Shown: one piece after another, positions 1 through 64,000 of the stretch
Layout: every line of letters begins with the position of its first letter
How positions within the stretch are numbered: position 1 is the first letter of the stretch
Source: Patescibacteria group bacterium
Lineage (GTDB): Bacteria; Patescibacteriota; JABMPQ01
NCBI GenBank assembly: GCA_041749335.1
Contig: JBGTBM010000007.1
Location: 85,408 to 149,407 of the forward strand
Direction of reading: 5' to 3'
DNA length: 64,000 nt
Program-made: the position numbers and the translations under genes
Notes under the pieces: model-generated
The model's database searches: none
What the model saw: the letters and a program-made list of their open reading frames with translations, nothing else
What the model was told of the DNA's origin: nothing

Positions 1-975
<975 letters not shown>

Positions 976-1362
976 AGGGAGATAATCAATAATCAATTTT
1001 ATTGATAATTGGTCGGTACTTTTTACTGACTGCTATCATCTTTTAGTTGTTAGAGAATATTGATAAATTTTGCGAATCTATTTATAATGGTTAAGAGTTA
1101 TTTAAAAATCTTAACTTTTTTTATATAATGAGCCTATATCCACTCGCCATCTGATTCACTTTTGAATTAGTCGGATGAGATTTGTGATCAGGCAAAGCGG
1201 TTTTTATTCAAATTTTGATAATTATAATTTACACTCGGGGCGATTAATATATTAACAATATGGGCTCGTAGCTTCCTTCGACAAGCTCAGGACAAGCTGT
1301 TCTTATAAAATATTTTTTTAACAAAAAAGAGGAAAAGCATTATTACCAAAAATATTTATCAA

Positions 1363-1439
1363 GGGCTCGTAGCTCAGTTGGTTAGAGCGCGTCACTGATA
1401 ATGACGAGGTCGGAGGTTCAAATCCTCCCGAGCCCACCA
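1363..1439 (+). tRNA. tRNA-Ile (anticodon GAT), CCA encoded
   Basis: gggctcgtagctcagttggttagagcgcgtcactgataatgacgaggtcggaggttcaaatcctcccgagcccacca. Acceptor gggctcg/cgagccc, anticodon stem cgtca/tgacg, loop cTGATAa. Typical ITS tRNA. Confidence 0.9.
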
Positions 1440-1710
1440 TTTTACGCGTAGCGTAAAATGCCCTGCGTAGCTCGTATGAGCGGAGCATGGGCAAAAAGAA
1501 AAAAATATTGCATTAAATAACGGCTACGCTCCAAATGGCACAGCCATTTTACTTAAGCGGAACTTCGAATGGCGTAGCCATGAGAAGTAGAAGAATGTTT
1601 TTCGAAGCTCTTGCCGTCGCATAGCCGCTATGGCGAAGCACGGTTAGCGAAGAAGGGCGTATATAATTATATTTATTCTACGCTTCAAATGGCGTGGCCA
1701 AATGATTAAA
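1440..1710. repeat. Cluster of short hairpin / GCGTAGC motifs in the 16S-23S spacer
   Basis: tttacgcGTAgcgtaaa hairpin at 1441-1457. Then ATGGC-NNN-GCCAT mini-hairpins: tccaaatggcacagccat at 1530-1547, cgaatggcgtagccatg at 1566-1582, caaatggcgtggccaaatg at 1686-1704. The 7-mer GCGTAGC (or its reverse complement) occurs 5 times in 250 bp. Confidence 0.6.
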
Positions 1711-1717
1711 GGAGGAA

Positions 1718-1960
1718 ATGTATTACGTATACATTATTAAAAGTATCATTTATCCAAATAAAATTTATACCGGATATACGAAGGATTTAAGACAAAGAAT
1801 ACTTGATCACAATAATGGCAAGAATGTATCTACCGGAAAATATAAACCTTGGGAGTTGAAATTTTATTGTGGATTTCGGAATAAATATAAGGCTTTAATG
1901 TTTGAAAAATACTTGAAAACATCCTCAGGCATCGCATTTAAAAACAAAAGGCTAATATAA
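1718..1960 (+). CDS. Small GIY-YIG nuclease-superfamily protein (YhbQ/UPF0213-like, 80 aa)
   Basis: YVYIIKS...KIYTGYTKDLRQRILDHNNG matches the GIY-(10-11 aa)-YIG motif followed by a conserved Arg and the H/N region. The ORF sits in the rRNA spacer. Confidence 0.6.
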   Translation: MYYVYIIKSIIYPNKIYTGYTKDLRQRILDHNNGKNVSTGKYKPWELKFYCGFRNKYKALMFEKYLKTSSGIAFKNKRLI

Positions 1961-1964
1961 AAAT

Positions 1965-2213
1965 ATGAGATTTTTTTTAGGATTATTAGGAATTGGCATT
2001 GGAATAGTTCTTTCGCTCAAATACGAATGGCTTTTGAATAATTTTGGTAGAATTCCATCAGTAGAGAAATATTTAGGTAGCTTTGGTGGAAGCCGGCTAT
2101 TTTATCAGTTGTTGGGAGTACTCATTATATTTTTTTCCGCGCTGTATATGACCGGGATGCTAGGCAGATTAGTGGAGGCAATATTTTCACGCCTCTTTGG
2201 AATAGGTGCATAA
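1965..2213 (+). CDS. Small hydrophobic membrane protein, unknown function
   Basis: The 82-aa ORF is almost entirely two predicted TM helices. Its stop overlaps the next ORF's start (ATGA-type overlap). Confidence 0.4.
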   Translation: MRFFLGLLGIGIGIVLSLKYEWLLNNFGRIPSVEKYLGSFGGSRLFYQLLGVLIIFFSALYMTGMLGRLVEAIFSRLFGIGA

Positions 2214-2808
2214 ATATTTTATGAATAAATTTTGGTTGTATTTAGTTAGACTAATATTCCTGGCGCTGATATTATTTGAAGCAGCTAATCTTTTTCAGAT
2301 TATAAAATTTGACTTGGATTATAGTTGGTTCGGATTGATTATAACTGCTTTGGCGGTATGGGCGAGTTTAGAAGTTGTCTACTACTTACATCGAAGTAAG
2401 TTTAGTAAAAATATACCCGGCTTGGTAATAATTGTTCCGACTTCAAGCATATTGATTGATGCTTTAGGCGATATATTGAGATATTACAGCAAATTTGAAT
2501 GGTATGATCAGGCGGCTCATTTTATCGGGGGTATGGCGGTGGCGTTGGTAATTTTTTATGTTGTTAGAGTATATGCTAAATATAAAGGATATAAAATGGG
2601 GAATGGTTTTATCGCTCTTTATGCTATTTTCGGAACAGCTTTTTTCGCTGCCTTATACGAGATTGAAGAATATGCCGAAACAATACTTTTAAAAAATAAT
2701 CGCTTGGGTGATAGACTAGACACCCCCAATGATATATTGTTAACAATAATTGGCGGAGCAATTGGAGCATTAATTATTTTATTGTATTTACAAATTAAGA
2801 AAAAATAA
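2206..2808 (+). CDS. Polytopic membrane protein, unknown function (200 aa)
   Basis: There are 5-6 hydrophobic segments. It is translationally coupled to the previous ORF. No recognisable catalytic motif. Confidence 0.5.
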   Translation: MHKYFMNKFWLYLVRLIFLALILFEAANLFQIIKFDLDYSWFGLIITALAVWASLEVVYYLHRSKFSKNIPGLVIIVPTSSILIDALGDILRYYSKFEWYDQAAHFIGGMAVALVIFYVVRVYAKYKGYKMGNGFIALYAIFGTAFFAALYEIEEYAETILLKNNRLGDRLDTPNDILLTIIGGAIGALIILLYLQIKKK

Positions 2809-2835
2809 TTACTTTAATATTATCCTGGCCTGAAT

Positions 2836-2895
2836 GGGCCCGTAGTATCTTGATAAGAGCGTCCCGATGTTGCATCGGGAAGGTAAGGAGTTCAC
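2836..2895 (+). pseudogene. Degenerate tRNA-Ala-like remnant (partial duplication of the tRNA-Ala 5' region)
   Basis: The 30-bp string aatattatcctggcctgaatgggcccgtag at 2811-2845 is repeated at 2917-2951, where it leads into the intact tRNA-Ala. The first copy continues as gggcccgtag + a 6-bp hairpin (cccgat/atcggg) + aggtaaggagttcac, which resembles a variable loop and T-arm but has no 3' acceptor. Confidence 0.5.
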
Positions 2896-2941
2896 AATTA
2901 GTTATTACAATATTATAATAAAATATTATCCTGGCCTGAAT

Positions 2942-3014
2942 GGGCCCGTAGCTCATCTGGTAGAGCGCCTGTTTTGCACACAGGAGGTGAGGAGTTCGAG
3001 TCCCCTCGGGTCCA
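2942..3014 (+). tRNA. tRNA-Ala (anticodon TGC)
   Basis: gggcccgtagctcatctggtagagcgcctgttttgcacacaggaggtgaggagttcgagtcccctcgggtcca. The G3:U70 Ala identity pair is present, the anticodon loop is ttTGCac, the discriminator is A, and CCA is not encoded. Confidence 0.9.
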
Positions 3015-3036
3015 TTTAGTTCGGGATTTTTTATTT

Positions 3037-3113
3037 GAGCGTGTAGCTCAGTTGGTTAGAGCGTTACGTTGACATCGTAGAGGTCAGAGGTTCGAATCCT
3101 CTCACGCTCACCA
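3037..3113 (+). tRNA. tRNA-Val (anticodon GAC), CCA encoded
   Basis: gagcgtgtagctcagttggttagagcgttacgttgacatcgtagaggtcagaggttcgaatcctctcacgctcacca. Acceptor gagcgtg/cacgctc, anticodon loop ttGACat. Confidence 0.88.
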
Positions 3114-3195
3114 TGTTATGAAAATAACATTGTGAAAAGATTAACTTAACAATAATACTTTTGATAGCGAAGTAGACGGAATACTACTTTGATAT

Positions 3196-3253
3196 GGTAG
3201 AAGTCGGACCTGCCTGCCGGCAGGCAGGGGTTCAATTCCTCCTCTACCCACCA
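3196..3253 (+). other. tRNA-like 3' fragment (T-arm + acceptor + CCA) preceded by a perfect 20-bp palindrome
   Basis: ggggttcaattcctcctctacccacca resembles a T-loop (TTCAATT), a 3' acceptor strand and ACCA. It is preceded by cctgcctgccggcaggcagg (3209-3228, a perfect palindrome). No convincing D-arm or 5' acceptor strand. Not tmRNA: no tmRNA 5' domain or tag ORF. Confidence 0.35.
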
Positions 3254-3259
3254 TTTTTC

Positions 3260-3294
3260 GTCCCGCTAAGCGGGACTCCAAATGGCACAGCCAT
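3260..3294 (+). repeat. Hairpin gtcccgcTAAgcgggac followed by an exact copy of the 18-mer tccaaatggcacagccat
   Basis: The 18-mer at 3277-3294 is identical to 1530-1547. Confidence 0.7.
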
Positions 3295-3320
3295 AAAAGT
3301 AAAAATACTTTATATCATAA

Positions 3321-3347
3321 AAAACAGCAATCACGCTGTTTTTTTAT
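3321..3347 (+). terminator. Rho-independent terminator after the spacer tRNA cluster
   Basis: aaaacagc-aatcac-gctgtttt (8-bp stem) followed by a T-run. Confidence 0.55.
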
Positions 3348-3609
3348 CTAAAAATCGGAAAGAATGGGAAAATAATCTTGAAAAAGGCTTGACAAAAAGT
3401 TAATAATATGATAGCATATAAATAAGAATTTCAAGCACTTTTACAAAATATAATATTTAAAATTAAACTGGCCATAGCTAAAAGCAGCTTGTTTTAAGCG
3501 GTTTCTAGCTGTGGCTATAATGATGTAGCCAGAAGCGGGAAATTTTCTAAGGTATGCTGAGGCGAGCGCAAAAAAGCGCTTGTGGGGGCATATCAAGGAG
3601 GAAGACAGA

Positions 3610-4202
3610 TGGGAAAAAGTAATAAGCAGAAATCAGAAGCAGTGACCGGATTGGGACTCGGACTGGGCATGCTCACTCTGGCGGACCAAGTCCGCAAGGA
3701 GATGGGTGTCAGCGACGAGCTGTTCCATCGCCTCACGACCGAAGATGGGCGGCAGGACTGGAAGAAGCTTTTCACCGGTATGCAGGAGGATGACGGCAAG
3801 AAGCACGTCATTGACTGCGATGCCAACCCCTTCGTTCCGGAAGGCTGGGAAGTGATTGAGCACCGGAAGGGCGGGGAGTTCCAGTGGGATCCTACCAAGG
3901 TCGAGCTCTATCTCTGCGACGAGCAGAAGAGCGAATGGATCAAAGGAAACGAGCTTAGAAAGAAGCTCGAGGGCAAACCTGTCCTCAACGCCTGCGTACT
4001 GGATTACCTGCACGCGCATCCCGAACTCATCCCCAACGAGTGGAAAGGCAAGTACATCTTCTTTTGGGGGACGATCTATCGCTTCCAGGATGGCCGTCTC
4101 TCTGTCCGTTCTCTCGGCTTGTGCGCTGATCGGTGGTCCCGGCTTGCCTCTTGGCTCGGCGATCGCTGGTACGACTACGATCCGGCTGTCCTCTGCAAGT
4201 AG
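3610..4202 (+). CDS. Hypothetical protein encoded on a GC-rich (~58% GC) segment; putative horizontally acquired gene
   Basis: Strong SD aggagg sits 8 nt upstream of ATG 3610; the ORF-track start at 3582 is in frame, but 3610 has the SD. GC content is far above that of the flanking DNA. The high GC generates long spurious ORFs in other frames (3593..3898-, 3633..4019-, 3856..4215+). No recognisable domain in the protein. Confidence 0.6.
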
Positions 4203-4261
4203 CTCTTGGTGCTAGAAACTATGTTCTTTCCTAACTTTAGATCTTGAACTTTAGACTTTAG

Positions 4262-4298
4262 CCCTGCGTTAATTATTATATTAATGCAGGGTTTTTTG
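4262..4298 (+). terminator. Strong rho-independent terminator after the GC-rich gene
   Basis: ccctgcgttaat / attaatgcaggg gives a 12-bp stem (one G-U pair) with loop tattat, followed by T6. Confidence 0.75.
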
Positions 4299-4462
4299 TT
4301 ATATTCAAAACAATATATATATATATCAGGAAATTGTTAAATTGTTTTTATGATATCTTGTTCTAGTGTTTTTGTGATTTATCCTGATACAAAATTACCT
4401 CCATAATATTTCTACAATGATACATAAATTAGTGGTATAATAAATTAAGAAATCCCAAATAT

Positions 4463-7400
4463 TTGGATATGTTTTTGAATATAAAAACACTAAGAATTAT
4501 CAAGAAAATATTTATCGCCGCTTTTTTTGGCGTTTTTTTATTTCCATTAATGATCAACGCGCAAGGCGGAGTGTGGGAAAATATTTTTCCCGGATCATTA
4601 AGTTTAACGGCAAATAATGAAGAGGTCGAAATCATTGAATACAAGGGAGATATTTATGCCGGGATCGGGGTGGGAGGCGAGTCGCAGGTTTATCGGTATA
4701 TAAGTGGTGATAATTGGGAGCAGGTTAATAAAAATGCGTTTGAAATTGATGTGGAGCGGGGAGTGGCGTCTATGGCCGTGCATAATGGATATTTATATGT
4801 GGGCGATCGGTTTGATTTGGGGGGCGGATTTGTATTGCGCACCAAAGCGCAGGGCGGCCCGCCTTTTACTGATTGGACCCAAGTGAATATCGGCGGGTTT
4901 GGCGATGTTAATAATCAACAAATATCCGACTTAAAATCTTTTGGCAGCTTTCTTTATGCCGCTACTAAAAATTCAATAACCGGTACGGAAATCTGGCGGA
5001 CGCAAGAGGCGGGGGGTCCGCCCTATACCGATTGGACGCAAGTTAATTTAGACGGTTTTTCTGATGTTAATAATGTAGATACGCCATTTTTAGGTATTTA
5101 CGATGGATACTTATATGCTTCTACCGGTAAATCTTCTGGCGCGGGCGAAGTATGGCGTACAAACAATGGAATCAATTGGTCGCAAGTGCAAACCGATGGC
5201 TTTGGGAATTTAAGTAATTATGCTATGTCGTCTTTCGGGTCTTTTGATAATTCACTAATTGTCGGCTCTGCAAATTTAAACGGCGGCAATTTATTTAAAA
5301 CCATAAACGGCACTTTTTGGAGCGTGGTGAATGCTAACGGGTTTGGCGACACCAATAATAAATCCATTTTCCCTTTATTAAGTATCGGGAATTATTTATA
5401 TTTAGGAACGGAAAATAATTCAGCGGGAGCGGAAATTTATCGTACCGGCGATGGAATACATTTTACTCAAATTAATTCATCCGGATTTGGCGACAGTTCT
5501 TATAAAAGTTTTAAAGCTTTGGAAAATAGCGGCAATTTGTTTATTAATGCCAGCAATTCCGGCGGAGGACAAATTTGGGTGGATTATCCGCCGATTCCCG
5601 GTAATTTAACGGCATCTCAAAATATTAATGACCCGAATAAAATTAATATCACTTTTTCCGCGGATGATCAAAATAAAGCGGACAATTTATTAGCGCGGAT
5701 TGAGTATAATATAGGCAGCGGCTGGAAAAAAGCGACCATCATGGTTAATGACGCAGAAACCAGCGCTACTTACGGCGATCCCAAGGTTAATAATTCGCAG
5801 GATTTTCAAATTGGCGATTCTTTGGGATATATCACCGCATCGACAGGATTAAATACCGTTAAGACAGTTTGGGATTACAGCGTGGATGAACCGAATGTCA
5901 ATACCAATAACGCGCAATTAAGGGTAAAGCTGGACGATCAAATTTTGGAAAGTTCAGATATTACCTCCAATCAATTTTCAATAACTTCAGTATTGCCGGT
6001 ATCATTAATAAAATCATATTCTATTAACAGTCCGGCACCGGCGCCGCCTGCCGACAGCGAGGATAATATTTTTATAACTTCCGCCGGATCTTTGATAAAA
6101 AATATTGGCGGCAATATCAATAAACTAACGCCGGGAAATATTTTCAATATTAACTATTTATTTTACGCTTATTTTGTTTTAGCAATTATACTAGTCATTT
6201 TTATTTCTATTTATTGGTTTTTAAAAAAACAATATTATTACCACTCCAAGAATAGATTACGCCTATCATCCGCCGTTTTTTTCTTAATTTTTAATTTGGG
6301 CTTATTGGGAATATTTTCGTTATTGCAGCCGGTTAAATATTTATCGGCTTCTCCTTACGATGTATTTCCGCGGGACATTATTACTTACCGCATTGAATAT
6401 AAAAATTCATCAAATCAAGACATTCATGATTTGTATATATTGGATGAAATTCCTCAATATTCAACGTATGTCGCAGGATCAATGAATTTAAATGGCGCCT
6501 TGATTACAGATGAACTGGATTTTGACTCCGGAGACTTCAATATCTCGAATCAAAATAAAGTAACATTTTATGTTGGATCGGTAGGAGCCAATAATTCCGG
6601 TTATGTTGAATTTAGGGTTCAGGTTAATGCCAATGCTCCCATGGGCGGGGTGATAGAAAATCAGGCCAGAGGAGCTTTTAATCCGGGGAATATCTTAATT
6701 ACCAGCAACATCATTCAAAATTTTGTGGTAGCTACCGGATCAATTTCCGGCAAAGTGTTTTACGATAACAACCGAGACGGCCAGATTAATTCAAATGATT
6801 GGGGCATTGAAAATGCGCAGGTGAAGCTCTATGAAGATCGGGACCATAATGGATTATTGGATACGGCAGTTGATTATTTTGTTGATAGTAAATCAACTGA
6901 CCAGAATGGTGATTATCATTTTACGGGACTTTCAGCGCAATATTATTTATTTTTTGTTGAAAGCTATTCTTTACCGTCGGGATATATTTTGACAACGGGT
7001 AATATTCCGGCCCAAGCGGTGCTTACGGCTAGCGACCAGCAATATCAAAATGCCAATTTTGGTTATTTTAATCAGCCTCAACTGCCGGTTACTCCCGATA
7101 TCCCGGTAATACCTTCCATTCCTTCCACTTTTGAACCTATCCCTGATAATACCCCTGACGATGAGCAAGAAGAGCCGCCAATTATTGAAGAAGAAGACGA
7201 GGAACCGATAGAAATTCCAGATCGAGAGGAGCCAATTGAACCAATAGAACAAGATAAGCCGATAAAAATTGAAACTGAAGACGTTAAGCCGATTGAAATT
7301 GAAAAACCGGATGAGCCCGGAATTGAAAAAAGAAACTGGCGGGATTATTTAACTTTTTCCCTGCCGATTTTTGCCGCTTTATCTTTAGCTAATTTATTTT

Positions 7401-8359
7401 TTAGCGTTCCCTTTTCCGCTTTGGCAAACTTTTTATATTATTTATTCCAGCTAATCACCCAGCCGTTTTTATTATTAACGCGTGAAAGAAAAAGAGAATT
7501 GGGAGCGGTGTATGATTCGTTAACCAAGCTGCCGCTTGACTTAGCGTTAGTCAGATTATTTGACAAAGACACCGGAAAATTAGTGGAAACCAGAGTTACT
7601 AACAGCAGGGGGCAATATTTGTTTGTCGCGGAAAAAAATAAACAATATTATTTATCTGTCCAAAAAGAAAATTATTATTTTCCTTCAAAACTTTTGGAAT
7701 TTAAGCCCGACGACGATGAATTTAAAAACTTATATTATGGTGGAATAATAAGTACGCAGGATCTTGAAAAAAATAATGGCAAAATTTCTAAAAATATTCC
7801 GTTGGATTTGGAGCGGGGGAAATCGTACGCAGCGGGAGTTCGACATAAAACAATTCAAACTGGAATTAATCAAATTGATGATTTGAAGTCAATGGATGAG
7901 GAAGCTAAATTAAATGAATATAAAAAAATTCGCAAACAATTTACCATAAAAAAAATCAGCCAGATAATCGCATATCTGGGGCCTGCCTACGGTTTATTGG
8001 TATTTATTTTAAATCCAAAGCTGATAACATTTATATTTTTAATTATACATATACTTTTATTGCTGCTATTTATGCGGCTGGCGCAGACTCGGGAAAATAA
8101 GTCCTGGGGAAAATCATTTGATTTGAATACTAAAAAGGGATTAGATAATTGCGTAGTTAGATTATTTGACCAGCAATATGGTAAATTGCTATTTACTACT
8201 TTGAGTAAATCTGATGGCCGCTATGGATTTTTGGCGGGGAAAAATAATTATTTAATTTCGGCGTACAGGGATTTTTATCGCATGCCTCAAGAAAAATTGG
8301 AGATACAAGGCCGGGAAAACGGTATAATTAATAAAGATATTGGACTGGAAAAAAAATAG
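4463..8359 (+). CDS. Giant (1298 aa) secreted/membrane-anchored multidomain surface protein
   Basis: N-terminal signal peptide. Five or six ~48-aa propeller-like repeats (GF.D.NN...LY..T.....G.E.WRT). A DUF11-like 'conserved repeat domain' (YRIEYKNSSNQD...YVAGSMNLNG). Three SdrD-B/Cna-B/carboxypeptidase-regulatory-like domains (DGQINSNDWGIENAQVKLYED..., LVRLFDKDTGKLVETRVTNSRGQYLF, VVRLFDQQYGKLLFTTLSKSDGRYGF). An acidic Pro/Glu-rich linker (EEPPIIEEEDEEPIEIPDREEPIEPIE). Several internal hydrophobic helices. Confidence 0.8.
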   Translation: MDMFLNIKTLRIIKKIFIAAFFGVFLFPLMINAQGGVWENIFPGSLSLTANNEEVEIIEYKGDIYAGIGVGGESQVYRYISGDNWEQVNKNAFEIDVERGVASMAVHNGYLYVGDRFDLGGGFVLRTKAQGGPPFTDWTQVNIGGFGDVNNQQISDLKSFGSFLYAATKNSITGTEIWRTQEAGGPPYTDWTQVNLDGFSDVNNVDTPFLGIYDGYLYASTGKSSGAGEVWRTNNGINWSQVQTDGFGNLSNYAMSSFGSFDNSLIVGSANLNGGNLFKTINGTFWSVVNANGFGDTNNKSIFPLLSIGNYLYLGTENNSAGAEIYRTGDGIHFTQINSSGFGDSSYKSFKALENSGNLFINASNSGGGQIWVDYPPIPGNLTASQNINDPNKINITFSADDQNKADNLLARIEYNIGSGWKKATIMVNDAETSATYGDPKVNNSQDFQIGDSLGYITASTGLNTVKTVWDYSVDEPNVNTNNAQLRVKLDDQILESSDITSNQFSITSVLPVSLIKSYSINSPAPAPPADSEDNIFITSAGSLIKNIGGNINKLTPGNIFNINYLFYAYFVLAIILVIFISIYWFLKKQYYYHSKNRLRLSSAVFFLIFNLGLLGIFSLLQPVKYLSASPYDVFPRDIITYRIEYKNSSNQDIHDLYILDEIPQYSTYVAGSMNLNGALITDELDFDSGDFNISNQNKVTFYVGSVGANNSGYVEFRVQVNANAPMGGVIENQARGAFNPGNILITSNIIQNFVVATGSISGKVFYDNNRDGQINSNDWGIENAQVKLYEDRDHNGLLDTAVDYFVDSKSTDQNGDYHFTGLSAQYYLFFVESYSLPSGYILTTGNIPAQAVLTASDQQYQNANFGYFNQPQLPVTPDIPVIPSIPSTFEPIPDNTPDDEQEEPPIIEEEDEEPIEIPDREEPIEPIEQDKPIKIETEDVKPIEIEKPDEPGIEKRNWRDYLTFSLPIFAALSLANLFFSVPFSALANFLYYLFQLITQPFLLLTRERKRELGAVYDSLTKLPLDLALVRLFDKDTGKLVETRVTNSRGQYLFVAEKNKQYYLSVQKENYYFPSKLLEFKPDDDEFKNLYYGGIISTQDLEKNNGKISKNIPLDLERGKSYAAGVRHKTIQTGINQIDDLKSMDEEAKLNEYKKIRKQFTIKKISQIIAYLGPAYGLLVFILNPKLITFIFLIIHILLLLLFMRLAQTRENKSWGKSFDLNTKKGLDNCVVRLFDQQYGKLLFTTLSKSDGRYGFLAGKNNYLISAYRDFYRMPQEKLEIQGRENGIINKDIGLEKK
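4855..5085 (+). repeat. Intragenic tandem DNA repeats (~150-bp period) encoding the propeller-like blades
   Basis: ggcggcccgccttttactgattggacccaagtgaat...gatgttaataat is followed by ggggggtccgccctataccgattggacgcaagttaat...gatgttaataat. Confidence 0.7.
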
Positions 8360-8480
8360 TATGAAATTAGGCTTGACATATATTTTTACTGATTATAATA
8401 TTAGACAAGTATTAATATGAATAAATTTGACGCCAACTTAAAGAAAGCGACCTGATTATCCTATAGTGGGAGACTTTATG

Positions 8481-8508
8481 GTCGCATAATATGCGGCTTT
8501 TTTGTTCA
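8481..8508 (+). terminator. Weak hairpin + T-run downstream of the giant gene
   Basis: cgcata-a-tatgcg followed by gcttttttg. The stem is short, so confidence is low. Confidence 0.3.
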
Positions 8509-8591
8509 GATTAATGTGTGAACGTTGACAATTTATCAAGAATTTATACACAGGTAAAAAAATTTAGCAATTATTAATTGCTAGTCAATTA

Positions 8592-11484
<2,893 letters not shown>

Positions 11485-11752
11485 ACTAAAGCTTTTAAAA
11501 TCGCTTATATCGATGGCGGTTTTAAAGGTTTTAAAAATTGACTAGCGATTTATAGTTGTTATTAATATAATGATGAAGAATCAGCGAAGACGCGGTGTAA
11601 ATGATTAATTGAAAAAATGAATTTTAGGAAATTATTTTCTTCAGTAAAATTAATATTGGTTTTATTAATTATTGGAATATTCGTTTCAATTGCATTTTAT
11701 GTGACTTCGCTAAATTCTTTGGCGCACAATATATTTTAACTTGGCTGCAGCA

Positions 11753-11866
<114 letters not shown>

Positions 11867-11884
11867 TATTGCAGCTAAATAAAA

Positions 11885-11908
11885 TCACCCCACGAAGGGT
11901 GTTTTTTA
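11885..11908 (+). terminator. rRNA operon terminator
   Basis: caccc-cacgaa-gggtg followed by T7. Confidence 0.7.
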
Positions 11909-11932
11909 TTTATGAAACTGTTTATAACTTTT

Positions 11933-11961
11933 TTGATATTAGATCTTAAATTTGGTATATT
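11933..11961 (+). promoter_or_regulatory. Sigma70-like promoter for galU
   Basis: TTGATA, a 17-bp spacer, then TATATT, about 40 nt upstream of ATG 12000. Confidence 0.5.
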
Positions 11962-11999
11962 AAATAAGTAATTTAGCAATATAAATAATTTGTTAATCT

Positions 12000-12875
12000 A
12001 TGTCTAAAATAAGAAAAGTCGTGATTCCGGTAGCAGGATATGGAACCAGATTTTTACCGGCCACCAAAGCGCAGCCAAAAGAATTAATGCCGGTAGTTGA
12101 TAAGCCGATTGTGCAATATGTAGTGGAGGAGGCAGTAGCTTCGGGCATTACCGATGTTATTTTAATAACCGGTGCGAGTAAACATGCGGTGGAAAATCAT
12201 TTTGACTATAATTACGAGCTTCAGGCCATGCTTAAAAAACAAGGCAAAGAAGAAAAGAGAGCTGAAATTAAAGAAATTGCGGACATGGCTAATTTTATTT
12301 ATGTTCGTCAAAAAGGACCTTATGGCAATGGTACTCCGATTTTATGTGCCAAAGAAGTAGTTGGTGATGAACCCTTTGCGGTATTGTGGGGCGATGAATT
12401 TTTTTATTCTACCGGAAAGCCCAGATTAAAGCAGCTGATTGAAGTTTACGATAAATATACAGATCCGGTTTTAACCGCCAAGGAAACTGATGATGAAGGT
12501 ACGAGGAAATATGGAATATTGGACGCAGTGAAAGTTGAAGATAATGTTTTCCAAGTAAATAAAATAGTAGAGAAGCCGGGTCCGGAAAAAGCGCCGTCGC
12601 ACTTGGCATCATTGGGAGGTTTTGTTTTAACGCCGGATATTTTTGAGGAGCTGGAAAAAACAAAATTGGGAAAAGATAATGAACTTTGGCTGGTGGATGC
12701 CATATTTTCCTTGTCTAAAAAAAGGCCGATTTATGCCTGCGAAGTAGATGCCGACTACTATGACACCGGTTCAAAGATAGGCTGGCTTAAAGCTAATATT
12801 GATATGGGTCTGAAACATCCGGAAGTAAAAGACGACCTAATAAAACTCATAAAAGAAAAAAATAACTTAATATAA
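12000..12875 (+). CDS. galU: UTP--glucose-1-phosphate uridylyltransferase
   Basis: VIPVAGYGTRFLPATKAQPKELMPVVDKPIVQYVVEEA is the classic GalU N-terminal nucleotide-binding signature. Length 291 aa. Confidence 0.88.
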   Translation: MSKIRKVVIPVAGYGTRFLPATKAQPKELMPVVDKPIVQYVVEEAVASGITDVILITGASKHAVENHFDYNYELQAMLKKQGKEEKRAEIKEIADMANFIYVRQKGPYGNGTPILCAKEVVGDEPFAVLWGDEFFYSTGKPRLKQLIEVYDKYTDPVLTAKETDDEGTRKYGILDAVKVEDNVFQVNKIVEKPGPEKAPSHLASLGGFVLTPDIFEELEKTKLGKDNELWLVDAIFSLSKKRPIYACEVDADYYDTGSKIGWLKANIDMGLKHPEVKDDLIKLIKEKNNLI

Positions 12876-12877
12876 AA

Positions 12878-14191
12878 ATGAAAAATAAAAGCAAGTTTTT
12901 CCGCATCGGAGTCATACTGTTTGCCATTTTACTGTTTGCCGGTTTTGGTTGTAAGGATGATAGCCAAAAACAAGACGCGGAGCAATTAGAACCGGTAGAA
13001 ATTGTTATTTGGAGCTTATGGGATGAAAAAGAAGTATATGATCCTTTGTTGAATGAATATACAAAGCTTAATCCCAATATTCGCTTTGATTACAAAAAAT
13101 TTACTTTTGAAGAATATGAACAGGCTGTTGTTAATGCATTGGCCGCTGGCAAGGGCCCGGATATTTGGTTGATGCACCATACTTGGCTGCCAAAACATCT
13201 GGATAAATTAGCTTCTATGCCGGAAGGCAAGATGTCAGCTTTTGAATATTCCGATACCTTTGTCGATGTGGCATATAATGATTTTGTTATCGACAATCAA
13301 ATATATGGAATTCCGCTTTCAGTCGATACGCTGGCAATGTATTACAATAAAGATTTATTTAATTCAGCAGCCATTACTAATCCTCCGGCCAATTGGCAAG
13401 AATTCAAGGATGATGCCAGGGCTTTAACCAAAATTAATGAGTATGGCGATATTCAGCAGGCCGGGGCGGCCATCGGTACCGCTAGAAATATAAACCGAGC
13501 AGTAGATATTCTATACTTGCTGATGATCCAAAACGGTACGGAAATGACTGATGAAAACAATACTAATGTTTTATTTAATCAGTCTGCTACGGCCGCGGAC
13601 GGAGAAGAATATATTCCCGGATTGGACGCTTTGATTTTTTATACCGATTTTGCCAATCCTAAAAAAACCATCTATACCTGGAATCCCACCATGCACTATA
13701 ACACTGACGCTTTTATTGAAGAGAGCGTAGCAATAATGTTTAATTATTCTTATCAAAATGAGGTAATTAGAGGCAAGGCTCCTCGCATGAATTATGGCAT
13801 TGCGCCCGCTCCGCAAATTGAGGGATCGTCCAAGAGATATGATTTTGCCAATTATTGGGGATTTACGGTAGCTAATAATTCAAAAAATCAGGAAATCGCC
13901 TGGGATGTGCTTACCTTTTTAGGCAAGCAAGAAAATGTTAAAGCATATACCGAAACCACTAAAAGGCCGGCTTCTCGTAGAGATGTTTTGAACGAACAAT
14001 TGCAAGATCCTGACCTAAAGGTTTTTGCCGAGCAAGCATTATCGGCCCAGAGCTGGCATCAGGTTGATCCCGGGCAAATTGAAGCGATTATGGCCGACAT
14101 GATCGAAAAAGTCGCTTTAGGAGAGATTGAAGCCGAAGAAGCCTTAAATGACGCAGTCAATCGAGTGGATGTTTTAATGAGTAATCAATAA
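12878..14191 (+). CDS. Lipoprotein, extracellular solute-binding protein (ABC sugar-transporter SBP family 1-like); no cognate permease nearby
   Basis: Signal peptide with a Cys (LFAGFGCKDD). Size and composition (aromatic- and Asn-rich, ~437 aa) fit family 1. The call is heuristic. Confidence 0.55.
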   Translation: MKNKSKFFRIGVILFAILLFAGFGCKDDSQKQDAEQLEPVEIVIWSLWDEKEVYDPLLNEYTKLNPNIRFDYKKFTFEEYEQAVVNALAAGKGPDIWLMHHTWLPKHLDKLASMPEGKMSAFEYSDTFVDVAYNDFVIDNQIYGIPLSVDTLAMYYNKDLFNSAAITNPPANWQEFKDDARALTKINEYGDIQQAGAAIGTARNINRAVDILYLLMIQNGTEMTDENNTNVLFNQSATAADGEEYIPGLDALIFYTDFANPKKTIYTWNPTMHYNTDAFIEESVAIMFNYSYQNEVIRGKAPRMNYGIAPAPQIEGSSKRYDFANYWGFTVANNSKNQEIAWDVLTFLGKQENVKAYTETTKRPASRRDVLNEQLQDPDLKVFAEQALSAQSWHQVDPGQIEAIMADMIEKVALGEIEAEEALNDAVNRVDVLMSNQ

Positions 14192-14196
14192 TAGAT

Positions 14197-14940
14197 ATGA
14201 TTAAGTTGGAAAAAATAATAATGATATTGTTAATATTTGGATTATTTGCTGTATTTCAATTTCCAAATATTACATATGCAGAAGATGAAAAAATTTTAGA
14301 CAAAGGAGCATATTGTGGATTTTATCAACCTTTTTATGTTACGCCAACCATGAAATCTAAAACATTGGAAGGTTATAAATGTATAGAAGGTACAGTTTGT
14401 GGCTACGCAAGCGTCTGCGATGAGCTGCCCGCAAGTGCTACTGAGGCGGGATATAAGGGCAAACCAAGATTTGCATGTATACCTCCCGAGTGGGTTCAAC
14501 AAAGACAGGATCAATTAACTGCCTGTATTCAAGGAGGTCCAGAAAAGGCTGCCGAAGAAGCAAAAAAAACTAAAGCAGACAATGCTTGTCTTGCTCAAGC
14601 TACCTCGACAGAAAGGGGGATTTTTACTAGAGACCTATCACCAAAATGTTTTGCTTGCGGGGAATGTACTCAAAAAGATGTTTTCCAGGAATTTATTAAT
14701 ATTTTTACCTTTATTCTACAAATTTCCGGAAGTTTAGCTGTATTAGTCATAGTAATTGGGGGAATTATGTACATGACAGCGGCCGGCGATCAGCAAAAAA
14801 CACAAAAGGCCAAAGGAGCTTTGACAGCGGCTATTATAGGTCTTATAATAGTTCTAGTGGCATTCACCTTGATAACATTTGTGATGAATTTATTGGGGTA
14901 TTCAAATGCCGGTTCATGGTACAGTCCCAGTTTAAAATAA
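14197..14940 (+). CDS. Secreted Cys-rich protein with a C-terminal TrbC/VirB2-like (T4SS-pilin-like) two-helix domain; paralog 1 of 4
   Basis: N-terminal signal/TM segment. About 140 aa containing 10 Cys (YCGF, KCIEGTVCGYASVCDE, FACIPP, TACIQ, NACLAQ, PKCFACGEC). C-terminal LAVLVIVIGGIMYMTAAGDQQKTQKAKGALTAAIIGLIIVLVAFTLITFV is shared with the three downstream paralogs. Confidence 0.55.
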   Translation: MIKLEKIIMILLIFGLFAVFQFPNITYAEDEKILDKGAYCGFYQPFYVTPTMKSKTLEGYKCIEGTVCGYASVCDELPASATEAGYKGKPRFACIPPEWVQQRQDQLTACIQGGPEKAAEEAKKTKADNACLAQATSTERGIFTRDLSPKCFACGECTQKDVFQEFINIFTFILQISGSLAVLVIVIGGIMYMTAAGDQQKTQKAKGALTAAIIGLIIVLVAFTLITFVMNLLGYSNAGSWYSPSLK

Positions 14941-14944
14941 AAAT

Positions 14945-15358
14945 ATGTATAAAAATAAAATTATCGCTTTAGTAATTTTGATCATTTTTTCTAGTTTAAT
15001 TGTTTCCAATTTTGTATTGGCGCAAACTACTCCCAACGCTCCCAATATCCCATCAACATCAAATACTCCTAGCACCACCACGGGCACAAAAACATCAACT
15101 GCGACATTGACTAATCCTCTGTCGGTTAGTACGCCTGGGGCATTGATCGGAAATATTATTAAAACGTTAATGGGTGTCGTGGGGGTTGTGGCAGTTTTAA
15201 TGATTGTCTGGGGAGGTGTAATGTATATGACTTCGGCCGGCAGTGATGAAAAAATCGGCACAGCCAAGAAAATAATAACCGGAGCAATTATCGGCCTAGT
15301 GATATCAATATTGGCATATGTAATAATTGATTTTGTTATTAAAGCAATCGGAGGATAA
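14945..15358 (+). CDS. TrbC/VirB2-like pilin-like small protein (paralog 2); Thr/Ser/Pro-rich variable region
   Basis: Signal peptide; NAPNIPSTSNTPSTTTGTKTSTATLTNP; conserved C-terminal VGVVAVLMIVWGGVMYMTSAGSDEKIGTAKKIITGAIIGLVISILAYVIIDFV. Confidence 0.55.
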   Translation: MYKNKIIALVILIIFSSLIVSNFVLAQTTPNAPNIPSTSNTPSTTTGTKTSTATLTNPLSVSTPGALIGNIIKTLMGVVGVVAVLMIVWGGVMYMTSAGSDEKIGTAKKIITGAIIGLVISILAYVIIDFVIKAIGG

Positions 15359-15363
15359 ATATT

Positions 15364-15765
15364 ATGAAAACAAACTTGATAAATTTATTAGTGGTAATAC
15401 TAGCCTCATTATTTATTATATTTCCCATTGCACAGTTTTGCTATGCGGGCACTACTACCACTACCCCTTCAACTACCACCGGCTCTGACAAATACGGCCT
15501 TGGCGATGTAAAGAGTAGCGGACTGGTTACCAAAGATGCTACCGAAGTGGTCGGCAGTATTATTCAAACAATTATCGGGATCGTCGGTGTAATATTGGTA
15601 GTAGTACTTATTTATGGCGGAGTGCTCTATATGACTTCTGGAGGCAGTGAAGAGAAAACAAAAACTGCGAAAAAAGCGATAACCTATGGAATTGTCGGAA
15701 TAACTATTATTGCCCTGGCATTTGCAGTTACTCGCTTTGTGCTTGATGCGTTAATTAAACAATAG
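15364..15765 (+). CDS. TrbC/VirB2-like pilin-like small protein (paralog 3)
   Basis: Signal peptide; TTTTTPSTTTGS; conserved C-terminal VGVILVVVLIYGGVLYMTSGGSEEKTKTAKKAITYGIVGITIIALAFAVTRFV. Confidence 0.55.
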   Translation: MKTNLINLLVVILASLFIIFPIAQFCYAGTTTTTPSTTTGSDKYGLGDVKSSGLVTKDATEVVGSIIQTIIGIVGVILVVVLIYGGVLYMTSGGSEEKTKTAKKAITYGIVGITIIALAFAVTRFVLDALIKQ

Positions 15766-15796
15766 GATTAATAAAAATAAAATATATTGAAGGGAG

Positions 15797-16195
15797 GTGA
15801 TATCAGTGAAAAAATACATAAAGTTAATTTCAGCAAGCCTGGTAGCCGTTTTTGCGTTGGCGTTGGTTGTTCCTGCTGTAGCAGGTGCAGCCGCAACTCC
15901 TCCTACCAGTCCGACTGAATTACTAAATCAAACCGCAAATAAGTCAGGACAAACCCAAACTAGATCATTAACGGATATAATCGGTAACATTATTCAATGG
16001 ATTTTAGGCCTAGTTGGTGTGGTTTTGCTAATTATGTTTATTTATGGCGGTGTGCTTTATGCAACATCTGCCGGCAATGAAGATAAAGTAGAAACAGGCA
16101 AAAAGGTGATGCTATATGCTATTATCGGAGTGGTTATTATCGCTTTGGCGTTTGCCTTAACCAGATATGTAATCGATGCCTTATTTCAAGCGTAA
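15797..16195 (+). CDS. TrbC/VirB2-like pilin-like small protein (paralog 4)
   Basis: Signal peptide (AAATPPTSPTELLNQ); conserved C-terminal VGVVLLIMFIYGGVLYATSAGNEDKVETGKKVMLYAIIGVVIIALAFALTRYV. SD gaagggaggtg lies upstream. Confidence 0.55.
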   Translation: MISVKKYIKLISASLVAVFALALVVPAVAGAAATPPTSPTELLNQTANKSGQTQTRSLTDIIGNIIQWILGLVGVVLLIMFIYGGVLYATSAGNEDKVETGKKVMLYAIIGVVIIALAFALTRYVIDALFQA

Positions 16196-16210
16196 AAATT
16201 TAACAATTAT

Positions 16211-16245
16211 AAAACAGGCAATGTATACAGCCTGTTTTATTATTT
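16211..16245. terminator. Bidirectional terminator between the convergent pilin-like array and the GT-C gene
   Basis: aaaacaggc-(10 nt loop)-gcctgtttt with A/T runs on both sides. Confidence 0.55.
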
Positions 16246-17760
16246 TAGTTTATATATTAAAATGTTTTCATTTTCATAAATTGTTTCGAATCTGAAGTCT
16301 TTTTTAGCATAATCGACAAATTCAGAAAAATCTTTATTTATAAAAACATAGTCAGCCTTAAAGTCTTGTTTAATAATTTGATAAGAGTTCTCTAGCGATT
16401 GTTGAGAAAATAATTGATGCCACTTTTGATATAAATTATAATTATATTCTTTCATGAAATTAGGGTCCAGACCGGCAATGTAATAATTTTGATCATTGTA
16501 AAATAACAATTGCGGTGATTCGCTCCAGTCCAAATGATAAACAATTTCATTAGCCGGAATATTTTCTTTCATCCAAATACTGGCTTTCTTGATATTTGTT
16601 TTATCCTCTTTGTCATTATTGAGATTAAAATATACCGCTTGAAAATTATAAATGGCTGCGCTTGTAAGTAAAAAAATAATTAATAATTTTGAAGTATATT
16701 TATTTTTAAATAAAAATAATTTACCGATATATTTATTAATAGCAATATGATTATTTGTATATAAGTAAGCGGCCAGCAGGATAATTAGCGGAGCGCTATA
16801 TTCAATCATTTTTCTTACAACGATTGTCAGTATAAAAAAAATTACTGCGTTTAAAAATAAAAATAATGTTATTTTGCCAATTTTTCTATGTTTAATTTTG
16901 GTTAATAAAATTATAAAAATAGAAATGACAAAGAGCGCGATAATTATCAAAGAAGACGAGATTAAAAAACGTGGAGCAGACATATACCATTCAATTCCTA
17001 CCGGCATATTTGAAAAAGGGTCTTTTAAGGCAACTTGGTATAAATGAAAAAAAAGATGGTAAATATTTTTAGGAAAATATGGATTTAAAATTATGGCGAT
17101 AACAACTCCGGTAAGATAACAAAAAATCGGGTAAAATAAATCGGAGATTAATTTGGTATTTTTGGTTTTAAATAAATAGTAAACTTCAATCAGAGATTTA
17201 ATAGCAATGACAATGCCTAAAATAATAAATCCATCAAAGAGCCAAGCATAAAAAATAGTAAGCGGTATTAAATATATATAATTATTTTTAATCAGCAGAT
17301 AAATTCCTATTAGTAAAAGAATTAAAGCCAAGCTTTGCGCTCGCAGTAAGTTTAGCCGAAAAATAAAAAGCGAAGAGGAAAAAAGCAACAGCAGAGTCCA
17401 AAAGTGCGGAAACTTGATGTTAAGTTTTTTCAAAATAACAAAAAAAGCAATAAAAAAAGCGGCTGAAAAAATGATAGTAGCAATTTTAGCAGCTAAAAAT
17501 GGTTCTAATAATTTAAAAAAGGGCAGCAGTAATATATGAAAAAGAAGGTGATGCTCAACGAAATTATCATTTAATATGGTGTATTGCAGCCAGGGAAAAA
17601 TTTCAACCAACTTGCCGCTATCTAAAATAAGTTGAGCCATTTTGGCGTGATAATAGACATCGGTACATAAAAACTCATAAGCTTTAAATTGAATAATAGC
17701 TATAAATGAAATTACAGTTGTGATTAATATGATGTACTTTAAATAAAATTTTATACGCAT
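16240..17760 (-). CDS. Large polytopic membrane protein, putative GT-C-fold glycosyltransferase (PMT_2/ArnT/oligosaccharyltransferase-like)
   Basis: 506 aa with ~12 TM helices in the N-terminal 400 aa and a soluble C-terminal ~100 aa domain, an architecture typical of GT-C enzymes. No unambiguous catalytic motif was identified by eye. Confidence 0.35.
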   Translation of the reverse strand: MRIKFYLKYIILITTVISFIAIIQFKAYEFLCTDVYYHAKMAQLILDSGKLVEIFPWLQYTILNDNFVEHHLLFHILLLPFFKLLEPFLAAKIATIIFSAAFFIAFFVILKKLNIKFPHFWTLLLLFSSSLFIFRLNLLRAQSLALILLLIGIYLLIKNNYIYLIPLTIFYAWLFDGFIILGIVIAIKSLIEVYYLFKTKNTKLISDLFYPIFCYLTGVVIAIILNPYFPKNIYHLFFHLYQVALKDPFSNMPVGIEWYMSAPRFLISSSLIIIALFVISIFIILLTKIKHRKIGKITLFLFLNAVIFFILTIVVRKMIEYSAPLIILLAAYLYTNNHIAINKYIGKLFLFKNKYTSKLLIIFLLTSAAIYNFQAVYFNLNNDKEDKTNIKKASIWMKENIPANEIVYHLDWSESPQLLFYNDQNYYIAGLDPNFMKEYNYNLYQKWHQLFSQQSLENSYQIIKQDFKADYVFINKDFSEFVDYAKKDFRFETIYENENILIYKLK

Positions 17761-17800
17761 ATTTAAATCAATAATATCATTAAAGTGCTCATTGTTAAAT

Positions 17801-17836
17801 AAAAAAGCGGGATGTAGTTAATTGATAACATCCCGC
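17801..17836 (-). terminator. Rho-independent terminator of the minus-strand GC-rich operon
   Basis: On the minus strand: gcgggatgt-(12 nt)-acatcccgc followed by T6. Confidence 0.65.
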
Positions 17837-17869
17837 TATGAAAAAAATGAACGAAAGAACGTGGAAGGA

Positions 17870-18295
17870 CTAGAGAGGAGGATCAACGGCGGCGAAGTTG
17901 TAGAAGGGGTCCCTGCCTTTGTTCTGTTTGGGCTGACGAGAGGAGGGCTGGTAGGATTTCTGCTTTTTCTGCTGGGGGTAGGCGCGTCGCTGGTACTCAT
18001 GATACCGGCGGTTGCCTTCCATCTCTCTCGCGTGCATCCGCTGGATTGCCTCTTCACTCTCCTGTGTGAGCTTGTCTTGGCACCCTTTGATCGGTGTGAA
18101 GACGCAGGTGTAGAAAAGCACTCCAAAAACCAGTGGTACGAAAGTCCAGAAGAACAGCGGCTCCATCTTTTCAAAGTTGATAGTGAGACTGCGAGGAGCA
18201 GGCGGACTGTTTGAAACAGCAGCTTGCTTGCTTCGCGCCCGAAAAACCATAGCTGCCACGAAAATGATGCAGCCAACCAGGAATATGTATCCCAT
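17870..18295 (-). CDS. Membrane protein co-transcribed with the SPFH gene (possible NfeD/YqiJ-like partner)
   Basis: 141 aa. Two N-terminal TM helices, then a charged Gln/Arg/Lys-rich tail. GC-rich codon usage like the upstream SPFH gene. The overlapping + strand ORFs are judged spurious. Confidence 0.5.
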   Translation of the reverse strand: MGYIFLVGCIIFVAAMVFRARSKQAAVSNSPPAPRSLTINFEKMEPLFFWTFVPLVFGVLFYTCVFTPIKGCQDKLTQESEEAIQRMHAREMEGNRRYHEYQRRAYPQQKKQKSYQPSSRQPKQNKGRDPFYNFAAVDPPL

Positions 18296-18310
18296 GGGGC
18301 TTGCTCCTTT

Positions 18311-19234
18311 CTATTTTTTCTTACCCGGGCCCTTCATGGCGTCGGCCATAATGTGGGCGATCGGAATAGACGCAGCGAGGCCGGAGGCGAGATCATCGGA
18401 AACGATGTAAACGCCGTCGCCCTTGGCCATTTCTTCACGACCTTCAATGCCGCGAATGGCGGCGCCTTCCGCCGGAGTCCAGTGCTTTTTGCCAAGGATG
18501 GAGCTATAGACTTCATCGACACGTTCTTTCTCCGCCTGGGCATCCATACGCTTGGCATCGGCTTTGGCGGCCGCGACTTTGCGGACCTTGATCGCCTCGG
18601 CGTCCGCTTCGAGTGAAGCAGATTCCGGCTTGCTGATCGCGGCTTCCAGTTCTTGTGGAAGCTCCAGGTTCGTAAGTAGTATGCTTACGTTCCGAATTTG
18701 CGATTCAACAAGAATGTTGTGGCGATCATTTTTTAATAGATTATCCAGACGATCTTTTATATCAGTATTGAATTCTTTACGATCATGGTAAAGTCTCTCC
18801 CAGTCAAACTCTTGGCAAACATCCTCTACCAAATCCACGACCGGCTCCATAAAAAGACTGTGGAGATATTCGGATTCAAGTGAATTAATAATTTTGACTG
18901 TCTTAAGCAGCAAGGGAAGTTCCATAGGGCGCATGCGCGTGGGGTACCGGAAGCGTAAGGACAGATGAACAGTAACGTTGACCGCCGAGTGGCCCTTGTC
19001 CTTCTTTGTCAATATGCGAGTATTGAACTCTAATTCCTGCTTGGATGTTGGGAAAACGATCAAATCGCAGAGGGGAAAGGGGATGAAAATCAGACCCGAT
19101 TCTACCGCTTTTTCCGGCTTGCCGAAGGTGGTTACCACCCCGGCCTCTGCCGCCTTAACGACGCGCACAGACTTATACAGCCAAAAACCGATCAGAACCG
19201 CAAGTCCCAGAATAAAAGCCGTTGCTTCGGACAT
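18311..19234 (-). CDS. SPFH/band-7 (stomatin/prohibitin/HflKC-like) domain membrane protein
   Basis: N-terminal TM helix followed by VVKAAEAGVVTTFGKPEKAV..., the canonical start of the SPFH domain. A long coiled-coil Ala/Glu/Lys-rich C-terminal region (EADAEAIKVRKVAAAKADAKRMDAQAEKERV). Confidence 0.75.
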   Translation of the reverse strand: MSEATAFILGLAVLIGFWLYKSVRVVKAAEAGVVTTFGKPEKAVESGLIFIPFPLCDLIVFPTSKQELEFNTRILTKKDKGHSAVNVTVHLSLRFRYPTRMRPMELPLLLKTVKIINSLESEYLHSLFMEPVVDLVEDVCQEFDWERLYHDRKEFNTDIKDRLDNLLKNDRHNILVESQIRNVSILLTNLELPQELEAAISKPESASLEADAEAIKVRKVAAAKADAKRMDAQAEKERVDEVYSSILGKKHWTPAEGAAIRGIEGREEMAKGDGVYIVSDDLASGLAASIPIAHIMADAMKGPGKKK

Positions 19235-19482
19235 CTCACACCTCTTTTCTTGTTTTGCGTGGTTAAATTGTCAAAAAGCTTACATTTTCTGAATATTGAA
19301 TGATAACATAAATAAGAAAAAATGTCAATATTTTATGGAATAAATTAAGCAATGCTGGTAAAGCGCATAAATAAGGCAAATTTAGCCTTAATTATTATAG
19401 AAAATAGTCTATGCATAAAAAAGTAAATTTTGACTTTTTAGCTTAAATAAACTACGATTATAGCAAGATAATATTAAATCAT

Positions 19483-19869
19483 ATGAAAAATCAAAAAATA
19501 AAAATTCTGATCGTAGATGATGAAGCGGATATTTTGGCGATTTATCAAGAAAAATTTTCTCTGGAAGGCTACCGAGTGGAAGCTACGGACAAAGGCAAAG
19601 AGGTTCTTACGCTAGCAAAAAAATTTAAGCCTAAACTAATTTTACTTGATATTATGATGTTGGATACCGATGGCTATAAAGTAATCAAACAGCTAAAGAC
19701 TGATAAAATCACCAAAAAAATACCGGTGATTATGCTGTCTAATCTGGGGCACGGCGAAGCGATAGAAAAGGGCATTATTAACGGCGCCGATGATTATATT
19801 GTCAAAGTAAACTATACCCCCAGAGAAATAGTGGAAAAAGTTAATATTTTTCTAAAAGATCATAAATAG
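19483..19869 (+). CDS. Stand-alone response-regulator receiver domain (CheY-like), no output domain
   Basis: KILIVDDEADIL...LILLDIMMLDTDGYKVIKQLK...KIPVIMLSNLGHGEA. The phospho-acceptor Asp and the conserved Thr/Lys region are present. Confidence 0.85.
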   Translation: MKNQKIKILIVDDEADILAIYQEKFSLEGYRVEATDKGKEVLTLAKKFKPKLILLDIMMLDTDGYKVIKQLKTDKITKKIPVIMLSNLGHGEAIEKGIINGADDYIVKVNYTPREIVEKVNIFLKDHK

Positions 19870-19902
19870 CGGGCGAGTTAAAACATCTAATTCGGAGCAA
19901 AT

Positions 19903-21033
19903 ATGAAAATTTTTTATATCGCCACTACCGTCCATCTCGGTAAAAATTTAGACGAAGGCTTGGGCAGCACCACCCATACTTATTTTATTGCCAAGGAGCT
20001 TACTAAGTTGGGGCATGAAGTGCATGTAATTTCCAAAAGGTATTCCGATGATGCTAAATTTGAAATAATTAATGGCATTCAAGTACATCGTTTAAAAAGA
20101 GGAGTGGTGGCATCCGGAAAATCATTGGAAAAAAGCCCTTTTAAAAAATATTTTAAGCCGTTTAAGGCTTTTTTGAATATCGTTTTAGCTTATCAAATCT
20201 ATAAATTAGTGGATCAATACGGCTGCGATATAATTTTGGAACGGAACCATTCCTTGGGAGTCGGCGCACTAACTTCTTATCTGACCGGGCGCCCCTTGGT
20301 ATTGGAGGTGATTGATAGTATTTTAAGCAAATATTCGATCAAGCGGGCAAAACATATCATCGCCTATACCGACCGATTTTTTAGAAAAACCGATCAGTCC
20401 AAAGTTAAGTTGGTTAAGGTGGGTTTTGATCCTTCAACTTTTTATCCCGAATTTATGAAAACAAAGTATGATATTTGTTATGCGGGATCTTTCAAGCCTT
20501 GGGACGGCGTAGAAGATTTAATCGTGGCGATAAATTTATTAGTGAACAGATATCATTTAGATAAAGTCAAAGCGGTGATGGTCGGATCGGGAGAAGTTTT
20601 TGATCAGGCTATGAAACTTATCAAAAATTATAAACTGGAAAATAATATTATTATGGCGGGGCGGGTGGAAATTGCAAAAGTTCGAAAATATATCAATAGC
20701 TCGAAATTATGCGTGGCGCCTTATAATATTAAAAAATCCGATCGCGGGGAATTTGATAAATATGGATTCTATTACGCTCCGCTTAAAGTAGTTGAATATA
20801 TGGCTTGCGGAATGCCGATAGTGGCAACTAAGTATGTGATGATAAAAAATATATTGCCTCAAAACGGAGCAAAATATTTTGCCGAGGGCGATGTAGACGA
20901 TTTAGCCATTAATATTAAAGATGTGCTAAAATCCGATCAAATTTTAGCCATGGGAGAAAGTAATTTAAAGGAGTCCAAGAAATATACATGGCAAAAAGTG
21001 GCAGCGGATTTCGATCGAGTCTTTAATAGTTGA
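19903..21033 (+). CDS. Glycosyltransferase family 4 (GT-B)
   Basis: N-terminal GT4 domain (IATTVHLGKNLDEGLGSTTHTYFIAKELTKLGHEVHVI) and a GT1/4 C-terminal domain. Confidence 0.7.
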   Translation: MKIFYIATTVHLGKNLDEGLGSTTHTYFIAKELTKLGHEVHVISKRYSDDAKFEIINGIQVHRLKRGVVASGKSLEKSPFKKYFKPFKAFLNIVLAYQIYKLVDQYGCDIILERNHSLGVGALTSYLTGRPLVLEVIDSILSKYSIKRAKHIIAYTDRFFRKTDQSKVKLVKVGFDPSTFYPEFMKTKYDICYAGSFKPWDGVEDLIVAINLLVNRYHLDKVKAVMVGSGEVFDQAMKLIKNYKLENNIIMAGRVEIAKVRKYINSSKLCVAPYNIKKSDRGEFDKYGFYYAPLKVVEYMACGMPIVATKYVMIKNILPQNGAKYFAEGDVDDLAINIKDVLKSDQILAMGESNLKESKKYTWQKVAADFDRVFNS

Positions 21034-22192
21034 TTTGTCTAAATAAAACTTTTTCTAACTCTTTGGCAAGGTTGGGATAAAAATAATTTTGCGCCTTAAT
21101 ATGTCCGCTTGCTCCGAAATTATCTCGGAGATTTTTATTTTTGAGCAGTTTTTCCAATGCATTTTCCAGGGCAATTTGATCCCAAGGTTCAATCAATAAT
21201 CCATTTACGCCATTATCAATCACAAAAGGCACTCCGCCGGCATTTGTGCCAACGCTGGGTTTGCGCTGCGCCATTGCTTGTAAAAATACCTGGCCAAAAG
21301 CTTCATAACTGGATGGCAGAACTAAAATATCGCAGGCGGCCAGCGCGTCATTTTTATCTTGGCCGTAAAGTGGTTCCAGGATAAAAACATTTTTAATATT
21401 ATCTTTTATAATTATCTCCTTAAGCTGAGTAGTAAATTCCAATTTGTCATAATCTTTATCATCGGGGCCAATATAGACAAGTTTGGCATCCGGAATTTCT
21501 CTTTGGATATTTTTAAAAGCATCAAGCAGCATAAAAATTCCTTTTTGTTTGCGAATTCGCCCTAAAAATAAAATAATTTGGCTTCTGATGCCGAACCTCC
21601 GATAAAAGTCAGTTGGGCTGCCGGGTGTTAATTCATCTTTGGTTAGTCCACATGGAGTTTCATGGACTTTATTTAGATCAATGTCCTGTTTTTTCAACCA
21701 GGGGATTACAGCTTGAGTGCGGATAAATATATTTGTGCATTTATTAAAGATCCGGCGTGCAAAAAGGCGGTCAAACAGATCGAGCGGTATTTGCTTGTAA
21801 AAGGCTCGAGGCTTTTTTTGCGATTGGATGTCATAGAGCAACACGGAAAAAGGAATATTGTTTTTCCGGCAATACCTTAGTGCTTGCCAGGTTTGCGTCT
21901 GAGCATAATCCAAACTCATTACTGCGTCCAATTTATATTTACACATTTTTTTACTAATGCCCGGCCAATATTTTGCTCGATAAAAAAAACCATAGCTAGG
22001 TAGGCGATGAATTCTGACTCCTTCTATAACATCTTCAGGCTTATCGGCTTTCTTCGTAGCTTGGGTGAAAACATGGACTTCATGCCCCAAATTAGAAAGC
22101 TCTCTGGTGATATGCAGGGAATACCACTCAATGCCGCCGGCCATGTCGGGATAATAATTAGGGCAAATGTATCCGATACGCATATATTTCAT
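21023..22192 (-). CDS. Glycosyltransferase family 4
   Basis: ICPNYYPDMAGGIEWYSLHITRELSNLGHEVHVFT; EAFGQVFLQAMAQRKPSVGTNAGGVPFVIDNGVNGLLIEP (the E-X7-E-type motif region). Confidence 0.8.
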   Translation of the reverse strand: MKYMRIGYICPNYYPDMAGGIEWYSLHITRELSNLGHEVHVFTQATKKADKPEDVIEGVRIHRLPSYGFFYRAKYWPGISKKMCKYKLDAVMSLDYAQTQTWQALRYCRKNNIPFSVLLYDIQSQKKPRAFYKQIPLDLFDRLFARRIFNKCTNIFIRTQAVIPWLKKQDIDLNKVHETPCGLTKDELTPGSPTDFYRRFGIRSQIILFLGRIRKQKGIFMLLDAFKNIQREIPDAKLVYIGPDDKDYDKLEFTTQLKEIIIKDNIKNVFILEPLYGQDKNDALAACDILVLPSSYEAFGQVFLQAMAQRKPSVGTNAGGVPFVIDNGVNGLLIEPWDQIALENALEKLLKNKNLRDNFGASGHIKAQNYFYPNLAKELEKVLFRQINY

Positions 22193-22234
22193 TAAAACAA
22201 AAATAACTTAAGGTCGTTGTTTTGTTTCCATGTT

Positions 22235-23242
22235 TTAAAGTTCATTTGTTTCGCCGCAAACTTTGCATAGAGGCAGTTGACGTCTTTTCATCAGCTTGCG
22301 GGTTGATCTATATCTCTCACTATTCCAGATATTGTTAAAATTTTGTTCGAAAATATTACCCATCTTATATTTACCCTTAATATCATAACAACAAATGCAA
22401 ACAGTGCCGTCTGCCAAAATAAAACTGCGCTGGACATTGCTACAGGCAAAATCTCTTTTTAAGTTTTTTTCATTATCATATCGGCTTTTGCCGGAATCGG
22501 GCAAATATTCCGCTGCCAACTTATCGCTTTGTTCCCGGCTTAATATCCAGGAAGGTATTCCTAAAGATTTGACCGCGTAATCAACTTTTAAATCTTGCGC
22601 AATTTCTTTAAATTTATCTTTTTGCTGTTGATTTATTTTAGAAAAAATAAATTGCAATTCAATTTGCGGTTTTAGCTTTTTTTGAATTGTCTTTTCATTG
22701 TTGATGAATTTTATGGCGTTAATTACTTTATAAAAATCTCCGCCTTTGCGCATTTTTTGATAGGTTTCATTATCGGTGCCATCCAACGATACGATTAATT
22801 TATCTAGGCCGCTTGCGACAATCTTTTCGGCCGCGCCTTCATCGATTAAATTGGCATTACTGCTGGTAGTGGTATGAAGGTTATTCTGGTTAGCGTAGCT
22901 TACCATTTCTGTGAAATGAGGATTTAAGAAAGGCTCGCCGGCCAAAAAAAGCCAGATATGATGCGTGTGATTTTTTATTTTATTAATGGTTTGTTTAAAT
23001 TCATTTAAGGTCATCGCACGCCTGGGGCGTTCAATCAGGCAGGGCGGCGATGAGCAGAAATCACAATTTAAGTTGCAAACATTAATTGGTTCAATGCTGA
23101 TATTCCTGGGATAATTAAGAAATATTTGCTTGGGAAATATTTTAAATAAATGATAAATTTTGCCATAATCTTTGTTTTTATAATCCAGCTTTATTTCGTT
23201 TAGGTATCTTTTGGCGACGCGTTTAAATTTTTTTAAAGTCAT
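22235..23242 (-). CDS. Radical SAM protein with C-terminal SPASM/twitch Cys cluster
   Basis: CNLNCDFC (CX3CX2C) near the N-terminus. C-terminal CSNV...CICCYD...CKVCGE cysteine cluster. Confidence 0.75.
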   Translation of the reverse strand: MTLKKFKRVAKRYLNEIKLDYKNKDYGKIYHLFKIFPKQIFLNYPRNISIEPINVCNLNCDFCSSPPCLIERPRRAMTLNEFKQTINKIKNHTHHIWLFLAGEPFLNPHFTEMVSYANQNNLHTTTSSNANLIDEGAAEKIVASGLDKLIVSLDGTDNETYQKMRKGGDFYKVINAIKFINNEKTIQKKLKPQIELQFIFSKINQQQKDKFKEIAQDLKVDYAVKSLGIPSWILSREQSDKLAAEYLPDSGKSRYDNEKNLKRDFACSNVQRSFILADGTVCICCYDIKGKYKMGNIFEQNFNNIWNSERYRSTRKLMKRRQLPLCKVCGETNEL

Positions 23243-24168
23243 AGTTTTAGATAAGCGGTTAAGGCAACAATTGAAAATATAATTTCCAATAAAGTTAAAT
23301 ATAAAAAGGCATTCTGAAATTTATCCGTTTGTTCCGGGGAATCGTTTCCAATATTGAGTGAGCGTAGTCTTTTTTGTTCTCGGTCAAAGCTTTTTTTATA
23401 TAAAAAGTAATAAACTAAATAAGGGATCAGCAGGATCAAAAAAGGAATAATGGTATTTTGCAATATGGCGGCGCAGGCCACGATCGCTCCCAGGGAAAAT
23501 CTACCCACCTTGCCCAGTGAGAGTTTAGTATTGGTGAGATTATACATCTGTAAAAAAATGATGATACCACCGATCGTACTTAAAATCAGCTGCGACGTAT
23601 AGTTTTCTTCAAATACCGCCATGATAAATAAAGCTATCGTAATGATTGAGCCTAAAGCTAGATTTATTTTATTAAAGCTTTTAACGCCGTTAAAAAGCTT
23701 GGATGAAACAATGATGACAACGGGTACCGCGATAAAAAGGTAAATATTTGATTTATTTAAAGTTCCGTCAATAAAGGGATTATTTTGGTTAATAACGGCG
23801 GTTAATATGGGCATTATAGCGCAAATGAAAAAAATATTTCTTATTAAGTGAGTGGGGAATCGCAAAATATCATCAACAAAGCCGATAAAAGCGATAACCG
23901 CGATGCTTAAGAAGCTGGTGAAAAGCAAATAAGTATTTATATTTATATCGTCAGTGAAATTTTGAATGGTAAGAATAATGGAAATAACGATAAAAAAAAG
24001 CAATACGCTTAAAAGTCCTTCTAGGCTTTGTACGCGCGGTTTTTTGAATTTATTATTATCTTCGTTTCTAATCTTTTTCTTTTCTATCCAATTTTTTATA
24101 TAAGGAAATAAAGTAAAAGATAGTGTACTGGATAATAAGAAAGCGATTGTAACTAAAATCCAATTCAT
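23239..24168 (-). CDS. MraY/WecA-family paralog, degenerate (lacks PGxGG and NxxNxxDGxDGL motifs); possibly non-catalytic
   Basis: Polytopic membrane protein that shares GFVDDILRFP with the downstream paralog. It overlaps that paralog by 4 nt. The other catalytic motifs are absent. Confidence 0.45.
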   Translation of the reverse strand: MNWILVTIAFLLSSTLSFTLFPYIKNWIEKKKIRNEDNNKFKKPRVQSLEGLLSVLLFFIVISIILTIQNFTDDININTYLLFTSFLSIAVIAFIGFVDDILRFPTHLIRNIFFICAIMPILTAVINQNNPFIDGTLNKSNIYLFIAVPVVIIVSSKLFNGVKSFNKINLALGSIITIALFIMAVFEENYTSQLILSTIGGIIIFLQMYNLTNTKLSLGKVGRFSLGAIVACAAILQNTIIPFLILLIPYLVYYFLYKKSFDREQKRLRSLNIGNDSPEQTDKFQNAFLYLTLLEIIFSIVALTAYLKL

Positions 24169-25184
24169 CTATATAAATTAAATGTATGAAATATAAGGGC
24201 GATTACTGCGCATGAACCTTCAATGATCATTAATCTATGAACTAATTTTTTTTCGGTAATATTTTTTGATTTTTGCATTATCAAGTGGGTCAGTCCGTAA
24301 GCTTTTTTATATTCGCTTTTAATATTTCCCTGGCGGTCAATGACGCCTCTTTCTCTCGGCCTGGTTTTAATGGTTTTACGATCCCAGGTAATGCGCTGCT
24401 GCAATATTAAGTGTAAAAGATAAGGAATCATCAAAATTAACAGCGGATATTTAAGATTTCCTAAAATCGCTCCAACGGCAATGGCGCTGCCGGCGAAAAG
24501 AGTGCCGATATTGCCGCTAAAAATTTTGGCGGGAAACTTATTGTAAAAATAAAAGATAAGTAGTGCGCCGACCAAGGCGGCCAGAATAACCATGGCGGTT
24601 GTTTGATTAGATAAATAAGCGCAAATAAAAAGCGTAATTGATATTATTAAGCCGTTGCCGGGCATCAATCCGTCAAAATCCGCCATAATATTAATTGCAT
24701 TAGAAACAAAAACAATAATCAAGGGGACGATAATTAAAGGATAGATATAATGTAGATTGATATTTCCTAATAAGGGTACATTGAAAATAGTGCTTTGCCC
24801 GTACGCAATGGTCATCATTGGTATAGAGGCCAAGAGAGCAAAAATGGGCTTTATCGGTCTGATCGGAAACATTAAGATGTCATCTGTAATTCCCACAAAA
24901 GCCATAATGATGATTGATAAAATACCGGGAAGCAGTAGCACCAAATTAATACCATCAAAATCAAAAAGCATTTTTAAAGCGATGATGGCGGAAAGCGAAA
25001 AAAAGAAACTCAAAAGCAGGGCAATGCCGCCCAATCCCGGAATACGGCGCTGATCCAGCTTATTCATATCTGTCACGACAAATTTCTTGTATTTATGCCA
25101 TTTGATTACATAGGGAACCAGCCATAATGTTGATATGGTTGAAATTATGAAAGCGGTGATTGTTAAAAATAATTCTGATTTCAT
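24165..25184 (-). CDS. Polyprenyl-phosphate N-acetylhexosamine-1-phosphate transferase (MraY/WecA/GT4 family)
   Basis: RRIPGLGGIALL (KxxxPxxGG), GITDDIL, NAINIMADFDGL (NxxNxxDGxDGL) and FSGNIGTLFAGSA are all present. Confidence 0.75.
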   Translation of the reverse strand: MKSELFLTITAFIISTISTLWLVPYVIKWHKYKKFVVTDMNKLDQRRIPGLGGIALLLSFFFSLSAIIALKMLFDFDGINLVLLLPGILSIIIMAFVGITDDILMFPIRPIKPIFALLASIPMMTIAYGQSTIFNVPLLGNINLHYIYPLIIVPLIIVFVSNAINIMADFDGLMPGNGLIISITLFICAYLSNQTTAMVILAALVGALLIFYFYNKFPAKIFSGNIGTLFAGSAIAVGAILGNLKYPLLILMIPYLLHLILQQRITWDRKTIKTRPRERGVIDRQGNIKSEYKKAYGLTHLIMQKSKNITEKKLVHRLMIIEGSCAVIALIFHTFNLYR

Positions 25185-25209
25185 AATGGAAAGTATTTGT
25201 ATTTATCGT

Positions 25210-25335
25210 CCCCTCCTCAGATGAGGAGGGGAATTAAAGGGGAGGTGATGATTTTTAACAAACAGCACCCCCTCCTCCCGACTTAACGTCGGGATACTCC
25301 TGCCTGCGGTAGGCAGGCCCCCTCGACTGAGGGGG
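25210..25335. repeat. Cluster of 4-5 consecutive GC-rich hairpins in an AT-rich intergenic region
   Basis: cccctcctca-ga-tgaggagggg (25210-25231); tcccgac-ttaac-gtcggga (25276-25294); cctgcc-tgcggta-ggcagg (25299-25317); ccccctc-gact-gaggggg (25318-25335). The third resembles the 3209-3228 palindrome. Confidence 0.7.
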
Positions 25336-25362
25336 AGAAGTAAAAAATACTAATTCTTAAAG

Positions 25363-26205
25363 CTATATTTTACTTGATTCAATCTTTTCCCAATAGGTGC
25401 GATTATGCTTAAAATCCCACCAGGCCTTAGTCCAAGCCATAATGTCCAAAATAATATATAAAATCGTATAAGGATTTTTGAATATATACTTAATTTGGCT
25501 TAAGTTTCGCCTTTCGGAAATTTTCATGCCTTCTCGAGTAAGTTGCCACCAGCCGATGCGGTTGCGCGCTTTTTGTTTAATAAAATCAGATATGCTTTGT
25601 ACTGCCAGAACATAAGCAACGGCTTGGGGCTGATAGATTACTCTATGCCCCTGCTTTTTAATAAGCCATCCAACCAGAGCATCATCCAGTAAAAACTTGG
25701 TATCTATTTGCGGAGCGATGCTCTTTTTTACTCCCACCAGATATCCATTTAAAGCCCAAAATTTACCTGCATTATTTTCGGCAATTTTTTGCTCATTGAG
25801 GGCGATCCAGCCGGCATTTTGAATTTTATCAAAAAGGGTTTTTAGGCGATAACTTGCTACTTTTCCGCATGTAGCCGCCACCTTTTCATCCCTTAGGGTA
25901 TTCTCAATAATTTTAATTGCATCAGCGGCGATAATAACATCAGCGTCAATCATAATAATAATCTCATTTAGCGCTTGGCGCATAATTTTGTTAATGGCTG
26001 CAACCTTACCGGCTCTTTCTGTTTCTTCGATAATTTTTATCCGGGGATCATTGATTGATTTGACTTGGAAAACGGTGTCATCGGTGCAAGCGGAAGCGAT
26101 TACCAGTAGTTCATCGCCTTCTTCTAATTGTGGTAAAATTGTCTGAATAGTTTTTTTAATGCTCTTACCTTCATTATAAGCGGGAATTCCGACAGTTTTT
26201 AGCAT
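25363..26205 (-). CDS. Glycosyltransferase family 2
   Basis: VGIPAYNEGKSIKKTIQTILPQ...; DADVII (DxD). GT-A fold. Confidence 0.7.
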   Translation of the reverse strand: MLKTVGIPAYNEGKSIKKTIQTILPQLEEGDELLVIASACTDDTVFQVKSINDPRIKIIEETERAGKVAAINKIMRQALNEIIIMIDADVIIAADAIKIIENTLRDEKVAATCGKVASYRLKTLFDKIQNAGWIALNEQKIAENNAGKFWALNGYLVGVKKSIAPQIDTKFLLDDALVGWLIKKQGHRVIYQPQAVAYVLAVQSISDFIKQKARNRIGWWQLTREGMKISERRNLSQIKYIFKNPYTILYIILDIMAWTKAWWDFKHNRTYWEKIESSKI

Positions 26206-26331
26206 TGATTTATGCGCTAATTTATGATAAAATATAAATAAGAAATAAAGCTTCGTGAATAAGCCTTCCTTTTAACCAGTCTACTCAATATAGTGCAAAA
26301 AATCAATTAAAAACCTTTAAATAAGGCTAAA

Positions 26332-27231
26332 ATGATAGATATTAGGCATTTAAGCCATACTTACAAATTAAGAGGAATCAAGGCCATAGCTTTGCATGAT
26401 ATTTCTTTGAAAATCAAAAAAGGCGAAGTTTTTGGGCTTTTGGGCACAAATGGGGCCGGTAAAAGTACTTTAATTAAAATTTTAACAACCTTGCTATATC
26501 CGACGGCGGGAGAGGTGTTTATTAATGATGTAGATATCAAGAAGCGGCCGCAGGATATCAGGAGCCGCTTGGGAGTGGTTTTTGGCCAGCAGATGATCTA
26601 TACGGGACTGACCGGTCGGGATAACCTACGTTTTTTTGGCGATATATATGATGTTCAGAATTTAGAGGAAAAAATTGATAATTTAGCCAAATTTTTTGAA
26701 CTGGAGCAGTTGGATTATTTGGTAGAGGGGTATTCCAGCGGGCTGAAGATGAAATTAGCCATTATGCGCGGGCTGATTAATGATCCGGATATTTTATTTC
26801 TAGACGAACCGACTTTAGGCTTAGATCCCAATATGCAGCAAAAAATTCGCAAGAAAATCAAAGAATTGCAGAAAATGGGCAAAACCATAATTTTAACCAC
26901 CCACTATATGCTGGAGGCGGAGGATTTGTGCGATCGTATCGGCATTTTGAATAAAGGTTCGGTGGTAGCCATAGATACTCCTTTGGCCTTGCGGAAAAAA
27001 ATGCCCGGAAAAAATCTTTTAGAGGTAAAGTTCAAAAATCCCCAAGTTTTCGATAAATTCAGAAAAGACTATATTTTAACCAATGATCCTACGTTGATTA
27101 TGATTCCTATAACAGACTCCGATCATTTAAATAGCGTTTTAAAAGAACTATTGGAAAGTGGCTGTTATATTGAAGATATTAAATTGATAGAACCATCCTT
27201 GGATAAAGTATTTTCGTATTTTACCGAATAA
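26332..27231 (+). CDS. ABC transporter ATP-binding protein (Wzt/TagH-like polysaccharide exporter ATPase)
   Basis: Walker A GLLGTNGAGKST, ABC signature LSGGLKMKL-like (YSSGLKMKLAI), Walker B ILFLDEPTLGLD. Confidence 0.85.
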   Translation: MIDIRHLSHTYKLRGIKAIALHDISLKIKKGEVFGLLGTNGAGKSTLIKILTTLLYPTAGEVFINDVDIKKRPQDIRSRLGVVFGQQMIYTGLTGRDNLRFFGDIYDVQNLEEKIDNLAKFFELEQLDYLVEGYSSGLKMKLAIMRGLINDPDILFLDEPTLGLDPNMQQKIRKKIKELQKMGKTIILTTHYMLEAEDLCDRIGILNKGSVVAIDTPLALRKKMPGKNLLEVKFKNPQVFDKFRKDYILTNDPTLIMIPITDSDHLNSVLKELLESGCYIEDIKLIEPSLDKVFSYFTE

Positions 27232-27237
27232 AAAAAT

Positions 27238-28056
27238 ATGACCCTGCAGCATATTAAAAATAAAATAAAAACAATTCAAGCTTATGTAGTTAAAGATATT
27301 AAGCTTACTTTTCGTTTTCGTATGTCATTGGTCAATAAGTTTTTTGCTCCAATTTTAACGATGTTGAGCTTTATGGTAACTTATTCCGCGATCTTTTTTG
27401 GCGCGGGTACTGAAGATCTCGGCTTTGTTGACAGCAGCAACTATGTGGTTTATCTTTTGACCGGGTTTTTGGCTTATTCGGTTTTTCGCTTGGCCTGGGG
27501 AATTACCTCATTAAGAGGAGAAGTTAGCTCATTGACTTTATATGGCATGTTGATGGCTCCCGGATCGCGAGTATATATTTTGGCGGGCAAGGCAGTCAGG
27601 GCTTTGGCGGAAATATTTATTTCGGCCGGCGGATTTGCGGCGATGATAATATTTTTGAATCCCGCGATTGATGCAAAAAATTTAATCATCGGTTTGGGCG
27701 CTATTATTTTGCTTTTTATTATTTTTATCAGCCTGGATTTTATGGTTACCGCTATTGATTTAGTCAATCCCGGCATTGCAGGAGTGATTACCAGCTATGT
27801 TCCCAAGGGATTTTTACTGATTGGCTGCGTTTATTTTCCGGTGGATGTTATTCCGGAAATATTCCGTCCGCTGGTTTACATTAATCCGCTCTATCACGCT
27901 GTGAATCTTTTCCGTTCGGGTTTTATGGCGGCCGATTTGCAATTTGGCGTGATGATGCCGATGATCTATCTTTTGGTTCTGGCCTTAATAATGCCAATTC
28001 TATCGCTATACATATTTGATCTGGTATTTAAAAAATGGAATATTAGAGGATTATAA
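27238..28056 (+). CDS. ABC-2 type transporter permease (Wzm/TagG-like)
   Basis: 272 aa with 6 TM segments, immediately downstream of the ATPase. ABC-2 family architecture. Confidence 0.7.
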   Translation: MTLQHIKNKIKTIQAYVVKDIKLTFRFRMSLVNKFFAPILTMLSFMVTYSAIFFGAGTEDLGFVDSSNYVVYLLTGFLAYSVFRLAWGITSLRGEVSSLTLYGMLMAPGSRVYILAGKAVRALAEIFISAGGFAAMIIFLNPAIDAKNLIIGLGAIILLFIIFISLDFMVTAIDLVNPGIAGVITSYVPKGFLLIGCVYFPVDVIPEIFRPLVYINPLYHAVNLFRSGFMAADLQFGVMMPMIYLLVLALIMPILSLYIFDLVFKKWNIRGL

Positions 28057-28068
28057 AAAAATAATTAT

Positions 28069-28746
28069 ATGCAAAAAACAAAAACAAAAATCAAAAAAGC
28101 GGTGATCTTGACCGGAGGGTTGAATAGCCGCATGCTTCCCATCAGCAAGGTGATTCCTAAAGTGATGCTACCCTATAAGGATAAATTAACGATCCAGTAT
28201 TTAGTGGAAGAATGTGTCAATGCCGGCATTGAAAAAATATATTTTGTTGTGAGAGACGACGATTCATTGATTAAAAAATATTTTGAACCCAGCCCCCGGC
28301 TGAATTTCATGCTGCAAAAATACGGCAAAAAAGAAATGGTAGATAAATTAAACCAGATCGAAAATTATTGCGAGGTTTATTTTATCAAACAGCCCGAACC
28401 TTTAGGAGAAGCGGATGCCGCTTACGCGGTGCACGATGTTATAAACGGGGATGATTTTGCCGTTCTCTTGGGCGACACCATCTATGTCTCGGAAGAACCG
28501 GCTATTAAGCAATTAATGATCAAAACCGAAGGACAATATTGTAAATTAAAAATGGCCGATAGCCGTTTTATTTTTAGTCATAATTCCTATAAATTATTTT
28601 GTTCCCGGTATCATAAAGAAGAAGACAAAATGGATAAAAGGATTGAGGACATGTTTGAAGATGATGAAATCTGTTTTACTACTATTTCCGGCCAGAAAAT
28701 CAGGGTAGGAGAGTTGGAACAATATAAGAAATTATTTGTGGAATAA
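28069..28746 (+). CDS. Sugar-phosphate nucleotidyltransferase-like protein (short)
   Basis: KAVILTGGLNSRMLPISKVIPKVMLPY is a G-x-G-x-R nucleotidyltransferase motif like that of GalU/RmlA; DAAYAV...LLGDTI. Confidence 0.6.
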   Translation: MQKTKTKIKKAVILTGGLNSRMLPISKVIPKVMLPYKDKLTIQYLVEECVNAGIEKIYFVVRDDDSLIKKYFEPSPRLNFMLQKYGKKEMVDKLNQIENYCEVYFIKQPEPLGEADAAYAVHDVINGDDFAVLLGDTIYVSEEPAIKQLMIKTEGQYCKLKMADSRFIFSHNSYKLFCSRYHKEEDKMDKRIEDMFEDDEICFTTISGQKIRVGELEQYKKLFVE

Positions 28747-28748
28747 AG

Positions 28749-29114
28749 ATGAATGTAAAAAGATTTAAAAAAATCACGAGGAATATCATTTATGAGGTAA
28801 TTCCTCATGCAGTTCCTTGCGTCATATTATCCCTTTTTGATACTTCACAAGTCGGGATGATTTTTTTAGTGGGACTTTTTTTGCCCGATTTTTTAGTATT
28901 TTTCAGTAAAATGACAGCTTATCCTGCCCGTCGGAACGACAAGGGCGAGAAAATTGTTAGATATCCATATCTTCGGTATAATAAAATTAGAAATATAATA
29001 AAATCATTCCATGTTCTTACTTTTATGATTGCCGTAGTGGCCTTATTTTTGGGTTATCCGTTGGTATTTTTGGCAGGATTGAGTCATATTGTATTGGATG
29101 CGATAGGGTATTAA
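28749..29114 (+). CDS. Small membrane protein, unknown
   Basis: 121 aa with 3 hydrophobic segments. Confidence 0.4.
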   Translation: MNVKRFKKITRNIIYEVIPHAVPCVILSLFDTSQVGMIFLVGLFLPDFLVFFSKMTAYPARRNDKGEKIVRYPYLRYNKIRNIIKSFHVLTFMIAVVALFLGYPLVFLAGLSHIVLDAIGY

Positions 29115-29198
29115 TGTGGGGAGCGGTAGGGACTTTATTTTATGCAATATTGCTGTGGCGGAAAGTTAGACGAAAATTATCAATAAAAGCAGTAAAAA

Positions 29199-29340
29199 GT
29201 TACAAGGACACAAGATACAAGGATACAAAAATATTATAAATAAAGTCAAATAGTTGATTGTGGTTTAAATAATTTGACATAAAATAATTCAAGGAGGAAT
29301 GCATCAAGTAACAAGTGACAAGAAACAAGATACAAAAGTT
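29199..29340 (+). repeat. Heptad/octad (N)ACAAG direct-repeat arrays (two blocks)
   Basis: gttacaag gacacaag atacaagg atacaaaa (29199-29232) and caagtaa caagtga caagaaa caagata caaaagt (29305-29340). The second block overlaps the 5' end of the four-helix-bundle ORF. Confidence 0.7.
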
Positions 29341-29688
29341 CATCAATTTGATTTAGAGGATAGAACCACGGAATTTGCTAAAAGAGTGGTGAGATTATGT
29401 AGATTCATTCCAAAAGATTCTATCAATAATCGCTTGTCGGGACAGGCTGTAGGATCAGCCGGATCGATCGGGGCAAATTATCGAGAAGCAAATGATGCAC
29501 TGGGAAAAAAAGATTTCACGCATCGCTTACGAATAGCGCGCAAAGAAGCGAAAGAAGCAATTCATTGGTTAGACTTAATTGAAGAAGCTAATCCATATAT
29601 ATCTCACAGAATGAAAGAACTGAAACAAGAAGCAATCGAATTAAAGAATATTTTATCAGCTATAATTATTAACACGGAAAAGAAATAA
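29299..29688 (+). CDS. Four-helix-bundle protein (TIGR02436 / '23S rRNA intervening-sequence protein' family)
   Basis: LSGQAVGSAGSIGANYREANDALGKKDFTHRLRIARKEAKEAIHWLDL matches the family signature (Q..RSA.SI.ANIAEG ... A.GS..E). Confidence 0.7.
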   Translation: MHQVTSDKKQDTKVHQFDLEDRTTEFAKRVVRLCRFIPKDSINNRLSGQAVGSAGSIGANYREANDALGKKDFTHRLRIARKEAKEAIHWLDLIEEANPYISHRMKELKQEAIELKNILSAIIINTEKK

Positions 29689-29742
29689 TCTATAATCAAT
29701 ATATTTGGAATTTAAAAATTGAATTTTGAAATTTGTTTGTTG

Positions 29743-29776
29743 CTTGTATCTTGTAACTTGTTTCTTGTATAATACA
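29743..29776 (+). repeat. Inverted copy of the heptad array (CTTGTNN x4) ending in TATAAT
   Basis: cttgtat cttgtaa cttgttt cttgtat aat. This is the reverse complement of the upstream ACAAG arrays. Confidence 0.7.
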
Positions 29777-29779
29777 TTT

Positions 29780-30472
29780 ATGAACTACAAAACTCTAAAA
29801 CGCATCCTCGATATCTTATTAGCGCTGACAATGCTTTTGCTGCTTTGGCCTCTAATGCTGCTAGTCGCTTTGATTATTAAGATTGATTCTCGGGGTCCGG
29901 TGATATACAAACAAGAGCGATATAACGGTATAGATCGAAAGTTTGTTATGTATAAATTTAGGACTATGCAAGTGGGAGCAAGGCAGAAAATGGTAGAAGA
30001 CCACGAAAACCCCAAAAAATTAATTACCGGAGTCGGGAAAATTTTAAGAGAACTACATATTGATGAGCTTCTCCAGCTTTATAATATTTTGAAAGGCGAT
30101 ATTAGCTTTATCGGGGTGCGACCGCAGCAGGAAGCGGAGTATCAGTGGATGTTAAAATGTTCTAAGGACTGGCCGGATCGGTTCAAGGGAAGCGTGGGGG
30201 CGGTAAGTATTGAGAGGCTGATATGTATTTACCCTACTATTCAAGAAAAATTTGTTAAAAAATTGAAAAACGCGGATTATTTATTAGACAAGCAAAGAAG
30301 AGAGGATTACGATTTGTATTATGCAAAAAACGAATGTCTATATAACGATGTGATTATTTTAATCTATTTAGCGAGAACTATTTTAGGTAAGATTTATTGT
30401 GCATTTATTACAAAGCAATATTGCGAGTATGATAGTTGTGATATAAAATGGAAAAATCGGAAGTTGTATTAA
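29780..30472 (+). CDS. Initiating phosphoglycosyltransferase (bacterial sugar transferase, PglC/WbaP C-terminal domain family)
   Basis: LLLWPLMLLVALIIKIDSRGPVIYKQERYNGIDRKFVMYKFRTM ... LQLYNILKGDISFIGVRPQ. Start chosen at ATG 29780 (MNYKTLKR...). The ORF-track start at 29726 would translate the repeat array. Confidence 0.85.
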   Translation: MNYKTLKRILDILLALTMLLLLWPLMLLVALIIKIDSRGPVIYKQERYNGIDRKFVMYKFRTMQVGARQKMVEDHENPKKLITGVGKILRELHIDELLQLYNILKGDISFIGVRPQQEAEYQWMLKCSKDWPDRFKGSVGAVSIERLICIYPTIQEKFVKKLKNADYLLDKQRREDYDLYYAKNECLYNDVIILIYLARTILGKIYCAFITKQYCEYDSCDIKWKNRKLY

Positions 30473-30507
30473 AAATATAAAATATAATTTATAATGATTT
30501 TAATAAA

Positions 30508-31302
30508 TTGATGAAAGTAAATATTATTACGCATCAAGACGGATGGATACTGGATAAATTCGCGAAAGAGCTGCAAAATCGGCTGCCTTATGTAGTGCTA
30601 AATAAGAAAAATTTCAATAGCTATGATATTAATTATTATGTAAATTATTGCCTATTCAAAGGAAAATCTAGTAAAATAGATATCGCATGGTTTACTCATG
30701 TAGAAGAAAATATTCCGAGTTTAAAGAAAAAGTTTTTTGATGTTGCAAATCAAGTAGATTATTGTGTATGTCATGCAAAAAAATACGCAGATATTCTAAT
30801 AAGAAGCGGAATAAAAAATGTAAAACAAATAGTTCCCGGCATTGATACTAAGCTTTATAGTTCAAAGCTAATATTGGGCTATGTAGGTAGATTTTATAAA
30901 TACACGAATAGGAAGAATAGAAAACTTTTAGAAAAGTTATTGAAATTAGATTTTATTGAATTACGAACTACAGAAGGCGGATATTCAGAAGAAGAATTGC
31001 CAAATTTTTATCGCCAGCTAGATTATGTGATTATACCCTCAAGAATAGAGGGTGGGCCGATGTGTCTTTTAGAGGGTTTGGCATGCGGAATTCCAATAAT
31101 TGCACCCAAGAATGTTGGGATGGTGTCAGAATTTAAGCAGGGGATTCATCATTATAAAAATTCAAATATTGTTTCTTTAAAAAAATTATTGAAGAAGTTA
31201 TATAATGAAAAATTAAAGCTTAGAAAACAAGTAGAGCATCTGACCTGGGCTAGGTTTGCCAGAGAGCATGATGTATTATTTAAAAAGATATTAAAAAAAT
31301 GA
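30508..31302 (+). CDS. Glycosyltransferase (GT4-like C-terminal domain)
   Basis: EGGPMCLLEGLACGIPIIAPKNVGMVSEF. Confidence 0.55.
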   Translation: MMKVNIITHQDGWILDKFAKELQNRLPYVVLNKKNFNSYDINYYVNYCLFKGKSSKIDIAWFTHVEENIPSLKKKFFDVANQVDYCVCHAKKYADILIRSGIKNVKQIVPGIDTKLYSSKLILGYVGRFYKYTNRKNRKLLEKLLKLDFIELRTTEGGYSEEELPNFYRQLDYVIIPSRIEGGPMCLLEGLACGIPIIAPKNVGMVSEFKQGIHHYKNSNIVSLKKLLKKLYNEKLKLRKQVEHLTWARFAREHDVLFKKILKK

Positions 31303-32243
31303 AAATAGCTTTCCATTCTAATCAGCTTTGCGAAAGGGGATCAGAGGTAGCTTTATATGACTATGCTTATTATAATGAAAAAATTCTGAAGAATAATTCA
31401 CTAATAATATCTAAAAAGGATGCCAATCTGGAATCCTTTACAAAATTTAAAGATCGATTTAATGTTTTTTTATACAAAGATTTTTCTGAGGTTGATCAAA
31501 TCTTGCGAAAGGAAAAGACAGATGTTTTTTATGCTATCAAGGATGGTAAGCGCGATGGGATAGAATCTAAAATCTGTAAAACAGTGATTCACTGCATGTT
31601 TGATCTGGACCAGCCGCACGGAGATGTTTATGCTGCAATATCTTATTGGTTGTCTCAGGAAAAATCAAATGGCAAAACCCCGGTAGTTCCCCACATGGTT
31701 AACTTGCCCAACATTAAAGCAGATTTGAGAAACGAATTAGGTATAAGTAATGATGAAATAGTATTGGGAAGATATGGCGGGTATGGAACTTTTGACTTAA
31801 AATTTGCGCACGAAGCTATAAAAAGAGCATTAAAGAAAAGAAAGGATATTGTTTTTTTATTCCAAAATACTAGTAAATTTTGCGATGATCATCCCCAGAT
31901 AATCAGATTGCCTCAAAATACGGATATGTTACAAAAAGTAAAATTTATAAATACCTGCGATGCTATGTTGCATGCCAGGGAGCAGGGAGAAACTTTTGGT
32001 CTGGCTATAGGTGAATTTAGTATTAAAAATAAGCCAATAATTACCTGGAATGGATCAAGAGATAAAGCTCATCTGGATATTCTTGGAAATAAGGCAATAA
32101 AGTATTCAAATGAAGAAGATTTGTATACTATTTTAATAAATATCAGTAAAGACAAATTAATAGGTAATGATTGGGACTGCTACAGCAATAAATATTGTCC
32201 AGAAACAGTCATGGATAAGTTTAACAAAATATTTTTATCATGA
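31299..32243 (+). CDS. Hypothetical protein in the glycan locus
   Basis: ORF only; 4-nt overlap with the upstream gene; no clear motif. Confidence 0.4.
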   Translation: MKIAFHSNQLCERGSEVALYDYAYYNEKILKNNSLIISKKDANLESFTKFKDRFNVFLYKDFSEVDQILRKEKTDVFYAIKDGKRDGIESKICKTVIHCMFDLDQPHGDVYAAISYWLSQEKSNGKTPVVPHMVNLPNIKADLRNELGISNDEIVLGRYGGYGTFDLKFAHEAIKRALKKRKDIVFLFQNTSKFCDDHPQIIRLPQNTDMLQKVKFINTCDAMLHAREQGETFGLAIGEFSIKNKPIITWNGSRDKAHLDILGNKAIKYSNEEDLYTILINISKDKLIGNDWDCYSNKYCPETVMDKFNKIFLS

Positions 32244-33013
32244 TGAAAAAGTTAACAATTATATATTTAACCCACGATAAGCATTCAAGTAAACATAAGA
32301 TTTGGCCCAATGCGATTGAAAGCAAGATGGATTTGATTTTATTTAGTTTGCAGTCGTTGCTTCCTCAAATAAGAAAAGATTTTAAGGTTTTACATATTGA
32401 TGATCATAGTTCGAATAAATCTTTAAAATTAATTCATGAATCTTTTAATTTATATAATATTGACTATGATTTTATGCAATGCGGTGATAATTCAGGCAAC
32501 AAAATACCATTTATGTTTGGTCTCAAAGAAGCATTAAAGGTTAATACTCAATATATTTATCTGGCCGAAGATGATTATTTATATGTTCCAGGAGCTATAA
32601 ATAAAATGTTATCTTTTATGGATGATAAAAAGGAAAAGATATGTTGCACTTTTTTAGACCATATGGAAAATTACTATCAAACAAATGAAAATAATTTGGC
32701 ACAAAATTATAACCCTTCGGTTATTAAAAGAAATAAATTATTTTATTTAGAGCCAGCAAGAAATACTGACTGTCCGCAATCTAACATTAAAAACACCTGG
32801 CAAAAAAAGAAAATTACTACCAGCAACCTAATTTGGAATAAAGATATTCTTCAGGGGCTAATAAAAGATATTGAAGATATAAATAATAACGAAGATTGGT
32901 TTCAGGACAGAAGAATATGCAAACTGCTTAGTAAAAAAAATATATCTTTATATGCTTATGTGCCAAGCCTAGCGCAGCACTGTACAATAAATGGTCTTTC
33001 GCCAACTTTTTGA
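32240..33013 (+). CDS. Hypothetical protein, possible GT-A glycosyltransferase (DxD-like LAEDDYLY)
   Basis: ORF only; weak motif. Confidence 0.35.
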   Translation: MMKKLTIIYLTHDKHSSKHKIWPNAIESKMDLILFSLQSLLPQIRKDFKVLHIDDHSSNKSLKLIHESFNLYNIDYDFMQCGDNSGNKIPFMFGLKEALKVNTQYIYLAEDDYLYVPGAINKMLSFMDDKKEKICCTFLDHMENYYQTNENNLAQNYNPSVIKRNKLFYLEPARNTDCPQSNIKNTWQKKKITTSNLIWNKDILQGLIKDIEDINNNEDWFQDRRICKLLSKKNISLYAYVPSLAQHCTINGLSPTF

Positions 33014-33238
33014 TAAAATAATTATGTCCAAAGGCAAGAACCGAATTAAATAAAGGGTCCGCAAAAACCGTGAGAGCATTAAATGAGGAGTTCTTTCAGT
33101 CGGGAGTGCGGATGATAATAATAGCAAAAATTATATAAATCGTTTTGTAAGTCATTTTAAAAAATTGTATGACCAAGGTGGGTTTAAAAAATTTATTAAA
33201 GTGAAGCAAAATCATCCAAACGCAATAAATCTTAAGAG

Positions 33239-34438
33239 TTACAAAATATAATATTTATTAATTATATCTTTAACTAATTGTTTAGATGTATATTTCTGGG
33301 CAAGTTTTTTAGAAAAATTACTCATTTTAGTATAAATTTCTTGATTAGATAATAGTAAATCTATTTTATTAGATAAGGCTGATGAATTTTTGGGCGGGAC
33401 TAAATATCCATTTTTGCCGGGTAGTACTAAGTCAGGAATACCGCCAATATCTGAGCCAATTATAGGAAGTCCCGAAACCAATCCTTCATAGATTACATTG
33501 GGGGAGTTGTCTGGCCAGATAGAAGGCACTACTAGGATATCGCTTATACGATATATTTCCGGAAGTTGTTCTAGGGGAAAATTACCCAAATATTTTACTT
33601 TGTCTTCAACTTTATAAATATTGATATAATCATATAATTTATTCCCATCGATATTATTGCCAACAATAATCAGGATGGCATCCGGATCTTTTATATCTTT
33701 CATTGCTTGTAATAAATATTGATACCCCTTCGTTTCAATAATCCTACCAGAGAATAATATGACCTTTTTGTCTTTTAATTGATATTTATCTTTTAAGCTG
33801 TTTTTATCAAGTTTATCCACACGATCAAATACCGGCGGATAGAAATTTGGAAAGTATTTAACATTAAGCCTGGGATTAGCCATAAGAAACATACGTTTAA
33901 TGTGTCTGCTGGGTGCCAGGAGTTGAATATTTTTCGCAGATTGAAAAAAATAGTTTCTAATAAAAAACTGTTTTAAAAAAATTGCAGGGGATACACAAGC
34001 GATGCAATTACGATAAGATGAATTTGTACAAATAGATTTATCTTTTTTTAGCATAGTGCCGCGTGCACAAATCATGTCATAGTCGGGTAGTTTCATGACA
34101 ATTTTACCTCTAAAATCTCTGATAGCTTGTAGAGGAGCAAGCCCGACTGTCCAAATGGAATGAAGGTGAATTATGTCCGGATTAAATTTATCGATTACAA
34201 TCTTTATACTTTGGGTTAAATTTGGATTATAAATTTTATTTGCAGAATTTGGCTTAATGCGAGTAATGTGTATGTCATTGTAAATTTCGTCGTTGGATTT
34301 AATATTTTTGTTGTCGAAAGCAATCACTTTAACCTCATGGCCGTATTGTAAAAGTTGTTTCGATAAAATATAGGCCGAATTGCCAGAACCGCCGGCAAAG
34401 CCAGGAGGAAACTTATGAGTTATTTGCAGTATTTTCAT
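33239..34438 (-). CDS. Glycosyltransferase family 4
   Basis: KILQITHKFPPGFAGGSGNSAYILSKQLLQYGHEVKVI; C-terminal GLVSGLPIIGSDIGGIPDLV. Confidence 0.8.
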   Translation of the reverse strand: MKILQITHKFPPGFAGGSGNSAYILSKQLLQYGHEVKVIAFDNKNIKSNDEIYNDIHITRIKPNSANKIYNPNLTQSIKIVIDKFNPDIIHLHSIWTVGLAPLQAIRDFRGKIVMKLPDYDMICARGTMLKKDKSICTNSSYRNCIACVSPAIFLKQFFIRNYFFQSAKNIQLLAPSRHIKRMFLMANPRLNVKYFPNFYPPVFDRVDKLDKNSLKDKYQLKDKKVILFSGRIIETKGYQYLLQAMKDIKDPDAILIIVGNNIDGNKLYDYINIYKVEDKVKYLGNFPLEQLPEIYRISDILVVPSIWPDNSPNVIYEGLVSGLPIIGSDIGGIPDLVLPGKNGYLVPPKNSSALSNKIDLLLSNQEIYTKMSNFSKKLAQKYTSKQLVKDIINKYYIL

Positions 34439-34466
34439 TAAAAATTTATAATAAGATATTATATAA

Positions 34467-35054
34467 ATGCTATCAATTACAGCTGAAAAATCAAATAAAA
34501 CTGAGAATATGAAGAAAAAATTAGAAATTAATAAAATAAAAAGCCCAATAAAGTTAAATATGGGTTCGGGCGGAAAGGTGCGAGTCGGTTATATCGGCAT
34601 TGATGCAAATCCCGGTGAGGGTGTCGATATACAGATCAAGGTTGAAGACATTGAAAACTATTTTGGAAAAAATTCAGTTGATAAGATATATAGCCGTCAT
34701 ATGCTAGAGCATTTGTCTCGAAAAAAAGCTCCTCTAGTTATTAGGTCTTGGGTGAATATTTTAAAAATCGGTGGGGAAATTGAGTTAAACTTCCCTGATC
34801 TTGATAGATATGTCAAATTTTATTATAAGAACAAGAAAAAAATTCCAGTAGAGGAATTTGCCCGCTGGATATATGGGAATCAAAAGGACAAATACGATTT
34901 CCACAAAGCAGGATTTAATGGGGAATATATAGCGTCGATATTAAAAAGGGCCGGCATGAAAATATTATCAGTAGAACCGGCTAAGGTGGGAAATGGTTTG
35001 CCCCCTGAGAATAAAGCAATGATAGGCACAGTTGTTAAGGCGCTTAAAAAATAA
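34467..35054 (+). CDS. Putative class I SAM-dependent methyltransferase-like protein
   Basis: IKLNMGSGGKVRVGYIGID...SRHMLEHL resembles the Methyltransf_11-type N-terminus. Divergent. Confidence 0.4.
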   Translation: MLSITAEKSNKTENMKKKLEINKIKSPIKLNMGSGGKVRVGYIGIDANPGEGVDIQIKVEDIENYFGKNSVDKIYSRHMLEHLSRKKAPLVIRSWVNILKIGGEIELNFPDLDRYVKFYYKNKKKIPVEEFARWIYGNQKDKYDFHKAGFNGEYIASILKRAGMKILSVEPAKVGNGLPPENKAMIGTVVKALKK

Positions 35055-35055
35055 T

Positions 35056-35706
35056 TTATTTTTTTTCACCTCTAAACCAAAGCACGCCTCTTTCGTTTGG
35101 ATCCATTCCTAATTTATCATTAAAAAAATTTTTGTAACGGTTATTACCGCTTGTCTTTCTGGCTACTCTATAAGAAACAACGTGAAAGTAATTTAATAGA
35201 TTTTCTTGCAGAATTTTTTCAGTAAGAGTCTGGGGTTCGCATCGCGACGGGGGTTCATTTAAGTTAAAACTGGCAATGAGTGTTCCGCCCGCCCTTATAA
35301 GTCTTAAAATTTCATCACAACTTCTTTTAAAATCTTGTACATGGTCCATTGCATTAACATTAAACATAACATCAAAAAAATTTGATGGAATTGGAATGTA
35401 ATCTTCAGTACAAGCAACATAAATCATCCCATCATTTTTAAATTGCTCGCGATATATTTTGGAATATTCAAGAACTAAAACATCAATTCCAATTCTTAAT
35501 TTTGCTGAATTAGCCCATTTTAAACTACAGATCGGACCGCATCCAAAGTCTCCAACATTTTTATCTTTTAAAAATTTATCATTATTTTCTTCTGCGATGG
35601 CTAGATATAATTTTTTTAGGGGGATGGGATCTTCGGCTAAAAGCGACAGAAAATATGGCTTCTCTCGCTTCCAAAAATGGAGTTCAGAATCTTTTTTATT
35701 TGACAT
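35056..35706 (-). CDS. Class I SAM-dependent methyltransferase
   Basis: VGDFGCGPI (motif I), IGIDVL, LIRAGGTLIASFN. Confidence 0.65.
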   Translation of the reverse strand: MSNKKDSELHFWKREKPYFLSLLAEDPIPLKKLYLAIAEENNDKFLKDKNVGDFGCGPICSLKWANSAKLRIGIDVLVLEYSKIYREQFKNDGMIYVACTEDYIPIPSNFFDVMFNVNAMDHVQDFKRSCDEILRLIRAGGTLIASFNLNEPPSRCEPQTLTEKILQENLLNYFHVVSYRVARKTSGNNRYKNFFNDKLGMDPNERGVLWFRGEKK

Positions 35707-35944
35707 CTAGATATTATTAATTATCAAAATTACGTTTAAATAAAAAACTTGCTAAATTCAGTCTAACATATATATTTAAAAATTAGCATGTACTAAATTA
35801 AATTCATCAATATAATTATATTATAACTATAATATGTTCAATAACAAAAATCAATTAATATCTTTAAAAAATTATAATATTATTTATAATATGAATATTA
35901 TAGACTACAATAAAAATTTAGTAGTTTGATAATTTAAAAAATAA

Positions 35945-36670
35945 ATGTCAAAAAATATTATTCTTACTTCATATTTTATCTCTAAAACTGATTTTCAGAG
36001 GGGGATTAGACAGGAAAAAGATAACTATGAATATATAGTTCATTGGTATACAAGCATTATTAGGTTAAAAATGAATGGGATTATCTTTTACGATAATCTA
36101 TCGGATAGCTTTATAAAAAAATATCAAAATAAATATATAAAATTTATTAAAATAAAGCTTGGTGATTTATCGTTGTATGTCGAGCGCTTTATTATTTATT
36201 ATGATTACCTAAAAAAGAATAAATATGACAACATTTTCATGACAGATATTTCTGATGTTTGGTTTAAAAAGGATCCCTTTAAATTAATTAATGACAAATA
36301 TGATCTCTATGTTGGATCTGAACTTTGTAAAAACAATATGAGTAAGTGGATGATTAAAGGATTTAATACAATTTACGGTGGAATGTCTGAAGAAGTTAAA
36401 AATAAAATAATCTTAAATGCAGGAATAATTGGTGGAAGATATATTGCAGTGCTTAAATTATTAGATTTATTTATTCAAGAGTTGAAAAAACTAGAAGAAG
36501 ATAAAAGGGAGATGATTAAAAAAGGAATAGATATAACATTTGACATGATTGCTTTAAACAAAATAATCTATTCCAATTATAAAATTAATAGGATTTATTC
36601 AAGTAAGAAATTACATAGTCCCTATAAAAAATATTTAAAAGAAGGAGATTATTGTATTTTTCATAAATAA
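35945..36670 (+). CDS. Hypothetical protein, possible nucleotide-diphospho-sugar transferase (FMTDISDVWF DxD-like)
   Basis: ORF only. Confidence 0.3.
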   Translation: MSKNIILTSYFISKTDFQRGIRQEKDNYEYIVHWYTSIIRLKMNGIIFYDNLSDSFIKKYQNKYIKFIKIKLGDLSLYVERFIIYYDYLKKNKYDNIFMTDISDVWFKKDPFKLINDKYDLYVGSELCKNNMSKWMIKGFNTIYGGMSEEVKNKIILNAGIIGGRYIAVLKLLDLFIQELKKLEEDKREMIKKGIDITFDMIALNKIIYSNYKINRIYSSKKLHSPYKKYLKEGDYCIFHK

Positions 36671-36777
36671 ATAAAAAATATAAAATTTAGAAGAATAAAT
36701 TAAAATAATTATTTCTAAATAAAAAGAGTTGGAACAAATAAATATAATTTATAATAAATATTCGTCTGGAATTAATA

Positions 36778-37755
36778 TTATGATCTATGTTTAAATGTTG
36801 GATTATTTAAGGGAAGATCTAATTCTCGGCGAAATTTTATCTTATCAATATTTCTATAACTAAATTTTGAAACTAATTCATCCTTAATATATTTTGAATA
36901 TACTCTAGGATGGTTTTTAATTAATTGGATCAGCATTCTTCTCTTTTTTCTTTCATCGTTCCATAACGAACTCATCATGCTTTTTTCTTTACGGCGGTGA
37001 TAATACAAAGGCTTAGCGGCATCAACGATTCGAGCTTTATTTTCAAGTAAACTTAGGGAAAAGTCCCAATCTTCCCAACCATATACCATGTTGGGATTAA
37101 ATCCTCCGGCATCTTTCCATGCCTCTTTTTTAAATAAACCCACAACATGGAAGTTATTAATAAAGGGTTGGTTATTAATATTTATTTTTGATTTCCATAG
37201 AGACTTATTTATCGCCCCAAATTTTTTCATACCGGGGCAAACAAATGAAGCATGTTTATATTTGATAAATTTGTACAGAATTTCCAGGGTACTCGGTTCA
37301 ATTTTATCGTCTCCGTCCATTAAATAAATAAAGTTAAAGGTTGAATTTCTAATACCAATATTTCTTGATTCAGATAATCCAACATTTTGAGGATTACTAA
37401 TTAATTTTATATTGAAATTTTGATATTTATTTTTAATTTTATTGGCAATATTTAGTGTATCGTCATTAGAGCTATCGTTTATTATAATTATTTCAATATT
37501 TTGGTAAGTTTGATTAATAACTGATTCTATAGCTTCTATTAAATACTCACCTTGATTATAACAGGGGATAACCACCGAAATGCCTGGTTTTTGTTCATTA
37601 TCTAATAAATCTTTAATTAAAAAATAAAAATATTGTAGATAAAAATTTGGTATTATCCATAATAATTCCAATTTCTTTTTATATCTAGAGGGCAGCCTAT
37701 GTTTTATAAATAATGCTTTTAATAAAGGGGTAGGTTGAAAAATATTAATTGCCAT
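36778..37755 (-). CDS. Glycosyltransferase family 2
   Basis: ISVVIPCYNQGEYLIEAIESVINQTYQNIEIIIINDSSNDDT. Confidence 0.85.
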   Translation of the reverse strand: MAINIFQPTPLLKALFIKHRLPSRYKKKLELLWIIPNFYLQYFYFLIKDLLDNEQKPGISVVIPCYNQGEYLIEAIESVINQTYQNIEIIIINDSSNDDTLNIANKIKNKYQNFNIKLISNPQNVGLSESRNIGIRNSTFNFIYLMDGDDKIEPSTLEILYKFIKYKHASFVCPGMKKFGAINKSLWKSKININNQPFINNFHVVGLFKKEAWKDAGGFNPNMVYGWEDWDFSLSLLENKARIVDAAKPLYYHRRKEKSMMSSLWNDERKKRRMLIQLIKNHPRVYSKYIKDELVSKFSYRNIDKIKFRRELDLPLNNPTFKHRS

Positions 37756-38893
37756 AATTTTGAAAAATATCTAAATATTGATTGCTAATTAAATTCCAGT
37801 CGTAATTTTTTGCATTAGATATTCCATTTTCAGCAAGCCGGGAATATATAATTTTATTTCTAGAAAGCTCTATTATTGAATTTGCGATCTCTTTGCTACT
37901 TTTGGAAGATACAATTATCCCATCTTTGTTATGGGTAATAACATCACCGACTCCACCGGCATTGGTAGCAATGGCTGGAACGTTGGCGGCTTGCGCTTCG
38001 AGGATTACCTTGCCGAAAGGTTCATAAAGTGACGGCAAGATAAAAATATCAGCTAATTTATAATATTTCAGTATTTCTTTTTGCGGGATAGGAGGGATAA
38101 TATTAATTTTATCCTTGAGGCCGAGAATTATTAATTTATTTATAATATTAGAATAATCATCGTCATCATTTTTGCCCCCCACTAAATATAAGGTGAAGTT
38201 AATATTTTTATTATTAAGTATTTTGCAAGCATCAATTAAATAATTTAATCCTTTCATTTGTACAAATCTGCCGATATATAATAAATTTATATTTATTATA
38301 GGAAACATTTTTATTTCTTTTTGTTTCGCTGCCTGATTAAATAGTTCAAAATCTATGCCTTGTGGTACAACCTTTATTTTATCTTTCGGAATGTTGTTTG
38401 CTATTAATTCGCTTTTGATAAAATTTGATATTGGTAAAATTAAATCTACTTTTTGGGCTAAGTATTTAGCTAAATATGTAAATTCCAAATTTCTTAGCTT
38501 ATTTTTGAATCCCTTGATATAACCATGCTTGAGCGGAAGGATTGAAGTGTGAAGCGACATGGCATATTTGCAGTTTAATATTTTCCTCATTTTGCTAATG
38601 CGCCAGCCAAAAGGTATGCAGTTAAGTCCATGGATGATATCAGGCTGAATATTTTGTTTTTTTATAGCTTTGGCAAATGCAACTCCACCATTCCAGCGGA
38701 TTTTATGGGGCTTTTTAATGCGATAAATTGTGATCCCATCCTTGAGTTCTTTTGACGGTTTGTCTTTGGTAAATGAAAAAATCCAGACTTGATTTCCTTG
38801 CTTAACCTGTTCCCGCGATATATAGTAAACATTAGGGGATAGACCCCGATTTATTTCATGAGGAAATTCTTCAATTAGTCGAACAATTATCAT
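37745..38893 (-). CDS. Glycosyltransferase family 4
   Basis: EPFGKVILEAQAANVPAIATNAGGVGDVITHNKDGIIV. Confidence 0.8.
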   Translation of the reverse strand: MIIVRLIEEFPHEINRGLSPNVYYISREQVKQGNQVWIFSFTKDKPSKELKDGITIYRIKKPHKIRWNGGVAFAKAIKKQNIQPDIIHGLNCIPFGWRISKMRKILNCKYAMSLHTSILPLKHGYIKGFKNKLRNLEFTYLAKYLAQKVDLILPISNFIKSELIANNIPKDKIKVVPQGIDFELFNQAAKQKEIKMFPIININLLYIGRFVQMKGLNYLIDACKILNNKNINFTLYLVGGKNDDDDYSNIINKLIILGLKDKINIIPPIPQKEILKYYKLADIFILPSLYEPFGKVILEAQAANVPAIATNAGGVGDVITHNKDGIIVSSKSSKEIANSIIELSRNKIIYSRLAENGISNAKNYDWNLISNQYLDIFQNYGN

Positions 38894-38946
38894 AAATTTA
38901 TATTCTAAAGATTCTATCTAAAAATAGCTTAAAAATCAATAAACCA

Positions 38947-39849
38947 ATGATTTCAGTAATAATTGTAACATATAACGAAGAAAAAAATATTAAGGAATGT
39001 TTGGATTCGATCATTAAACAATCTCAAAAATCAAATGAGATTATTCTGGTTGATGACGGTTCGACTGATAATACTTTAAAGATTGCTTCTACTTATCCAA
39101 TTAAAATTATAAAAACCCAACACCAAGAAAGATCACATGCCAGAAATATAGGTTGGAAAAATGCATCAGGTAAATATATATTATTTGCTGAAGCTGACTC
39201 TATTTTTAGTGAAAATTGGATTAAAGAAATAATGAAAAAATTTCAAGAAGGTGCAAATGCTGTGATTGATCGTAGGAAAATGTATCAGCCTAAAACTTTA
39301 TTTCAAAAAATTATGGATATCCAGTTTAATATCAGGTACACAAACTACAAGCCATTTTCAGCTTGGGCTTTTAAAAAGAGCGTTTTGCAGGATGTAGGAG
39401 GATTTAATGAGGATTTGAATCAGTCAGAGGATACGGAACTTGGCAAAAGAATTTTAGATAAGGACTATAAAATATTATTGGCTGATCAGGCGATTCAATA
39501 TCATCAGGGAGAGCCAAAAAACTTGATTGAATATTTGAAGAGAGCATTTATGATCGAGACTAGAAGGGTAGGTATTTATTATAAAAAATTTCCCGGGGAA
39601 AAACCTTTAGGGAAATTAGTCAGCATTATTATCAGTATTACTCTGATAACGCTTTCGATCGGTTGGCCGATATTATGGCTCTTATTTGTTTTTTATATAA
39701 TTACTCAGTATATATTTATTCTTTTTAAAATTATTTTCAGGGAAAAAGGATTAAAGTCTGCCGGTTTTATGCATATAATTCTGCTGGCTTTTTTTAGGCT
39801 ACTTAGAAATTATTCAGCGGCAGCCGGTTATATAATTGGAAATTTATAG
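38947..39849 (+). CDS. Glycosyltransferase family 2 with C-terminal TM helices
   Basis: ISVIIVTYNEEKNIKECLDSIIKQSQKSNEIILVDDGSTDNT. Confidence 0.85.
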   Translation: MISVIIVTYNEEKNIKECLDSIIKQSQKSNEIILVDDGSTDNTLKIASTYPIKIIKTQHQERSHARNIGWKNASGKYILFAEADSIFSENWIKEIMKKFQEGANAVIDRRKMYQPKTLFQKIMDIQFNIRYTNYKPFSAWAFKKSVLQDVGGFNEDLNQSEDTELGKRILDKDYKILLADQAIQYHQGEPKNLIEYLKRAFMIETRRVGIYYKKFPGEKPLGKLVSIIISITLITLSIGWPILWLLFVFYIITQYIFILFKIIFREKGLKSAGFMHIILLAFFRLLRNYSAAAGYIIGNL

Positions 39850-40947
39850 GTAAGCATCTTTAAGCTGCTTAGTGCTGTTTATATCCATAAAATTTTCTTT
39901 TACTCTCTTGTATCCATTAAGTCCCAAATTTTTAGCTAGACTTGGCTCATTATATAGAGTTTTGACAGCTTGGGCGATTTCTGTCGCATTCCCTTCATTA
40001 ACCAAAATCCCAGTTTTTCCATCAATAATTGCTTCTTGAACACCGAAATGTTTTGTGCCGATAACCGGTTTTTTGAATAAGTTGGCTTCCAGATAAACGC
40101 AGCCAAAGCTTTCATAGCCACCGGGAGGATTAGATACCAGCTTGGGTGTCATAAGAAAAATATCACAATCGGTATAAAGTTTAGCCATTATATCAATATT
40201 TTTAACATCTCCTAAAAATTTAACCTTATCTGTTAAATCTAGCTTTTTTGTTAAATTTTTAAATTTAGTAAGATTTGGACCGCTACCGGCAACATTCAGT
40301 TTAATATTTTTAATATTGTTTTTTAATACATTAATCGATTTAATAATATCATCTAATCCTTTTCTTCTAATTAATCTACCAGCAAAAAACAAAGTAAAGC
40401 TTTGATCATCTTTATGGTATTTATCTAAGTATTGCAAATATTCACTATTTACGCCGGGGTTAACAATATAGACTTTGTGATGATAATTATTTGGTACAAA
40501 ATCCCTAGTTGATTGCGAATTAACGATGATTTTATTTGCGAGCTTTTGGACAATAATAATTTTCAATTTGGCAAATAAATTACCGCTTTCTATAACGTCA
40601 TACATTTCCCCGCCATAAAGGGATACGATTGGTCTTTTTCTCAGTAAAAATAAAAATAAAATAAAGTGTTGAATATTATTTATTCCTTCAAGAAAATGGA
40701 AAATATCAAAATTGTTTTTATGGGAATATGCAAATTTTAATATTTGCGTGAGATTATTCTTGGGGTACCGGTAAATTATGCCTTGATAATAATTTTCTTC
40801 ATTAATATCCTCATATTTAGCAATACTCAAGATATTTGGAGAGATATAAAACTTAGGCAAGTTCTTAGTATAATTAATAACTCTGGTTTGGATGCCTCCG
40901 GTTCTTTCTTCTGCCAATTTTTCACAAATAATTAATACTTTTTTCAT
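39844..40947 (-). CDS. Glycosyltransferase family 4
   Basis: ESFGCVYLEANLFKKPVIGTKHFGVQEAIIDGKTGILV. Confidence 0.8.
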   Translation of the reverse strand: MKKVLIICEKLAEERTGGIQTRVINYTKNLPKFYISPNILSIAKYEDINEENYYQGIIYRYPKNNLTQILKFAYSHKNNFDIFHFLEGINNIQHFILFLFLLRKRPIVSLYGGEMYDVIESGNLFAKLKIIIVQKLANKIIVNSQSTRDFVPNNYHHKVYIVNPGVNSEYLQYLDKYHKDDQSFTLFFAGRLIRRKGLDDIIKSINVLKNNIKNIKLNVAGSGPNLTKFKNLTKKLDLTDKVKFLGDVKNIDIMAKLYTDCDIFLMTPKLVSNPPGGYESFGCVYLEANLFKKPVIGTKHFGVQEAIIDGKTGILVNEGNATEIAQAVKTLYNEPSLAKNLGLNGYKRVKENFMDINSTKQLKDAYL

Positions 40948-41873
40948 TAAATTATTCTTCTTTTACTAAGTTCGGGGCAAGTTTGGCAAAGCTTTACAAT
41001 ATTTTTACCATTATATTGCCTTTTCATAATTTTGCGGAAATTTTTCATTTTCTTACCATTCCAAACCTTCTTTACCCCAACTTCAAAAACATTGCCTAAA
41101 TTAATAGAACAATCAGCGTCATAGCAGCAGGGAGCGACATCGCCATTCCATTGAATGGTCATATGATACCAGGGCCGGATGCAATATCCGCTTTTTTCTA
41201 TCACTCTTTGATATTTTGGATTTTTTGGAATAATGTCTTTATATTTATCCTGTAATCTTTTATCTAAAAACCAGGCTGATTTTAAGCTTAGTTTATCTAC
41301 TTCAAGCTTTTTCGCCATTTGCTTAATATCTTCGACCTCATGCTCATTATGGCGCATAATAATAAATTGCAATTCAACTAAAATATTTTTGTCTTTTTTA
41401 GCACATAATTCTTTAATGCTTGCTATAACGGTTTCAAAATTACCGTTTTGGCGGTATTTCTCATATGTAGCTTTTGAAGCCCCATCTAAAGAAATCATAA
41501 TTTTATTAATTTGCGAGTCAATTAATTCGTCGATTTTTCCCGGTAGAAAATGAGCATTGGTGCTGGTGACAACCTTGATGCCTTTATTTCTGGCATATTT
41601 AATCATTTTAAATAAATCTTTGTTTAAAAAGGGCTCTCCATAATTCCAAAGCATCACCATTTCTAAGCTTTTTTTGCACTCATCTATGATCTTTTTAAAA
41701 TTATCGAATGTCATATAACCCTTCGGTCTTTTTAAAATACCGCAGCCGGTAGGGCAGCCAGGACATTTAAGATTACAAATGTTGGTTGGTTCAATCAGTA
41801 GATTCGAAGGTAGGCCAAAAGACGTTTGGTTTTTTAAATATTTATTTATTTTTATAAATATTTTATTAAGCAT
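40947..41873 (-). CDS. Radical SAM protein with SPASM domain (second copy in the locus)
   Basis: CNLKCPGC (CX3CX2C); C-terminal CIRPW...APCCYDADC...CQTCPE. Confidence 0.75.
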   Translation of the reverse strand: MLNKIFIKINKYLKNQTSFGLPSNLLIEPTNICNLKCPGCPTGCGILKRPKGYMTFDNFKKIIDECKKSLEMVMLWNYGEPFLNKDLFKMIKYARNKGIKVVTSTNAHFLPGKIDELIDSQINKIMISLDGASKATYEKYRQNGNFETVIASIKELCAKKDKNILVELQFIIMRHNEHEVEDIKQMAKKLEVDKLSLKSAWFLDKRLQDKYKDIIPKNPKYQRVIEKSGYCIRPWYHMTIQWNGDVAPCCYDADCSINLGNVFEVGVKKVWNGKKMKNFRKIMKRQYNGKNIVKLCQTCPELSKRRII

Positions 41874-41941
41874 ATATCTAATATTATTTTATTATCTATA
41901 ACAATAAATTGTTAAGTCGTCTATTTGAATACAAATATAAT

Positions 41942-43678
41942 TTATGATTTATAAAATAAGTTATACCATAAATGAAAATGTACATATCTGCTTCCAGGAT
42001 AAGCTAATTCATTGTTTATATTCAATAGATCCCTGTTTACTTTATATGAATTAAATAAATTATTTATATAGTTTTTATTGGTACTATTAATAGCGGGTAT
42101 ATTCACTCTAGGCGGAATATTTTTGTTTTGATCATAGGTAGAAGGAATTTTCATTATTGATGGGTTAATATTAAATAATATTTTTTTATATAAATTTATT
42201 TTATTTTTATACTGATGGGGAATGGACAGGGTAAAATTTATAAGATCATTATCAAGGAAAGGAAGATAACTCTCTCTTTTTGTTAGAAGAATTGAGTTGG
42301 GAGCTAACGATATTGCTCGTCTCGTGCGGTTTTTTAAAAAGTAATAAGTTATTATATTGTTTTTATTTTTAATAAATTTTAGTTCGGATAAAATGGAACT
42401 AATAATATTTTTATTAATTAGTGTTTTAATGTCATCCTTGAACATCTTGGAAATTAAATTCGAATTAATATCTTTCAGGTTACCCTTTTTATTTAATAAG
42501 TTATCTACTAATAAATTATAATCTTTATTTTTAATAAAATTATCAACCTCGGATTGTCTTATAAAATTTTTACCAAAAGTCACGTCTCCAGCTATTCCAT
42601 CGAAGTTATATTTATAATTTGCTAAATCTTCTACTAATGGCATCATCCATAGATGCTGATCAGTTATACCATCTAAAATATTAAACCATTTTAGATAATA
42701 ACTTTTATATAAATTATTGGGTAAAGGAATAAATTTATGTTTAAAATTTAATAATTTGGCAATATTTTTTGCAATAATTTCGTCTTCTCTAGAACCAAAT
42801 TCATTTAGAGATGTAAATAAGGATAGGTTGGTTCGAGTGAAAAATTTTATTATCATTGATATGCATCTCGAATCGTATCCACCACTCAATAAACAATCTG
42901 CCCTTTTTAAGTTGTTACAACAGCGTTTAACTGCTTGTTTTATTAAAAATGATCCTTTGTCAACTAAATAATCTTCATTTAGATTATGAGACTCGATAAT
43001 ATCATCATACGTCCAGTAATTTATTATTGAAAATTTATTATTTTTATATTTCAAAATTGAAGCGGGGGGTAAAACTAATATATTTTTAAAAAAAGTATTA
43101 TTTCCATTTATTGATCCAAGATACATAAAATCTGACCAGGCCTTCCAATCTATTTCCCTTTTTACTTTTTTGTTATATGTGATTGATTTTATTTCAGAAG
43201 CAAAAATAAATGAACTATTATTCTTATAAAAATATAATGGTCTAAAGCCATAGCGGTCGTTAAATATTAGTAATAAATCTTTAAAATTATCATAAATAAT
43301 AATATTAAAAATGCCATTGAGTCTTTTAATAAAATTTTCGTTATATTCAATATATAAATTTAATATATATTCATTAATAGAAAAATTATTCGAAAATTTA
43401 TATCCTTTTTTAATTAATAAGTTGACATCATCATGAAAATTCAACAAATATCCAGAAAAAATTACACAAATAGATTTATCTTTATTCCAAAATAATTTAT
43501 TTTTATAATTAATTGAATTAATTTGGCCAATGCCGCAAATATTATTTGCAAAAATTGAAATATTTGGGCTTTGGGCGTGGTTCATTAATTTGCTCATTTC
43601 AATAAGACTGGAATGTTTTATTTCCTTTTTTATATCTCTATCAAAAATACCGCAAATTTTTGTTGTTTCTGAAAACAT
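41942..43678 (-). CDS. Asparagine synthetase-like amidotransferase paralog with the N-terminal catalytic Cys displaced (Cys at residue 9)
   Basis: PP-loop LLSGGYDSRCIS. N-terminal MFSETTKICGIF instead of MCGI. 578 aa. Confidence 0.6.
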   Translation of the reverse strand: MFSETTKICGIFDRDIKKEIKHSSLIEMSKLMNHAQSPNISIFANNICGIGQINSINYKNKLFWNKDKSICVIFSGYLLNFHDDVNLLIKKGYKFSNNFSINEYILNLYIEYNENFIKRLNGIFNIIIYDNFKDLLLIFNDRYGFRPLYFYKNNSSFIFASEIKSITYNKKVKREIDWKAWSDFMYLGSINGNNTFFKNILVLPPASILKYKNNKFSIINYWTYDDIIESHNLNEDYLVDKGSFLIKQAVKRCCNNLKRADCLLSGGYDSRCISMIIKFFTRTNLSLFTSLNEFGSREDEIIAKNIAKLLNFKHKFIPLPNNLYKSYYLKWFNILDGITDQHLWMMPLVEDLANYKYNFDGIAGDVTFGKNFIRQSEVDNFIKNKDYNLLVDNLLNKKGNLKDINSNLISKMFKDDIKTLINKNIISSILSELKFIKNKNNIITYYFLKNRTRRAISLAPNSILLTKRESYLPFLDNDLINFTLSIPHQYKNKINLYKKILFNINPSIMKIPSTYDQNKNIPPRVNIPAINSTNKNYINNLFNSYKVNRDLLNINNELAYPGSRYVHFHLWYNLFYKS

Positions 43679-43698
43679 AATAATTTTAAATAATAGAT

Positions 43699-45579
43699 TT
43701 AAAAATATATTTTAAACCACAACTCCAATGTTAATAAATTCCAAAAATTATTTCCTAAGTTTCTTTCCTTTTCTAAATGACTTTTAAAATAATCTTCTAG
43801 TTTATCTTTTTTAAAAATACTGCAGACAAAAGAATTATTTCCCATAATAATGTCTTGCAGATAATCTTTTAATTCACCTCTAAACCATTCATTGACCGGA
43901 ATGCCAAAGCCCATTTTCTTTCTATGAATTATTTGATCGGGCACAATTCCTTGAATTATTTCTTTCAAGAAATGCTTGGTATTATAACCTTTAAGTTTAT
44001 GTTTTATATCCAATTGCGCACATAATTCTACTAATTCATGGTCTAAGAGTGGAACTCTGCCTTCAATTCCATGAGCCATAGAAGCAATATCAAGCTTAGT
44101 CATTAAGTCATCCGGAATAAACGAGTAATAGTCTATATAAAAAATTTTATCTAATTCGTGTTCAAAAAATTTATCTTTAATTATTCGATTATAAAAATTG
44201 TTTGAGTTCTCTAATACTTTATCAATAAACTCTTGCTTTAAATAATTACTTTTTTGCTCTTTATTTAAATAAGCTCGGAAATTAAAAAACGCAGATTCGG
44301 AATCATTTGATAGCTGGCTGATAAATTTATCATCGAGGGCCAGGAAATTTGTTTTTAATATATTATTAAAATATAGATTATTTAATTTTGTGCAAAATTT
44401 ACGTAAAAACTTGGGATATTTTTGGATAAGGTTGAGATATTTTTGTTTTATATAATAACTATAACCGCCAAAGTCTTCATCTCCGCCTTCGCCACACAGA
44501 GAAACAGTTATATGTTGGGAGGCATATTCGGATAAATTATATAAAGGTAACATTGATGAATCTCCGAAGGGCTCTTCATAGTATTCCACAATTTTTTCCA
44601 GATCGGAAAAAGAGCTGGGCTTGAGGTAAAGTTCATGGTGTTCAGTCTGATATTTATCGACAATTAATTTTATGTATTTACCTTCATCATATTTGGGCAC
44701 TTCGGACCTGATAGAAAATGTTTTGATCGGCTTGTTTGAATTCATGGCCATATAATGAGCAACTAAGCTGCTATCAATACCTCCGCTTAAAAAAACTCCC
44801 AATGGCACATCTGAAATCATTCTTAATTTAACTGATTCCTCAATTTTTTCTAAAAAAATGTTCTTTAGGTCTTTTGGGTGGAAAGCTAACTTATTATTGA
44901 AATCAAGATCCCAATATCTTTTTATTTCAAATTTATTATTATCTAAATTTAAAATAAAATAATGGGCTTGGGGGAGCTTGTAAATATTTTTAAATCCGGT
45001 TCTGGGGTGGGGAACATATGAAAAAGATAAATAGTCATAAATGGCCTGGTAGTCAATTTCCTTTTTTACCTCAGAGTTAACCAAAATTGCTTTAAGTTCA
45101 GAGGCAAAAATGAAATTATTATTATCCAGATAATATTTAAGTGGCTTTACTCCCAACCGGTCTCTGGCGCCCCAGACAATGTTTTTTTTCTTGTCGTAAA
45201 TTACAAAAGAAAACATTCCTCGTAATTTTTTAAGGGCTTCGTATCCATATTTATCATATAAATAGATAATAACTTCGGTATCGGTTTGGGATTTAAATTT
45301 ATATCCGTGACTTTGTAATTCGTTACGCAACGCTTTGTAATTGTATATTTCTCCATTAAAAGTAATAACTATTTTGCCATCTTCGGACTTCATTGGTTGA
45401 TGACCAAGAGGCGATAGATCAATAATGGATAATCTTTTGTGCCCCAGTCCAATATATTTATCAATAAAAATACCTTCATCGTCTGGACCGCGGTGATTGA
45501 TTTTTTCCAGCATCAGCTTAATGTCTTGCTGCAAAATTGGAGTACTATCTAATTTTATCTTACCGGCAATGCCGCACAT
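43699..45579 (-). CDS. Asparagine synthase (glutamine-hydrolysing) family amidotransferase
   Basis: N-terminal MCGIAGKI (class II glutamine amidotransferase nucleophile), PP-loop GVFLSGGIDSSLVA. Confidence 0.85.
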   Translation of the reverse strand: MCGIAGKIKLDSTPILQQDIKLMLEKINHRGPDDEGIFIDKYIGLGHKRLSIIDLSPLGHQPMKSEDGKIVITFNGEIYNYKALRNELQSHGYKFKSQTDTEVIIYLYDKYGYEALKKLRGMFSFVIYDKKKNIVWGARDRLGVKPLKYYLDNNNFIFASELKAILVNSEVKKEIDYQAIYDYLSFSYVPHPRTGFKNIYKLPQAHYFILNLDNNKFEIKRYWDLDFNNKLAFHPKDLKNIFLEKIEESVKLRMISDVPLGVFLSGGIDSSLVAHYMAMNSNKPIKTFSIRSEVPKYDEGKYIKLIVDKYQTEHHELYLKPSSFSDLEKIVEYYEEPFGDSSMLPLYNLSEYASQHITVSLCGEGGDEDFGGYSYYIKQKYLNLIQKYPKFLRKFCTKLNNLYFNNILKTNFLALDDKFISQLSNDSESAFFNFRAYLNKEQKSNYLKQEFIDKVLENSNNFYNRIIKDKFFEHELDKIFYIDYYSFIPDDLMTKLDIASMAHGIEGRVPLLDHELVELCAQLDIKHKLKGYNTKHFLKEIIQGIVPDQIIHRKKMGFGIPVNEWFRGELKDYLQDIIMGNNSFVCSIFKKDKLEDYFKSHLEKERNLGNNFWNLLTLELWFKIYF

Positions 45580-45833
45580 AAAGATTAATTTAAATCTAAT
45601 TTATGGTTTTAATGATATATGATATAAGGAAATATATAAATAATAAATTTATAAAATCAAAACCATTAAAAAAACAAATATCGCATTTGATATTATCTAG
45701 GCTTTCAATTATTTTATTTTATGATTTATACCCCAGCTCTTTAAAGAATAGATGTACAACTTTAAAGAGTTCATTAAATACATTAGTTAAATATCCTTTA
45801 TGGACGTAAACTTTGATTGTCGCTTAATTATTA

Positions 45834-46625
45834 TTACCTTGTAAATAGGATGGTTCCAGTCGATTTGTGATTTTCATGTTTATTAAAATAGTCAACCTTA
45901 AACCCAGTTCGTACTAAAAATATTTTTAAATTACTAATATTATAATTGTTATTATCTAAATTGTGATATTCAAGAACTATTTGATTTATTTTTTTTAAAA
46001 TATTATCAGGAGTATTAAGTAATATCTTATATTCTGCGCCTTCACAATCTAATTTTAATAGATCTAAATAATTAACATTTTCTTTTATAAAAAAATTTTC
46101 TAAAGATATTGTTTTAATTTTAAAATATAAATCCGCTTTGTTGGTATAGATGTTATGACCCCCAGTATTTTTAAAATTTATATATAATATTTCAGAGTCT
46201 TCGCTAGAAACACCCATCTTATATGATTTAACATTTTTAAGTTTGTTGGTTTTTATATTCTTTTTTAATAGTTTATAATTCCATTTCATTGGCTCAAAAC
46301 AATATATATTACCTGTTTTTACAATTTGTGAAATTTTTAAAGCAAAACAACCGATTTGTGCTCCGATATCAATTATATTTGAATTTTTGTTAATTTTTAG
46401 TTTATCAAATGGATATTCGTTAGAATAAAAAATTTCGCTAATTATATATTCGTCAGTTGTTTTATTTCTATATCTAATTTTAATGCCATCAATATTTTTG
46501 TATCTAATAAAGATATTGGGATGGTTAAGTAATATATTTTGATATTTCCAAGGAAGTCTTTGTTCAAACAGGACAGCTTTAAATAAAGAAGTAGATTTAT
46601 TACTATAGTTATTTAAGGATTTCAT
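45834..46625 (-). CDS. FkbM-family methyltransferase
   Basis: IIDIGAQIGCFALKIS...IYCFEP pattern. Confidence 0.55.
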   Translation of the reverse strand: MKSLNNYSNKSTSLFKAVLFEQRLPWKYQNILLNHPNIFIRYKNIDGIKIRYRNKTTDEYIISEIFYSNEYPFDKLKINKNSNIIDIGAQIGCFALKISQIVKTGNIYCFEPMKWNYKLLKKNIKTNKLKNVKSYKMGVSSEDSEILYINFKNTGGHNIYTNKADLYFKIKTISLENFFIKENVNYLDLLKLDCEGAEYKILLNTPDNILKKINQIVLEYHNLDNNNYNISNLKIFLVRTGFKVDYFNKHENHKSTGTILFTR

Positions 46626-47792
46626 TTAGATGCTATTTAATAATTTAATAAAATTTATGGCAATATCACTCCACTGGAAATTTTTCGCAGTCAATCTTGC
46701 ATTGTTGCCAATTTTTATAATTAAATCTTTATTATTAATTAGAATTTTAATTATATTATATAATTCGTAATAATTTTTTGTCGGAACTATAAAACCGTTG
46801 AAATTATTTTGGATTATGTCTGCTACACCGGTTTTATTAGAAATGATAACTGGCAAAGCGCATGCCATTGCCTCGGAAGCAGTTAAACCCCAGCCGTCAA
46901 GCAATGACGGAAGGGTAAAAATATCATGAGTCTGATAGAGTTTGAGTAATTCCTGGTCACTTACGTCTTCTCGTATATTAACTCCGGGAATTTTTATATC
47001 TTTAATGTTATGGCTTAAAATTGTTAATTCAATATTATATTTATTTTGTAAAAGTTCATATGCCTTAAGCAGATAGGAAAGGCCTTTACGAGTTGCGCCA
47101 TTGCCGGCAAAAAGAATTCTAAATTTATCATCATCAGGTTTATATTTTGCGGGTTTAAAAAAATCTGTATCAGTGCCATGCGGAAGAACCATAATATTAT
47201 TTTTAGGCCAGCCTTCTTTTATACAATTATTTTTAATGATTTTGGAAGGAACGATAACAAATTCATTTTTTGATTTTGGACGGTATAAATTATTCACTAA
47301 AATTCTTTGTTTATAATCTTCAGGATTGTCCCAAAAAACATTTTCTTTATATTTATAAGGTTTTTCATTCTTTAAAATATCCATAGAAGTATCGGATTCG
47401 TCATGCCCCATAAATATTAGAAATTTTACTTTTTTTATGCGGCAAATAAATCTAATCAATGGCACTAATGATTTACTTTGATAAATACTTTTACTTACCA
47501 AGCCAAACACATCAGGGGGACAAATAAAAAATTTAATTAAATCAATTATTTGTTTAAGGCCAGATCTAAAAATGAATATATTTTTTTGGAGGGAGTAGGG
47601 GGTGGGCGGTTTTTTTGATAATTTAATTATATTGAAACCTTGATTCTCCAACGATTTGATTAAATTATAAATAACTAAATATTCAGATATTTTATTTTTA
47701 AATATATTGTTCTGAATTTTTAATAAATGGGGCCAATAATAATGATAAAAAGCTATTTTCATATTATAAATAACACCCTCCCTCCCTTTCAA
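46626..47792 (-). CDS. Glycosyltransferase family 4
   Basis: LPSLLDGWGLTASEAMACALPVIISNKTGVADIIQNNFNGFIV. Confidence 0.8.
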   Translation of the reverse strand: MKGREGVIYNMKIAFYHYYWPHLLKIQNNIFKNKISEYLVIYNLIKSLENQGFNIIKLSKKPPTPYSLQKNIFIFRSGLKQIIDLIKFFICPPDVFGLVSKSIYQSKSLVPLIRFICRIKKVKFLIFMGHDESDTSMDILKNEKPYKYKENVFWDNPEDYKQRILVNNLYRPKSKNEFVIVPSKIIKNNCIKEGWPKNNIMVLPHGTDTDFFKPAKYKPDDDKFRILFAGNGATRKGLSYLLKAYELLQNKYNIELTILSHNIKDIKIPGVNIREDVSDQELLKLYQTHDIFTLPSLLDGWGLTASEAMACALPVIISNKTGVADIIQNNFNGFIVPTKNYYELYNIIKILINNKDLIIKIGNNARLTAKNFQWSDIAINFIKLLNSI

Positions 47793-49608
47793 TTTTCCTT
47801 TTGTATATTATTTGTGGAAGCATAATAATATTTCTAATATATGAAATTATATAAAGTAGGGGATTTCTACTTTCTTTGGGTAACTTAAAATAATGTTTGA
47901 AAGAAACATATTTTATTAGTTTTAATAAATTTTTATTTGGATCTTTTAAAAATCTCCTGATTTCATTGCTACAGAATAGAAAGTACATTTTATAAAACAT
48001 ATAATTCTTTTTCTTGGCACTGGTTTTAAAGCCATAATGATAAATTATGCTTTGTGGTACGAGGTATAGATCAAATCCATGGAATCTGGCTCTTTGACAC
48101 CAATCATACTCTTCCTGATAACAAAAATATGCACGGTCAAATAATCCTACTTTTTCTAATGCCTTTCTTTTAAAAAGGATCGTGCATCCGACTAATTTCC
48201 CCGTGGTTTTTGCTTTGGCGTTTTGTTGATCTGATAATTCCAAATGAGAGGGATTATTAAATCCCTTCATCGGCCCTTGAATGTATTTTCTGTCTCCGCT
48301 AAGAATTAATGGTCCCATCGCTCCAGCAGCAAAATTATTTTCGCCAATCTGCACTAATTTATTCAGCCAATTTGGATCAACTTCGGTATCATTATTTATT
48401 ACTGCGATATATTCAGCATTATGACGATATGCATATCTTAAACCCTTATTATTACCACCAGCATATCCTAAATTTTTATCAAGTTTTAATATTTCTATTC
48501 CAGGAAAATTATTTTTTGTATATTGAATGCTTTCGTCGGTGCTATTATTATCTACTAATAAAATTTTATAATTTTGATAATCCGTCGTTAATAAAGAGGG
48601 AATGCACTTTTTTAACCATTCCAGCCCGTTATAATTAAGTACAATAATATAAACTAAGGGATCAATCGTTTTAATATTATTATCGTAATCTTTATCCAAT
48701 TCATTTTTTCTATTTTTTGAATGGTAAATTTTCATTACTTGCTCATGCAACTTGCGGCTTATTTGATCCATTAATTCTTTATTTTCAATAAAATTATCAT
48801 AATGAGCATTGTTGAATTTTGTTAAATCTTTTACTGGTCTCTTACCGACGATTTTAAATCCCATCTCGATAAATTTCTGCTTAATCATTTCTCTTCCCAT
48901 ATTTTCGTTTTTTCCACTTTCGGTTCTTCTTGTATCTTTAATATCTCTATTATCAATATGGTAAACTATATTTTTCATTTTCTTCGTTTTGTTGTTCAAA
49001 AAAGCTTCCAGCCGGTACATTAATTCCAGGTCTTGCCCTCTAAGGCCAGCAAAAAGTATTTTATCGAATCCGCCAATTTTAAAATAAATATTTTTTAATA
49101 TAATTCCAGTACCTGATAAAGATACGCCTTCATATTTTTTACTAAAACCCATGATGTGATATTTTTCCAGACGATAAATATTATTAATTATATCTTTTTC
49201 GGTAACATCGTATTTAAGATGAATTCTTTTGCCGACCACAGCATGAAATCGCTTGCTTCTTCCGGGAAAACTGATCCACCGATACATTTTTTTTAAAGTA
49301 TCAGGGAAAAGGACTATATCGCAATCCATAAATAAAAGATATTTACCTTGGGCGTTCCTGGCCCCCATATCTCTAGCCGCGGCCGGGTTAAAGAGATTTT
49401 CGGGATTTTCCCTTTTTAGATATTTTATCGGGAAGTATTCGCTAAAACTTTCAGTAATTTTCTTTGTTTTTGAAGAAGTTCCGCCATCGTCACACACCAA
49501 AACATCAAAGTTTTTATAAGTTTGATTGATTAAGGAAGATAAAGTTTTTCTTAAAAAATCATCTCTATTATAAGTCGGGATAATTATTGAAATATTTATC
49601 TTATTCAT
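47764..49608 (-). CDS. Bifunctional glycosyltransferase with two GT2 domains
   Basis: ISIIIPTYNRDDFLRKTLSSLINQTYKNFDVLVCDDGG (domain 1) and YIIVLNYNGLEWLKKCIPSLLTTDYQNYKILLVDNNSTDES (domain 2). Confidence 0.85.
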   Translation of the reverse strand: MNKINISIIIPTYNRDDFLRKTLSSLINQTYKNFDVLVCDDGGTSSKTKKITESFSEYFPIKYLKRENPENLFNPAAARDMGARNAQGKYLLFMDCDIVLFPDTLKKMYRWISFPGRSKRFHAVVGKRIHLKYDVTEKDIINNIYRLEKYHIMGFSKKYEGVSLSGTGIILKNIYFKIGGFDKILFAGLRGQDLELMYRLEAFLNNKTKKMKNIVYHIDNRDIKDTRRTESGKNENMGREMIKQKFIEMGFKIVGKRPVKDLTKFNNAHYDNFIENKELMDQISRKLHEQVMKIYHSKNRKNELDKDYDNNIKTIDPLVYIIVLNYNGLEWLKKCIPSLLTTDYQNYKILLVDNNSTDESIQYTKNNFPGIEILKLDKNLGYAGGNNKGLRYAYRHNAEYIAVINNDTEVDPNWLNKLVQIGENNFAAGAMGPLILSGDRKYIQGPMKGFNNPSHLELSDQQNAKAKTTGKLVGCTILFKRKALEKVGLFDRAYFCYQEEYDWCQRARFHGFDLYLVPQSIIYHYGFKTSAKKKNYMFYKMYFLFCSNEIRRFLKDPNKNLLKLIKYVSFKHYFKLPKESRNPLLYIISYIRNIIMLPQIIYKRKIEREGGCYL

Positions 49609-50359
49609 ATTTTTGACATACTAAACATATTCTACGCGCATTAATTTCTTCAGCTAGTAAAAAATGTTTTTTGTAATATTTATAAATATAATTTAATGAT
49701 TTTCGATGATTTAATATATAATACTTATTTGATAATGCTTTGGCGATGTATCTAATTATTTTAGACCTTTTATTTAGAAAATAAACTTCTTTAATCTTAA
49801 AATAACCTTTTAAGTATTTTTTTAATAATGTTAAGTTAAAATGTTGATAATGATGATTATCAACCGGTTCATTTGTACTGGGGACGCTTAAAATTAATAA
49901 GCCGTTTGAATTAATCAAATTATATATAGCCCGGATGAATTGATTTATCTCTTGAGGTTTAATATGCTCAAGAGTTTCTATTAATGTTGCAATATCAAAG
50001 GTGCTGCCAGCATGCTTGTCGTCTGTGATATCTTTATTAATAAAATTAATTTCAGGTGTAATAGCGCTGGCCATTTTTATCGCTCTTTGTGAATAATCAA
50101 TTCCAGAAAGAATCTTGCCGGGTATTCTTTTATTTAATTCATTTAAAAATTTTCCGTCACCGCAGCCGATATCAATAAGTTTAGTAAAATTTATATTTTT
50201 AAGAATGTTTAATATAAATGTAATATAAGCCGAATACTCATAACCCCATTTAATATATTTATTTTGAGAAAAAAAATTATCTGAAATTGTAATTAAATGA
50301 TGATATGGAAATCCATATTTATTCTCTTGAATTGCTTGTGGTTTATCAAGTTTAGCCAT
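49601..50359 (-). CDS. Class I SAM-dependent methyltransferase
   Basis: LIDIGCGDGKFL (motif I), ILSGIDYS, LLILSVP. Confidence 0.75.
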   Translation of the reverse strand: MAKLDKPQAIQENKYGFPYHHLITISDNFFSQNKYIKWGYEYSAYITFILNILKNINFTKLIDIGCGDGKFLNELNKRIPGKILSGIDYSQRAIKMASAITPEINFINKDITDDKHAGSTFDIATLIETLEHIKPQEINQFIRAIYNLINSNGLLILSVPSTNEPVDNHHYQHFNLTLLKKYLKGYFKIKEVYFLNKRSKIIRYIAKALSNKYYILNHRKSLNYIYKYYKKHFLLAEEINARRICLVCQKYE

Positions 50360-51278
50360 TTTTTCTTATATGGGGAGTAAAATAATTTTTATTATGATCA
50401 TATAAATGTAATCTTTTTCTGAGAATTTTGCTTATATTTTTAATTCTTTCATTATCTTTAAGCAAACAATCATAAAAGCCTTCCTTTTCCTTTATTTTAT
50501 CTTTGGCGGGCTTATGGTCTAAGTTTATCATTCTAAAGTCCATCATATGCAATTTTTCTCTGATTAATTGCTTGGCGATATTTTTTCTTTGAATGGCAAT
50601 GATATTTCTTTTGTTGCGGTAAGCATCATTATCCAAGTGGTAAACTTGAAGTGGTAGAGTTTTATGACTGATATTTAGAAATCCCTCTAATCTTTTTATA
50701 ATATCGGTATCACCAAGTTGCAAACCTTGAAATAGTATTTCATCAAACCCGCCAATTTTGTTAAAAATATTTTTATAAATTAACCCCATGCAGCCAATAG
50801 AGACGCTATTCGCATAATAATTAATATGGTATTTTTTTAAATCAGAAAAATTTGTATTTATGAGATCGTTAAAAAAATTATCATAGATGTAGAGCCTTGA
50901 AAATGGTGTAATGAAATATTTATTTTTGCGGTGGGGGAGGAGTGTGAGCCAACGGTACATTTTTTCAATCCCATTTTTGGGAATCAAAATATCGTCATCC
51001 ATAAATAATAAATATTCAGCTTGCGCTTTTTTTGCGCCATAATTTTTTGCCTGCGCCCAGCAATATCCGCCCCGATCTTTACACCAAAAATATTTAATAT
51101 TTATTTTTGGTTTAAATTGCTCAACTAATTTATCCGTATCAGAATTTCCACCATCGTCACACACCAAAACCTCAAAATTATTTTTATATGATTGAGTATT
51201 TAAAGAGATTAGAGTTTTTTTTAATAGCCCATTTCTATTTCTAGTCGCTATTATTATGCTCAGTTTAATATATTTCAT
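50352..51278 (-). CDS. Glycosyltransferase family 2 (tandem paralog)
   Basis: LSIIIATRNRNGLLKKTLISLNTQSYKNNFEVLVCDDGG; shares KYFWCKDRGG with its neighbours. Confidence 0.8.
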   Translation of the reverse strand: MKYIKLSIIIATRNRNGLLKKTLISLNTQSYKNNFEVLVCDDGGNSDTDKLVEQFKPKINIKYFWCKDRGGYCWAQAKNYGAKKAQAEYLLFMDDDILIPKNGIEKMYRWLTLLPHRKNKYFITPFSRLYIYDNFFNDLINTNFSDLKKYHINYYANSVSIGCMGLIYKNIFNKIGGFDEILFQGLQLGDTDIIKRLEGFLNISHKTLPLQVYHLDNDAYRNKRNIIAIQRKNIAKQLIREKLHMMDFRMINLDHKPAKDKIKEKEGFYDCLLKDNERIKNISKILRKRLHLYDHNKNYFTPHIRKNG

Positions 51279-52156
51279 TTATTGGTGCTATTGGCTAATT
51301 TTCTGCTAATATTATTAATAAATATTTTATTAGCAAGTAAATCTTCATAATATTTTTCAGAATGATTGATTAAGTCTTTTTGGGGACGATATTTTTTTTC
51401 ATACAGAAAACCCAAGTTAATAAATTTTTGTTTAATAAGGTTTTTTATCGAGTTAATATTTTTGCGCGCGTTATTATCTCTGGCTTTAAATTCGCTATAA
51501 TGGTTTAGATGATAGACTTTAAAAGGTAAAATCTTTCTTTTATTGTTCAAAAATCCCAATAAGCGGGCTCCCAATTCAATATCTTCATATATCCTACCGA
51601 CAAAAAGGATGTCGTCAAATCCTCCGATTCTTTCTATAATACTTTTATGAAATAATCCGATTGTACTTATACTTAAATTGCCCTTGTAAATTTTACCTTT
51701 TTCGTCTTTCTCAATATATTTATTAATATTTATTAAATTATTTTGGATGATGCCTAAGGGAATATTTTTTTTAACATGAATTCTCTCAATCGGAGTTACA
51801 TGAAATTTTGATTTTCGATAATTGTATTTTGCTATCCATCCATATAAGTTTCCAATGCATTTGGGAGGAAGTATGATGTCGCTGTCTAGGAACAGTAAAT
51901 AATTGCCTTGAGAATTATTCCATCCAATATTTCTGGCTGTTGCGGGACTCATTCCGCCTCTATCTTTATTCCAAAAATATTTAATATTTAAATATTTACG
52001 ATAACTTTTAATTATTTTGTCGGCTTTAATTTTTCCTCCATCATCGCACACCAAGACTTCAAAATCTTTATAGGTTTGATTAATTAAAGCTGTTAGGCAT
52101 CTTTTAAGATATTCATTTCTGTTTCGTACGGGTATTATAATAGATATTTCTGGCAT
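51275..52156 (-). CDS. Glycosyltransferase family 2 (tandem paralog)
   Basis: ISIIIPVRNRNEYLKRCLTALINQTYKDFEVLVCDDGG; KYFWNKDRGG. Confidence 0.8.
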   Translation of the reverse strand: MPEISIIIPVRNRNEYLKRCLTALINQTYKDFEVLVCDDGGKIKADKIIKSYRKYLNIKYFWNKDRGGMSPATARNIGWNNSQGNYLLFLDSDIILPPKCIGNLYGWIAKYNYRKSKFHVTPIERIHVKKNIPLGIIQNNLININKYIEKDEKGKIYKGNLSISTIGLFHKSIIERIGGFDDILFVGRIYEDIELGARLLGFLNNKRKILPFKVYHLNHYSEFKARDNNARKNINSIKNLIKQKFINLGFLYEKKYRPQKDLINHSEKYYEDLLANKIFINNISRKLANSTNK

Positions 52157-52157
52157 A

Positions 52158-53297
52158 TCAACCTTTGATTATATTAAATAGTTTTTTAATTTGATTATCA
52201 TAATTAAACATTGTATCTGAATAAATTTTAGCGTTTTTAGATAACTCATTTAGTAAATACTTATCTTCAATCAATTTCAATATTTTTTCCGCGATATCTT
52301 TATAATTTTTTTCTTCAACTAATAACCCGGTTTTGTTGTGGATTATAATTTCTGGCATACCTCCGGAATTTGAAGCAATGCCTGGTGTACCGCACATAGC
52401 TGCTTCTGCCAGGACTACGCCCAAACTATCACATCTTCCATCTTTTGATCTTATGCTGGAATGAACTAATAATTCACTATTTTTCATATAGATTAATACA
52501 TCTTGATGGCTCATACTGCCCAAAAAATTTACTTTTTGGCTAACTTTAAGCTGCCGCGCTAGTTTTTTGCAGCGCTCTAATTCGGGTCCGGCGCCAATAA
52601 AATTAACTTCAACCTTGGGATAATTTTTTAAAACGATGGGCAAAGCCCTGATTAGAAATTCTTGCCCCTTCCAGTCAATAAATCTGCCGACGGATATGAT
52701 GCGAAAAATATCATCATTTGTTTTATCTACCTTTGGGATATCAATTTTAATCGCGGGCCGCCAGACTTGAATTTTATCTTTCGGAGCTCCCAATTTAACT
52801 AAATTTATTTTAAGGAAATTTGAGGTGCACAGAATTATTTTGGAATAATCAAATATCAGTGGCAATTTATTTTGATAATCTTTTTTATCGGGGTCAAAGG
52901 GATCGCGAGTGACATCTGCTCCATAAAAAGTAGTGATGTGGGGGAGATTATTTTGAATAGCTAAATCAATTCCTTTCTGGGCAGCCCAGCCAAAATGGCT
53001 GTGAACGACATCTATATTTCCCTTTTTAATATATTTATTCCAAAATAAAGTCGCGCCATCGCTTTTGGTTAACTTTCCCAAGGCCCGGTAATAATTTATT
53101 TTACATTTAGGAGCGTCTTTATAGCTATGAACAATTTTATGGCTGAAAGAGTCGGTATTAATAATTTTATGGCAAAAAATATCAGATTCAAAACCAATTT
53201 TTTCCAAACCTTTAATCTGTGAGTATATCCAGCTTTCCGTAACAGGTAGGAATTTGTCTAGTATTTGCGCGATTTTCATATATTTATATTTCCCCAA
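52158..53297 (-). CDS. Glycosyltransferase family 4
   Basis: Two-domain GT-B organisation; VLAEAAMCGTPGIASNSGGMPEIIIHNKTGLLV. Confidence 0.75.
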   Translation of the reverse strand: MGKYKYMKIAQILDKFLPVTESWIYSQIKGLEKIGFESDIFCHKIINTDSFSHKIVHSYKDAPKCKINYYRALGKLTKSDGATLFWNKYIKKGNIDVVHSHFGWAAQKGIDLAIQNNLPHITTFYGADVTRDPFDPDKKDYQNKLPLIFDYSKIILCTSNFLKINLVKLGAPKDKIQVWRPAIKIDIPKVDKTNDDIFRIISVGRFIDWKGQEFLIRALPIVLKNYPKVEVNFIGAGPELERCKKLARQLKVSQKVNFLGSMSHQDVLIYMKNSELLVHSSIRSKDGRCDSLGVVLAEAAMCGTPGIASNSGGMPEIIIHNKTGLLVEEKNYKDIAEKILKLIEDKYLLNELSKNAKIYSDTMFNYDNQIKKLFNIIKG

Positions 53298-53338
53298 ATT
53301 ATACCAAGAAAAACCAAAATATCAATTATAATTTAAAC

Positions 53339-53370
53339 AAAAATAGCAATTGTTATTGCTATTTTTTTTG
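53339..53370. terminator. Bidirectional hairpin terminator splitting the long minus-strand gene run
   Basis: aaaaatagcaat-tgtt-attgctattttt (12-bp stem) with T-runs on both strands. Confidence 0.6.
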
Positions 53371-53386
53371 TTGTAAATATTTAATC

Positions 53387-56300
53387 TTAGAGATGTTTCT
53401 TTAAATACCACTTAAATTTTTTATAAGCAGCGAATAGAATCAGAGCAAGGAAAAATAATATGGAATTTATCGCAATAAAGCTAAAAGTAAGCTGAACACC
53501 AGTAATTAATCCCGGATAAATACTATTCCAGGCTCTGAAGGGATCTTGTTCCGCTACTCTGACTATGCCGCGTGCTACAAATAACATAAAAAACGGAATT
53601 GCGATAGTCCGCAATGACTTGGTATATAGAAGCACAAACAAAAAGCAAAAAATAGCCGTAAAGTAAACTACCATGCCGCGGCTGGGCTTTGTGGTGTTTA
53701 ATTTAGTTTCAAAACCATAAGGGATTACTTTAGCCAGCAATAAATCAACGTTATCTTTCAGCCCTTTAATTACGCTGTATTTTTCGGATAGCGGTATGGT
53801 TTTTTCCACTGCCTTTTCCTCTTCGGCTGCAGCGGACGAACTAAACTTAAGAATTTTATTAATAGCAATTTCTTCCTGATTTAAATAAACGCTTTTAATA
53901 AAAATTTCATTGGCATTATCGTCTTTTCCTTTAAAGCCGATATTGATTTCTTCGCTGCCATAATATTCAAACGGGATTTCAAAATTGGAAGTAATTTCGG
54001 TATCAATCGTTTTTTCCGCGATTAATTCGCCATTTACTGATATTTGCAGCAGCGGCCAAATATTTTTATCAAGGCCATGAACATTGGCAATGACAGATAT
54101 TTTACTGTATTTGCGTGTGCAATCCCCGGAACAGGTAGTCGGAGATTCTCCCATTTCACAGATATTATTGCCGCACTCAACTTCGCTTATATTATATTTA
54201 ATATTAAAATTATCAATTGAATAAACTTCTTCCATATCAAAGTTTTCAAAATCCGTGTTGGTGAAAATTTCATAATTTTTGTCCGGCGATAGATTATTAT
54301 CAGCAATATCGCTGTTGTAATATTTCGCGATTGAAGCAAGATAGGAATCCGGATATAATTGTCCCACCTCTTTAAGCTTAATGGCCGCTTCTTGGTCAAT
54401 AAAATCATTATTGGCCAAATAATTTACCGCGCTATTTATTAGTTCTGTTGCCCGGTATTCGGCGATAGCCCGGTAAAGATTATTTTCAAGGCTATTTTCA
54501 ATATTCAGATATTGTCTTAACGCCTCCTTGTTTTTCCCCAGAGCTTCTAAATTAAATGCTCTAGACAGATAAATTATATTTTGTGCGTTGGGGTCTTTCC
54601 CATAAAATTTATTCAAGGCGGATAAGACAATAATTTCCTGCGCAATATTGCCTGCGTTTTTTTCTAAAAGCGCGTGATAAATTTGCAGCGCCTTTTCTTT
54701 ATTGCCATTTTCATTATGCGCCATTGCCAGCATTAAATTGATATTAAATTCCTCCGGGTAGTTATGGTAATTGACTATTTCATTAAAAACATCAATCGCT
54801 TTGGCATAATTTTTATTTTTTAAATATACTTCAGCCAGGTTTATTTTCATTTTAGGAACATAAGATGCCTCCGGATTTAGCTTGATAATGGTTTCATAGG
54901 CCTTGGTTGCTTTATCGTAGTCTTTAAGCTCCATAAAAATTATGGCAATTTGATGCATAACATCTGCAATATGAACATTATCGGGATAATCTTGGATAAA
55001 ATTTAAATAGTAATCAAGCGCTAATTTATAATAGCTTTCTTGATTAATATAGCCCTTTTTAAAACCAAAATAATCTTCTTCCTTGGTGGCGGCCTTGTTT
55101 AAATAATGGGCGGCCAGAGAATTAATCGCTTTGGCTTTTATATCTTTAATTTCACCGTAGTCAATAATTATTCGTTCCAGATTTTCTTGAGCCTGTAGTA
55201 TTTTACCTTCATTCGCTAAAGAGTTGGCGTATTCAATTTCTCTTTCGCCGTATGTTTCTTTGTCGGTTACTTCTTTATAGTAATCAATAAAATCAACCTC
55301 TCTGATGCTTTTATATAAATCCAAACTGTTAAATACATCCATTTTGTAATCCCAAATATATGCCTCGGCGGATAAGCCGGACAGGATAAATCGCTTAGTA
55401 TGATATTCCGTGTTGGGAATCAGCATTAATAAGCTAAAAACAAATACTACTAAAAATAATAATTTGTATGATATTTTTTTAAATACTCGCGCGGATAAAA
55501 TAATAATCAGCATTAATCCCATGAATGCAAATAGCAGCCGGATATTATTTCCTCCGGAAATAACGTTGGGCATAAAATAATTGCTCATAATCAAGCCCGT
55601 GTCGGTCGCGCCATGGTAGCCGATTGGCATATGCGCCAGCGCGCCGATAAAAATATAAATAAACATTATCAAGAAATAGGATGTAAAAGAAAAGATGATA
55701 AAAAATATTATATTGGTTAATTTTTTAATGTTAAGGGCCAGCCAAATTAAGAAGGCGCAAAATATGGCTAATAAAATATTGCTTAATACAAATATCAATT
55801 TTGCGTTATATTTAAATAATTTTTGATTATAGCCTAAATTGCGCGCTTTGATCTCTTTGATCTCATCCATAATATTATCATTGGGCGCTATTACTATCTT
55901 TTGGGGGTAATCCGCAATTAACTTGCGGGCGCAGCTATTATTTTTAAAACTTTCTGCAATTATTATCTTTTTCATTCCCAGGCCGGCAATTTTAAATTCA
56001 GCTACGCTGCAGTTTGAAACATTGCCAATAATTACTCCGTCAAAAGATTGGTTTACAAACAGCACCCACCTTAGGTATCCGGGCAAACTGCTATGTTTAT
56101 AAATTTTTATGCCTTGTTCATTGCCATATGTGGTATTGTCGGATGAATAGTTTAGTATCAACTTGGTTGGATTGGGAATTAATAAAGAAAAAATAACCAT
56201 GATAATAAAAATTGATAAACCGGCAAATGCAAAATCTTTATAGCTGAATTTTACCTTTTTTATTTTTAATTTTTCAAAATACAAAAATCCTAAAATGCTA

Positions 56301-57172
56301 ATTAAGATGATCAAAAAAATAATAATTTGGATAAAAGTATGAAAATTATAGTGATAATAAACTATGGCCGGGTTTGTAAAAGAGTGAAAAAAGTAGTTGC
56401 GCTCATCAATTTTATAGCTATTGGCAAAGTTATTGTCGCCGAATTTAATTACTTTGGTATTTTGGGGCAGCTGGATGGTAGCGGTATTGAAGCCCGCTCC
56501 GTTTACATTTATGGTTTCCCCCTGAAGAGGTGAAATAAAGCTTAAGCCCAAAAGGGAAGTAAAATGAGCGTGGGATACCAAAGTCAGCTCTTCTTGATTT
56601 GCGATGGAAGTAATGGTTTTGGATTTGGACGAATTTCCCGCCTGATCAATTACGGTAACATTCGCCGGAATCTGGATAGATCCTCTTAAATCTCTGATAT
56701 ACATCTTTACTTCCGCGATATCTTTGGAAGGCTTAAAAATGAAGGATTTATTGGGGGGACTGATTACTATTTTCCACTTAAAATTACCCCTTTTGGACAT
56801 ACTATAGCCGTTGTTGTCAATTTTTTCTTGCCAATCTACACCTGAATAATCGGCCGGTTCAACCGGGTCATATCCGTAGTCTTTTTTTAGATCAAGAAAA
56901 AATATGCCCAGCAGGACGCCAAAGACCAAACCCAATATCAATAAATAGGAAATCAGAATTTTTCTCCTAATTATTCTTGGCTTAACCCATTGATAAAAAG
57001 GCCGCAACAATTTACGTAGGCGATCCACCAAGGGCCTAAAAAAAACAAAAAACCTAGACAAATAGATACTTTTTAGTAGGTTTCTTAATCTTAGGTAAAT
57101 TGTCGTTTTTGTTTTTGCGATATATTGGCTTATTTTGGCCAATATTTTGTTTTTGTGTATATCCATCTGCAT
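53387..57172 (-). CDS. 1261-aa polytopic membrane protein with TPR repeats (possible O-antigen-ligase/oligosaccharyltransferase-like or polysaccharide assembly scaffold)
   Basis: About 10 TM helices in the central region (residues ~270-590). C-terminal TPR-like repeats (YYKLALDYYLNFIQDYPDN..., AIIFMELKDYDKATKAYETIIKLNP, NYAKAIDVFNEIVNY). A C-terminal TM pair. Confidence 0.6.
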   Translation of the reverse strand: MQMDIHKNKILAKISQYIAKTKTTIYLRLRNLLKSIYLSRFFVFFRPLVDRLRKLLRPFYQWVKPRIIRRKILISYLLILGLVFGVLLGIFFLDLKKDYGYDPVEPADYSGVDWQEKIDNNGYSMSKRGNFKWKIVISPPNKSFIFKPSKDIAEVKMYIRDLRGSIQIPANVTVIDQAGNSSKSKTITSIANQEELTLVSHAHFTSLLGLSFISPLQGETINVNGAGFNTATIQLPQNTKVIKFGDNNFANSYKIDERNYFFHSFTNPAIVYYHYNFHTFIQIIIFLIILISILGFLYFEKLKIKKVKFSYKDFAFAGLSIFIIMVIFSLLIPNPTKLILNYSSDNTTYGNEQGIKIYKHSSLPGYLRWVLFVNQSFDGVIIGNVSNCSVAEFKIAGLGMKKIIIAESFKNNSCARKLIADYPQKIVIAPNDNIMDEIKEIKARNLGYNQKLFKYNAKLIFVLSNILLAIFCAFLIWLALNIKKLTNIIFFIIFSFTSYFLIMFIYIFIGALAHMPIGYHGATDTGLIMSNYFMPNVISGGNNIRLLFAFMGLMLIIILSARVFKKISYKLLFLVVFVFSLLMLIPNTEYHTKRFILSGLSAEAYIWDYKMDVFNSLDLYKSIREVDFIDYYKEVTDKETYGEREIEYANSLANEGKILQAQENLERIIIDYGEIKDIKAKAINSLAAHYLNKAATKEEDYFGFKKGYINQESYYKLALDYYLNFIQDYPDNVHIADVMHQIAIIFMELKDYDKATKAYETIIKLNPEASYVPKMKINLAEVYLKNKNYAKAIDVFNEIVNYHNYPEEFNINLMLAMAHNENGNKEKALQIYHALLEKNAGNIAQEIIVLSALNKFYGKDPNAQNIIYLSRAFNLEALGKNKEALRQYLNIENSLENNLYRAIAEYRATELINSAVNYLANNDFIDQEAAIKLKEVGQLYPDSYLASIAKYYNSDIADNNLSPDKNYEIFTNTDFENFDMEEVYSIDNFNIKYNISEVECGNNICEMGESPTTCSGDCTRKYSKISVIANVHGLDKNIWPLLQISVNGELIAEKTIDTEITSNFEIPFEYYGSEEINIGFKGKDDNANEIFIKSVYLNQEEIAINKILKFSSSAAAEEEKAVEKTIPLSEKYSVIKGLKDNVDLLLAKVIPYGFETKLNTTKPSRGMVVYFTAIFCFLFVLLYTKSLRTIAIPFFMLFVARGIVRVAEQDPFRAWNSIYPGLITGVQLTFSFIAINSILFFLALILFAAYKKFKWYLKKHL

Positions 57173-57248
57173 GGGATGGTATTAGCTGCTTATATCTTTA
57201 TATTCTTATATAATTATAACAGAAAATTAGGCTAAAATCAAGGCTTTA

Positions 57249-58661
57249 TTACTTAAAAAATTTATATTTTAAATTTATAAAACCTTTTTCAAATTTTTTA
57301 TAGATGATGTTATTAAAAATATATTTTATTCTCTTATTGATGGGCTCTTTATCTTTAATATAAACATTGTAATAAAACCACTTAATTTGGTGCCGGATTA
57401 ATCTATTGTTAAAATTAGTATTTTTTAATATTGATTCTTTACGTTCCTTTATATTGATTAAATTATCTTTAATCAGATTGTTTTCTTTACAAAAATTGTA
57501 AAGATCGGTGCCCGGATAAGGATAAAAAACGTTCAACTGATATTCGTCTGGTTGACAAATTTTACATACTCTTATTGTTTCTTGGAAATTATCAAGTGTT
57601 TCTCTTGGTAGACCAATTAAGAGATAAAAATTTAAACGCAATTTATACTTTCTAGCTAAATTTACAACTTTGAATACATCTTCGTTTGTATAAAATCGGT
57701 TTAAAATTTTTTCTCGAATTTCTTTACTACCGGACTCTAGTCCAATATTAATATAATTAAAATTTGCCTTTTTAAAGTATGAAAATAATTCTTCATAGTT
57801 GATATTTGGAGCAATGCGAAGATTGACGCCATATTTTATATTGGGATATTTAAAATTAAAATTAATTAGATTTTGACATAGCTCAATCGCAAAATTCATA
57901 TCTATTCCAATTGTCTCAATTTCAAAATATATTTTTTTTAAGTTTGGGTTAGCTGATGTTATAAATTCAAGCTCAGACATTATATTGTTTACGGACCTTG
58001 CACGAACATATTTGCCATTTAAAACTTTTCTTAAAGCATGGTTACAGCAATAAGAGCAGGAAAATGGACAACCGCGTCCAAGTAGTATTACCTGAAAATT
58101 TTTATTTTGTGTTAGCCATTTACCCCAACTATTTCTGTCAGGAAATGGCAAGGAGTCTAGATCTTGGATCAAAATGTTTTTATCGTTTTTTTCAATATCT
58201 GTTTTGTTCTTTATCCATAAATTATTAATATTTGATATTGGCAATTTTTTATTTATTTTGTGACACAATTCAAGCATGGGTAATTCACCTTCTCCAATAC
58301 ATAAAGCATCAAATGGACTTGTTGTTAATATTTCTGGATTTAAGATAGCATGGGTCCCGCCAATAATATGAAAAATATCTTTTGTGTTATTTTTTATAAC
58401 CTTAGCAACTTTAGATATTCGATTATATTGACTAGCAATACTGGTATAACCAATGATTCTTGGATTAAAATTATTTATAAAATTTAATATATCATTTTTC
58501 GAAGTATTTTCAGTTATTGCGAGAATATCAGTTTTAAATCCATGTTTTTTTAAAAAGGATGAAATATATGATATGCCAAAATGCATTCTGGCTGGATTTA
58601 CCAGAGCCTTTTTTTCTTTATTGGGCTCATAATCTAAACTATATATAAATAATACTTTCAT
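57249..58661 (-). CDS. B12-binding radical SAM protein (class B radical SAM-like)
   Basis: N-terminal Rossmann-like cobalamin-binding region. GCPFSCSYCC (CX3CX2C). 4-nt overlap with uvrB. Confidence 0.65.
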   Translation of the reverse strand: MKVLFIYSLDYEPNKEKKALVNPARMHFGISYISSFLKKHGFKTDILAITENTSKNDILNFINNFNPRIIGYTSIASQYNRISKVAKVIKNNTKDIFHIIGGTHAILNPEILTTSPFDALCIGEGELPMLELCHKINKKLPISNINNLWIKNKTDIEKNDKNILIQDLDSLPFPDRNSWGKWLTQNKNFQVILLGRGCPFSCSYCCNHALRKVLNGKYVRARSVNNIMSELEFITSANPNLKKIYFEIETIGIDMNFAIELCQNLINFNFKYPNIKYGVNLRIAPNINYEELFSYFKKANFNYINIGLESGSKEIREKILNRFYTNEDVFKVVNLARKYKLRLNFYLLIGLPRETLDNFQETIRVCKICQPDEYQLNVFYPYPGTDLYNFCKENNLIKDNLINIKERKESILKNTNFNNRLIRHQIKWFYYNVYIKDKEPINKRIKYIFNNIIYKKFEKGFINLKYKFFK

Positions 58662-60634
58662 ATTTTTGATAATTTATTTCTAATTTCATCTATCTGATCG
58701 CGGAGTTCCGCCGCCTCCTCAAATTCCAGGTTTTGAGCATGAATTTCCATCTGATTTTGCATATTTTTGATAATTTCCAGCAATTCTTGTTTGCTGCGCT
58801 TTTCAATTGCTTTAAGATCAAGCTTATTTTTTGGCTTTCTTTCAGCCTTAATATAATCTTCACTAATAGCTTTTTTGATGGATTTGGGGGTGATGCCATG
58901 GCGCTTATTGTATGCTTCTTGATACTTTCTTCTTCTTTGAGTTACGCTGATCGCGCGTTTCATGCTGGAGGTTAAAGTATCGGCATACATAATAACATGG
59001 CCTTCTCGGTGGCGGGCGGCGCGGCCAATTGTTTGCACCAGCGCAGTCTCTGATCTTAAGAAGCCTTCTTTATCCGCATCTAATATCGCAATAAGGCTTA
59101 CTTCCGGTAAATCAAGGCCTTCACGCAATAAGTTGATGCCTACTATCACGTCATATTTGCCCAGGCGCAAATCGCGCAAAATCTCAATGCGATCCAGGGT
59201 ATCAATGTCGGAATGCAGATATTGCACCTTTATTTCTTGTTCAATTAAATATTCTGTCAGCTGTTCGGCCAATTGCTTGGTGAGAGTCGTTACCAGCGCT
59301 CTTTGGCCCTTTTTGACAGTTTGTTTGATATTTTTTATTAAATCCGGGACTTGATTTTGAGTGGGCTTGATTTCAATGGTCGGATCTAAAAGTCCGGTAG
59401 GCCTTACTAACTGCTGGGCTATTTGTTCGGAATATTCCAATTCAAATGGGCCGGGAGTGGCGGAAACAAATATCGCCTGATTAATTCTTTGTTCAAATTC
59501 GTCAAATTTTAGCGGGCGGTTATCCAGCGCGGACGGCAGGCGAAAGCCGTAGTCAATTAGCGTCTGCTTGCGGGATTGGTCGCCAAAATACATGCCGCGC
59601 ACCTGGGGAATAGTCATATGTGATTCATCAATAAAAGTAAGAAAGTCTTGGGGGAAGTATTCCATTAGAGTATTGGGAGCATCGCCGGTATTTCTATTGT
59701 CAAAATAACGGGAGTAATTTTCAATGCCTTTGCAGTAGCCGGTCTCTTTGATCATTTCCAGATCGTATTTGGTTTTTTGCTCCAGCCTTTGCGCTTCTAC
59801 TAGCTTATTTTGGGTTTTAAATTGAGCTACTCTTTTTTTTAGATCTTTTTTAATCTTTTCAATTCCACCTTGTTGGCGTTTGAGCGGAGCGATATAGTGG
59901 GTGCCGGGGAAAATTCTAATTTCCCGGGGCGCTTCCAAAACCTCGCCGGTAATATAATTAATCCAGGTTATTTTTTCAATTTGGTCGCCAAAAAATTCCA
60001 GCCGATAAAATTTATTGTCTGAATATATTGGGAAAATTTCCACCGTATCTCCGCGCACGCGAAAAGTTCCGCGGTTAAAAGCGATATCATTTCTTTGGTA
60101 TTGAATTTCGATTAAATCTCTTAGCAGTTGGTCGCGCCCTCTTTTTTCTTTTATTTTCAGGGGAATACTGTAGCGTTGATATTCTTCCGCCGGTCCCAAA
60201 TTGTAAATACAAGATACCGAGGCGCAGATAATTACATCCTGCTGCGAGAGCAAAGCGGAGGTGGCGGCATGGCGCAAGCGGTCAATTTCTTCATTGATAG
60301 CGGAATCTTTGTCAATATAGGTATCAGTTTGGGGAATATAGGCTTCCGGTTGGTAATAATCATAATAGCTGACAAAATAATGCACTTCGTTTTGGGGAAA
60401 AAATTTTTTAAATTCCGAGGCCAGCTGGGCAGCCAAGGTTTTATTATGCGATATCACCAAGGTTGGTTTCTGCGCTTGTTCGATAATTTTCGCCATGGCA
60501 AATGTTTTACCGGAGCCGGTTACGCCCAAAAGTGTTTGATATTTATGCTTATTTAAGCCTTGGGATAATTTTAAAATCGCCTGAGGTTGATCTCCGGTTG
60601 GTTTGAAACTTGATTGTACTTTAAATTTTGGCAT
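58658..60634 (-). CDS. uvrB: Excinuclease ABC subunit B
   Basis: LLGVTGSGKTFAMA (Walker A), YFVSYYDYYQPEAYIP, a beta-hairpin region, and the C-terminal UvrB/UvrC interaction helix (EFEEAAELRDQIDEIR). Confidence 0.95.
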   Translation of the reverse strand: MPKFKVQSSFKPTGDQPQAILKLSQGLNKHKYQTLLGVTGSGKTFAMAKIIEQAQKPTLVISHNKTLAAQLASEFKKFFPQNEVHYFVSYYDYYQPEAYIPQTDTYIDKDSAINEEIDRLRHAATSALLSQQDVIICASVSCIYNLGPAEEYQRYSIPLKIKEKRGRDQLLRDLIEIQYQRNDIAFNRGTFRVRGDTVEIFPIYSDNKFYRLEFFGDQIEKITWINYITGEVLEAPREIRIFPGTHYIAPLKRQQGGIEKIKKDLKKRVAQFKTQNKLVEAQRLEQKTKYDLEMIKETGYCKGIENYSRYFDNRNTGDAPNTLMEYFPQDFLTFIDESHMTIPQVRGMYFGDQSRKQTLIDYGFRLPSALDNRPLKFDEFEQRINQAIFVSATPGPFELEYSEQIAQQLVRPTGLLDPTIEIKPTQNQVPDLIKNIKQTVKKGQRALVTTLTKQLAEQLTEYLIEQEIKVQYLHSDIDTLDRIEILRDLRLGKYDVIVGINLLREGLDLPEVSLIAILDADKEGFLRSETALVQTIGRAARHREGHVIMYADTLTSSMKRAISVTQRRRKYQEAYNKRHGITPKSIKKAISEDYIKAERKPKNKLDLKAIEKRSKQELLEIIKNMQNQMEIHAQNLEFEEAAELRDQIDEIRNKLSKI

Positions 60635-60645
60635 TTAAATCGATT

Positions 60646-60736
60646 AACAAGGTGCAAGGTACAAGTAAAAAAGGTATAAAAGCACTTAAATTATACAATG
60701 CTTAATTATTTGAATCTTGTTTCTTGTAACTTGTAT
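60646..60736. repeat. Third copy of the inverted CAAGNNN heptad-array pair, in the divergent uvrB/ruvA intergenic region
   Basis: caaggtg caaggta caagtaa (60648-60668) and cttgttt cttgtaa cttgtat (60716-60736). The sub-motif cttgtttcttgtaacttgta is shared with 29750-29770. Confidence 0.7.
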
Positions 60737-60976
60737 TTTTAGATAATATTCATTATTCAAAATACACGATCTGATAAAGCTAACAAGCTAATTGCCTAGC
60801 ATAATTCATTCTTATTCCTTTATACTTCATAATTTTTGATTAATAATTTAAACACAGGATACAAAATTCAAATCCCTGTAAACCCAAAAACCCACAAGCT
60901 GCAATCCGGCCTGTCTATTGTCCATTGAAAATTGTGCATTGTTAAGAATACCATTTAACTTTATAATAAAAACAAT

Positions 60977-61555
60977 ATGATTACATATTTAAGAGGTAAA
61001 ATAAAAAAAGTTCGGGAGGAATTTTTAATTTTGGACGTAAATGGGGTAGGCTATCGAATTTTTGGCACCCAGCAGATGCTGCATAGTCTGAAAAATGAAT
61101 CCGGGGATGTGGAGATCTATACTCATCAGCACATCCGAGAAGATTCCCAAGAATTATATGGATTTTTAACTTTGGAAGAGCTGGAATTTTTTGAAATTAT
61201 TATTTCGGTATCGGGAGTGGGTCCAAGAATCGGACTGGCGATTTTGGAGATTTCTGGCGTGCCGGATATTAAAAAGGCGATCGCTACCTCAAATGTTGAT
61301 TACCTGACTCGGGTGCCCGGCATTGGTCGAAAAAAAGCGGAATTGATTATATTAAATTTAAAAAGCAAAATGGATGTTTTGGTAGGAGGGGACGGTTTGA
61401 ATTTATCCAATGATGATTCTGATTCGGTCAATGCTCTAATCCGCTTGGGATATAACAGAAACGAAGCGTTGGAGGCGCTGGAAAGCGTACCGCAAGATGT
61501 AAAAGACGCCGGTGAGCGCATTAGGCTGGCCTTAAGGAATATTGGCAAGAAATAA
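60977..61555 (+). CDS. ruvA: Holliday junction branch-migration complex subunit RuvA
   Basis: MITYLRGKI...LILDVNGVGYRIF (OB-fold domain I), helix-hairpin-helix motifs (SGVGPRIGLAILE, VPGIGRKKAELII), C-terminal domain III. Confidence 0.85.
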   Translation: MITYLRGKIKKVREEFLILDVNGVGYRIFGTQQMLHSLKNESGDVEIYTHQHIREDSQELYGFLTLEELEFFEIIISVSGVGPRIGLAILEISGVPDIKKAIATSNVDYLTRVPGIGRKKAELIILNLKSKMDVLVGGDGLNLSNDDSDSVNALIRLGYNRNEALEALESVPQDVKDAGERIRLALRNIGKK

Positions 61556-61557
61556 CA

Positions 61558-62583
61558 ATGAAAATATTTTATTATCATCTTAAAGATAAAACCAAGATTA
61601 ATAATTTTATACTGGAAAATGGCGGCCATTTGCTGCAAAGTTATGATTGGGGAAAATTTCAAGAGAGCGAAGGGCGTCAAATTTTTCGTTTAGGCGTAGA
61701 AAGCAGCGGCGAAATATTAATCTATGCTCAAGCCTTAGTTTATAAATTACCTCTAAATAAAAGTTATCTTTATATTCCGCGCGGTCCGGTTTTTAATAAA
61801 TCACCCAAAAATGGCGACCGTCAGGAAATTTTAGAGATTATTTTAAACGAATTAAAAAAACTTGCTAAAAAGAACCGAGCGATCTTTATAAAAATTGATC
61901 CGGAAATAGAACGAGGGACAGAAGAAGAAAAATTATATACCGATGCGGGCTTTATTGTTTCCAGTAAAAAGATTCAGCCGGCCGATACTTTGATTTTAAA
62001 CATTGGAAGAACGAAGGAAGAGATTTTACAAGCTATGCATCATAAAACCAGATATAACATTCGTTTGTCAGCCCGCAAGGAAGTCAAGGTCAGACCGGGG
62101 AAAGATGAGCGTGACGTTGCCGCATTTTATAATTTAATGGCGATGACGGCCGACAGAGACAATTTTAAACCACATAGTAAAAATTATTATCATAATCAGC
62201 TTAAGATTTTAGGTGCGGACAATTTATTAAGGCTTTATTTAGCGGAAAAAGATCATCAAATTATTGCCGGGATTATAGTTTCTTTTTGGGGCGGACGGGC
62301 GACTTATCTGCATGGGGCGCTGGATAGCAAATATCGAAAATTTATGGCTCCTCATTTATTGCAGTGGGAGGCGATATTGGATGCCAAAAAAAACGGTTGT
62401 AAGGAATATGATATGTGGGGGATCGCTCCCAAAGATCACGACAATGATCATCCCTGGTCAGGCATTACGCGCTTCAAAGAAGGCTTTGGCGGCAAAAAAT
62501 TATATTTTGCCGGTCCTTTTGATCTGGTGCTGCAAAAATTCTGGTATCGGCTTTATAAATTAGCATCATTAAAAAAAGCCTGA
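61558..62583 (+). CDS. FemAB-family aminoacyltransferase (FemX/FmhB-like peptidoglycan interpeptide-bridge formation)
   Basis: Overall collinearity with FemX: YDWGKFQE, HHKTRYNIRLSARKEV, LHGALDSKYRKFMAPHLLQWEAI. Confidence 0.65.
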   Translation: MKIFYYHLKDKTKINNFILENGGHLLQSYDWGKFQESEGRQIFRLGVESSGEILIYAQALVYKLPLNKSYLYIPRGPVFNKSPKNGDRQEILEIILNELKKLAKKNRAIFIKIDPEIERGTEEEKLYTDAGFIVSSKKIQPADTLILNIGRTKEEILQAMHHKTRYNIRLSARKEVKVRPGKDERDVAAFYNLMAMTADRDNFKPHSKNYYHNQLKILGADNLLRLYLAEKDHQIIAGIIVSFWGGRATYLHGALDSKYRKFMAPHLLQWEAILDAKKNGCKEYDMWGIAPKDHDNDHPWSGITRFKEGFGGKKLYFAGPFDLVLQKFWYRLYKLASLKKA

Positions 62584-62645
62584 TAATTTCATCTGGAATT
62601 GGACTGAAAAAAATGGTATAATTAAATTACATAAATAAAAATTCA

Positions 62646-64000
62646 ATGGATAATTTAAAAGATAACGAAAAAAAGAGAAGTATCTTTTCTAATATGATTA
62701 ATAAACCCAAAGAGCTGCCTTTAATCGCGGTTAAAGATATGGTGATATTTCCGGGGGCGGTAATCCCGATCGCGGTTCAGAGGACAAAGTCGATTAAAGC
62801 GCTGGATGATTCGCAGAAAACCGGCCGGATGGCTATTTTTGTGGCGCAAAAGCAATCCGACGCGGAAAAACCTAAAGCCCGAGATTTGTTTAATATCGGT
62901 ACATTGGCGAAAATCAGAGAAATTGTAAAGCAGCCGGACGGAGTAGTAAGAATATTGGTAGAAGGTGTGGGCAAGGTTGAAATAACCGAATTTATTCAAG
63001 AAGATCCTTTTTTCAAAGTAAAATATAATCCGATCAGGCCGCAAGCCGGCACCAAAACCGAAAGAACGGAAGCCATGATGTATTCAGCGGTTAATCAATT
63101 CAAGGAGGCGGTAAATTTAGGTGCCACTGTGCCCTTAGACGTTTTGCTGGTGATTGTCAATATAACCGATCCTTTCCAGCTCGCGAATGTCATTGCTTTA
63201 AATATTGATTTTAATATTGATGAAAAGCAGGAAATATTGGAAGCTAATACTCCAGAAGAGAAGTTGGAAAAGGTTAATAAGGCTTTGTCGCGCCAGCTTA
63301 AAGTATTGCGCATGGCTAAAAAATTACAGTCGGAAACCGGCAAAGAATTAAGCAAAATGCAAAAAGAAATGTTTTTGCGCGAGCAGCTTAAGGCTATAGA
63401 AAAAGAATTGGGAGTAGTTGGTGGCCGCACCGAAGTGGAAGAGACGAGGGATAAGATTGAAAAAGCCGGAATGCCGAAAGAAGTCAAAGAAAAGGCTTTA
63501 AAAGAATTGGCCAGATTAGAGGGGATGCCATCATTTAGTCCGGAAATTTCATACATTAAAACATATTTGGATTGGTTGATTGAAGTTCCTTGGTCAAAAA
63601 AATCAAAAAGCAAAATTGATATCAAGCAAGCCAAAAAAATCTTAGACGAAGACCACTTTGGTTTGGATAAAGCCAAAGAAAGGGTTTTAGAATATTTGGC
63701 GGTGCAGAAGCTGGTGGGAAAAATCAAAGGGCCGATTCTATGTTTTGCGGGACCTCCGGGCACCGGTAAAACTTCAATCGGGAAATCTATTGCTCGCGCT
63801 CTGGGGCGAAAATTTTATCGAATGAGCTTGGGTGGCATCCGCGATGAAGCGGAAATCAGGGGCCATCGCCGCACTTATGTCGGCGCTCTGCCCGGTAGAA
63901 TTATTCAAGGGATAAACACCGCCGGCACCAAAAACCCGGTTTTTATGTTGGATGAAATAGATAAAGTGGGAGCGGATTTTCGAGGAGATCCTTCAGCCGC
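62646..64000 (+). CDS. lon: ATP-dependent Lon protease (N-terminal ~450 aa; continues beyond the window)
   Basis: Lon N-domain (LPLIAVKDMVIFPGAVIPIAV). AAA+ Walker A GPPGTGKTSIGKSIARAL. No stop codon before 64000. The antisense ORFs 62721..63044 and 63095..63763 are spurious. Confidence 0.92.
   Translation, partial: MDNLKDNEKKRSIFSNMINKPKELPLIAVKDMVIFPGAVIPIAVQRTKSIKALDDSQKTGRMAIFVAQKQSDAEKPKARDLFNIGTLAKIREIVKQPDGVVRILVEGVGKVEITEFIQEDPFFKVKYNPIRPQAGTKTERTEAMMYSAVNQFKEAVNLGATVPLDVLLVIVNITDPFQLANVIALNIDFNIDEKQEILEANTPEEKLEKVNKALSRQLKVLRMAKKLQSETGKELSKMQKEMFLREQLKAIEKELGVVGGRTEVEETRDKIEKAGMPKEVKEKALKELARLEGMPSFSPEISYIKTYLDWLIEVPWSKKSKSKIDIKQAKKILDEDHFGLDKAKERVLEYLAVQKLVGKIKGPILCFAGPPGTGKTSIGKSIARALGRKFYRMSLGGIRDEAEIRGHRRTYVGALPGRIIQGINTAGTKNPVFMLDEIDKVGADFRGDPSA

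Follow-up and report, generated by a model that had tools for sequence, protein, structure and literature searches.

The two-gene operon at 17,870-19,234 on the minus strand of the window (the whole 64,000-nt stretch analysed here) is probably a long-resident operon of the Parcubacteria group that is GC-rich, associated with pilin genes and patched by recombination. The preliminary description had proposed a recent foreign acquisition; however, the gene pair recurred, with its synteny preserved, in all related lineages that turned up. Strong GC excess at the pair recurs across saturated synonymous divergence, and segments of its SPFH gene differ in their divergence from a close relative. The coordinates of the features are given in Table 1.

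Table 1. Features of the operon, its surroundings and the second GC-rich island, in window coordinates
Feature	Position	Strand	Remarks
Orphan gene, 197 aa from ATG	3609..4202	+	GC 0.57, GC3 0.71; in 16S-23S spacer
Array of four VirB2-like T4SS_pilin (PF18895) genes	14197..16195	+	Pfam; convergent with operon
Gene for 506-aa multi-TM protein	16240..17760	-	Between operon and pilin array in window clade and L007
Intrinsic-terminator-like hairpin at operon end	17800..17837	-	Read directly from sequence
Partner gene, 141 aa	17870..18295	-	Two hydrophobic helices; orthologues in all related loci
SPFH/Band_7 gene, 307 aa	18311..19234	-	Pfam Band_7 and predicted structure
SPFH 3′ module (coiled coil and C-terminal tail)	18311..18649	-	GC 0.58; common to window locus, L004 and L005
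Inferred recombination breakpoint (~aa 185-195)	18650..18690	-	Identity step between window locus and L004, at 3′ GC step
AT-rich core of SPFH ORF (codons ~100-185)	18680..18930	-	GC 0.382; GC3 0.20-0.43
Tract deeply divergent from L004	18691..19000	-	Reaches at least the end of the L004 contig
Promoter-like site 5′ of SPFH gene	19300..19328	-	TTGACA, 17-nt spacer, TG-TATCAT; 11/12 match
Stand-alone response-regulator receiver gene	19483..19869	+	Divergent from operon; window clade and L007

Layout, products and composition of the operon

Only two ORFs lie between the promoter-like site and the terminator, and these are the SPFH gene and the gene for a two-TM partner that had been described as an operon. 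The promoter-like site was recognised by consensus match alone and sits in an AT-rich stretch just outside the GC-rich tract. The operon also ends in its own terminator, as had been claimed: a perfect 10-bp stem (AGCGGGATGT/ACATCCCGCT, 17,837-17,806) encloses a 12-nt loop and is followed by a T-run. The terminator scan missed this hairpin because of the length of the loop; it is 92-94% identical in L004. The SPFH gene is preceded by the SD sequence AAGAGGTG, and the 15-nt spacer between the two genes carries the SD sequence AAAGGAG for the partner. The partner start overlaps the SPFH stop in L009, L011, L012 and L033, which suggests translational coupling of the partner to SPFH. No mobility gene (integrase or transposase), att site or tRNA target, or flanking direct repeat was found at the operon, the tRNAs of the window being confined to 1.3-3.1 kb. 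The window likewise contained no repeat of the island or its ends, and no uptake sequence was found.

The first gene product is a divergent SPFH protein of the stomatin/HflK/C type. Pfam Band_7 (PF01145) matched aa 25-219 (E=1.2e-18, 68.2 bits versus a cutoff of 23.6), placing the protein in the SPFH/Band_7 superfamily by sequence, and PDB profiles of stomatin, HflC and flotillin matched at ~1e-12. An N-terminal TM helix (aa 2-22) precedes the SPFH domain (aa 23-191), a long helix (aa 194-247) and a C-terminal module. The AF2 model (pLDDT 78.7) consists of a helix at 2-22, strands at 23-96, helices at 103-177, a strand at 181-191 and a helix at 194-247; it combines the SPFH fold with a long coiled-coil helix and an N-terminal anchor, the last of which is backed by hydropathy. 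Foldseek matched the model to stomatin, HflK/C, prohibitin cages and QmcA (probability 1.0, E ~1e-12), with ~18% identity to solved structures. From this homology, the product is predicted to form a membrane-anchored oligomeric cage. It does not belong to the HflK/HflC equivalogs, as TIGR01933 scored 25 bits versus a cutoff of 159 and PRK10930 and PRK11029 were far below their cutoffs, and the locus does not hold paired hflK-hflC genes: only the first of its two genes encodes an SPFH protein. The family is small, comprising 152 of 1.84 billion representatives at E<=1e-3. Its PHROG match (phrog_200) is the generic SPFH family, and a defence system was rejected because the lone PADLOC match was sub-threshold (E=0.003, 15 bits).

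The partner consists of TM1 (aa 2-24), a TM2 that runs into a long charged helix (aa 45-105), and a basic tail rich in Q, K and R. Like NfeD-type proteins, it is a multi-TM protein co-transcribed with an SPFH gene. The proposed check for an NfeD/YqiJ-like partner gave no NfeD (PF01957) signal for the window partner (E<=0.1) or for five orthologues (E<=0.05), and the partner's AF2 model, at a low pLDDT of 60, has no predicted OB-fold. No significant Pfam, NCBIfam, PHROG or PADLOC match to the partner was found. The partners of L011, L009 and L033 carry a PA-IL-like domain, which is significant only in L011. A scan with the partner returned a single JGI contig that was already known.

Windowed GC and codon usage confirmed that the two genes are strongly atypical. 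The GC content was 0.514 for the whole operon, 0.531 for the partner gene and 0.505 for the SPFH gene, against a background of 0.332 +/- 0.062 (non-rRNA, 300-bp windows); the previously given figure of ~55-60% is therefore correct as a peak value, while the mean is 51-53%. In 150-bp windows, GC rose from 0.23 at 17,700-17,850 to 0.49-0.61 over 17,850-18,675, fell to 0.36-0.37 at 18,675-18,900, recovered to 0.46-0.54 up to ~19,270 and was 0.23-0.31 beyond, so that the step at both operon ends is abrupt (<100 bp). The AT-rich core described within the SPFH ORF was also recovered, at a GC of 0.38. It corresponds to the helical part of the SPFH domain and is the least conserved stretch of that domain; the GC3 dip, seen in both the window locus and L004, is faint or missing in L001 and L002. 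Elsewhere in the window, GC of at least 0.50 occurred only at 3,450-4,300 and in two windows at the extreme 3′ end (63,651-64,000; GC 0.50-0.52).

GC3 was 0.56 in the SPFH gene and 0.64 in the partner gene, compared with 0.17-0.42 in 49 other ORFs, and two-fold-codon GC3 was 0.46 and 0.69 in the two genes, compared with 0.23 +/- 0.05. Under the host codon table, the log-likelihood of their synonymous choices was low by 6-11 SD; across the codon-usage measures, the two genes deviated from the 49 others by 5-11 SD. Because two-fold and four-fold GC3 and the synonymous-choice likelihood were all shifted, amino-acid composition as the sole cause of the GC excess was rejected. Both NNC and NNG codons are enriched, CGN is used over AGA, and CTN over TTA. 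Ordinary translational selection was also rejected, since NNC and NNG rise together and pilins, UvrB and others keep a two-fold GC3 of <=0.35. The operon thus has the atypical base composition and codon usage of a genomic island; absence from close relatives, or closest homologues in another taxon, was not observed.

The other GC-rich island of the window (3,440-4,300) holds an orphan gene with its own promoter-like site and hairpin terminator, for whose product no homologue and no family, phage or viral match was found; an exact look-up of the product gave no record either. The RSCU of the operon correlated with that of this island (0.55, versus ~0 with the host). Any general GC shift gives such a correlation, so it is uninformative about a donor.

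Conservation of the gene pair beside pilin genes

Orthologous loci were obtained from ENA, JGI and Logan assemblies of other samples (L001, L002, L004, L005/L006, L007/L008, L009/L010); we refer to the window locus together with L001, L002 and L004 as the window clade. The SPFH gene, the partner gene and a convergent T4SS_pilin gene were found together in the window locus and its Logan counterpart L003, and in L001, L004, L007, L009, L011, L012, L033 and L034. This adjacency held in every one of ~10 sampled lineages, down to 29-34% SPFH identity, and all top SPFH matches whose context could be traced lay in the same pilin context. The genes upstream of SPFH vary by lineage (response regulator, HSP20 or NusA). 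The 506-aa multi-TM protein, which had no family match, also adjoins the pilin array in GTDB Parcubacteria MAGs that do not have the SPFH pair. In L015-L017, the nearest GTDB genomes in which the pilin array and the 506-aa gene are retained, the pair is missing, indicating that the cassette is at times gained or lost. SPFH alignment scans of GTDB, JGI and IMG/VR gave no matches, tblastn and blastn found no phage, viral-contig (IMG/VR) or plasmid match to the operon, and the amino-acid composition of the SPFH family revealed no strongly GC-rich members.

The pair was as divergent as its flanks or more so, in a pattern of vertical descent. Between the window locus and L001, the two island proteins were 64% and 44% identical and the flank proteins 45-86%, pS was 0.71-0.77 in island and flanks alike, and identity at four-fold sites was near the random level, though not fully random. 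Compared with the window locus, the flank proteins of L007 and L009 were 49-59% identical and their SPFH proteins 34-39%. The topology of the SPFH tree agreed with those of the flank-protein trees.

Strong GC enrichment of the pair was seen in the window clade and also in L007 and L009. The GC of the pair was 0.47-0.51 versus 0.37 in the flanks of L001, 0.50-0.53 versus 0.25-0.38 in L007 and 0.55-0.56 versus 0.40 in L009; two-fold-codon GC was about twofold up in the pairs of these three lineages, and GC3 of the pair was 0.57-0.61 in L007 and L009. A single ancient transfer followed by neutral amelioration, for which the not fully random four-fold sites between the window locus and L001 had spoken, was rejected as insufficient, because strong GC excess recurs in such lineages across saturated synonymous divergence. 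The excess is not universal: it is weak in L011 (0.40-0.44 versus 0.35), L033 and L034, and absent in L012. On the sampled lineages, independent gains of the excess were inseparable from losses. All sampled genomes with the family have 35-44% GC, which is below the GC of the operon itself.

Substitutions polarised with L005 as outgroup indicate that the island is currently losing GC in the window and L004 lineages. In the island, 40 changes were S>W and 22 W>S, whereas the flank had 21 and 18, and the implied equilibrium GC was 0.38 and 0.27, respectively. Island mRNAs folded more stably than their synonymous shuffles in 8/8 genes (z -0.9 to -3.7); this signal is weak, because control genes were also negative (z -0.6 to -1.9).

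Segments of differing divergence in the SPFH gene

At the DNA level, the window locus and L004 were 88-92% identical in the flanks and, within SPFH, 83-95% identical over the 3′ third; from ~18,650 up to where the L004 contig stops, identity dropped to 60-70%. dS was 0.4-0.5 in the flanks and the SPFH 3′ third. pS reached saturation (0.78) in SPFH aa 90-190, as against 0.36 for the 3′ part and 0.31-0.33 for the flanks, and the divergence of aa 90-190 equalled that seen with a distant relative. The fraction of identical four-fold sites was 0.30 upstream of the breakpoint versus 0.68 downstream (23 versus 58 sites). Over aa 90-140, the window protein was less similar to that of L004 (0.64) than to that of L001 (0.74). 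The pS between the window locus and L005 was 0.38 in the 3′ module (32 synonymous sites), compared with 0.64-0.71 in the partner and the 506-aa gene. The SPFH tail of the window locus (aa 251-307) is of another kind than those of L001, L002 and L007, with an identity of 0.35 to L001, versus 0.62 between L001 and L007. The segment identities are phylogenetically incongruent. The mosaic reading draws on a single close relative, L004, with a contig that breaks off within the SPFH gene, and on small segment counts.

Taken together, these comparisons support the reading of the SPFH gene as a probable recombination mosaic, to the extent that its segments differ in divergence from L004. The arrangement that had been proposed, foreign 5′ and 3′ parts around a native core, did not hold, as the divergent tract runs beyond the AT-rich core into the GC-rich sequence on its 5′ side. 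Both the partner and the core are more divergent than the flanks, yet the former is GC-rich and the latter AT-rich, a combination that no simple model accounts for on its own.

Origin of the GC excess and implications

Recent acquisition of a foreign two-gene GC-rich island, perhaps from the donor of the 3,440-4,300 island and with the AT-rich core derived by recombination with a resident gene, is improbable in our assessment and largely contradicted by the GC-rich orthologous loci. The operon does have the strongly atypical composition and codon usage, and the sharp boundaries at promoter and terminator, that such an event would leave; the pair is missing from the more distant GTDB relatives L015-L017, its GC is now decaying as that of an ameliorating import would, and the RSCU correlation (r=0.55) would suit a shared donor. 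Against this, the pair is syntenic in deep lineages as well as in every closer relative, where it is at least as divergent as the flanks, and neither an integrase nor a tRNA target, direct repeat or other mobility gene accompanies it. No donor-like homologue was found among 1.84 billion representatives, phages, viral contigs and plasmids, no second SPFH gene that could have supplied a native core is present in the 64-kb window, and the divergent tract exceeds the AT-rich core. The abrupt GC change at both ends of a metagenome-derived sequence could also reflect the joining of a GC-rich fragment of another organism to an AT-rich contig, in assembly or binning. We give this artefact practically no weight: across the two junctions, L003, an independent Logan contig, matches the window without a difference for 14,351 nt, which together with the orthologous loci of other samples rules out an assembly chimera; L001, L002, L004, L005/L006, L007/L008 and L009/L010 repeat these junctions, the order of genes and the GC step, and promoter, SD sequences and terminator are coherent. 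Scarcely more credible is a hidden second function of the DNA, such as an overlapping antisense gene, a structured non-coding RNA or a DGR-like variable region. Several orthologues contain alternative-frame or antisense open stretches of 130-190 codons, and the central segment is hypervariable; however, these open frames are the in-phase frame expected from the avoidance of TTA, CTA and TCA codons, and they shift position by lineage and are broken in the AT-rich core of the window locus. No Rfam match above noise was obtained. With respect to a DGR target, no template repeat was found in the 64-kb window and no reverse transcriptase among the neighbouring genes.

For a resident operon, the GC excess could have been renewed by repeated homologous replacement with alleles from a GC-richer Patescibacteria pool, with decay between replacements. 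We regard this as a serious possibility, though somewhat short of an even chance; the GC-richer donor pool is hypothetical. Slightly less likely, the excess has been kept in place in each lineage, by GC-biased gene conversion (gBGC) at a recombination hot spot or by selection at synonymous sites, which could act on mRNA stability or structure or through translation paced by rare codons, the product being a cage-forming membrane protein. Under this reading, the AT-rich core would have been spared as too divergent for heteroduplex formation, or as unconstrained. In-place maintenance is consistent with GC3 values that stay at ~0.56-0.64 in the window clade and in L007 and L009 although synonymous divergence is saturated, with a GC-rich tract that coincides with the transcript down to its 15-nt spacer and its 3′ UTR, and with recombination at the locus; the more stable folding of island mRNAs and the higher implied equilibrium GC of the island than of the flank point the same way. 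On the other side, the island is off equilibrium in the window and L004 lineages, with S>W changes exceeding W>S changes, the folding signal is weak when set beside the controls, and in L011, L033 and L012 the excess at the operon is small or absent. The 3′ module also has no sign of synonymous constraint, because its synonymous divergence between the window locus and L004 equals that of the flanks. To our knowledge, a GC3 excess of 0.3 far exceeds reported effects of gBGC in bacteria, which counts against gBGC acting in place. That a pilus-associated operon has been compositionally decoupled from its host over deep time and kept GC-rich by an active process is, in our view, doubtful; in its extreme version, a candidate reading, codon usage would be tuned to something besides the symbiont's own bulk translation.

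In the favoured reading of a long-resident, recombination-patched operon, the GC-rich composition would be a property of the transcription unit itself. The locus would trade gene segments between lineages, the 5′ and central part of SPFH, its 3′ module and the flanks having separate histories, and the AT-rich core may be the hypervariable, recombination-delimited part of SPFH, with host-like codon usage in this clade. The operon's sharp GC and codon contrast and net loss of GC resemble those of amelioration islands (Lawrence and Ochman 1997, as cited in PMC12455944). The operon differs from such islands in having no mobility genes and in being orthologous and strongly GC-rich across saturated lineages.

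Compared with the SPFH-NfeD operons (QmcA-YbbJ and YqiK-YqiJ of E. coli, FloA/FloT of B. subtilis, PH1511 with PH1510 of Pyrococcus), the operon likewise encodes an SPFH protein that has an N-terminal anchor and a long coiled-coil helix, together with a co-transcribed small multi-TM partner, and the predicted fold fits cage-forming SPFH proteins, including QmcA of the QmcA-YbbJ complex (8z5g). Unlike in those operons, the partner has no NfeD domain or OB-fold and bears a basic tail, or a PA-IL-like beta-sandwich in other lineages; the SPFH clade is very small and deeply divergent, and its fixed neighbour is a VirB2-like pilin array. The partner takes the position of NfeD in the classical operons. 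As proposed for HflK/C-FtsH and flotillin microdomains, an SPFH cage may enclose or organise client membrane proteins, although no FtsH or other protease gene is adjacent here, unlike HflK/C-FtsH, and the client is suggested by gene neighbourhood only. FloA reportedly supports type VII secretion assembly in S. aureus. Flotillin has been described as stabilising unfolded membrane proteins (PMC11222466). Because the pair adjoins a VirB2-like pilin gene or array in every sampled lineage, the most likely client would be the pilin pool or the pilus/T4SS-like machinery, and a membrane microdomain of SPFH and partner might sequester, stabilise or meter pilins. VirB2-like pilin arrays are conserved in Patescibacteria, for which 441 arrays of 2-11 pilin genes each in 383 assemblies have been described and an essential pilin array has been reported (PMC12102498). 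The four-gene PF18895 array of the window resembles these arrays; the terms SPFH, band 7 and stomatin do not occur in that paper, and the link of the SPFH-partner pair to pilin arrays appears undescribed in the literature searched.

GC islands are routinely taken as recent horizontal transfer, and composition-based island callers would mislabel this operon as such. It offers a compact system for asking what holds a locus off the genomic mutational equilibrium and, if active maintenance is true, would give an unusually clear natural example of compositional maintenance confined to one bacterial locus. The intragenic mosaic would point to gene segments passing between Patescibacteria that are only distantly related, at a locus for surface or membrane machinery, which bears on how the apparatus for host interaction becomes diverse in reduced genomes. 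As a testable candidate accessory of pilin arrays, we propose a dedicated SPFH cage whose partner varies and is lectin-like in some lineages; if the association is true, it would link an undescribed SPFH cage with the VirB2-like pilin arrays that are essential to episymbiotic bacteria.

Composition and products of the SPFH operon

Two minus-strand genes, encoding a 307-aa SPFH protein and a 141-aa partner, were found exactly where the preliminary description had placed them, and windowed GC and codon usage confirmed its GC-rich island with an AT-rich core in the SPFH gene. Overall GC of the window was 34.7%, with a background outside rRNA of 0.332 ± 0.062 (300-bp windows). In 150-bp windows, GC rose from 0.23 at 17,700-17,850 to 0.49-0.61 over 17,850-18,675, fell to 0.36-0.37 in the SPFH core (18,675-18,900), and was 0.46-0.54 from 18,900 to ~19,270 and 0.23-0.31 beyond. 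Outside rRNA, GC reached at least 0.50 only in the SPFH region, at 3,450-4,300 and in two windows at 63,651-64,000 (0.50-0.52). GC3 was 0.56 in the SPFH gene and 0.64 in the partner versus 0.17-0.42 in 49 other ORFs, the corresponding two-fold-codon values were 0.46 and 0.69 versus 0.23 ± 0.05, and the likelihood of the synonymous choices of the pair under the host codon table was 6-11 SD low. These three measures rule out protein composition as the cause of the contrast. The pair preferred both C- and G-ending codons, CGN over AGA and CTN over TTA; SPFH codons ~100-170 were host-like (GC3 0.20-0.43). Shine-Dalgarno sequences precede both genes. Because a promoter and a hairpin bracket the GC-rich tract (Table), the tract coincides with one transcription unit.

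Table. Coordinates of features in the window and in related loci
Feature	Sequence	Position	Strand	Remarks
16S rRNA	window	1-973		window start, rRNA operon
200-aa ORF	window	2,206-2,808		16S-23S spacer; no Pfam match
tRNA-like 3′ half	window	about 3195-3258	+	GGTTCAATTCC T-loop, acceptor-like end, CCACCA
TTGACA-type promoter-like site	window	near 3,390		of the GC-rich orphan gene
GC-rich orphan gene	window	3,609-4,202	+	ATG at 3,609; 197 aa; GC 0.57; GC3 0.71
Hairpin terminator	window	near 4,255-4,295		of the GC-rich orphan gene
1,298-aa ORF	window	4,463-8,359		16S-23S spacer; SdrD_B and CarboxypepD_reg domains
23S rRNA	window	8,594-11,486		same rRNA operon
5S rRNA	window	11,754-11,866		same rRNA operon
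VirB2-like pilin array (PF18895), then convergent 506-aa gene	window	14197-17760		four pilin genes
Terminator-like hairpin	window	17,837-17,800	-	10-bp stem and T-run
Partner gene	window	17,870-18,295	-	141 aa
SPFH gene	window	18,311-19,234	-	307 aa
Sigma-70-like promoter	window	19,328-19,300	-	11/12 consensus match
Glycosyltransferase/radical-SAM gene clusters	window	19903-25184, 39844-53297
Long partner gene	L011	8593-9372		L009/L011/L033 clade, ~260-275 aa
Long partner gene	L009	7639-8463		same clade
Long partner gene	L033	964-1761		same clade
23S_rRNA_IVP-family gene	L001	3576-3935		in glycosyltransferase cluster
GIY-YIG gene	L001	19334-19594		rRNA-proximal

The SPFH protein scored 68 bits against Pfam Band_7 (cutoff 23.6), and its family profile matched solved chains of stomatin, HflC, flotillin, QmcA and prohibitin at 1e-12 to 1e-6, placing it in the SPFH superfamily. 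In its AF2 model (pLDDT 78.7), a TM helix at the N-terminus precedes an SPFH alpha/beta domain and a helix of 54 residues; Foldseek with this model returned stomatin, HflK/C, prohibitin, erlin and QmcA cages. The family is very small, with only 152 matches at E<=1e-3 and 5 at E<=1e-30 when 1.84 billion cluster representatives were searched exhaustively by HMM. The pair resembles an SPFH-partner operon. Its SPFH protein is not HflK or HflC, falling short of the NCBIfam equivalog cutoffs for either protein. The partner differs from NfeD, the usual partner in SPFH operons: it had no NfeD or other significant match in Pfam, NCBIfam, PHROGs or PADLOC. In a low-confidence model the partner has two hydrophobic helices, the second extending into a long charged helix ahead of a basic tail. 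In the clade of L009, L011 and L033 (deep relatives), a C-terminal PA-IL-like (LecA-type lectin fold) match replaces this tail; it was significant only in L011 (E=4e-9), weak in L009 (E=0.004, under the curated cutoff) and flagged weak in L033. The partner start overlaps the SPFH stop in these three loci and in L012, another deep relative.

Conservation and origin of the operon

Relatives were gathered through exact-protein look-ups and locus fetches. L003, an independent Logan contig, was identical to window 11,783-26,133. Close relatives were L004 and L005/L006; L001 (a 551-kb ENA contig), with L002, was related at genus or family level; and L007/L008, L009/L010, L011, L012-L014, L033 and L034 were deep relatives. 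In all of them a gene for a small membrane protein comes after the SPFH gene, and then a convergent VirB2-like T4SS_pilin (PF18895) gene or array, with a ~500-aa multi-TM gene in between in the window clade and L007. The upstream neighbour varies by lineage (response regulator, HSP20 or NusA), leaving SPFH, partner and pilin as the constant unit. Through the pilin, the nearest species representatives in GTDB were identified as L015-L017 (Parcubacteria/Patescibacteria MAGs); these lack the SPFH pair, yet retain the NTP-transferase, SBP, pilin array and 500-aa gene. Pilin arrays of this type have been described in Patescibacteria (PMC12102498); the terms SPFH, band 7 and stomatin are absent from that paper, and the literature searched held no description of an SPFH pair tied to such arrays.

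The 506-aa membrane protein, which had no family match, neighbours the array in the window clade, in L007 and in L015-L017 (42% identity); pilin processing or glycosylation is a candidate role. Large clusters of glycosyltransferase, radical-SAM/SPASM and B12-radical-SAM genes with two asparagine-synthase-like genes surround the region, which suggests extensive loci for cell-surface glycan or peptide modification. The 23S_rRNA_IVP-family and GIY-YIG genes of L001 were not seen at the matching window positions.

The operon had been proposed to be a recent foreign island. Between the window and L001, island proteins were 64% and 44% identical and flank proteins 45-86%, with synonymous sites saturated in island and flanks alike (pS 0.71-0.77; four-fold identity near random). 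The orthologous pair was again a sharp GC island in L001 (GC 0.47-0.51, flank 0.37), L007 (GC 0.50-0.53, flank 0.25-0.38; GC3 0.57-0.59, flank 0.22-0.26) and L009 (GC 0.55-0.56, flank 0.40; GC3 0.58-0.61, flank about 0.43). Compared with the window, SPFH identity in L007 and L009 was 34-39% and flank protein identity 49-59%, distances at which the signal of a single ancestral transfer under neutral amelioration would be gone. L011, L033 and L034 had a weaker excess, and L012 (genome 44% GC) had none. All of the best homologues for which a look-up was possible were in the same Patescibacteria context, searches of phages, viral contigs and plasmids gave no match, and the amino-acid composition of the family gave no hint of strongly GC-rich members; no donor is visible. 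The operon has neither mobility genes nor repeats at its flanks, and it fails the defining tests of a mobile genomic island except atypical composition. With the pair conserved and GC-rich at deep divergence and neither donor nor mobility genes in evidence, the operon is not a recent foreign island.

A donor shared with the island at 3,440-4,300 had also been considered. This island is a single orphan gene, about 11 SD from the host in synonymous-choice likelihood. Codon usage is correlated between the two islands (r=0.55) but not between the orphan gene and the host; since such a correlation is to be expected whenever two genes are GC-shifted, the value is uninformative about a shared donor. 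The gene had no match in Pfam, NCBIfam, PHROGs, PADLOC, phages or IMG/VR, exact look-up of its product found no record, and no homologue or relative locus was retrieved. It lies in the ~7.6-kb 16S-23S spacer (974-8593), which also carries tRNA-Ile, tRNA-Ala and tRNA-Val; protein genes in such a spacer are unusual. The 1,298-aa ORF looks like a surface protein. Directly downstream of tRNA-Val, a GC hairpin (CTGCCTGCCGGCAGGCAGG) precedes a tRNA-like 3′ half that neither ARAGORN nor Rfam called.

Segmental histories within the SPFH gene

L004 is close to the window (pilin 98% and 506-aa protein 88% identical; flank dS 0.40-0.44). DNA identity between them was 88-92% in the flanks, 83-95% in SPFH 18,310-18,640, 60-70% from ~18,650 to the end of the L004 contig at ~19,000, and 68-83% in the partner. 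By the Nei-Gojobori method, SPFH aa ~190-307 diverged at the flank level (pS 0.36, pN 0.06), and aa ~90-190 (pS 0.78, pN 0.26) at the whole-gene level of the window versus the much more distant L001. At conserved residues, four-fold sites were identical at 7/23 central positions and 39/58 in the 3′ part.

Segment identities were incongruent with the flank phylogeny. At aa 90-140, window-L004 identity was 0.64 and each was closer to L001/L002 (0.71-0.78); at aa 251-307, the tail of the window, L004 and L005 shared only 0.35 with L001, and L001-L007 identity was 0.62. Window-L005 pS was 0.38 over the last 46 SPFH codons and 0.64-0.71 in the adjacent partner and 506-aa genes, which points to a C-terminal module recently shared across lineages. 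Over these codons (window 18311-18450, L005 1-138) the DNA was 88-90% identical, and 58-80% in the adjacent genes. In a milder case, L001-L002, SPFH dS was 0.8 in the 5′ part, as in the adjoining response-regulator gene, and 1.3-1.4 beyond. These incongruent divergences indicate that the SPFH gene has been pieced together from segments whose histories differ. The preliminary description was right in calling the gene mosaic, and the 3′ edge of the AT-rich core falls at a breakpoint near aa 185-195, but the divergent tract takes in GC-rich 5′ sequence and nothing marks the core as native or the ends as foreign.

Persistent GC excess and possible role

The unusual feature of the operon is GC-richness that persists across lineages. 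Ordinary translational selection was rejected, since other genes of the window (pilins, UvrB and others) hold two-fold GC3 <= 0.35. The open frames of a possible overlapping antisense gene were an in-phase artefact of codon usage and were not conserved, and Rfam and repeat searches led us to reject Rfam RNAs and DGR templates or repeats. Compared with controls in which synonymous codons were shuffled, folding of island mRNAs was somewhat more stable (z -0.9 to -3.7), a weak signal because control genes reach z -1.9. With L005 as the outgroup to polarise substitutions in the lineages of the window and L004, there were 40 S>W and 22 W>S changes in the island and 21 and 18, respectively, in the flank. 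The island is losing GC at present, with an implied equilibrium GC (about 0.38) above that of the flank (about 0.27).

This decay and the recombination evidence fit a process in which alleles from a GC-richer Patescibacteria pool would repeatedly replace the operon homologously and decay between replacements, although the donor pool would have to be unsampled, all carriers found being 35-44% GC. Maintenance in place, whether through GC-biased conversion at a hot spot of recombination or through selection acting on the transcript, would account for the recurrence across lineages and for a GC tract matching the transcript, but is at odds with the disequilibrium and with the lineages that show no excess. 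We place recurrent replacement slightly ahead.

The operon encodes a membrane-anchored protein of the SPFH cage type and, on the same transcript, a two-TM partner whose C-terminal module varies; the adjacency of the operon to VirB2-like pilin genes is invariant. In the manner of HflK/C-FtsH, QmcA-YbbJ and flotillin scaffolds, SPFH oligomers and the partner may together form a membrane microdomain or cage that would organise or buffer the pilin pool or a pilus/T4SS-like machinery. The hypervariable SPFH segment, the swapped C-terminal modules of the partner and the recombination between lineages would be expected of a component under pressure to diversify at the symbiont's cell surface or its interface with the host.

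Follow-up and report, generated by a model that had tools for sequence, protein, structure and literature searches.

The locus described here raises the question of what radical-SAM enzymes do within a glycan-assembly cluster, and whether their presence there implies peptide-type chemistry. When all ORFs of at least 100 aa were scanned against Pfam and NCBIfam, 34 contiguous genes, nearly all of them glycan-related, emerged at positions 19903-57172 of the window (the whole 64,000-nt stretch of DNA analysed). Since the gene of a B12-binding radical-SAM enzyme lies beyond position 57172, the end of the locus should be placed at 58661, which yields 35 back-to-back genes over approximately 39 kb. 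The preliminary description of a glycan locus of about 37 kb and 35 genes was thus right about a very large assembly locus, but set its end too early; the B12-binding enzyme that it included does belong here, though outside the borders it gave. On the right, this gene and the stop of uvrB share 4 nt, and on the left a single-domain response regulator (19483-19869) is separated by 33 nt from the first glycosyltransferase gene. Per-gene GC is 0.22-0.39 within the locus vs 0.41 for uvrB. Promoter and terminator scans of the locus gave signals no better than shuffled sequence. We posit, with moderate confidence, that 19903-58661 forms a single surface-glycan island, hypervariable, low in GC and probably shuffled horizontally, in which the radical-SAM enzymes modify sugars. 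Judging by features of the window, its bearer is probably a member of the Candidate Phyla Radiation (CPR/Patescibacteria).

Two initiating enzymes are encoded, as had been proposed, one DPAGT1/AglH-like and one PglC-like. The former, a polyprenyl-phosphate HexNAc-1-P transferase (24165-25184, -; PF00953, 94 bits), matches human DPAGT1 best among PDB entries (9e-14), far ahead of MraY (6e-5). It carries DD and NAINIMADFDG motifs, but Asn replaces the Asp of VFVGD, a metal ligand in DPAGT1. The degenerate MraY/WecA-family paralog that was also predicted is a multi-pass membrane protein (23239-24168, -; PF00953, 40 bits; no NCBIfam match), 32% identical to its neighbour, in which the NxxNxxDGxDG-type motif is lost and KLFNGVKSFNKIN stands in place of NAINIMADFDGL. 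Its gene overlaps both neighbours by 4 nt, so that the transferase, the paralog and the radical-SAM gene rSAM_tw1 form a chain. The second initiating enzyme, a small PglC-type phosphoglycosyltransferase (29726-30472, +; Pfam Bac_transf, 139 bits; NCBIfam EPS_sugtrans, 160 bits), carries a IDELLQLYNILKGDISFIGVRP motif with the Asp-Glu pair.

According to Pfam and NCBIfam, the locus encodes 15 GT2/GT4 glycosyltransferases with 16 catalytic domains, rather than the at least 16 proteins counted previously. Eight are GT4-type (Pfam Glycos_transf_1): GT4_a at the left edge (19903-21033, +; Glyco_trans_1_4 / Glycos_transf_1, E 1e-20), GT4_b (21023-22192, -; 117 bits), a short protein of 264 aa with the C-terminal GT-B half only (30508-31302, +; 48 bits over residues 126-241), GT4_d (33239-34438, -; 135 bits), GT4_e (37745-38893, -; 132 bits), GT4_f (39844-40947, -; 124 bits), GT4_g (46626-47792, -; 94 bits) and GT4_h (52158-53297, -; 142 bits). 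The seven GT2 proteins (Pfam Glycos_transf_2) are GT2_a (25363-26205, -; 78 bits; best NCBIfam match PgaC/NodC-like, below cutoff), GT2_b (32240-33013, +; 32 bits), GT2_c (36778-37755, -; 123 bits), GT2_d (38947-39849, +; 118 bits), the 614-aa two-domain enzyme already noted (47764-49608, -; two stretches, 190 bits), and its paralogs at 39-42%, GT2_e (50352-51278, -; 70 bits) and GT2_f (51275-52156, -; 92 bits). A 314-aa protein (31299-32243, +) that lacks any Pfam, NCBIfam or PDB match is possibly a divergent GT-B; against the GT4 profile of the window, hhalign aligned 39 columns around an E-x7-E-like motif at a probability of 6%.

Four methyltransferases were found. The FkbM-family enzyme (45834-46625, -; Pfam Methyltransf_21; NCBIfam fkbM_fam 99.5 bits, cutoff 37.7) bears out the earlier assignment, while the five class I enzymes listed beside it reduce to three: a weak methyltransferase-like protein (34467-35054, +; Methyltransf_11, 23.6 bits, barely over cutoff) and two SAM methyltransferases (35056-35706, -; Methyltransf_11, 37 bits; and 49601-50359, -; Methyltransf_23/25/12/11). 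The expected sugar nucleotidyltransferase is present as a short sugar-1-phosphate enzyme with a GalU-like N-terminal core (28069-28746, +; Pfam NTP_transferase; NCBIfam galU 130 bits, below cutoff). Smaller genes encode a 121-aa membrane protein with about three hydrophobic segments and no Pfam match (28749-29114, +), a 23S-rRNA-IVP family four-helix bundle that may be a passenger (29299-29688, +; PF05635, 63 bits), and a 241-aa protein (35945-36670, +) conserved in the related locus L002 (246 bits), for which neither a Pfam or NCBIfam match nor similarity to the GT2 profile was detected. Among the 35 locus genes, none carries an SDR-epimerase, DegT or Hexapep domain (Pfam), and no sugar dehydratase or aminotransferase of classical type is encoded.

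Three radical-SAM genes are present, two of the twitch type and the B12-binding one. The twitch pair, rSAM_tw1 (22235-23242, -) and rSAM_tw2 (40947-41873, -), had been described as SPASM enzymes, and both indeed match Pfam Radical_SAM and SPASM; the auxiliary domain, however, holds five conserved Cys (the BtrN-type four plus one extra) and not the 7-Cys set of SPASM. A twitch domain is a shortened form of the SPASM domain, and the single auxiliary cluster of BtrN has four Cys ligands (PMC9012708). Across 54 homologs of rSAM_tw2, C33/C37/C40 and C231/C249/C250/C296/C299 are invariant, the latter five being the only invariant Cys of the C-terminal domain, and C231, C249, C296 and C299 correspond in the alignment to the four Cys in the C-terminal domain of BtrN. 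rSAM_tw1, 32% identical to rSAM_tw2 over the full length, has a CNLNCDFC motif, and its C266, C284, C285, C326 and C329 align with the five invariant Cys of the family. The best PDB match of the rSAM_tw2 profile is BtrN (2.9e-24), with BlsE at 1.5e-15, and the top Foldseek matches of its AF2 model (pLDDT 95) are BlsE, BtrN, CteB and DesII, three of which act on sugars. By profile and predicted fold, both proteins are BtrN-like twitch enzymes whose nearest solved relatives are the sugar-acting BtrN, BlsE and DesII.

This speaks against the argument that SPASM-type enzymes signify peptide chemistry and are hence exotic in a glycan locus. Pfam and the AF2 model revealed no RRE, peptide-recognition or other extra domain in the twitch enzymes, and since they are also BtrN-like, the thioether crosslinks suggested earlier, or peptide crosslinks, are unlikely. 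Epimerisation, which was suggested as well, ranks with sugar oxidation and decarboxylation among the more likely reactions predicted from profile and model. A housekeeping role can be set aside, and none of the three radical-SAM proteins reached an NCBIfam curated-family cutoff, including that of the anaerobic sulfatase maturase; all three belong to uncharacterised families as judged by sequence.

The genomic context of the twitch enzymes is consistent with a function in glycan assembly. A GT4 gene lies directly 3' of each, GT4_b after a 42-nt gap to rSAM_tw1 and GT4_f with a 1-nt overlap with rSAM_tw2. Their CPR/DPANN relatives were found in glycan loci in five of five places seen, among them L001, which is the present organism's locus itself as represented in a different assembly. 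The order AsnB-like gene, radical-SAM gene, GT4_f is common to L001, L002 (68% identity) and L091 (84%), and a GT4_f homolog follows the radical-SAM gene immediately in L001, L002, L091 and L005. The Woesearchaeota homolog is surrounded by three GT9 genes, heptose genes, a GT4 and methyltransferases, the one in Nealsonbacteria by Bac_transf/methyltransferase on one side and a Wzx flippase on the other, and in Latescibacterota and Gemmatimonadota the gene sits within a GT2/GT21 - rSAM - GT2/GT21 cassette. Relatives at 33-46% identity (Bacteroidota, Cloacimonadota and other phyla) mostly stand alone in non-glycan contexts, so the twitch family overall is not glycan-specific.

The B12-binding-domain enzyme (class B type; 57249-58661, -; GC 0.26; Pfam B12-binding and Radical_SAM) has HpnJ as its best NCBIfam match (126 vs a cutoff of 578). 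Its homologs (45-52% identity, five lineages) lie in glycan loci in all five places. The PDB profile matches 9ccb, AprD4, OxsB, CysS and TokK are all distant and include methylases (TokK, CysS) as well as non-methylating enzymes (AprD4, OxsB), which leaves the label of methylase unproven.

Two AsnB-family genes were confirmed, one of them a divergent paralog. The typical enzyme, a glutamine-dependent amidotransferase (43699-45579, -; Pfam Asn_synthase 308 bits), has an MCGI N-terminus and SGGIDS, scoring 480 against NCBIfam asn_synth_AEB (above 267) and 597 against eps_aminotran_1 (below 817). The divergent one (41942-43678, -; Pfam GATase_7 74 bits, Asn_synthase 42 bits) is 31% identical to it over the N-terminal 280 aa only, retains the PP-loop SGGYDS, and has CGI at residues 9-11 with an ATT codon just before; its homolog in L002 is two separate ORFs. 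The giant TPR membrane protein is likewise real (1261 aa; 53387-57172, -; TPR only by Pfam), with an N-terminal membrane module of about 700 aa, TPR at about 735-905 and three C-terminal TM segments (TM prediction). The module is a near-orphan (28 clusters only in 1.84 billion representatives); relatives of the protein carry TPR, and CBM60 in two of nine scanned. Its AF2 model (pLDDT 82) gave no PDB fold match, whether to a GT-C enzyme or to any known polymerase or ligase of glycans.

An ABC-2 exporter pair is encoded as described, consisting of an ATPase (26332-27231, +; Pfam ABC_tran and DrrA1-3_C; NCBIfam drrA 261 bits vs a cutoff of 312) and a permease with six predicted TM segments (27238-28056, +; Pfam ABC2_membrane, weak drrB, hydropathy), the latter with one weak PDB match (8tsh_C 'transport permease', 3e-4). 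The top PDB matches of the ATPase are ABCA3, ABCA1, TM 4yer and NosF, and no Wzt, TagH or KpsT chain is among its best 60. 'Wzm/Wzt-like' is hence too specific, and by sequence the pair is a generic ABC-2 exporter (DrrAB/NodIJ-like). As the ATPase is DrrA/ABCA-like without any Wzt-type feature, its cargo might be something other than the glycan; the lack of Wzx, Wzy and O-antigen-ligase domains among the locus genes (Pfam) is compatible with ABC-dependent export. Approximately ten strand switches, the presence of two initiating enzymes and a step in GC near 30.5 kb mean that the locus may also comprise more than one pathway.

If the locus is a single surface-glycan island, as we favour, assembly would start on polyprenyl phosphate at the cytoplasmic face, through the HexNAc-1-P transferase and/or the PglC-type enzyme, and the chain would be extended by the 15 GT-A/GT-B transferases, including the GT2 with two domains and its tandem paralogs GT2_e and GT2_f. 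The three class I methyltransferases and the FkbM enzyme may decorate it, and AsnB-type amidation would most plausibly target a carboxylate such as that of a uronic acid. The twitch enzymes are predicted to abstract C-H hydrogen from a sugar, and the resulting keto sugar, epimer or decarboxylated sugar would be used or extended by the adjacent GT4. For rSAM_tw1, translational coupling with the initiating transferase pair is apparent and a GT4 gene follows; rSAM_tw2 is apparently coupled to GT4_f and adjoins the AsnB pair. The extra invariant C250, beside a cluster ligand, may serve as H-atom donor if the enzyme is an epimerase; compare NeoN, for which a Cys is mentioned as H donor, and HygY, mentioned as a twitch radical-SAM epimerase (PMC10991966). 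A further radical modification could come from the B12-domain enzyme, with C-methylation as the leading guess. Because Wzx/Wzy are missing, we propose export of the finished lipid-linked glycan via the ABC-2 pair, and the TPR protein may handle it outside the membrane.

In other glycan loci, sugar diversity is given by SDR epimerases/dehydratases and aminotransferases, and we posit that radical enzymes supply it here. As the nearest studied relatives of these enzymes modify sugars and not peptides, the locus appears unusual in form but familiar in kind.

The ORF map together with a Pfam and NCBIfam scan of all island ORFs resolves positions 19903-58661 into 35 genes packed back to back, most likely forming one low-GC, hypervariable surface-glycan island. 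Fifteen glycosyltransferase proteins are recognisable, eight of the GT4 type and seven GT2, and since one GT2 protein (47764-49608, -) carries two domains, the domain count is 16. The preliminary description, which placed the locus at 19903-57172 and counted at least 16 GT2/GT4 proteins, was correct about the two-domain enzyme and largely right about the gene inventory, in which five points had to be corrected. A 314-aa ORF (31299-32243, +) shows just a 39-column GT-B-like motif match to a GT4 profile (probability 6%), and a proposed GT2 assignment for the ORF at 35945-36670 (+) was dropped because no similarity was found. The two-domain GT2 and two further GT2 proteins (50352-51278 and 51275-52156, both -) are tandem paralogs with 39-42% identity.

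The island also encodes two PF00953 (MraY/WecA-family) paralogs, a small PglC-type phosphoglycosyltransferase, an ABC ATPase with an ABC-2 permease (26332-28056, +), a short sugar-1-phosphate nucleotidyltransferase, a canonical AsnB and a divergent AsnB-like protein, two proteins with Radical_SAM and SPASM matches, a B12-binding radical-SAM enzyme and a TPR membrane protein of 1261 aa (53387-57172, -). Three class I methyltransferases, where five had been proposed, accompany one of the FkbM family. Three ORFs without a family and one 23S-rRNA-intervening-sequence-protein gene (PF05635; 29299-29688, +), located just 5' of the PglC-like gene, complete the set. Domains of Wzx, Wzy, ligase, GT-C, SDR epimerase/dehydratase, aminotransferase or acetyltransferase type were found by Pfam and NCBIfam in 0 of the 35 island genes. 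The nucleotidyltransferase (225 aa) matches GalU models over 150 N-terminal residues only; we did not call it a truncated GalU pseudogene, as a protein of this size is in keeping with short nucleotidyltransferases and the following ORF encodes a membrane protein.

GC content by gene ranges from 0.22 to 0.39 within the island, compared with 0.41 for uvrB. A sharp GC break, 0.26 versus 0.41, coincides with a 4-nt overlap between the B12-binding radical-SAM gene (57249-58661, -) and uvrB (58658-60634, -), so that the island borders directly on a housekeeping gene, without an intergenic spacer. By composition the radical-SAM gene belongs to the island; it lies past position 57172, within which it had initially been placed. 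At the opposite end, a stand-alone receiver-domain response regulator of 128 aa, lacking an output domain (19483-19869, +), is located 33 nt 5' of the first GT4 gene, with which it may be co-transcribed. Predicted promoters (98 vs 96 and 135 vs 124) and terminators (18 vs 14 and 17 vs 11) were about as numerous as in shuffled controls, making both scans uninformative for splitting the locus into operons, and no riboswitch, cobalamin type included, was detected in the window at Rfam gathering thresholds.

Judging from hallmarks within the window, the source bacterium appears to be a member of the Candidate Phyla Radiation (CPR). These hallmarks are a split rRNA operon, three tandem PF18895 pilin genes, a FemAB gene and AT-richness. 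The 16S gene ends at 973, the 23S gene spans 8594-11486 and the 5S gene 11754-11866; between 16S and 23S lie tRNA-Ile, a 200-aa ORF, tRNA-Ala, tRNA-Val, a 206-aa ORF and an SdrD_B/CarboxypepD_reg surface-type protein of 1298 aa (4463-8359). The three genes with the PF18895 'T4SS_pilin' domain occupy 14197-15765 (+), and upstream of them are genes for a solute-binding protein and a full-length GalU-like nucleotidyltransferase (12000-12875). A separate islet with a GC of 0.30, 2 kb upstream of the locus, encodes a protein of 506 aa and about 11 TM segments (16240-17760, -) that had no Pfam, NCBIfam or PDB match and may act in the glycan system as a so far unrecognised polymerase, flippase or GT-C enzyme.

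Two types of putative initiating enzyme are encoded. The first (24165-25184, -) matches PF00953 with 94 bits and is closer to human DPAGT1 (9e-14) than to MraY (6e-5). It retains the DD and NAINIMADFDG motifs and reads IFSGN(IG) where DPAGT1 reads VFVGD; this Asn in place of Asp makes the catalytic competence of the DPAGT1-like transferase uncertain. The earlier view of a degenerate paralog beside it stands: that protein (23239-24168, -) keeps the DD motif and has lost the second motif (NxxNxxDGxDG), so that it is probably non-catalytic. The second type (29726-30472, +) matches PF02397 with 139 bits, has a hydrophobic segment at residues 33-51 and an IDELLQL motif with the Asp-Glu pair, and is predicted to be a monotopic phosphoglycosyltransferase of the PglC/WbaP C-terminal domain type. 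Of the two AsnB-family genes, the one for the canonical AsnB (43699-45579) encodes a protein with MCGIAG including Cys2 and an SGGIDS PP-loop that, with 480 bits, clears the TIGR01536 cutoff of 267. The divergent protein (41942-43678, -) keeps SGGYDS and has CGI at residues 9-11, just after an ATT codon (start region 43650-43680); an ATT start could give it the canonical M-CGI N-terminus of Ntn-amidotransferases. Its homolog in a close relative (L002) is split into two ORFs.

All three island radical-SAM genes match the PF04055 core, with CX3CX2C motifs reading CNLNCDFC, CNLKCPGC and CPFSCSYC. Two of them, rSAM_tw1 (22235-23242, -) and rSAM_tw2 (40947-41873, -), are paralogs over their full length (32% identity) that match PF13186, the Pfam SPASM profile, at 58-63 bits and had been described as SPASM enzymes. 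A full SPASM domain follows a seven-Cys pattern, CX9-15GX4C ... CX2CX5CX3C ... C, and binds two auxiliary [4Fe-4S] clusters. Alignments with 13 and 54 homologs show as invariant Cys (rSAM_tw2 numbering) the C33/C37/C40 triad plus C231, C249, C250, C296 and C299; the auxiliary domain reads C231-x12-G-x4-C249(C250), then C296-x2-C299, and since C299 is only nine residues from the protein end, the CX5CX3C segment is missing. The Cys count rules out a full SPASM domain. A truncated form that has a single set of Cys ligands, three or four in number, is known as the twitch domain (PMC9012708). The best PDB match of the family profile is BtrN (2.9e-24, covering both domains), followed by BlsE, and the four Cys of the BtrN C-terminal domain align with C231, C249, C296 and C299; the NCBIfam model N_Twi_rSAM matches the C-terminal part with 71 bits, under its whole-protein cutoff. 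Both enzymes are accordingly classified, on their sequence features, as BtrN-like twitch enzymes with a predicted single auxiliary cluster. In an AlphaFold model (pLDDT 95), the nearest folds by Foldseek are BlsE, BtrN, CteB and DesII, and sugars or nucleotide sugars are the substrates of three of them.

SPASM enzymes being best known for peptide substrates, peptide-type chemistry had been extended to this locus. Its premise fails for BtrN-like proteins without an RRE, and exotic chemistry of this kind is unlikely here. Neither twitch protein contains an RRE/PqqD-like or any other domain beyond Radical_SAM and SPASM, the core being preceded only by a helix of 22-45 residues, and the gaps flanking both genes are at most 68 nt, leaving no space for a precursor peptide gene. 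With the nearest relatives acting on sugars and the peptide-maturase NCBIfam scores far under cutoff, a RiPP maturase was ruled out. Curated NCBIfam cutoffs were reached by 0 of the 3 island radical-SAM proteins and 0 of 3 homologs tested; the best score of the twitch pair is 110 bits on TIGR04317 (cutoff 380), and 56 bits on rSAM_BlsE (cutoff 400) place the proteins outside the BlsE family. A housekeeping identity of the anaerobic sulfatase maturase type, named in the preliminary description as the case that would overturn its reading, does not apply: TIGR03942 is outside the top 25 NCBIfam matches of either protein, a homologous protein (P0091) scores 45 bits against its cutoff of 349, and anSME comes no higher than about 13th among the fold matches.

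The genomic context ties the twitch genes to glycan assembly. The genes for the DPAGT1-like enzyme, its degenerate paralog and rSAM_tw1 are joined by 4-nt overlaps, and a GT4 gene (21023-22192, -) follows 42 nt further on. rSAM_tw2 is preceded by the two AsnB-like genes and overlaps by 1 nt with a downstream GT4 gene (39844-40947, -). This second arrangement is kept in L001, L002 (68% identical) and L091 (84% identical); L001 is an independent assembly of the same organism and hence not an independent observation. A homolog from Woesearchaeota (43% identity) is surrounded by heptose-pathway genes, methyltransferases and three GT9 genes and is immediately followed by a GT4 gene, and a Nealsonbacteria homolog (45%) is flanked by a Bac_transf/methyltransferase pair on one side and a Wzx flippase on the other. 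A glycan locus was found in five of the five places where CPR/DPANN relatives were seen, one of which is this organism's own.

Beyond this subclade, the family is broad at 33-46% identity, with at least 598 encoded relatives in species-representative genomes. The best 80 of these loci belong mostly to Bacteroidota, Cloacimonadota, Gemmatimonadota and Latescibacterota, where the twitch gene generally stands alone amid unrelated genes. Exceptions are about a dozen loci among the 80, for the most part from Latescibacterota, Gemmatimonadota, Calditrichota and the like, in which a GT2-like ORF is the immediate neighbour of the twitch gene; a conserved cassette of GT2/GT21, radical SAM and GT2/GT21 was confirmed in both loci tested by Pfam (L035, 7899-12127; L021, 8091-12184). 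In these two loci (Latescibacterota, Gemmatimonadota) a peptidase S58 gene and a sodium:solute symporter gene follow the cassette; a Band_7 gene precedes it in L035, and a Band_7 gene is also present in our window at 18311-19234. A metagenome scan with a single radical-SAM protein as query yielded only two close loci. As the relatives from the genome scan are mostly of the FCB group and in non-glycan contexts, transfer of function across the whole family is limited: the link to glycan assembly is solid for the CPR/DPANN twitch subclade and does not extend to the family at large.

The third radical-SAM protein carries an N-terminal B12-binding domain (PF02310, 56 bits) ahead of the PF04055 core (68 bits). 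Its relatives form more than 4,600 database clusters, the nearest being just 52% identical, and are spread over groups that include Omnitrophota, Margulisbacteria and Kiritimatiellia in addition to DPANN and Asgard archaea. Conservation within the family is strong (mean column identity 58%, n=32 sequences). All five homolog neighbourhoods examined, from five lineages, are glycan loci: one with GT4, NeuB, a flippase and a second B12 radical-SAM gene; one in a Woesearchaeote, beside STT3/AglB; one with Wzy_C/PMT on one side and GT4 on the other; one with NeuB and EpsG; and one with PMT_2 and several GT4 genes. A second, more divergent B12 radical-SAM gene near the homolog recurs in several glycan loci (e.g., L007, 16618-18072; L097, 6149-7714), suggesting repeated use of such enzymes in these pathways. 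The solved relatives (9ccb, AprD4, OxsB, CysS and TokK; profile E 1e-9 to 1e-19) are all distant and functionally mixed, so that C-methylation is a reasonable guess for the island enzyme and nothing more. The best NCBIfam match is the hopanoid-associated HpnJ.

The exporter proved to be of a different kind than proposed. The ABC-2 permease half of the presumed Wzm/Wzt-like pair stands in a generic sense (PF01061, 37 bits; 6 predicted TM segments), with a lone weak PDB match to 8tsh_C, a 'transport permease protein'. The ATPase is best matched in NCBIfam by drrA (261 bits), then NodI and GldA, and its C-terminal extension matches DrrA1-3_C. Its top 60 PDB matches include ABCA, ABCB, NosF and TM1403 chains and no Wzt, TagH, TarH or KpsT chain; a Wzt-type ATPase was ruled out in favour of a DrrA/ABCA/NosF-like one. 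For the membrane module of the giant TPR protein, fold comparison of a predicted model revealed no structural similarity to PglB, ArnT, PMT or WaaL, and no PMT, STT3, ArnT or Wzy_C domain or fold was recognisable in this protein or in the 506-aa membrane protein.

Based on these data, we propose a pathway in which glycan synthesis would be initiated on polyprenyl phosphate by the DPAGT1-like and/or the PglC-like enzyme and the chain would be elongated in the cytoplasm by the 15 glycosyltransferases. O- or N-methylation and AsnB-type amidation may follow. The twitch enzymes would modify sugars radically, as dehydrogenase, epimerase or decarboxylase, each supplying its adjacent GT4, and the B12-domain enzyme would add another radical modification. 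The ABC-2 pair would then export the glycan, which the TPR giant may handle outside the cytoplasm. Protein families, Cys patterns, operon coupling and context conservation are observed, and from them we infer substrates, reactions, export route and acceptor. That a 39-kb locus with 15 glycosyltransferases has zero classical sugar-tailoring enzymes makes the radical enzymes a plausible source of sugar diversity. More speculatively, and in a form that we think unlikely to hold as a whole, the twitch and GT4 module might constitute a dedicated O2- and NAD-independent route to rare sugars in CPR, DPANN and other anaerobes poor in sugar-nucleotide tailoring enzymes, with the separate, highly conserved class B enzyme adding a C-methyl or other radical change. 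Such sugars may include epimers, keto and decarboxylated forms, made on nucleotide- or lipid-linked intermediates; the module is here operon-coupled to an initiator and its dead paralog, which might present a lipid-linked substrate, and the TPR giant would be a new extracytoplasmic polymerase, ligase or anchor.

The island might instead be a mosaic of at least two independent glycan pathways side by side, each block with its own product, which we regard as possible while leaning against it. Its blocks, just as tentative, would be a left one (19.9-30.5 kb) with the DPAGT1-like initiator, rSAM_tw1, the ABC-2 exporter and PglC, and a right one (30.5-58.7 kb) with the AsnB pair, rSAM_tw2, the tandem GT2 paralogs, the TPR protein and the B12 radical-SAM enzyme. 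Two different initiating enzymes, a coding strand that changes about 10 times along the island and GC values that drop in a step near 30.5 kb (0.33-0.39 to the left of it, 0.22-0.35 to the right) are consistent with this division, and twitch paralogs as divergent as these could serve one pathway each. L002 and L091 show right-block homologs only, in recovered stretches that are, however, too short to prove the left block absent. With a single exporter pair and no Wzx/Wzy, the right block alone would have no recognisable export route, and the small IVP gene is the sole non-glycan interruption of the region. We also hold it doubtful that the system glycosylates proteins such as pilins, S-layer or large surface proteins, with the TPR giant as transferase or acceptor-recognising scaffold. 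A DPAGT1/AglH-type initiator, as in N-glycosylation, together with a PglC-type enzyme, would suit this role, as would the STT3/AglB (Woesearchaeote) and PMT or PMT_2 genes adjoining B12 radical-SAM homologs, the tendency of TPR domains to bind proteins, and the pilin-like genes and 1298-aa surface-type protein in the window. Yet no STT3, PglL/Wzy_C, PMT or other GT-C domain occurs in the window, the TPR membrane module does not structurally resemble PglB, ArnT, PMT or WaaL, and fifteen glycosyltransferases with tandem GT2 paralogs point to a long or repetitive glycan.

Two further alternatives concern the radical enzymes themselves. They could be mere neighbours of the glycosyltransferase genes and act on the polyprenyl carrier, a membrane lipid, a cofactor or a peptide, which appears quite improbable to us. 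Many twitch relatives at 33-46% identity (Bacteroidota and other phyla) are indeed stand-alone in non-glycan contexts, the lipid-modifying GDGT-MAS is among the PDB matches, HpnJ leads the NCBIfam matches of the B12 enzyme, and the Latescibacterota neighbours are GT21-type, resembling lipid glycosyltransferases. The lipid and cofactor family scores are nevertheless all far under curated cutoffs, and the nearest solved relatives are sugar-acting by profile and fold alike. Neither an RRE nor a precursor-peptide ORF is present, the genes are translationally coupled to glycosyltransferase and initiator genes, and a glycan context recurs in 5/5 twitch places, including the island itself, and 5/5 B12 places across CPR, DPANN and other anaerobes. 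That the B12 radical-SAM gene alone falls outside the glycan system, as a uvrB-linked or stand-alone gene merely abutting the island, we consider very improbable. Its same-strand 4-nt overlap with the uvrB stop codon and its position beyond the originally described coordinates could be read this way; set against this are its island-like GC and the five sampled homologs, of which all lie amid glycosyltransferases, flippases, NeuB, STT3, PMT or Wzy_C and none beside uvrB.

Returning to the reading that we prefer, one surface-glycan island with radical sugar modification, the question arises of what it adds. CPR and DPANN genomes lack much of the usual sugar-tailoring enzymology, and their surface glycans probably mediate host attachment and phage resistance; to our knowledge, none of these glycans has been structurally solved. 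The function of the two radical-SAM families, both placed repeatedly in glycan loci of many anaerobic lineages, could reveal new sugar chemistry in the form of anaerobic epimerisation, oxidation or C-methylation of building blocks. Annotation would gain as well, given at least 598 twitch relatives in species-representative genomes and more than 4,600 protein clusters of the B12 family, and the orphan TPR membrane protein offers a separate lead to an unknown envelope-assembly step. Large glycosyltransferase-rich loci and radical-SAM genes beside glycosyltransferase genes have been noted before, for example in a Brachyspira plasmid block (PMC4267127), which was the nearest mention in the literature searched; there we found no functional study of the twitch or B12 family and nothing specific on radical SAM in CPR glycan loci, SPASM in polysaccharide loci or B12 radical SAM in capsules. 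The locus as such is of a known kind. Newer are the twitch and GT4 module, once coupled to a pair of initiating transferases, the recurrent, conserved and uncharacterised B12 radical-SAM glycan family, the absence of classical tailoring enzymes and the orphan TPR membrane module. We therefore see the finding as a good lead for enzyme discovery that does not overturn expectations.

Among known systems, the island as a whole resembles the ABC-dependent O-polysaccharide and teichoic-acid pathways (WecA/TagO with Wzm/Wzt or TagGH) in its putative PNPT-family initiator, its many glycosyltransferases including a two-domain one, its possible chain-capping methyltransferases and its ABC-2 permease and ATPase without Wzx/Wzy. 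It differs from them in an ATPase lacking the Wzt carbohydrate-binding extension, in an initiator nearer to eukaryotic/archaeal DPAGT1 than to bacterial MraY, and in having no WaaL-type ligase or LCP transferase. The canonical AsnB shares with the 'eps_aminotran_1' amidotransferases of XrtA/PEP-CTERM systems a full-length two-domain architecture, Cys2, the PP-loop and a glycosyltransferase-rich locus. It scores, however, 597 bits on the exopolysaccharide-associated TIGR03108, under the cutoff of 817, and is paired with a strongly divergent paralog. The WbpS-like amidotransferases of polysaccharide loci presumably provide a further comparison. With class B radical-SAM enzymes, among them the methylases TokK and CysS and the non-methylating OxsB and AprD4, the B12 enzyme has in common the order of a B12-binding domain and then a radical-SAM core, whereas its family is associated with glycan loci, uncharacterised and distant from all solved members.

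For the twitch pair, the closest comparisons are modifiers of carbohydrates. BlsE, a cytosylglucuronate decarboxylase, and DesII, a TDP-sugar deaminase, are radical-SAM modifiers of sugars or nucleotide sugars; BlsE leads both the Foldseek matches (1e-14, TMq 0.67) and the PDB matches found with a single sequence, and DesII ranks fourth by fold, but the likeness of both to the window proteins is mostly in the radical-SAM core. NeoN and HygY are reported to be twitch-type radical-SAM carbohydrate epimerases with a conserved Cys as hydrogen-atom donor (PMC10991966). In the window family, too, a single Cys is invariant in addition to the four cluster ligands, and purely by this analogy C250 could be put forward as a candidate hydrogen donor. 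BtrN, the prototype twitch enzyme, oxidises a sugar-like alcohol (PMC9012708). As the 2-deoxy-scyllo-inosamine dehydrogenase of the butirosin pathway it abstracts hydrogen from a C-H bond of a carbohydrate-like substrate, and it shares with the window enzymes the CX3CX2C radical-SAM core and a short C-terminal four-Cys domain, ranking second among the fold matches. Identity is only about 18%, and the window family adds the invariant C250 and a longer insert between core and twitch domain. BtrN belongs to an aminoglycoside cluster, whereas the twitch family of the window is found in glycan loci beside GT4 genes.

Follow-up and report, generated by a model that had tools for sequence, protein, structure and literature searches.

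Inverted heptad arrays between uvrB and ruvA

The spacer between uvrB and ruvA in the 64,000-nucleotide stretch of DNA analysed here (hereafter the window) carries, on its uvrB side, two short arrays of degenerate heptanucleotides that face each other as inverted repeats (site 2; table 1). The left arm starts at a distance of 10 nt from the start codon of uvrB, which occupies 60632-60634 on the minus strand, and TRF reports a period of 7 at 60647-60665. The heptads that a preliminary description of this DNA had singled out, caaggtg-caaggta-caagtaa at 60648-60668 and cttgttt-cttgtaa-cttgtat at 60716-60736, are indeed present, and the distance between them, put there at ~45 bp, measures 47 nt. 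Arms and loop together fold into a hairpin of -22.4 kcal/mol (z = -3.2 for the plus strand and -2.3 for the minus strand), the 4-bp helices of which are broken every 7 nt; on paper, the hairpin would make a poor RNase III substrate.

Table 1. Genes, arms and arm remnants at the two sites of the window.
Feature	Position	Strand	Remarks
Site 1, whole insert	29115-29779	+	bounded by comparison with the empty orthologous site of L088
Site 1, extra outer CAAG-type array	29197-29228	+	repeat search (D2, D9) and TRF; read as a solo left arm
Site 1, four-helix-bundle gene	29299-29688	+	129 aa; PF05635 23S_rRNA_IVP, TIGR02436
Site 1, left arm	29302-29336	+	CAAG heptads; lies within the 5' end of the ORF
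Site 1, right arm, inner part	29703-29739	+	ATTTGAA-type heptads; ends in the pivot motif ATTTGTTTG (29731-29739)
[quoted passage not shown]
uvrB	58658-60634	-	flanking gene; Pfam UvrB_inter, UvrB, Helicase_C, UVR
Site 2, left arm	60645-60668	+	three degenerate heptads, ACAAGGT GCAAGGT ACAAGTA
Site 2, spacer (loop)	60669-60708	+	small internal hairpin, without coding capacity
Site 2, right arm	60709-60736	+	TTTGAAT CTTGTTT CTTGTAA CTTGTAT
Solo arm remnant, other cassette type	60748-60771	+	ATTC heptads attcattattcaaaatacacgatc
Degenerate ATTC-type heptads	60800-60835	+	cataattcattcttattcctttatacttcataattt; read directly from the sequence
Left-arm-type remnant	60852-60900	+	acacaggatacaaaattcaaatcc...aaacccacaag; matches 29208-29230
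ATTG heptad array	60917-60945	+	four units; the last is the -35-like hexamer of the predicted ruvA promoter
ruvA	60977-61555	+	flanking gene; Pfam RuvA_N, HHH_5, RuvA_C

The pattern CTTGN3CTTGN3CTTG, searched for on both strands of the 64 kb with at most one mismatch, has nine matches, all of which fall at 29305-29336, 29736-29767, 60648-60665 and 60709-60733, against a mean of 0.13 and a maximum of 2 in dinucleotide-preserving shuffles. AT-rich composition, the circumstance that the preliminary description had itself named as fatal to its reading, thus does not explain the heptads. A broader reading, that chance or slippage in AT-rich DNA generated simple sequence at two unrelated sites, could appeal to the 35% G+C content of the genome and to the many kinds of heptad array that are common in metagenomes. 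We regard it as very improbable, considering that the excess of matches is confined to two sites, that the arms pair in inverted orientation at both of them, that 60709-60734 agrees with the opposite-strand arm 29311-29336 in 24 of 26 positions (the strongest match between the sites), and that the arrangement recurs in dozens of homologous loci. The relationship of the two sites is nevertheless looser than had been proposed: the 20-mer cttgtttcttgtaacttgta, said to be common to 29750-29770, occurs exactly at 60716-60735 only, and its best same-strand match at site 1 (29743-29762) is 18/20, as the same three heptads are ordered differently there.

Between the site-2 hairpin and ruvA lie four further heptad arrays that had previously been missed (table 1). 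The ATTC arm at 60748-60771 resembles, when read by eye, the right arm of a cassette in a related genome (locus L086; ttcattcttcaaaatacattattcat) and a solo arm in another (L090), and it is conserved in the closest relative of the window genome (L081). The segment 60854-60873 is 85% complementary to 60708-60727. The ATTG array nearest to ruvA is conserved in L081 as well, together with the predicted ruvA promoter into which it runs (TTGTTA-17-TATAAT, 60939-60967). As far as can be judged from the sequence, the spacer beyond the hairpin is a patchwork of further arm remnants. The promoter-like element ends 9 nt before the ruvA ATG, a position that suggests a nearly leaderless ruvA mRNA. No intrinsic terminator was detected at site 1 or site 2, promoter-like matches at the two sites are not above those in shuffled sequences, the good ruvA candidate notwithstanding, and Rfam returned nothing at either site except a chance match to a microRNA precursor far below threshold.

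A gene-bearing counterpart at site 1

The CTTG array at site 1 has an inverted CAAG partner at 29305-29336, 399 nt apart, and a gene lies between the two; neither the partner nor the gene was noticed in the preliminary description. The inverted repeat (I1) is 32 nt long and 84% complementary to 29736-29767, and TRF reports a period of 7 at 29305-29335 and 29703-29768. The protein encoded between the arms belongs to the four-helix-bundle family (Pfam E = 4e-17, NCBIfam E = 1e-22), with PDB entry 2rld as the nearest solved structure (E = 1e-15). It has a pI of 9.4, its close homologues are named as proteins of Patescibacteria (CPR), and no relative of it was found in viral contigs. The neighbours of the insert, a membrane protein gene and a sugar-transferase gene, are part of a polysaccharide gene cluster.

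The start codon position used by homologues (MHKFDLE...) is occupied at site 1 by GTT (29338-29340), so that the ORF reads through the heptad array; the ORF may be decaying. Strong Shine-Dalgarno sequences are few in the window; this gene has one, AAGGAGG, which is separated from the ATG at 29299 by just 1 nt. Shine-Dalgarno-like motifs precede 7 of the 46 genes between 12000 and 62583, despite the CCUCC at the 3' end of the 16S rRNA.

Some other features of the window may be recorded here. The rRNA genes are split: the 16S rRNA gene ends at 973, the 23S rRNA gene occupies 8594-11486 and the 5S rRNA gene 11754-11866, and the 7.6 kb between the 16S and 23S genes contain three tRNA genes and ORFs, including one of 1298 aa (4463-8359). 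Directly after the 3' end of the 16S rRNA, a small CAAT/ATTG heptad palindrome, gataatcaataatcaattttattgataattggtc, is found at 978-1012, and the segment 4234-4297 contains four heptads of the ACTTTAG type and, after them, a hairpin with a T-run that resembles a terminator.

The two sites in related genomes

Site 2 is represented at the same uvrB-ruvA position in L082, a relative whose RuvA is 72% identical, with both arms present. In the much closer relative L081 (RuvA identity 94%), the left arm and the loop are kept, and ~48 nt including the right arm are absent. The loop is conserved in comparison with L081 but not with L082, and the distance of the left arm from the start of uvrB is 8-14 nt across three relatives.

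The orthologous spot for site 1 is the space between a gene for a 121-aa membrane protein and the sugar-transferase gene, and its contents differ from genome to genome. In L088 it is empty, the two genes standing 4 nt apart. In L086 it holds a different TIGR02436 gene with GAAT/ATTC arms, and in L090 a third TIGR02436 gene with AGAT/ATCT arms, accompanied by solo arms of the ATTC type and of the CTTG type seen in the window as well as by TAACTGA-like units. In BLASTP comparisons, the site-1 protein of the window is 25% identical to the L090 protein, and no significant match is obtained with that of L086. Cassettes appear and disappear at this single intergenic spot. The TAACTGA-type heptads of L090, a CPR relative of the window genome, are situated at 690-815, just upstream of the sugar-transferase start. 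At the L086 spot, a tandem duplication of ~115 nt can be recognized by eye upstream of the four-helix-bundle gene (2290-2575), each copy with a GGAGG motif and the start of a short ORF.

The same architecture around homologous genes

We surveyed 80 loci encoding relatives of the site-1 protein in species-representative genomes, belonging to Patescibacteria, Omnitrophota and assemblies labelled as several other phyla; most of these loci come from metagenome-assembled genomes. Most of the homologous genes have a heptad array upstream and a complementary array downstream. The inverted complementarity of the flanks lies above every shuffle in 59 of 75 loci (median score 41 vs 18), and for 62 of the 75 genes it is above the 95th percentile of a control set, 143 other genes in these loci. 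Aligned in register, the two arms have an identity of 0.73, which drops to 0.55 when they are shifted by 7 nt and to 0.47 at 14 nt, against a baseline of 0.33. They are genuine inverted repeats, with a period of 7 nt.

The core words of the heptads vary from locus to locus and agree between the two arms of a locus, the pairs encountered being CAAG/CTTG, CAAT/ATTG, CCAA/TTGG, CTAA/TTAG and AAAT/ATTT. The pivot motif that splits the right arm into an inner and an outer array occurs in 31 of 87 downstream arms, compared with a background of 0.03 per 130 nt, and at nine loci anchored on it the arms of one locus are more similar to each other than to arms of different loci (0.65 vs 0.46; permutation p = 2e-4). 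Half of the heptad arrays detected in 514 kb (99 of 198) are no more than 200 nt away from a four-helix-bundle gene; by our estimate, such flanks make up ~12% of that sequence. The cassettes tend to fill the intergenic space and to be co-oriented with both neighbours (49 of 63), and the architecture stays unchanged among neighbour genes that are functionally unrelated across loci.

This independence from gene context bears directly on the idea, raised in the preliminary description, of an SOS-like box, i.e. a LexA-type operator common to DNA-repair promoters. The position of site 2 between uvrB and ruvA is what would recommend it; site 1, however, belongs to a polysaccharide cluster and encloses a four-helix-bundle gene, homologous genes have the same arrays at their sides whatever their neighbours, the close relative L081 lacks one arm of site 2, and the motif is a tandem array of 7-mers rather than a single spaced palindrome. 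The probability that we would assign to such an operator is close to nil.

Inverted heptad pairs without a gene between them exist in other genomes; those of L007, L038 and L060 form long hairpins (z = -5 to -9). Homologous genes are also carried by plasmids, and of 14 plasmid copies inspected, 11 have inverted heptads, one has direct arrays and two are unclear; the copies with inverted heptads come from Nostoc, Calothrix, Geminocystis, Stanieria, Picosynechococcus, Anabaena, Trichormus, Riemerella and Azospirillum. The exception, on a Pseudanabaena plasmid (L211), has ~16 CTAAAAG units upstream of the gene and nine CCAAAAG units downstream, in direct orientation. On this and two other cyanobacterial plasmids (L224 and L225), the four-helix-bundle genes and their heptad arrays sit inside or beside cas operons, namely between cas6 and cas4, between cas10 and cmr3, and next to cas4, a placement that fits an earlier count of 18 four-helix-bundle genes in cas loci (PMC3936711).

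The converse association is much weaker. Among metagenome loci selected for four perfect CTTGTNN units, 3 of 120 have a four-helix-bundle gene, and an inverted partner within 900 nt was found for 15 of 131 arrays, which are mostly long simple arrays from many phyla. Long heptad arrays thus have a broader distribution than the cassette and are not to be equated with it.

A discrete unit in unrelated contexts

Nucleotide-level comparisons delimit the cassette sharply. The loci L015, L024 and L017 share 82-83% identity over ~490 nt only, and L050 and L056 share 88% over 515 nt; the flanks of L015 and L024, like those of L050 and L056, are unrelated even by tblastx, and the homology breaks off abruptly at AAATAACCAAG...CTTGGTTATTT. 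What emerges is a discrete unit, ~0.5 kb long, that recurs in genomic surroundings unrelated to one another and, to judge from these comparisons, is apparently mobile. No excision junction was found.

Such behaviour invites comparison with a classical MITE, a non-autonomous element mobilized in trans by a transposase that recognizes its terminal inverted repeats. Of the proposals made in the preliminary description, that of a MITE-like hairpin comes closest to the evidence: site 2 is small, has inverted termini that fold into a hairpin and no coding capacity, and has the appearance of a gene-less inverted-repeat derivative, related copies exist at two sites of the window, and the full-length relatives differ by presence and absence and have discrete boundaries. 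Other observations do not fit a classical MITE. The gene-carrying form encodes the small helical protein as its sole product and no transposase, and no target-site duplication flanks the three well-defined insertions (L015, L024 and L017), site 1 offering only an uninformative TAAT. Furthermore, the two copies in the window have diverged (18/20 at best on the same strand), and site 2 is old and positionally conserved. A classical MITE therefore appears quite unlikely to us.

The arms were also inspected for traces of selection at the RNA level. In non-rRNA copies, mismatches of the G:U type (74) are not in excess over those of the A:C type (88), which gives no indication of selection for an RNA stem in these copies. 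The absence of a wobble bias accords with arms that are maintained or copied as DNA.

Interpretation

We consider it probable that the segment 60645-60736 is an ORF-less miniature or remnant of a foldback cassette of the type of the rRNA intervening sequences (IVSs). The full-length form of this cassette, ~0.5 kb in size, would consist of a PF05635/TIGR02436 gene bracketed by two inverted arrays of degenerate heptanucleotides, and site 2 would have been derived from it by loss of the gene, unless it represents a gene-free form of the element. It would have resided beside the uvrB start since before the split from the relative with 72% RuvA identity (L082), and would now be decaying. When transcribed, the arms could form an imperfect hairpin such as RNase III cuts in rRNA-borne versions. 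Site 2 is, on this evidence, presumably not a dedicated DNA-repair operator.

The four-helix-bundle protein is a candidate partner of the arrays, given its tight association with cognate arrays, its basic pI and the binding of nucleic acids by its homologue Avd. The same properties of the protein family, and the way in which the core word tracks the cassette, can be invoked for a different reading, according to which the heptad arrays are cis-regulatory binding sites on RNA or DNA for a protein, possibly the four-helix-bundle pentamer, and tune the transcription or translation of uvrB, ruvA and the sugar transferase, with the arrays around the gene being autoregulatory. Arms are commonly found directly in front of the next gene's start codon, and Shine-Dalgarno sequences are rare in this genome (7/46 genes). 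In three relatives the left arm of site 2 stays at 8-14 nt from the start of uvrB; the conservation of its position as far as L082 could reflect function rather than mere persistence. There are precedents, too: heptamer repeats near the starts of recF and recO in Nostoc change expression (10.1101/2022.06.06.494920), paired heptanucleotide arrays of Geobacter have been proposed as sites of a global regulator (PMC2700814), and the TAACTGA repeats of Beggiatoa have been proposed to act on translation (PMC4679880). Against this reading, L081 does without the right arm of site 2 and L088 without the entire site-1 insert, the neighbour genes have unrelated functions at different loci, and a 7-bp period does not put the sites on one face of a duplex. 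On balance we hold regulation of this kind to be unlikely as the explanation of the arrays. The more specific version put forward in the preliminary description, an operator shared by two promoter regions and recognized by a winged-helix or response-regulator-type protein, finds no support in that form: the site-1 arms bracket a gene and are not a promoter operator, the losses just mentioned (the insert in L088, the right arm in L081) affect both sites, and the same architecture surrounds homologous genes with unrelated neighbours.

Returning to the foldback cassette, a more far-reaching interpretation can be entertained, although we regard it as rather doubtful at present. PF05635 genes with inverted heptad arrays may form a widespread and so far unrecognised class of small mobile foldback cassettes, which might be the common source of ORF-bearing 23S rRNA IVSs, of many STRR-type arrays and of gene-less hairpins; the basic, ring-forming protein might recognise 7-nt units on RNA or single-stranded DNA, each type of cassette having its own core word.

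The origin and mobility of rRNA IVSs, the role of S23-type proteins outside diversity-generating retroelements (DGRs) and the abundance of heptanucleotide repeats have stood apart as puzzles for ~30 years. The evidence presented here ties the IVS, the "four helix bundle / S23 ribosomal" protein and the heptad repeats to one architecture. Sharply bounded cassettes, empty sites and gene-less derivatives are now available as material, and the binding of the protein to the repeats, the processing of operon transcripts by RNase III and the mode of movement are directly testable. As regards genome annotation, heptad arrays next to start codons should not be taken for operators by default, and the presence of an IVS-type cassette should be checked first.

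Comparison with known systems

The architecture described above is common to most of the homologous genes in several phyla and to a 23S rRNA intervening sequence. The IVSs known from Leptospira and Coxiella burnetii contain an ORF of the same family as the site-1 gene (PF05635/S23p), and they have terminal inverted repeats that pair into a stem, as do the arms of site 1 (32 nt, 84%) and site 2 (z = -3.2). In Coxiella, the terminal inverted repeats are cut by RNase III, and three tandem GACAGAT heptamers, the copy number of which varies among strains, precede the ORF (PMC4990558). A link between the two settings is provided by a plasmid of Azospirillum lipoferum, on which a four-helix-bundle ORF (an unannotated tblastn match) lies inside an LSU rRNA gene (Rfam, 531 bits) and is flanked by inverted heptads, GAGGACG.../...CCGTCCT; its location makes this copy a classical intervening sequence. 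Short ORF-less IVSs are known from rRNA (10.1101/2024.02.27.582315), and site 2 is likewise devoid of an ORF. The differences are that IVSs occupy helix 25 or 45 of the 23S rRNA, whereas both sites of the window are located between protein-coding genes, that excision by RNase III, a feature of rRNA IVSs, would be a candidate process only for the arms in the window, and that the arms have no wobble-pair bias. The 23S rRNA gene of the window itself contains no insert and matches the Rfam model over its full length.

A second likeness is to the tandem heptanucleotide repeats (STRR; TAACTGA repeats of Beggiatoaceae, Cyanobacteria and Bacteroidetes; arrays of Geobacter metallireducens), which are intergenic and comprise 3-8 units of 7 nt. 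The arrays of the window are, according to TRF, head-to-tail intergenic 7-nt units of this sort, and units of the TAACTGA type occur in L090 at the spot orthologous to site 1. The heptads flanking four-helix-bundle genes on the Nostoc and Calothrix plasmids are of a kind that we take to be typical of cyanobacterial STRR. Reported heptanucleotide arrays often end at a start codon, and related units are mixed in them (PMC4679880, PMC2700814). The published arrays are, however, mostly direct repeats with no link to a gene family, while those described here are inverted pairs around a PF05635 gene or left over from one. In the open-access literature we found no link of non-rRNA PF05635 genes to inverted heptad arrays; an earlier description may nonetheless exist.

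With foldback elements and MITEs, and with the REPIN-RAYT system, the cassettes share short hairpin-forming repeats without coding capacity alongside a gene-carrying version with the same repeats. The arms of foldback elements, too, are built of tandem sub-repeats. The cassettes differ from all of these in that they have no DDE or HUH transposase and no target-site duplication, their cargo being a small helical protein. Integron attC sites were considered as well; neither an integrase nor a RAYT gene was noticed beside the cassettes. The protein superfamily is the one to which Avd, the accessory protein of DGRs, belongs. Beside the site-1 gene, with its membrane-protein and sugar-transferase neighbours, no reverse transcriptase and no pair of template and variable repeats was noticed. 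PF05635 has been reported to resemble Avd (PMC10053308), and the protein encoded at the L086 locus is a weak match to the Avd model of DGRs.
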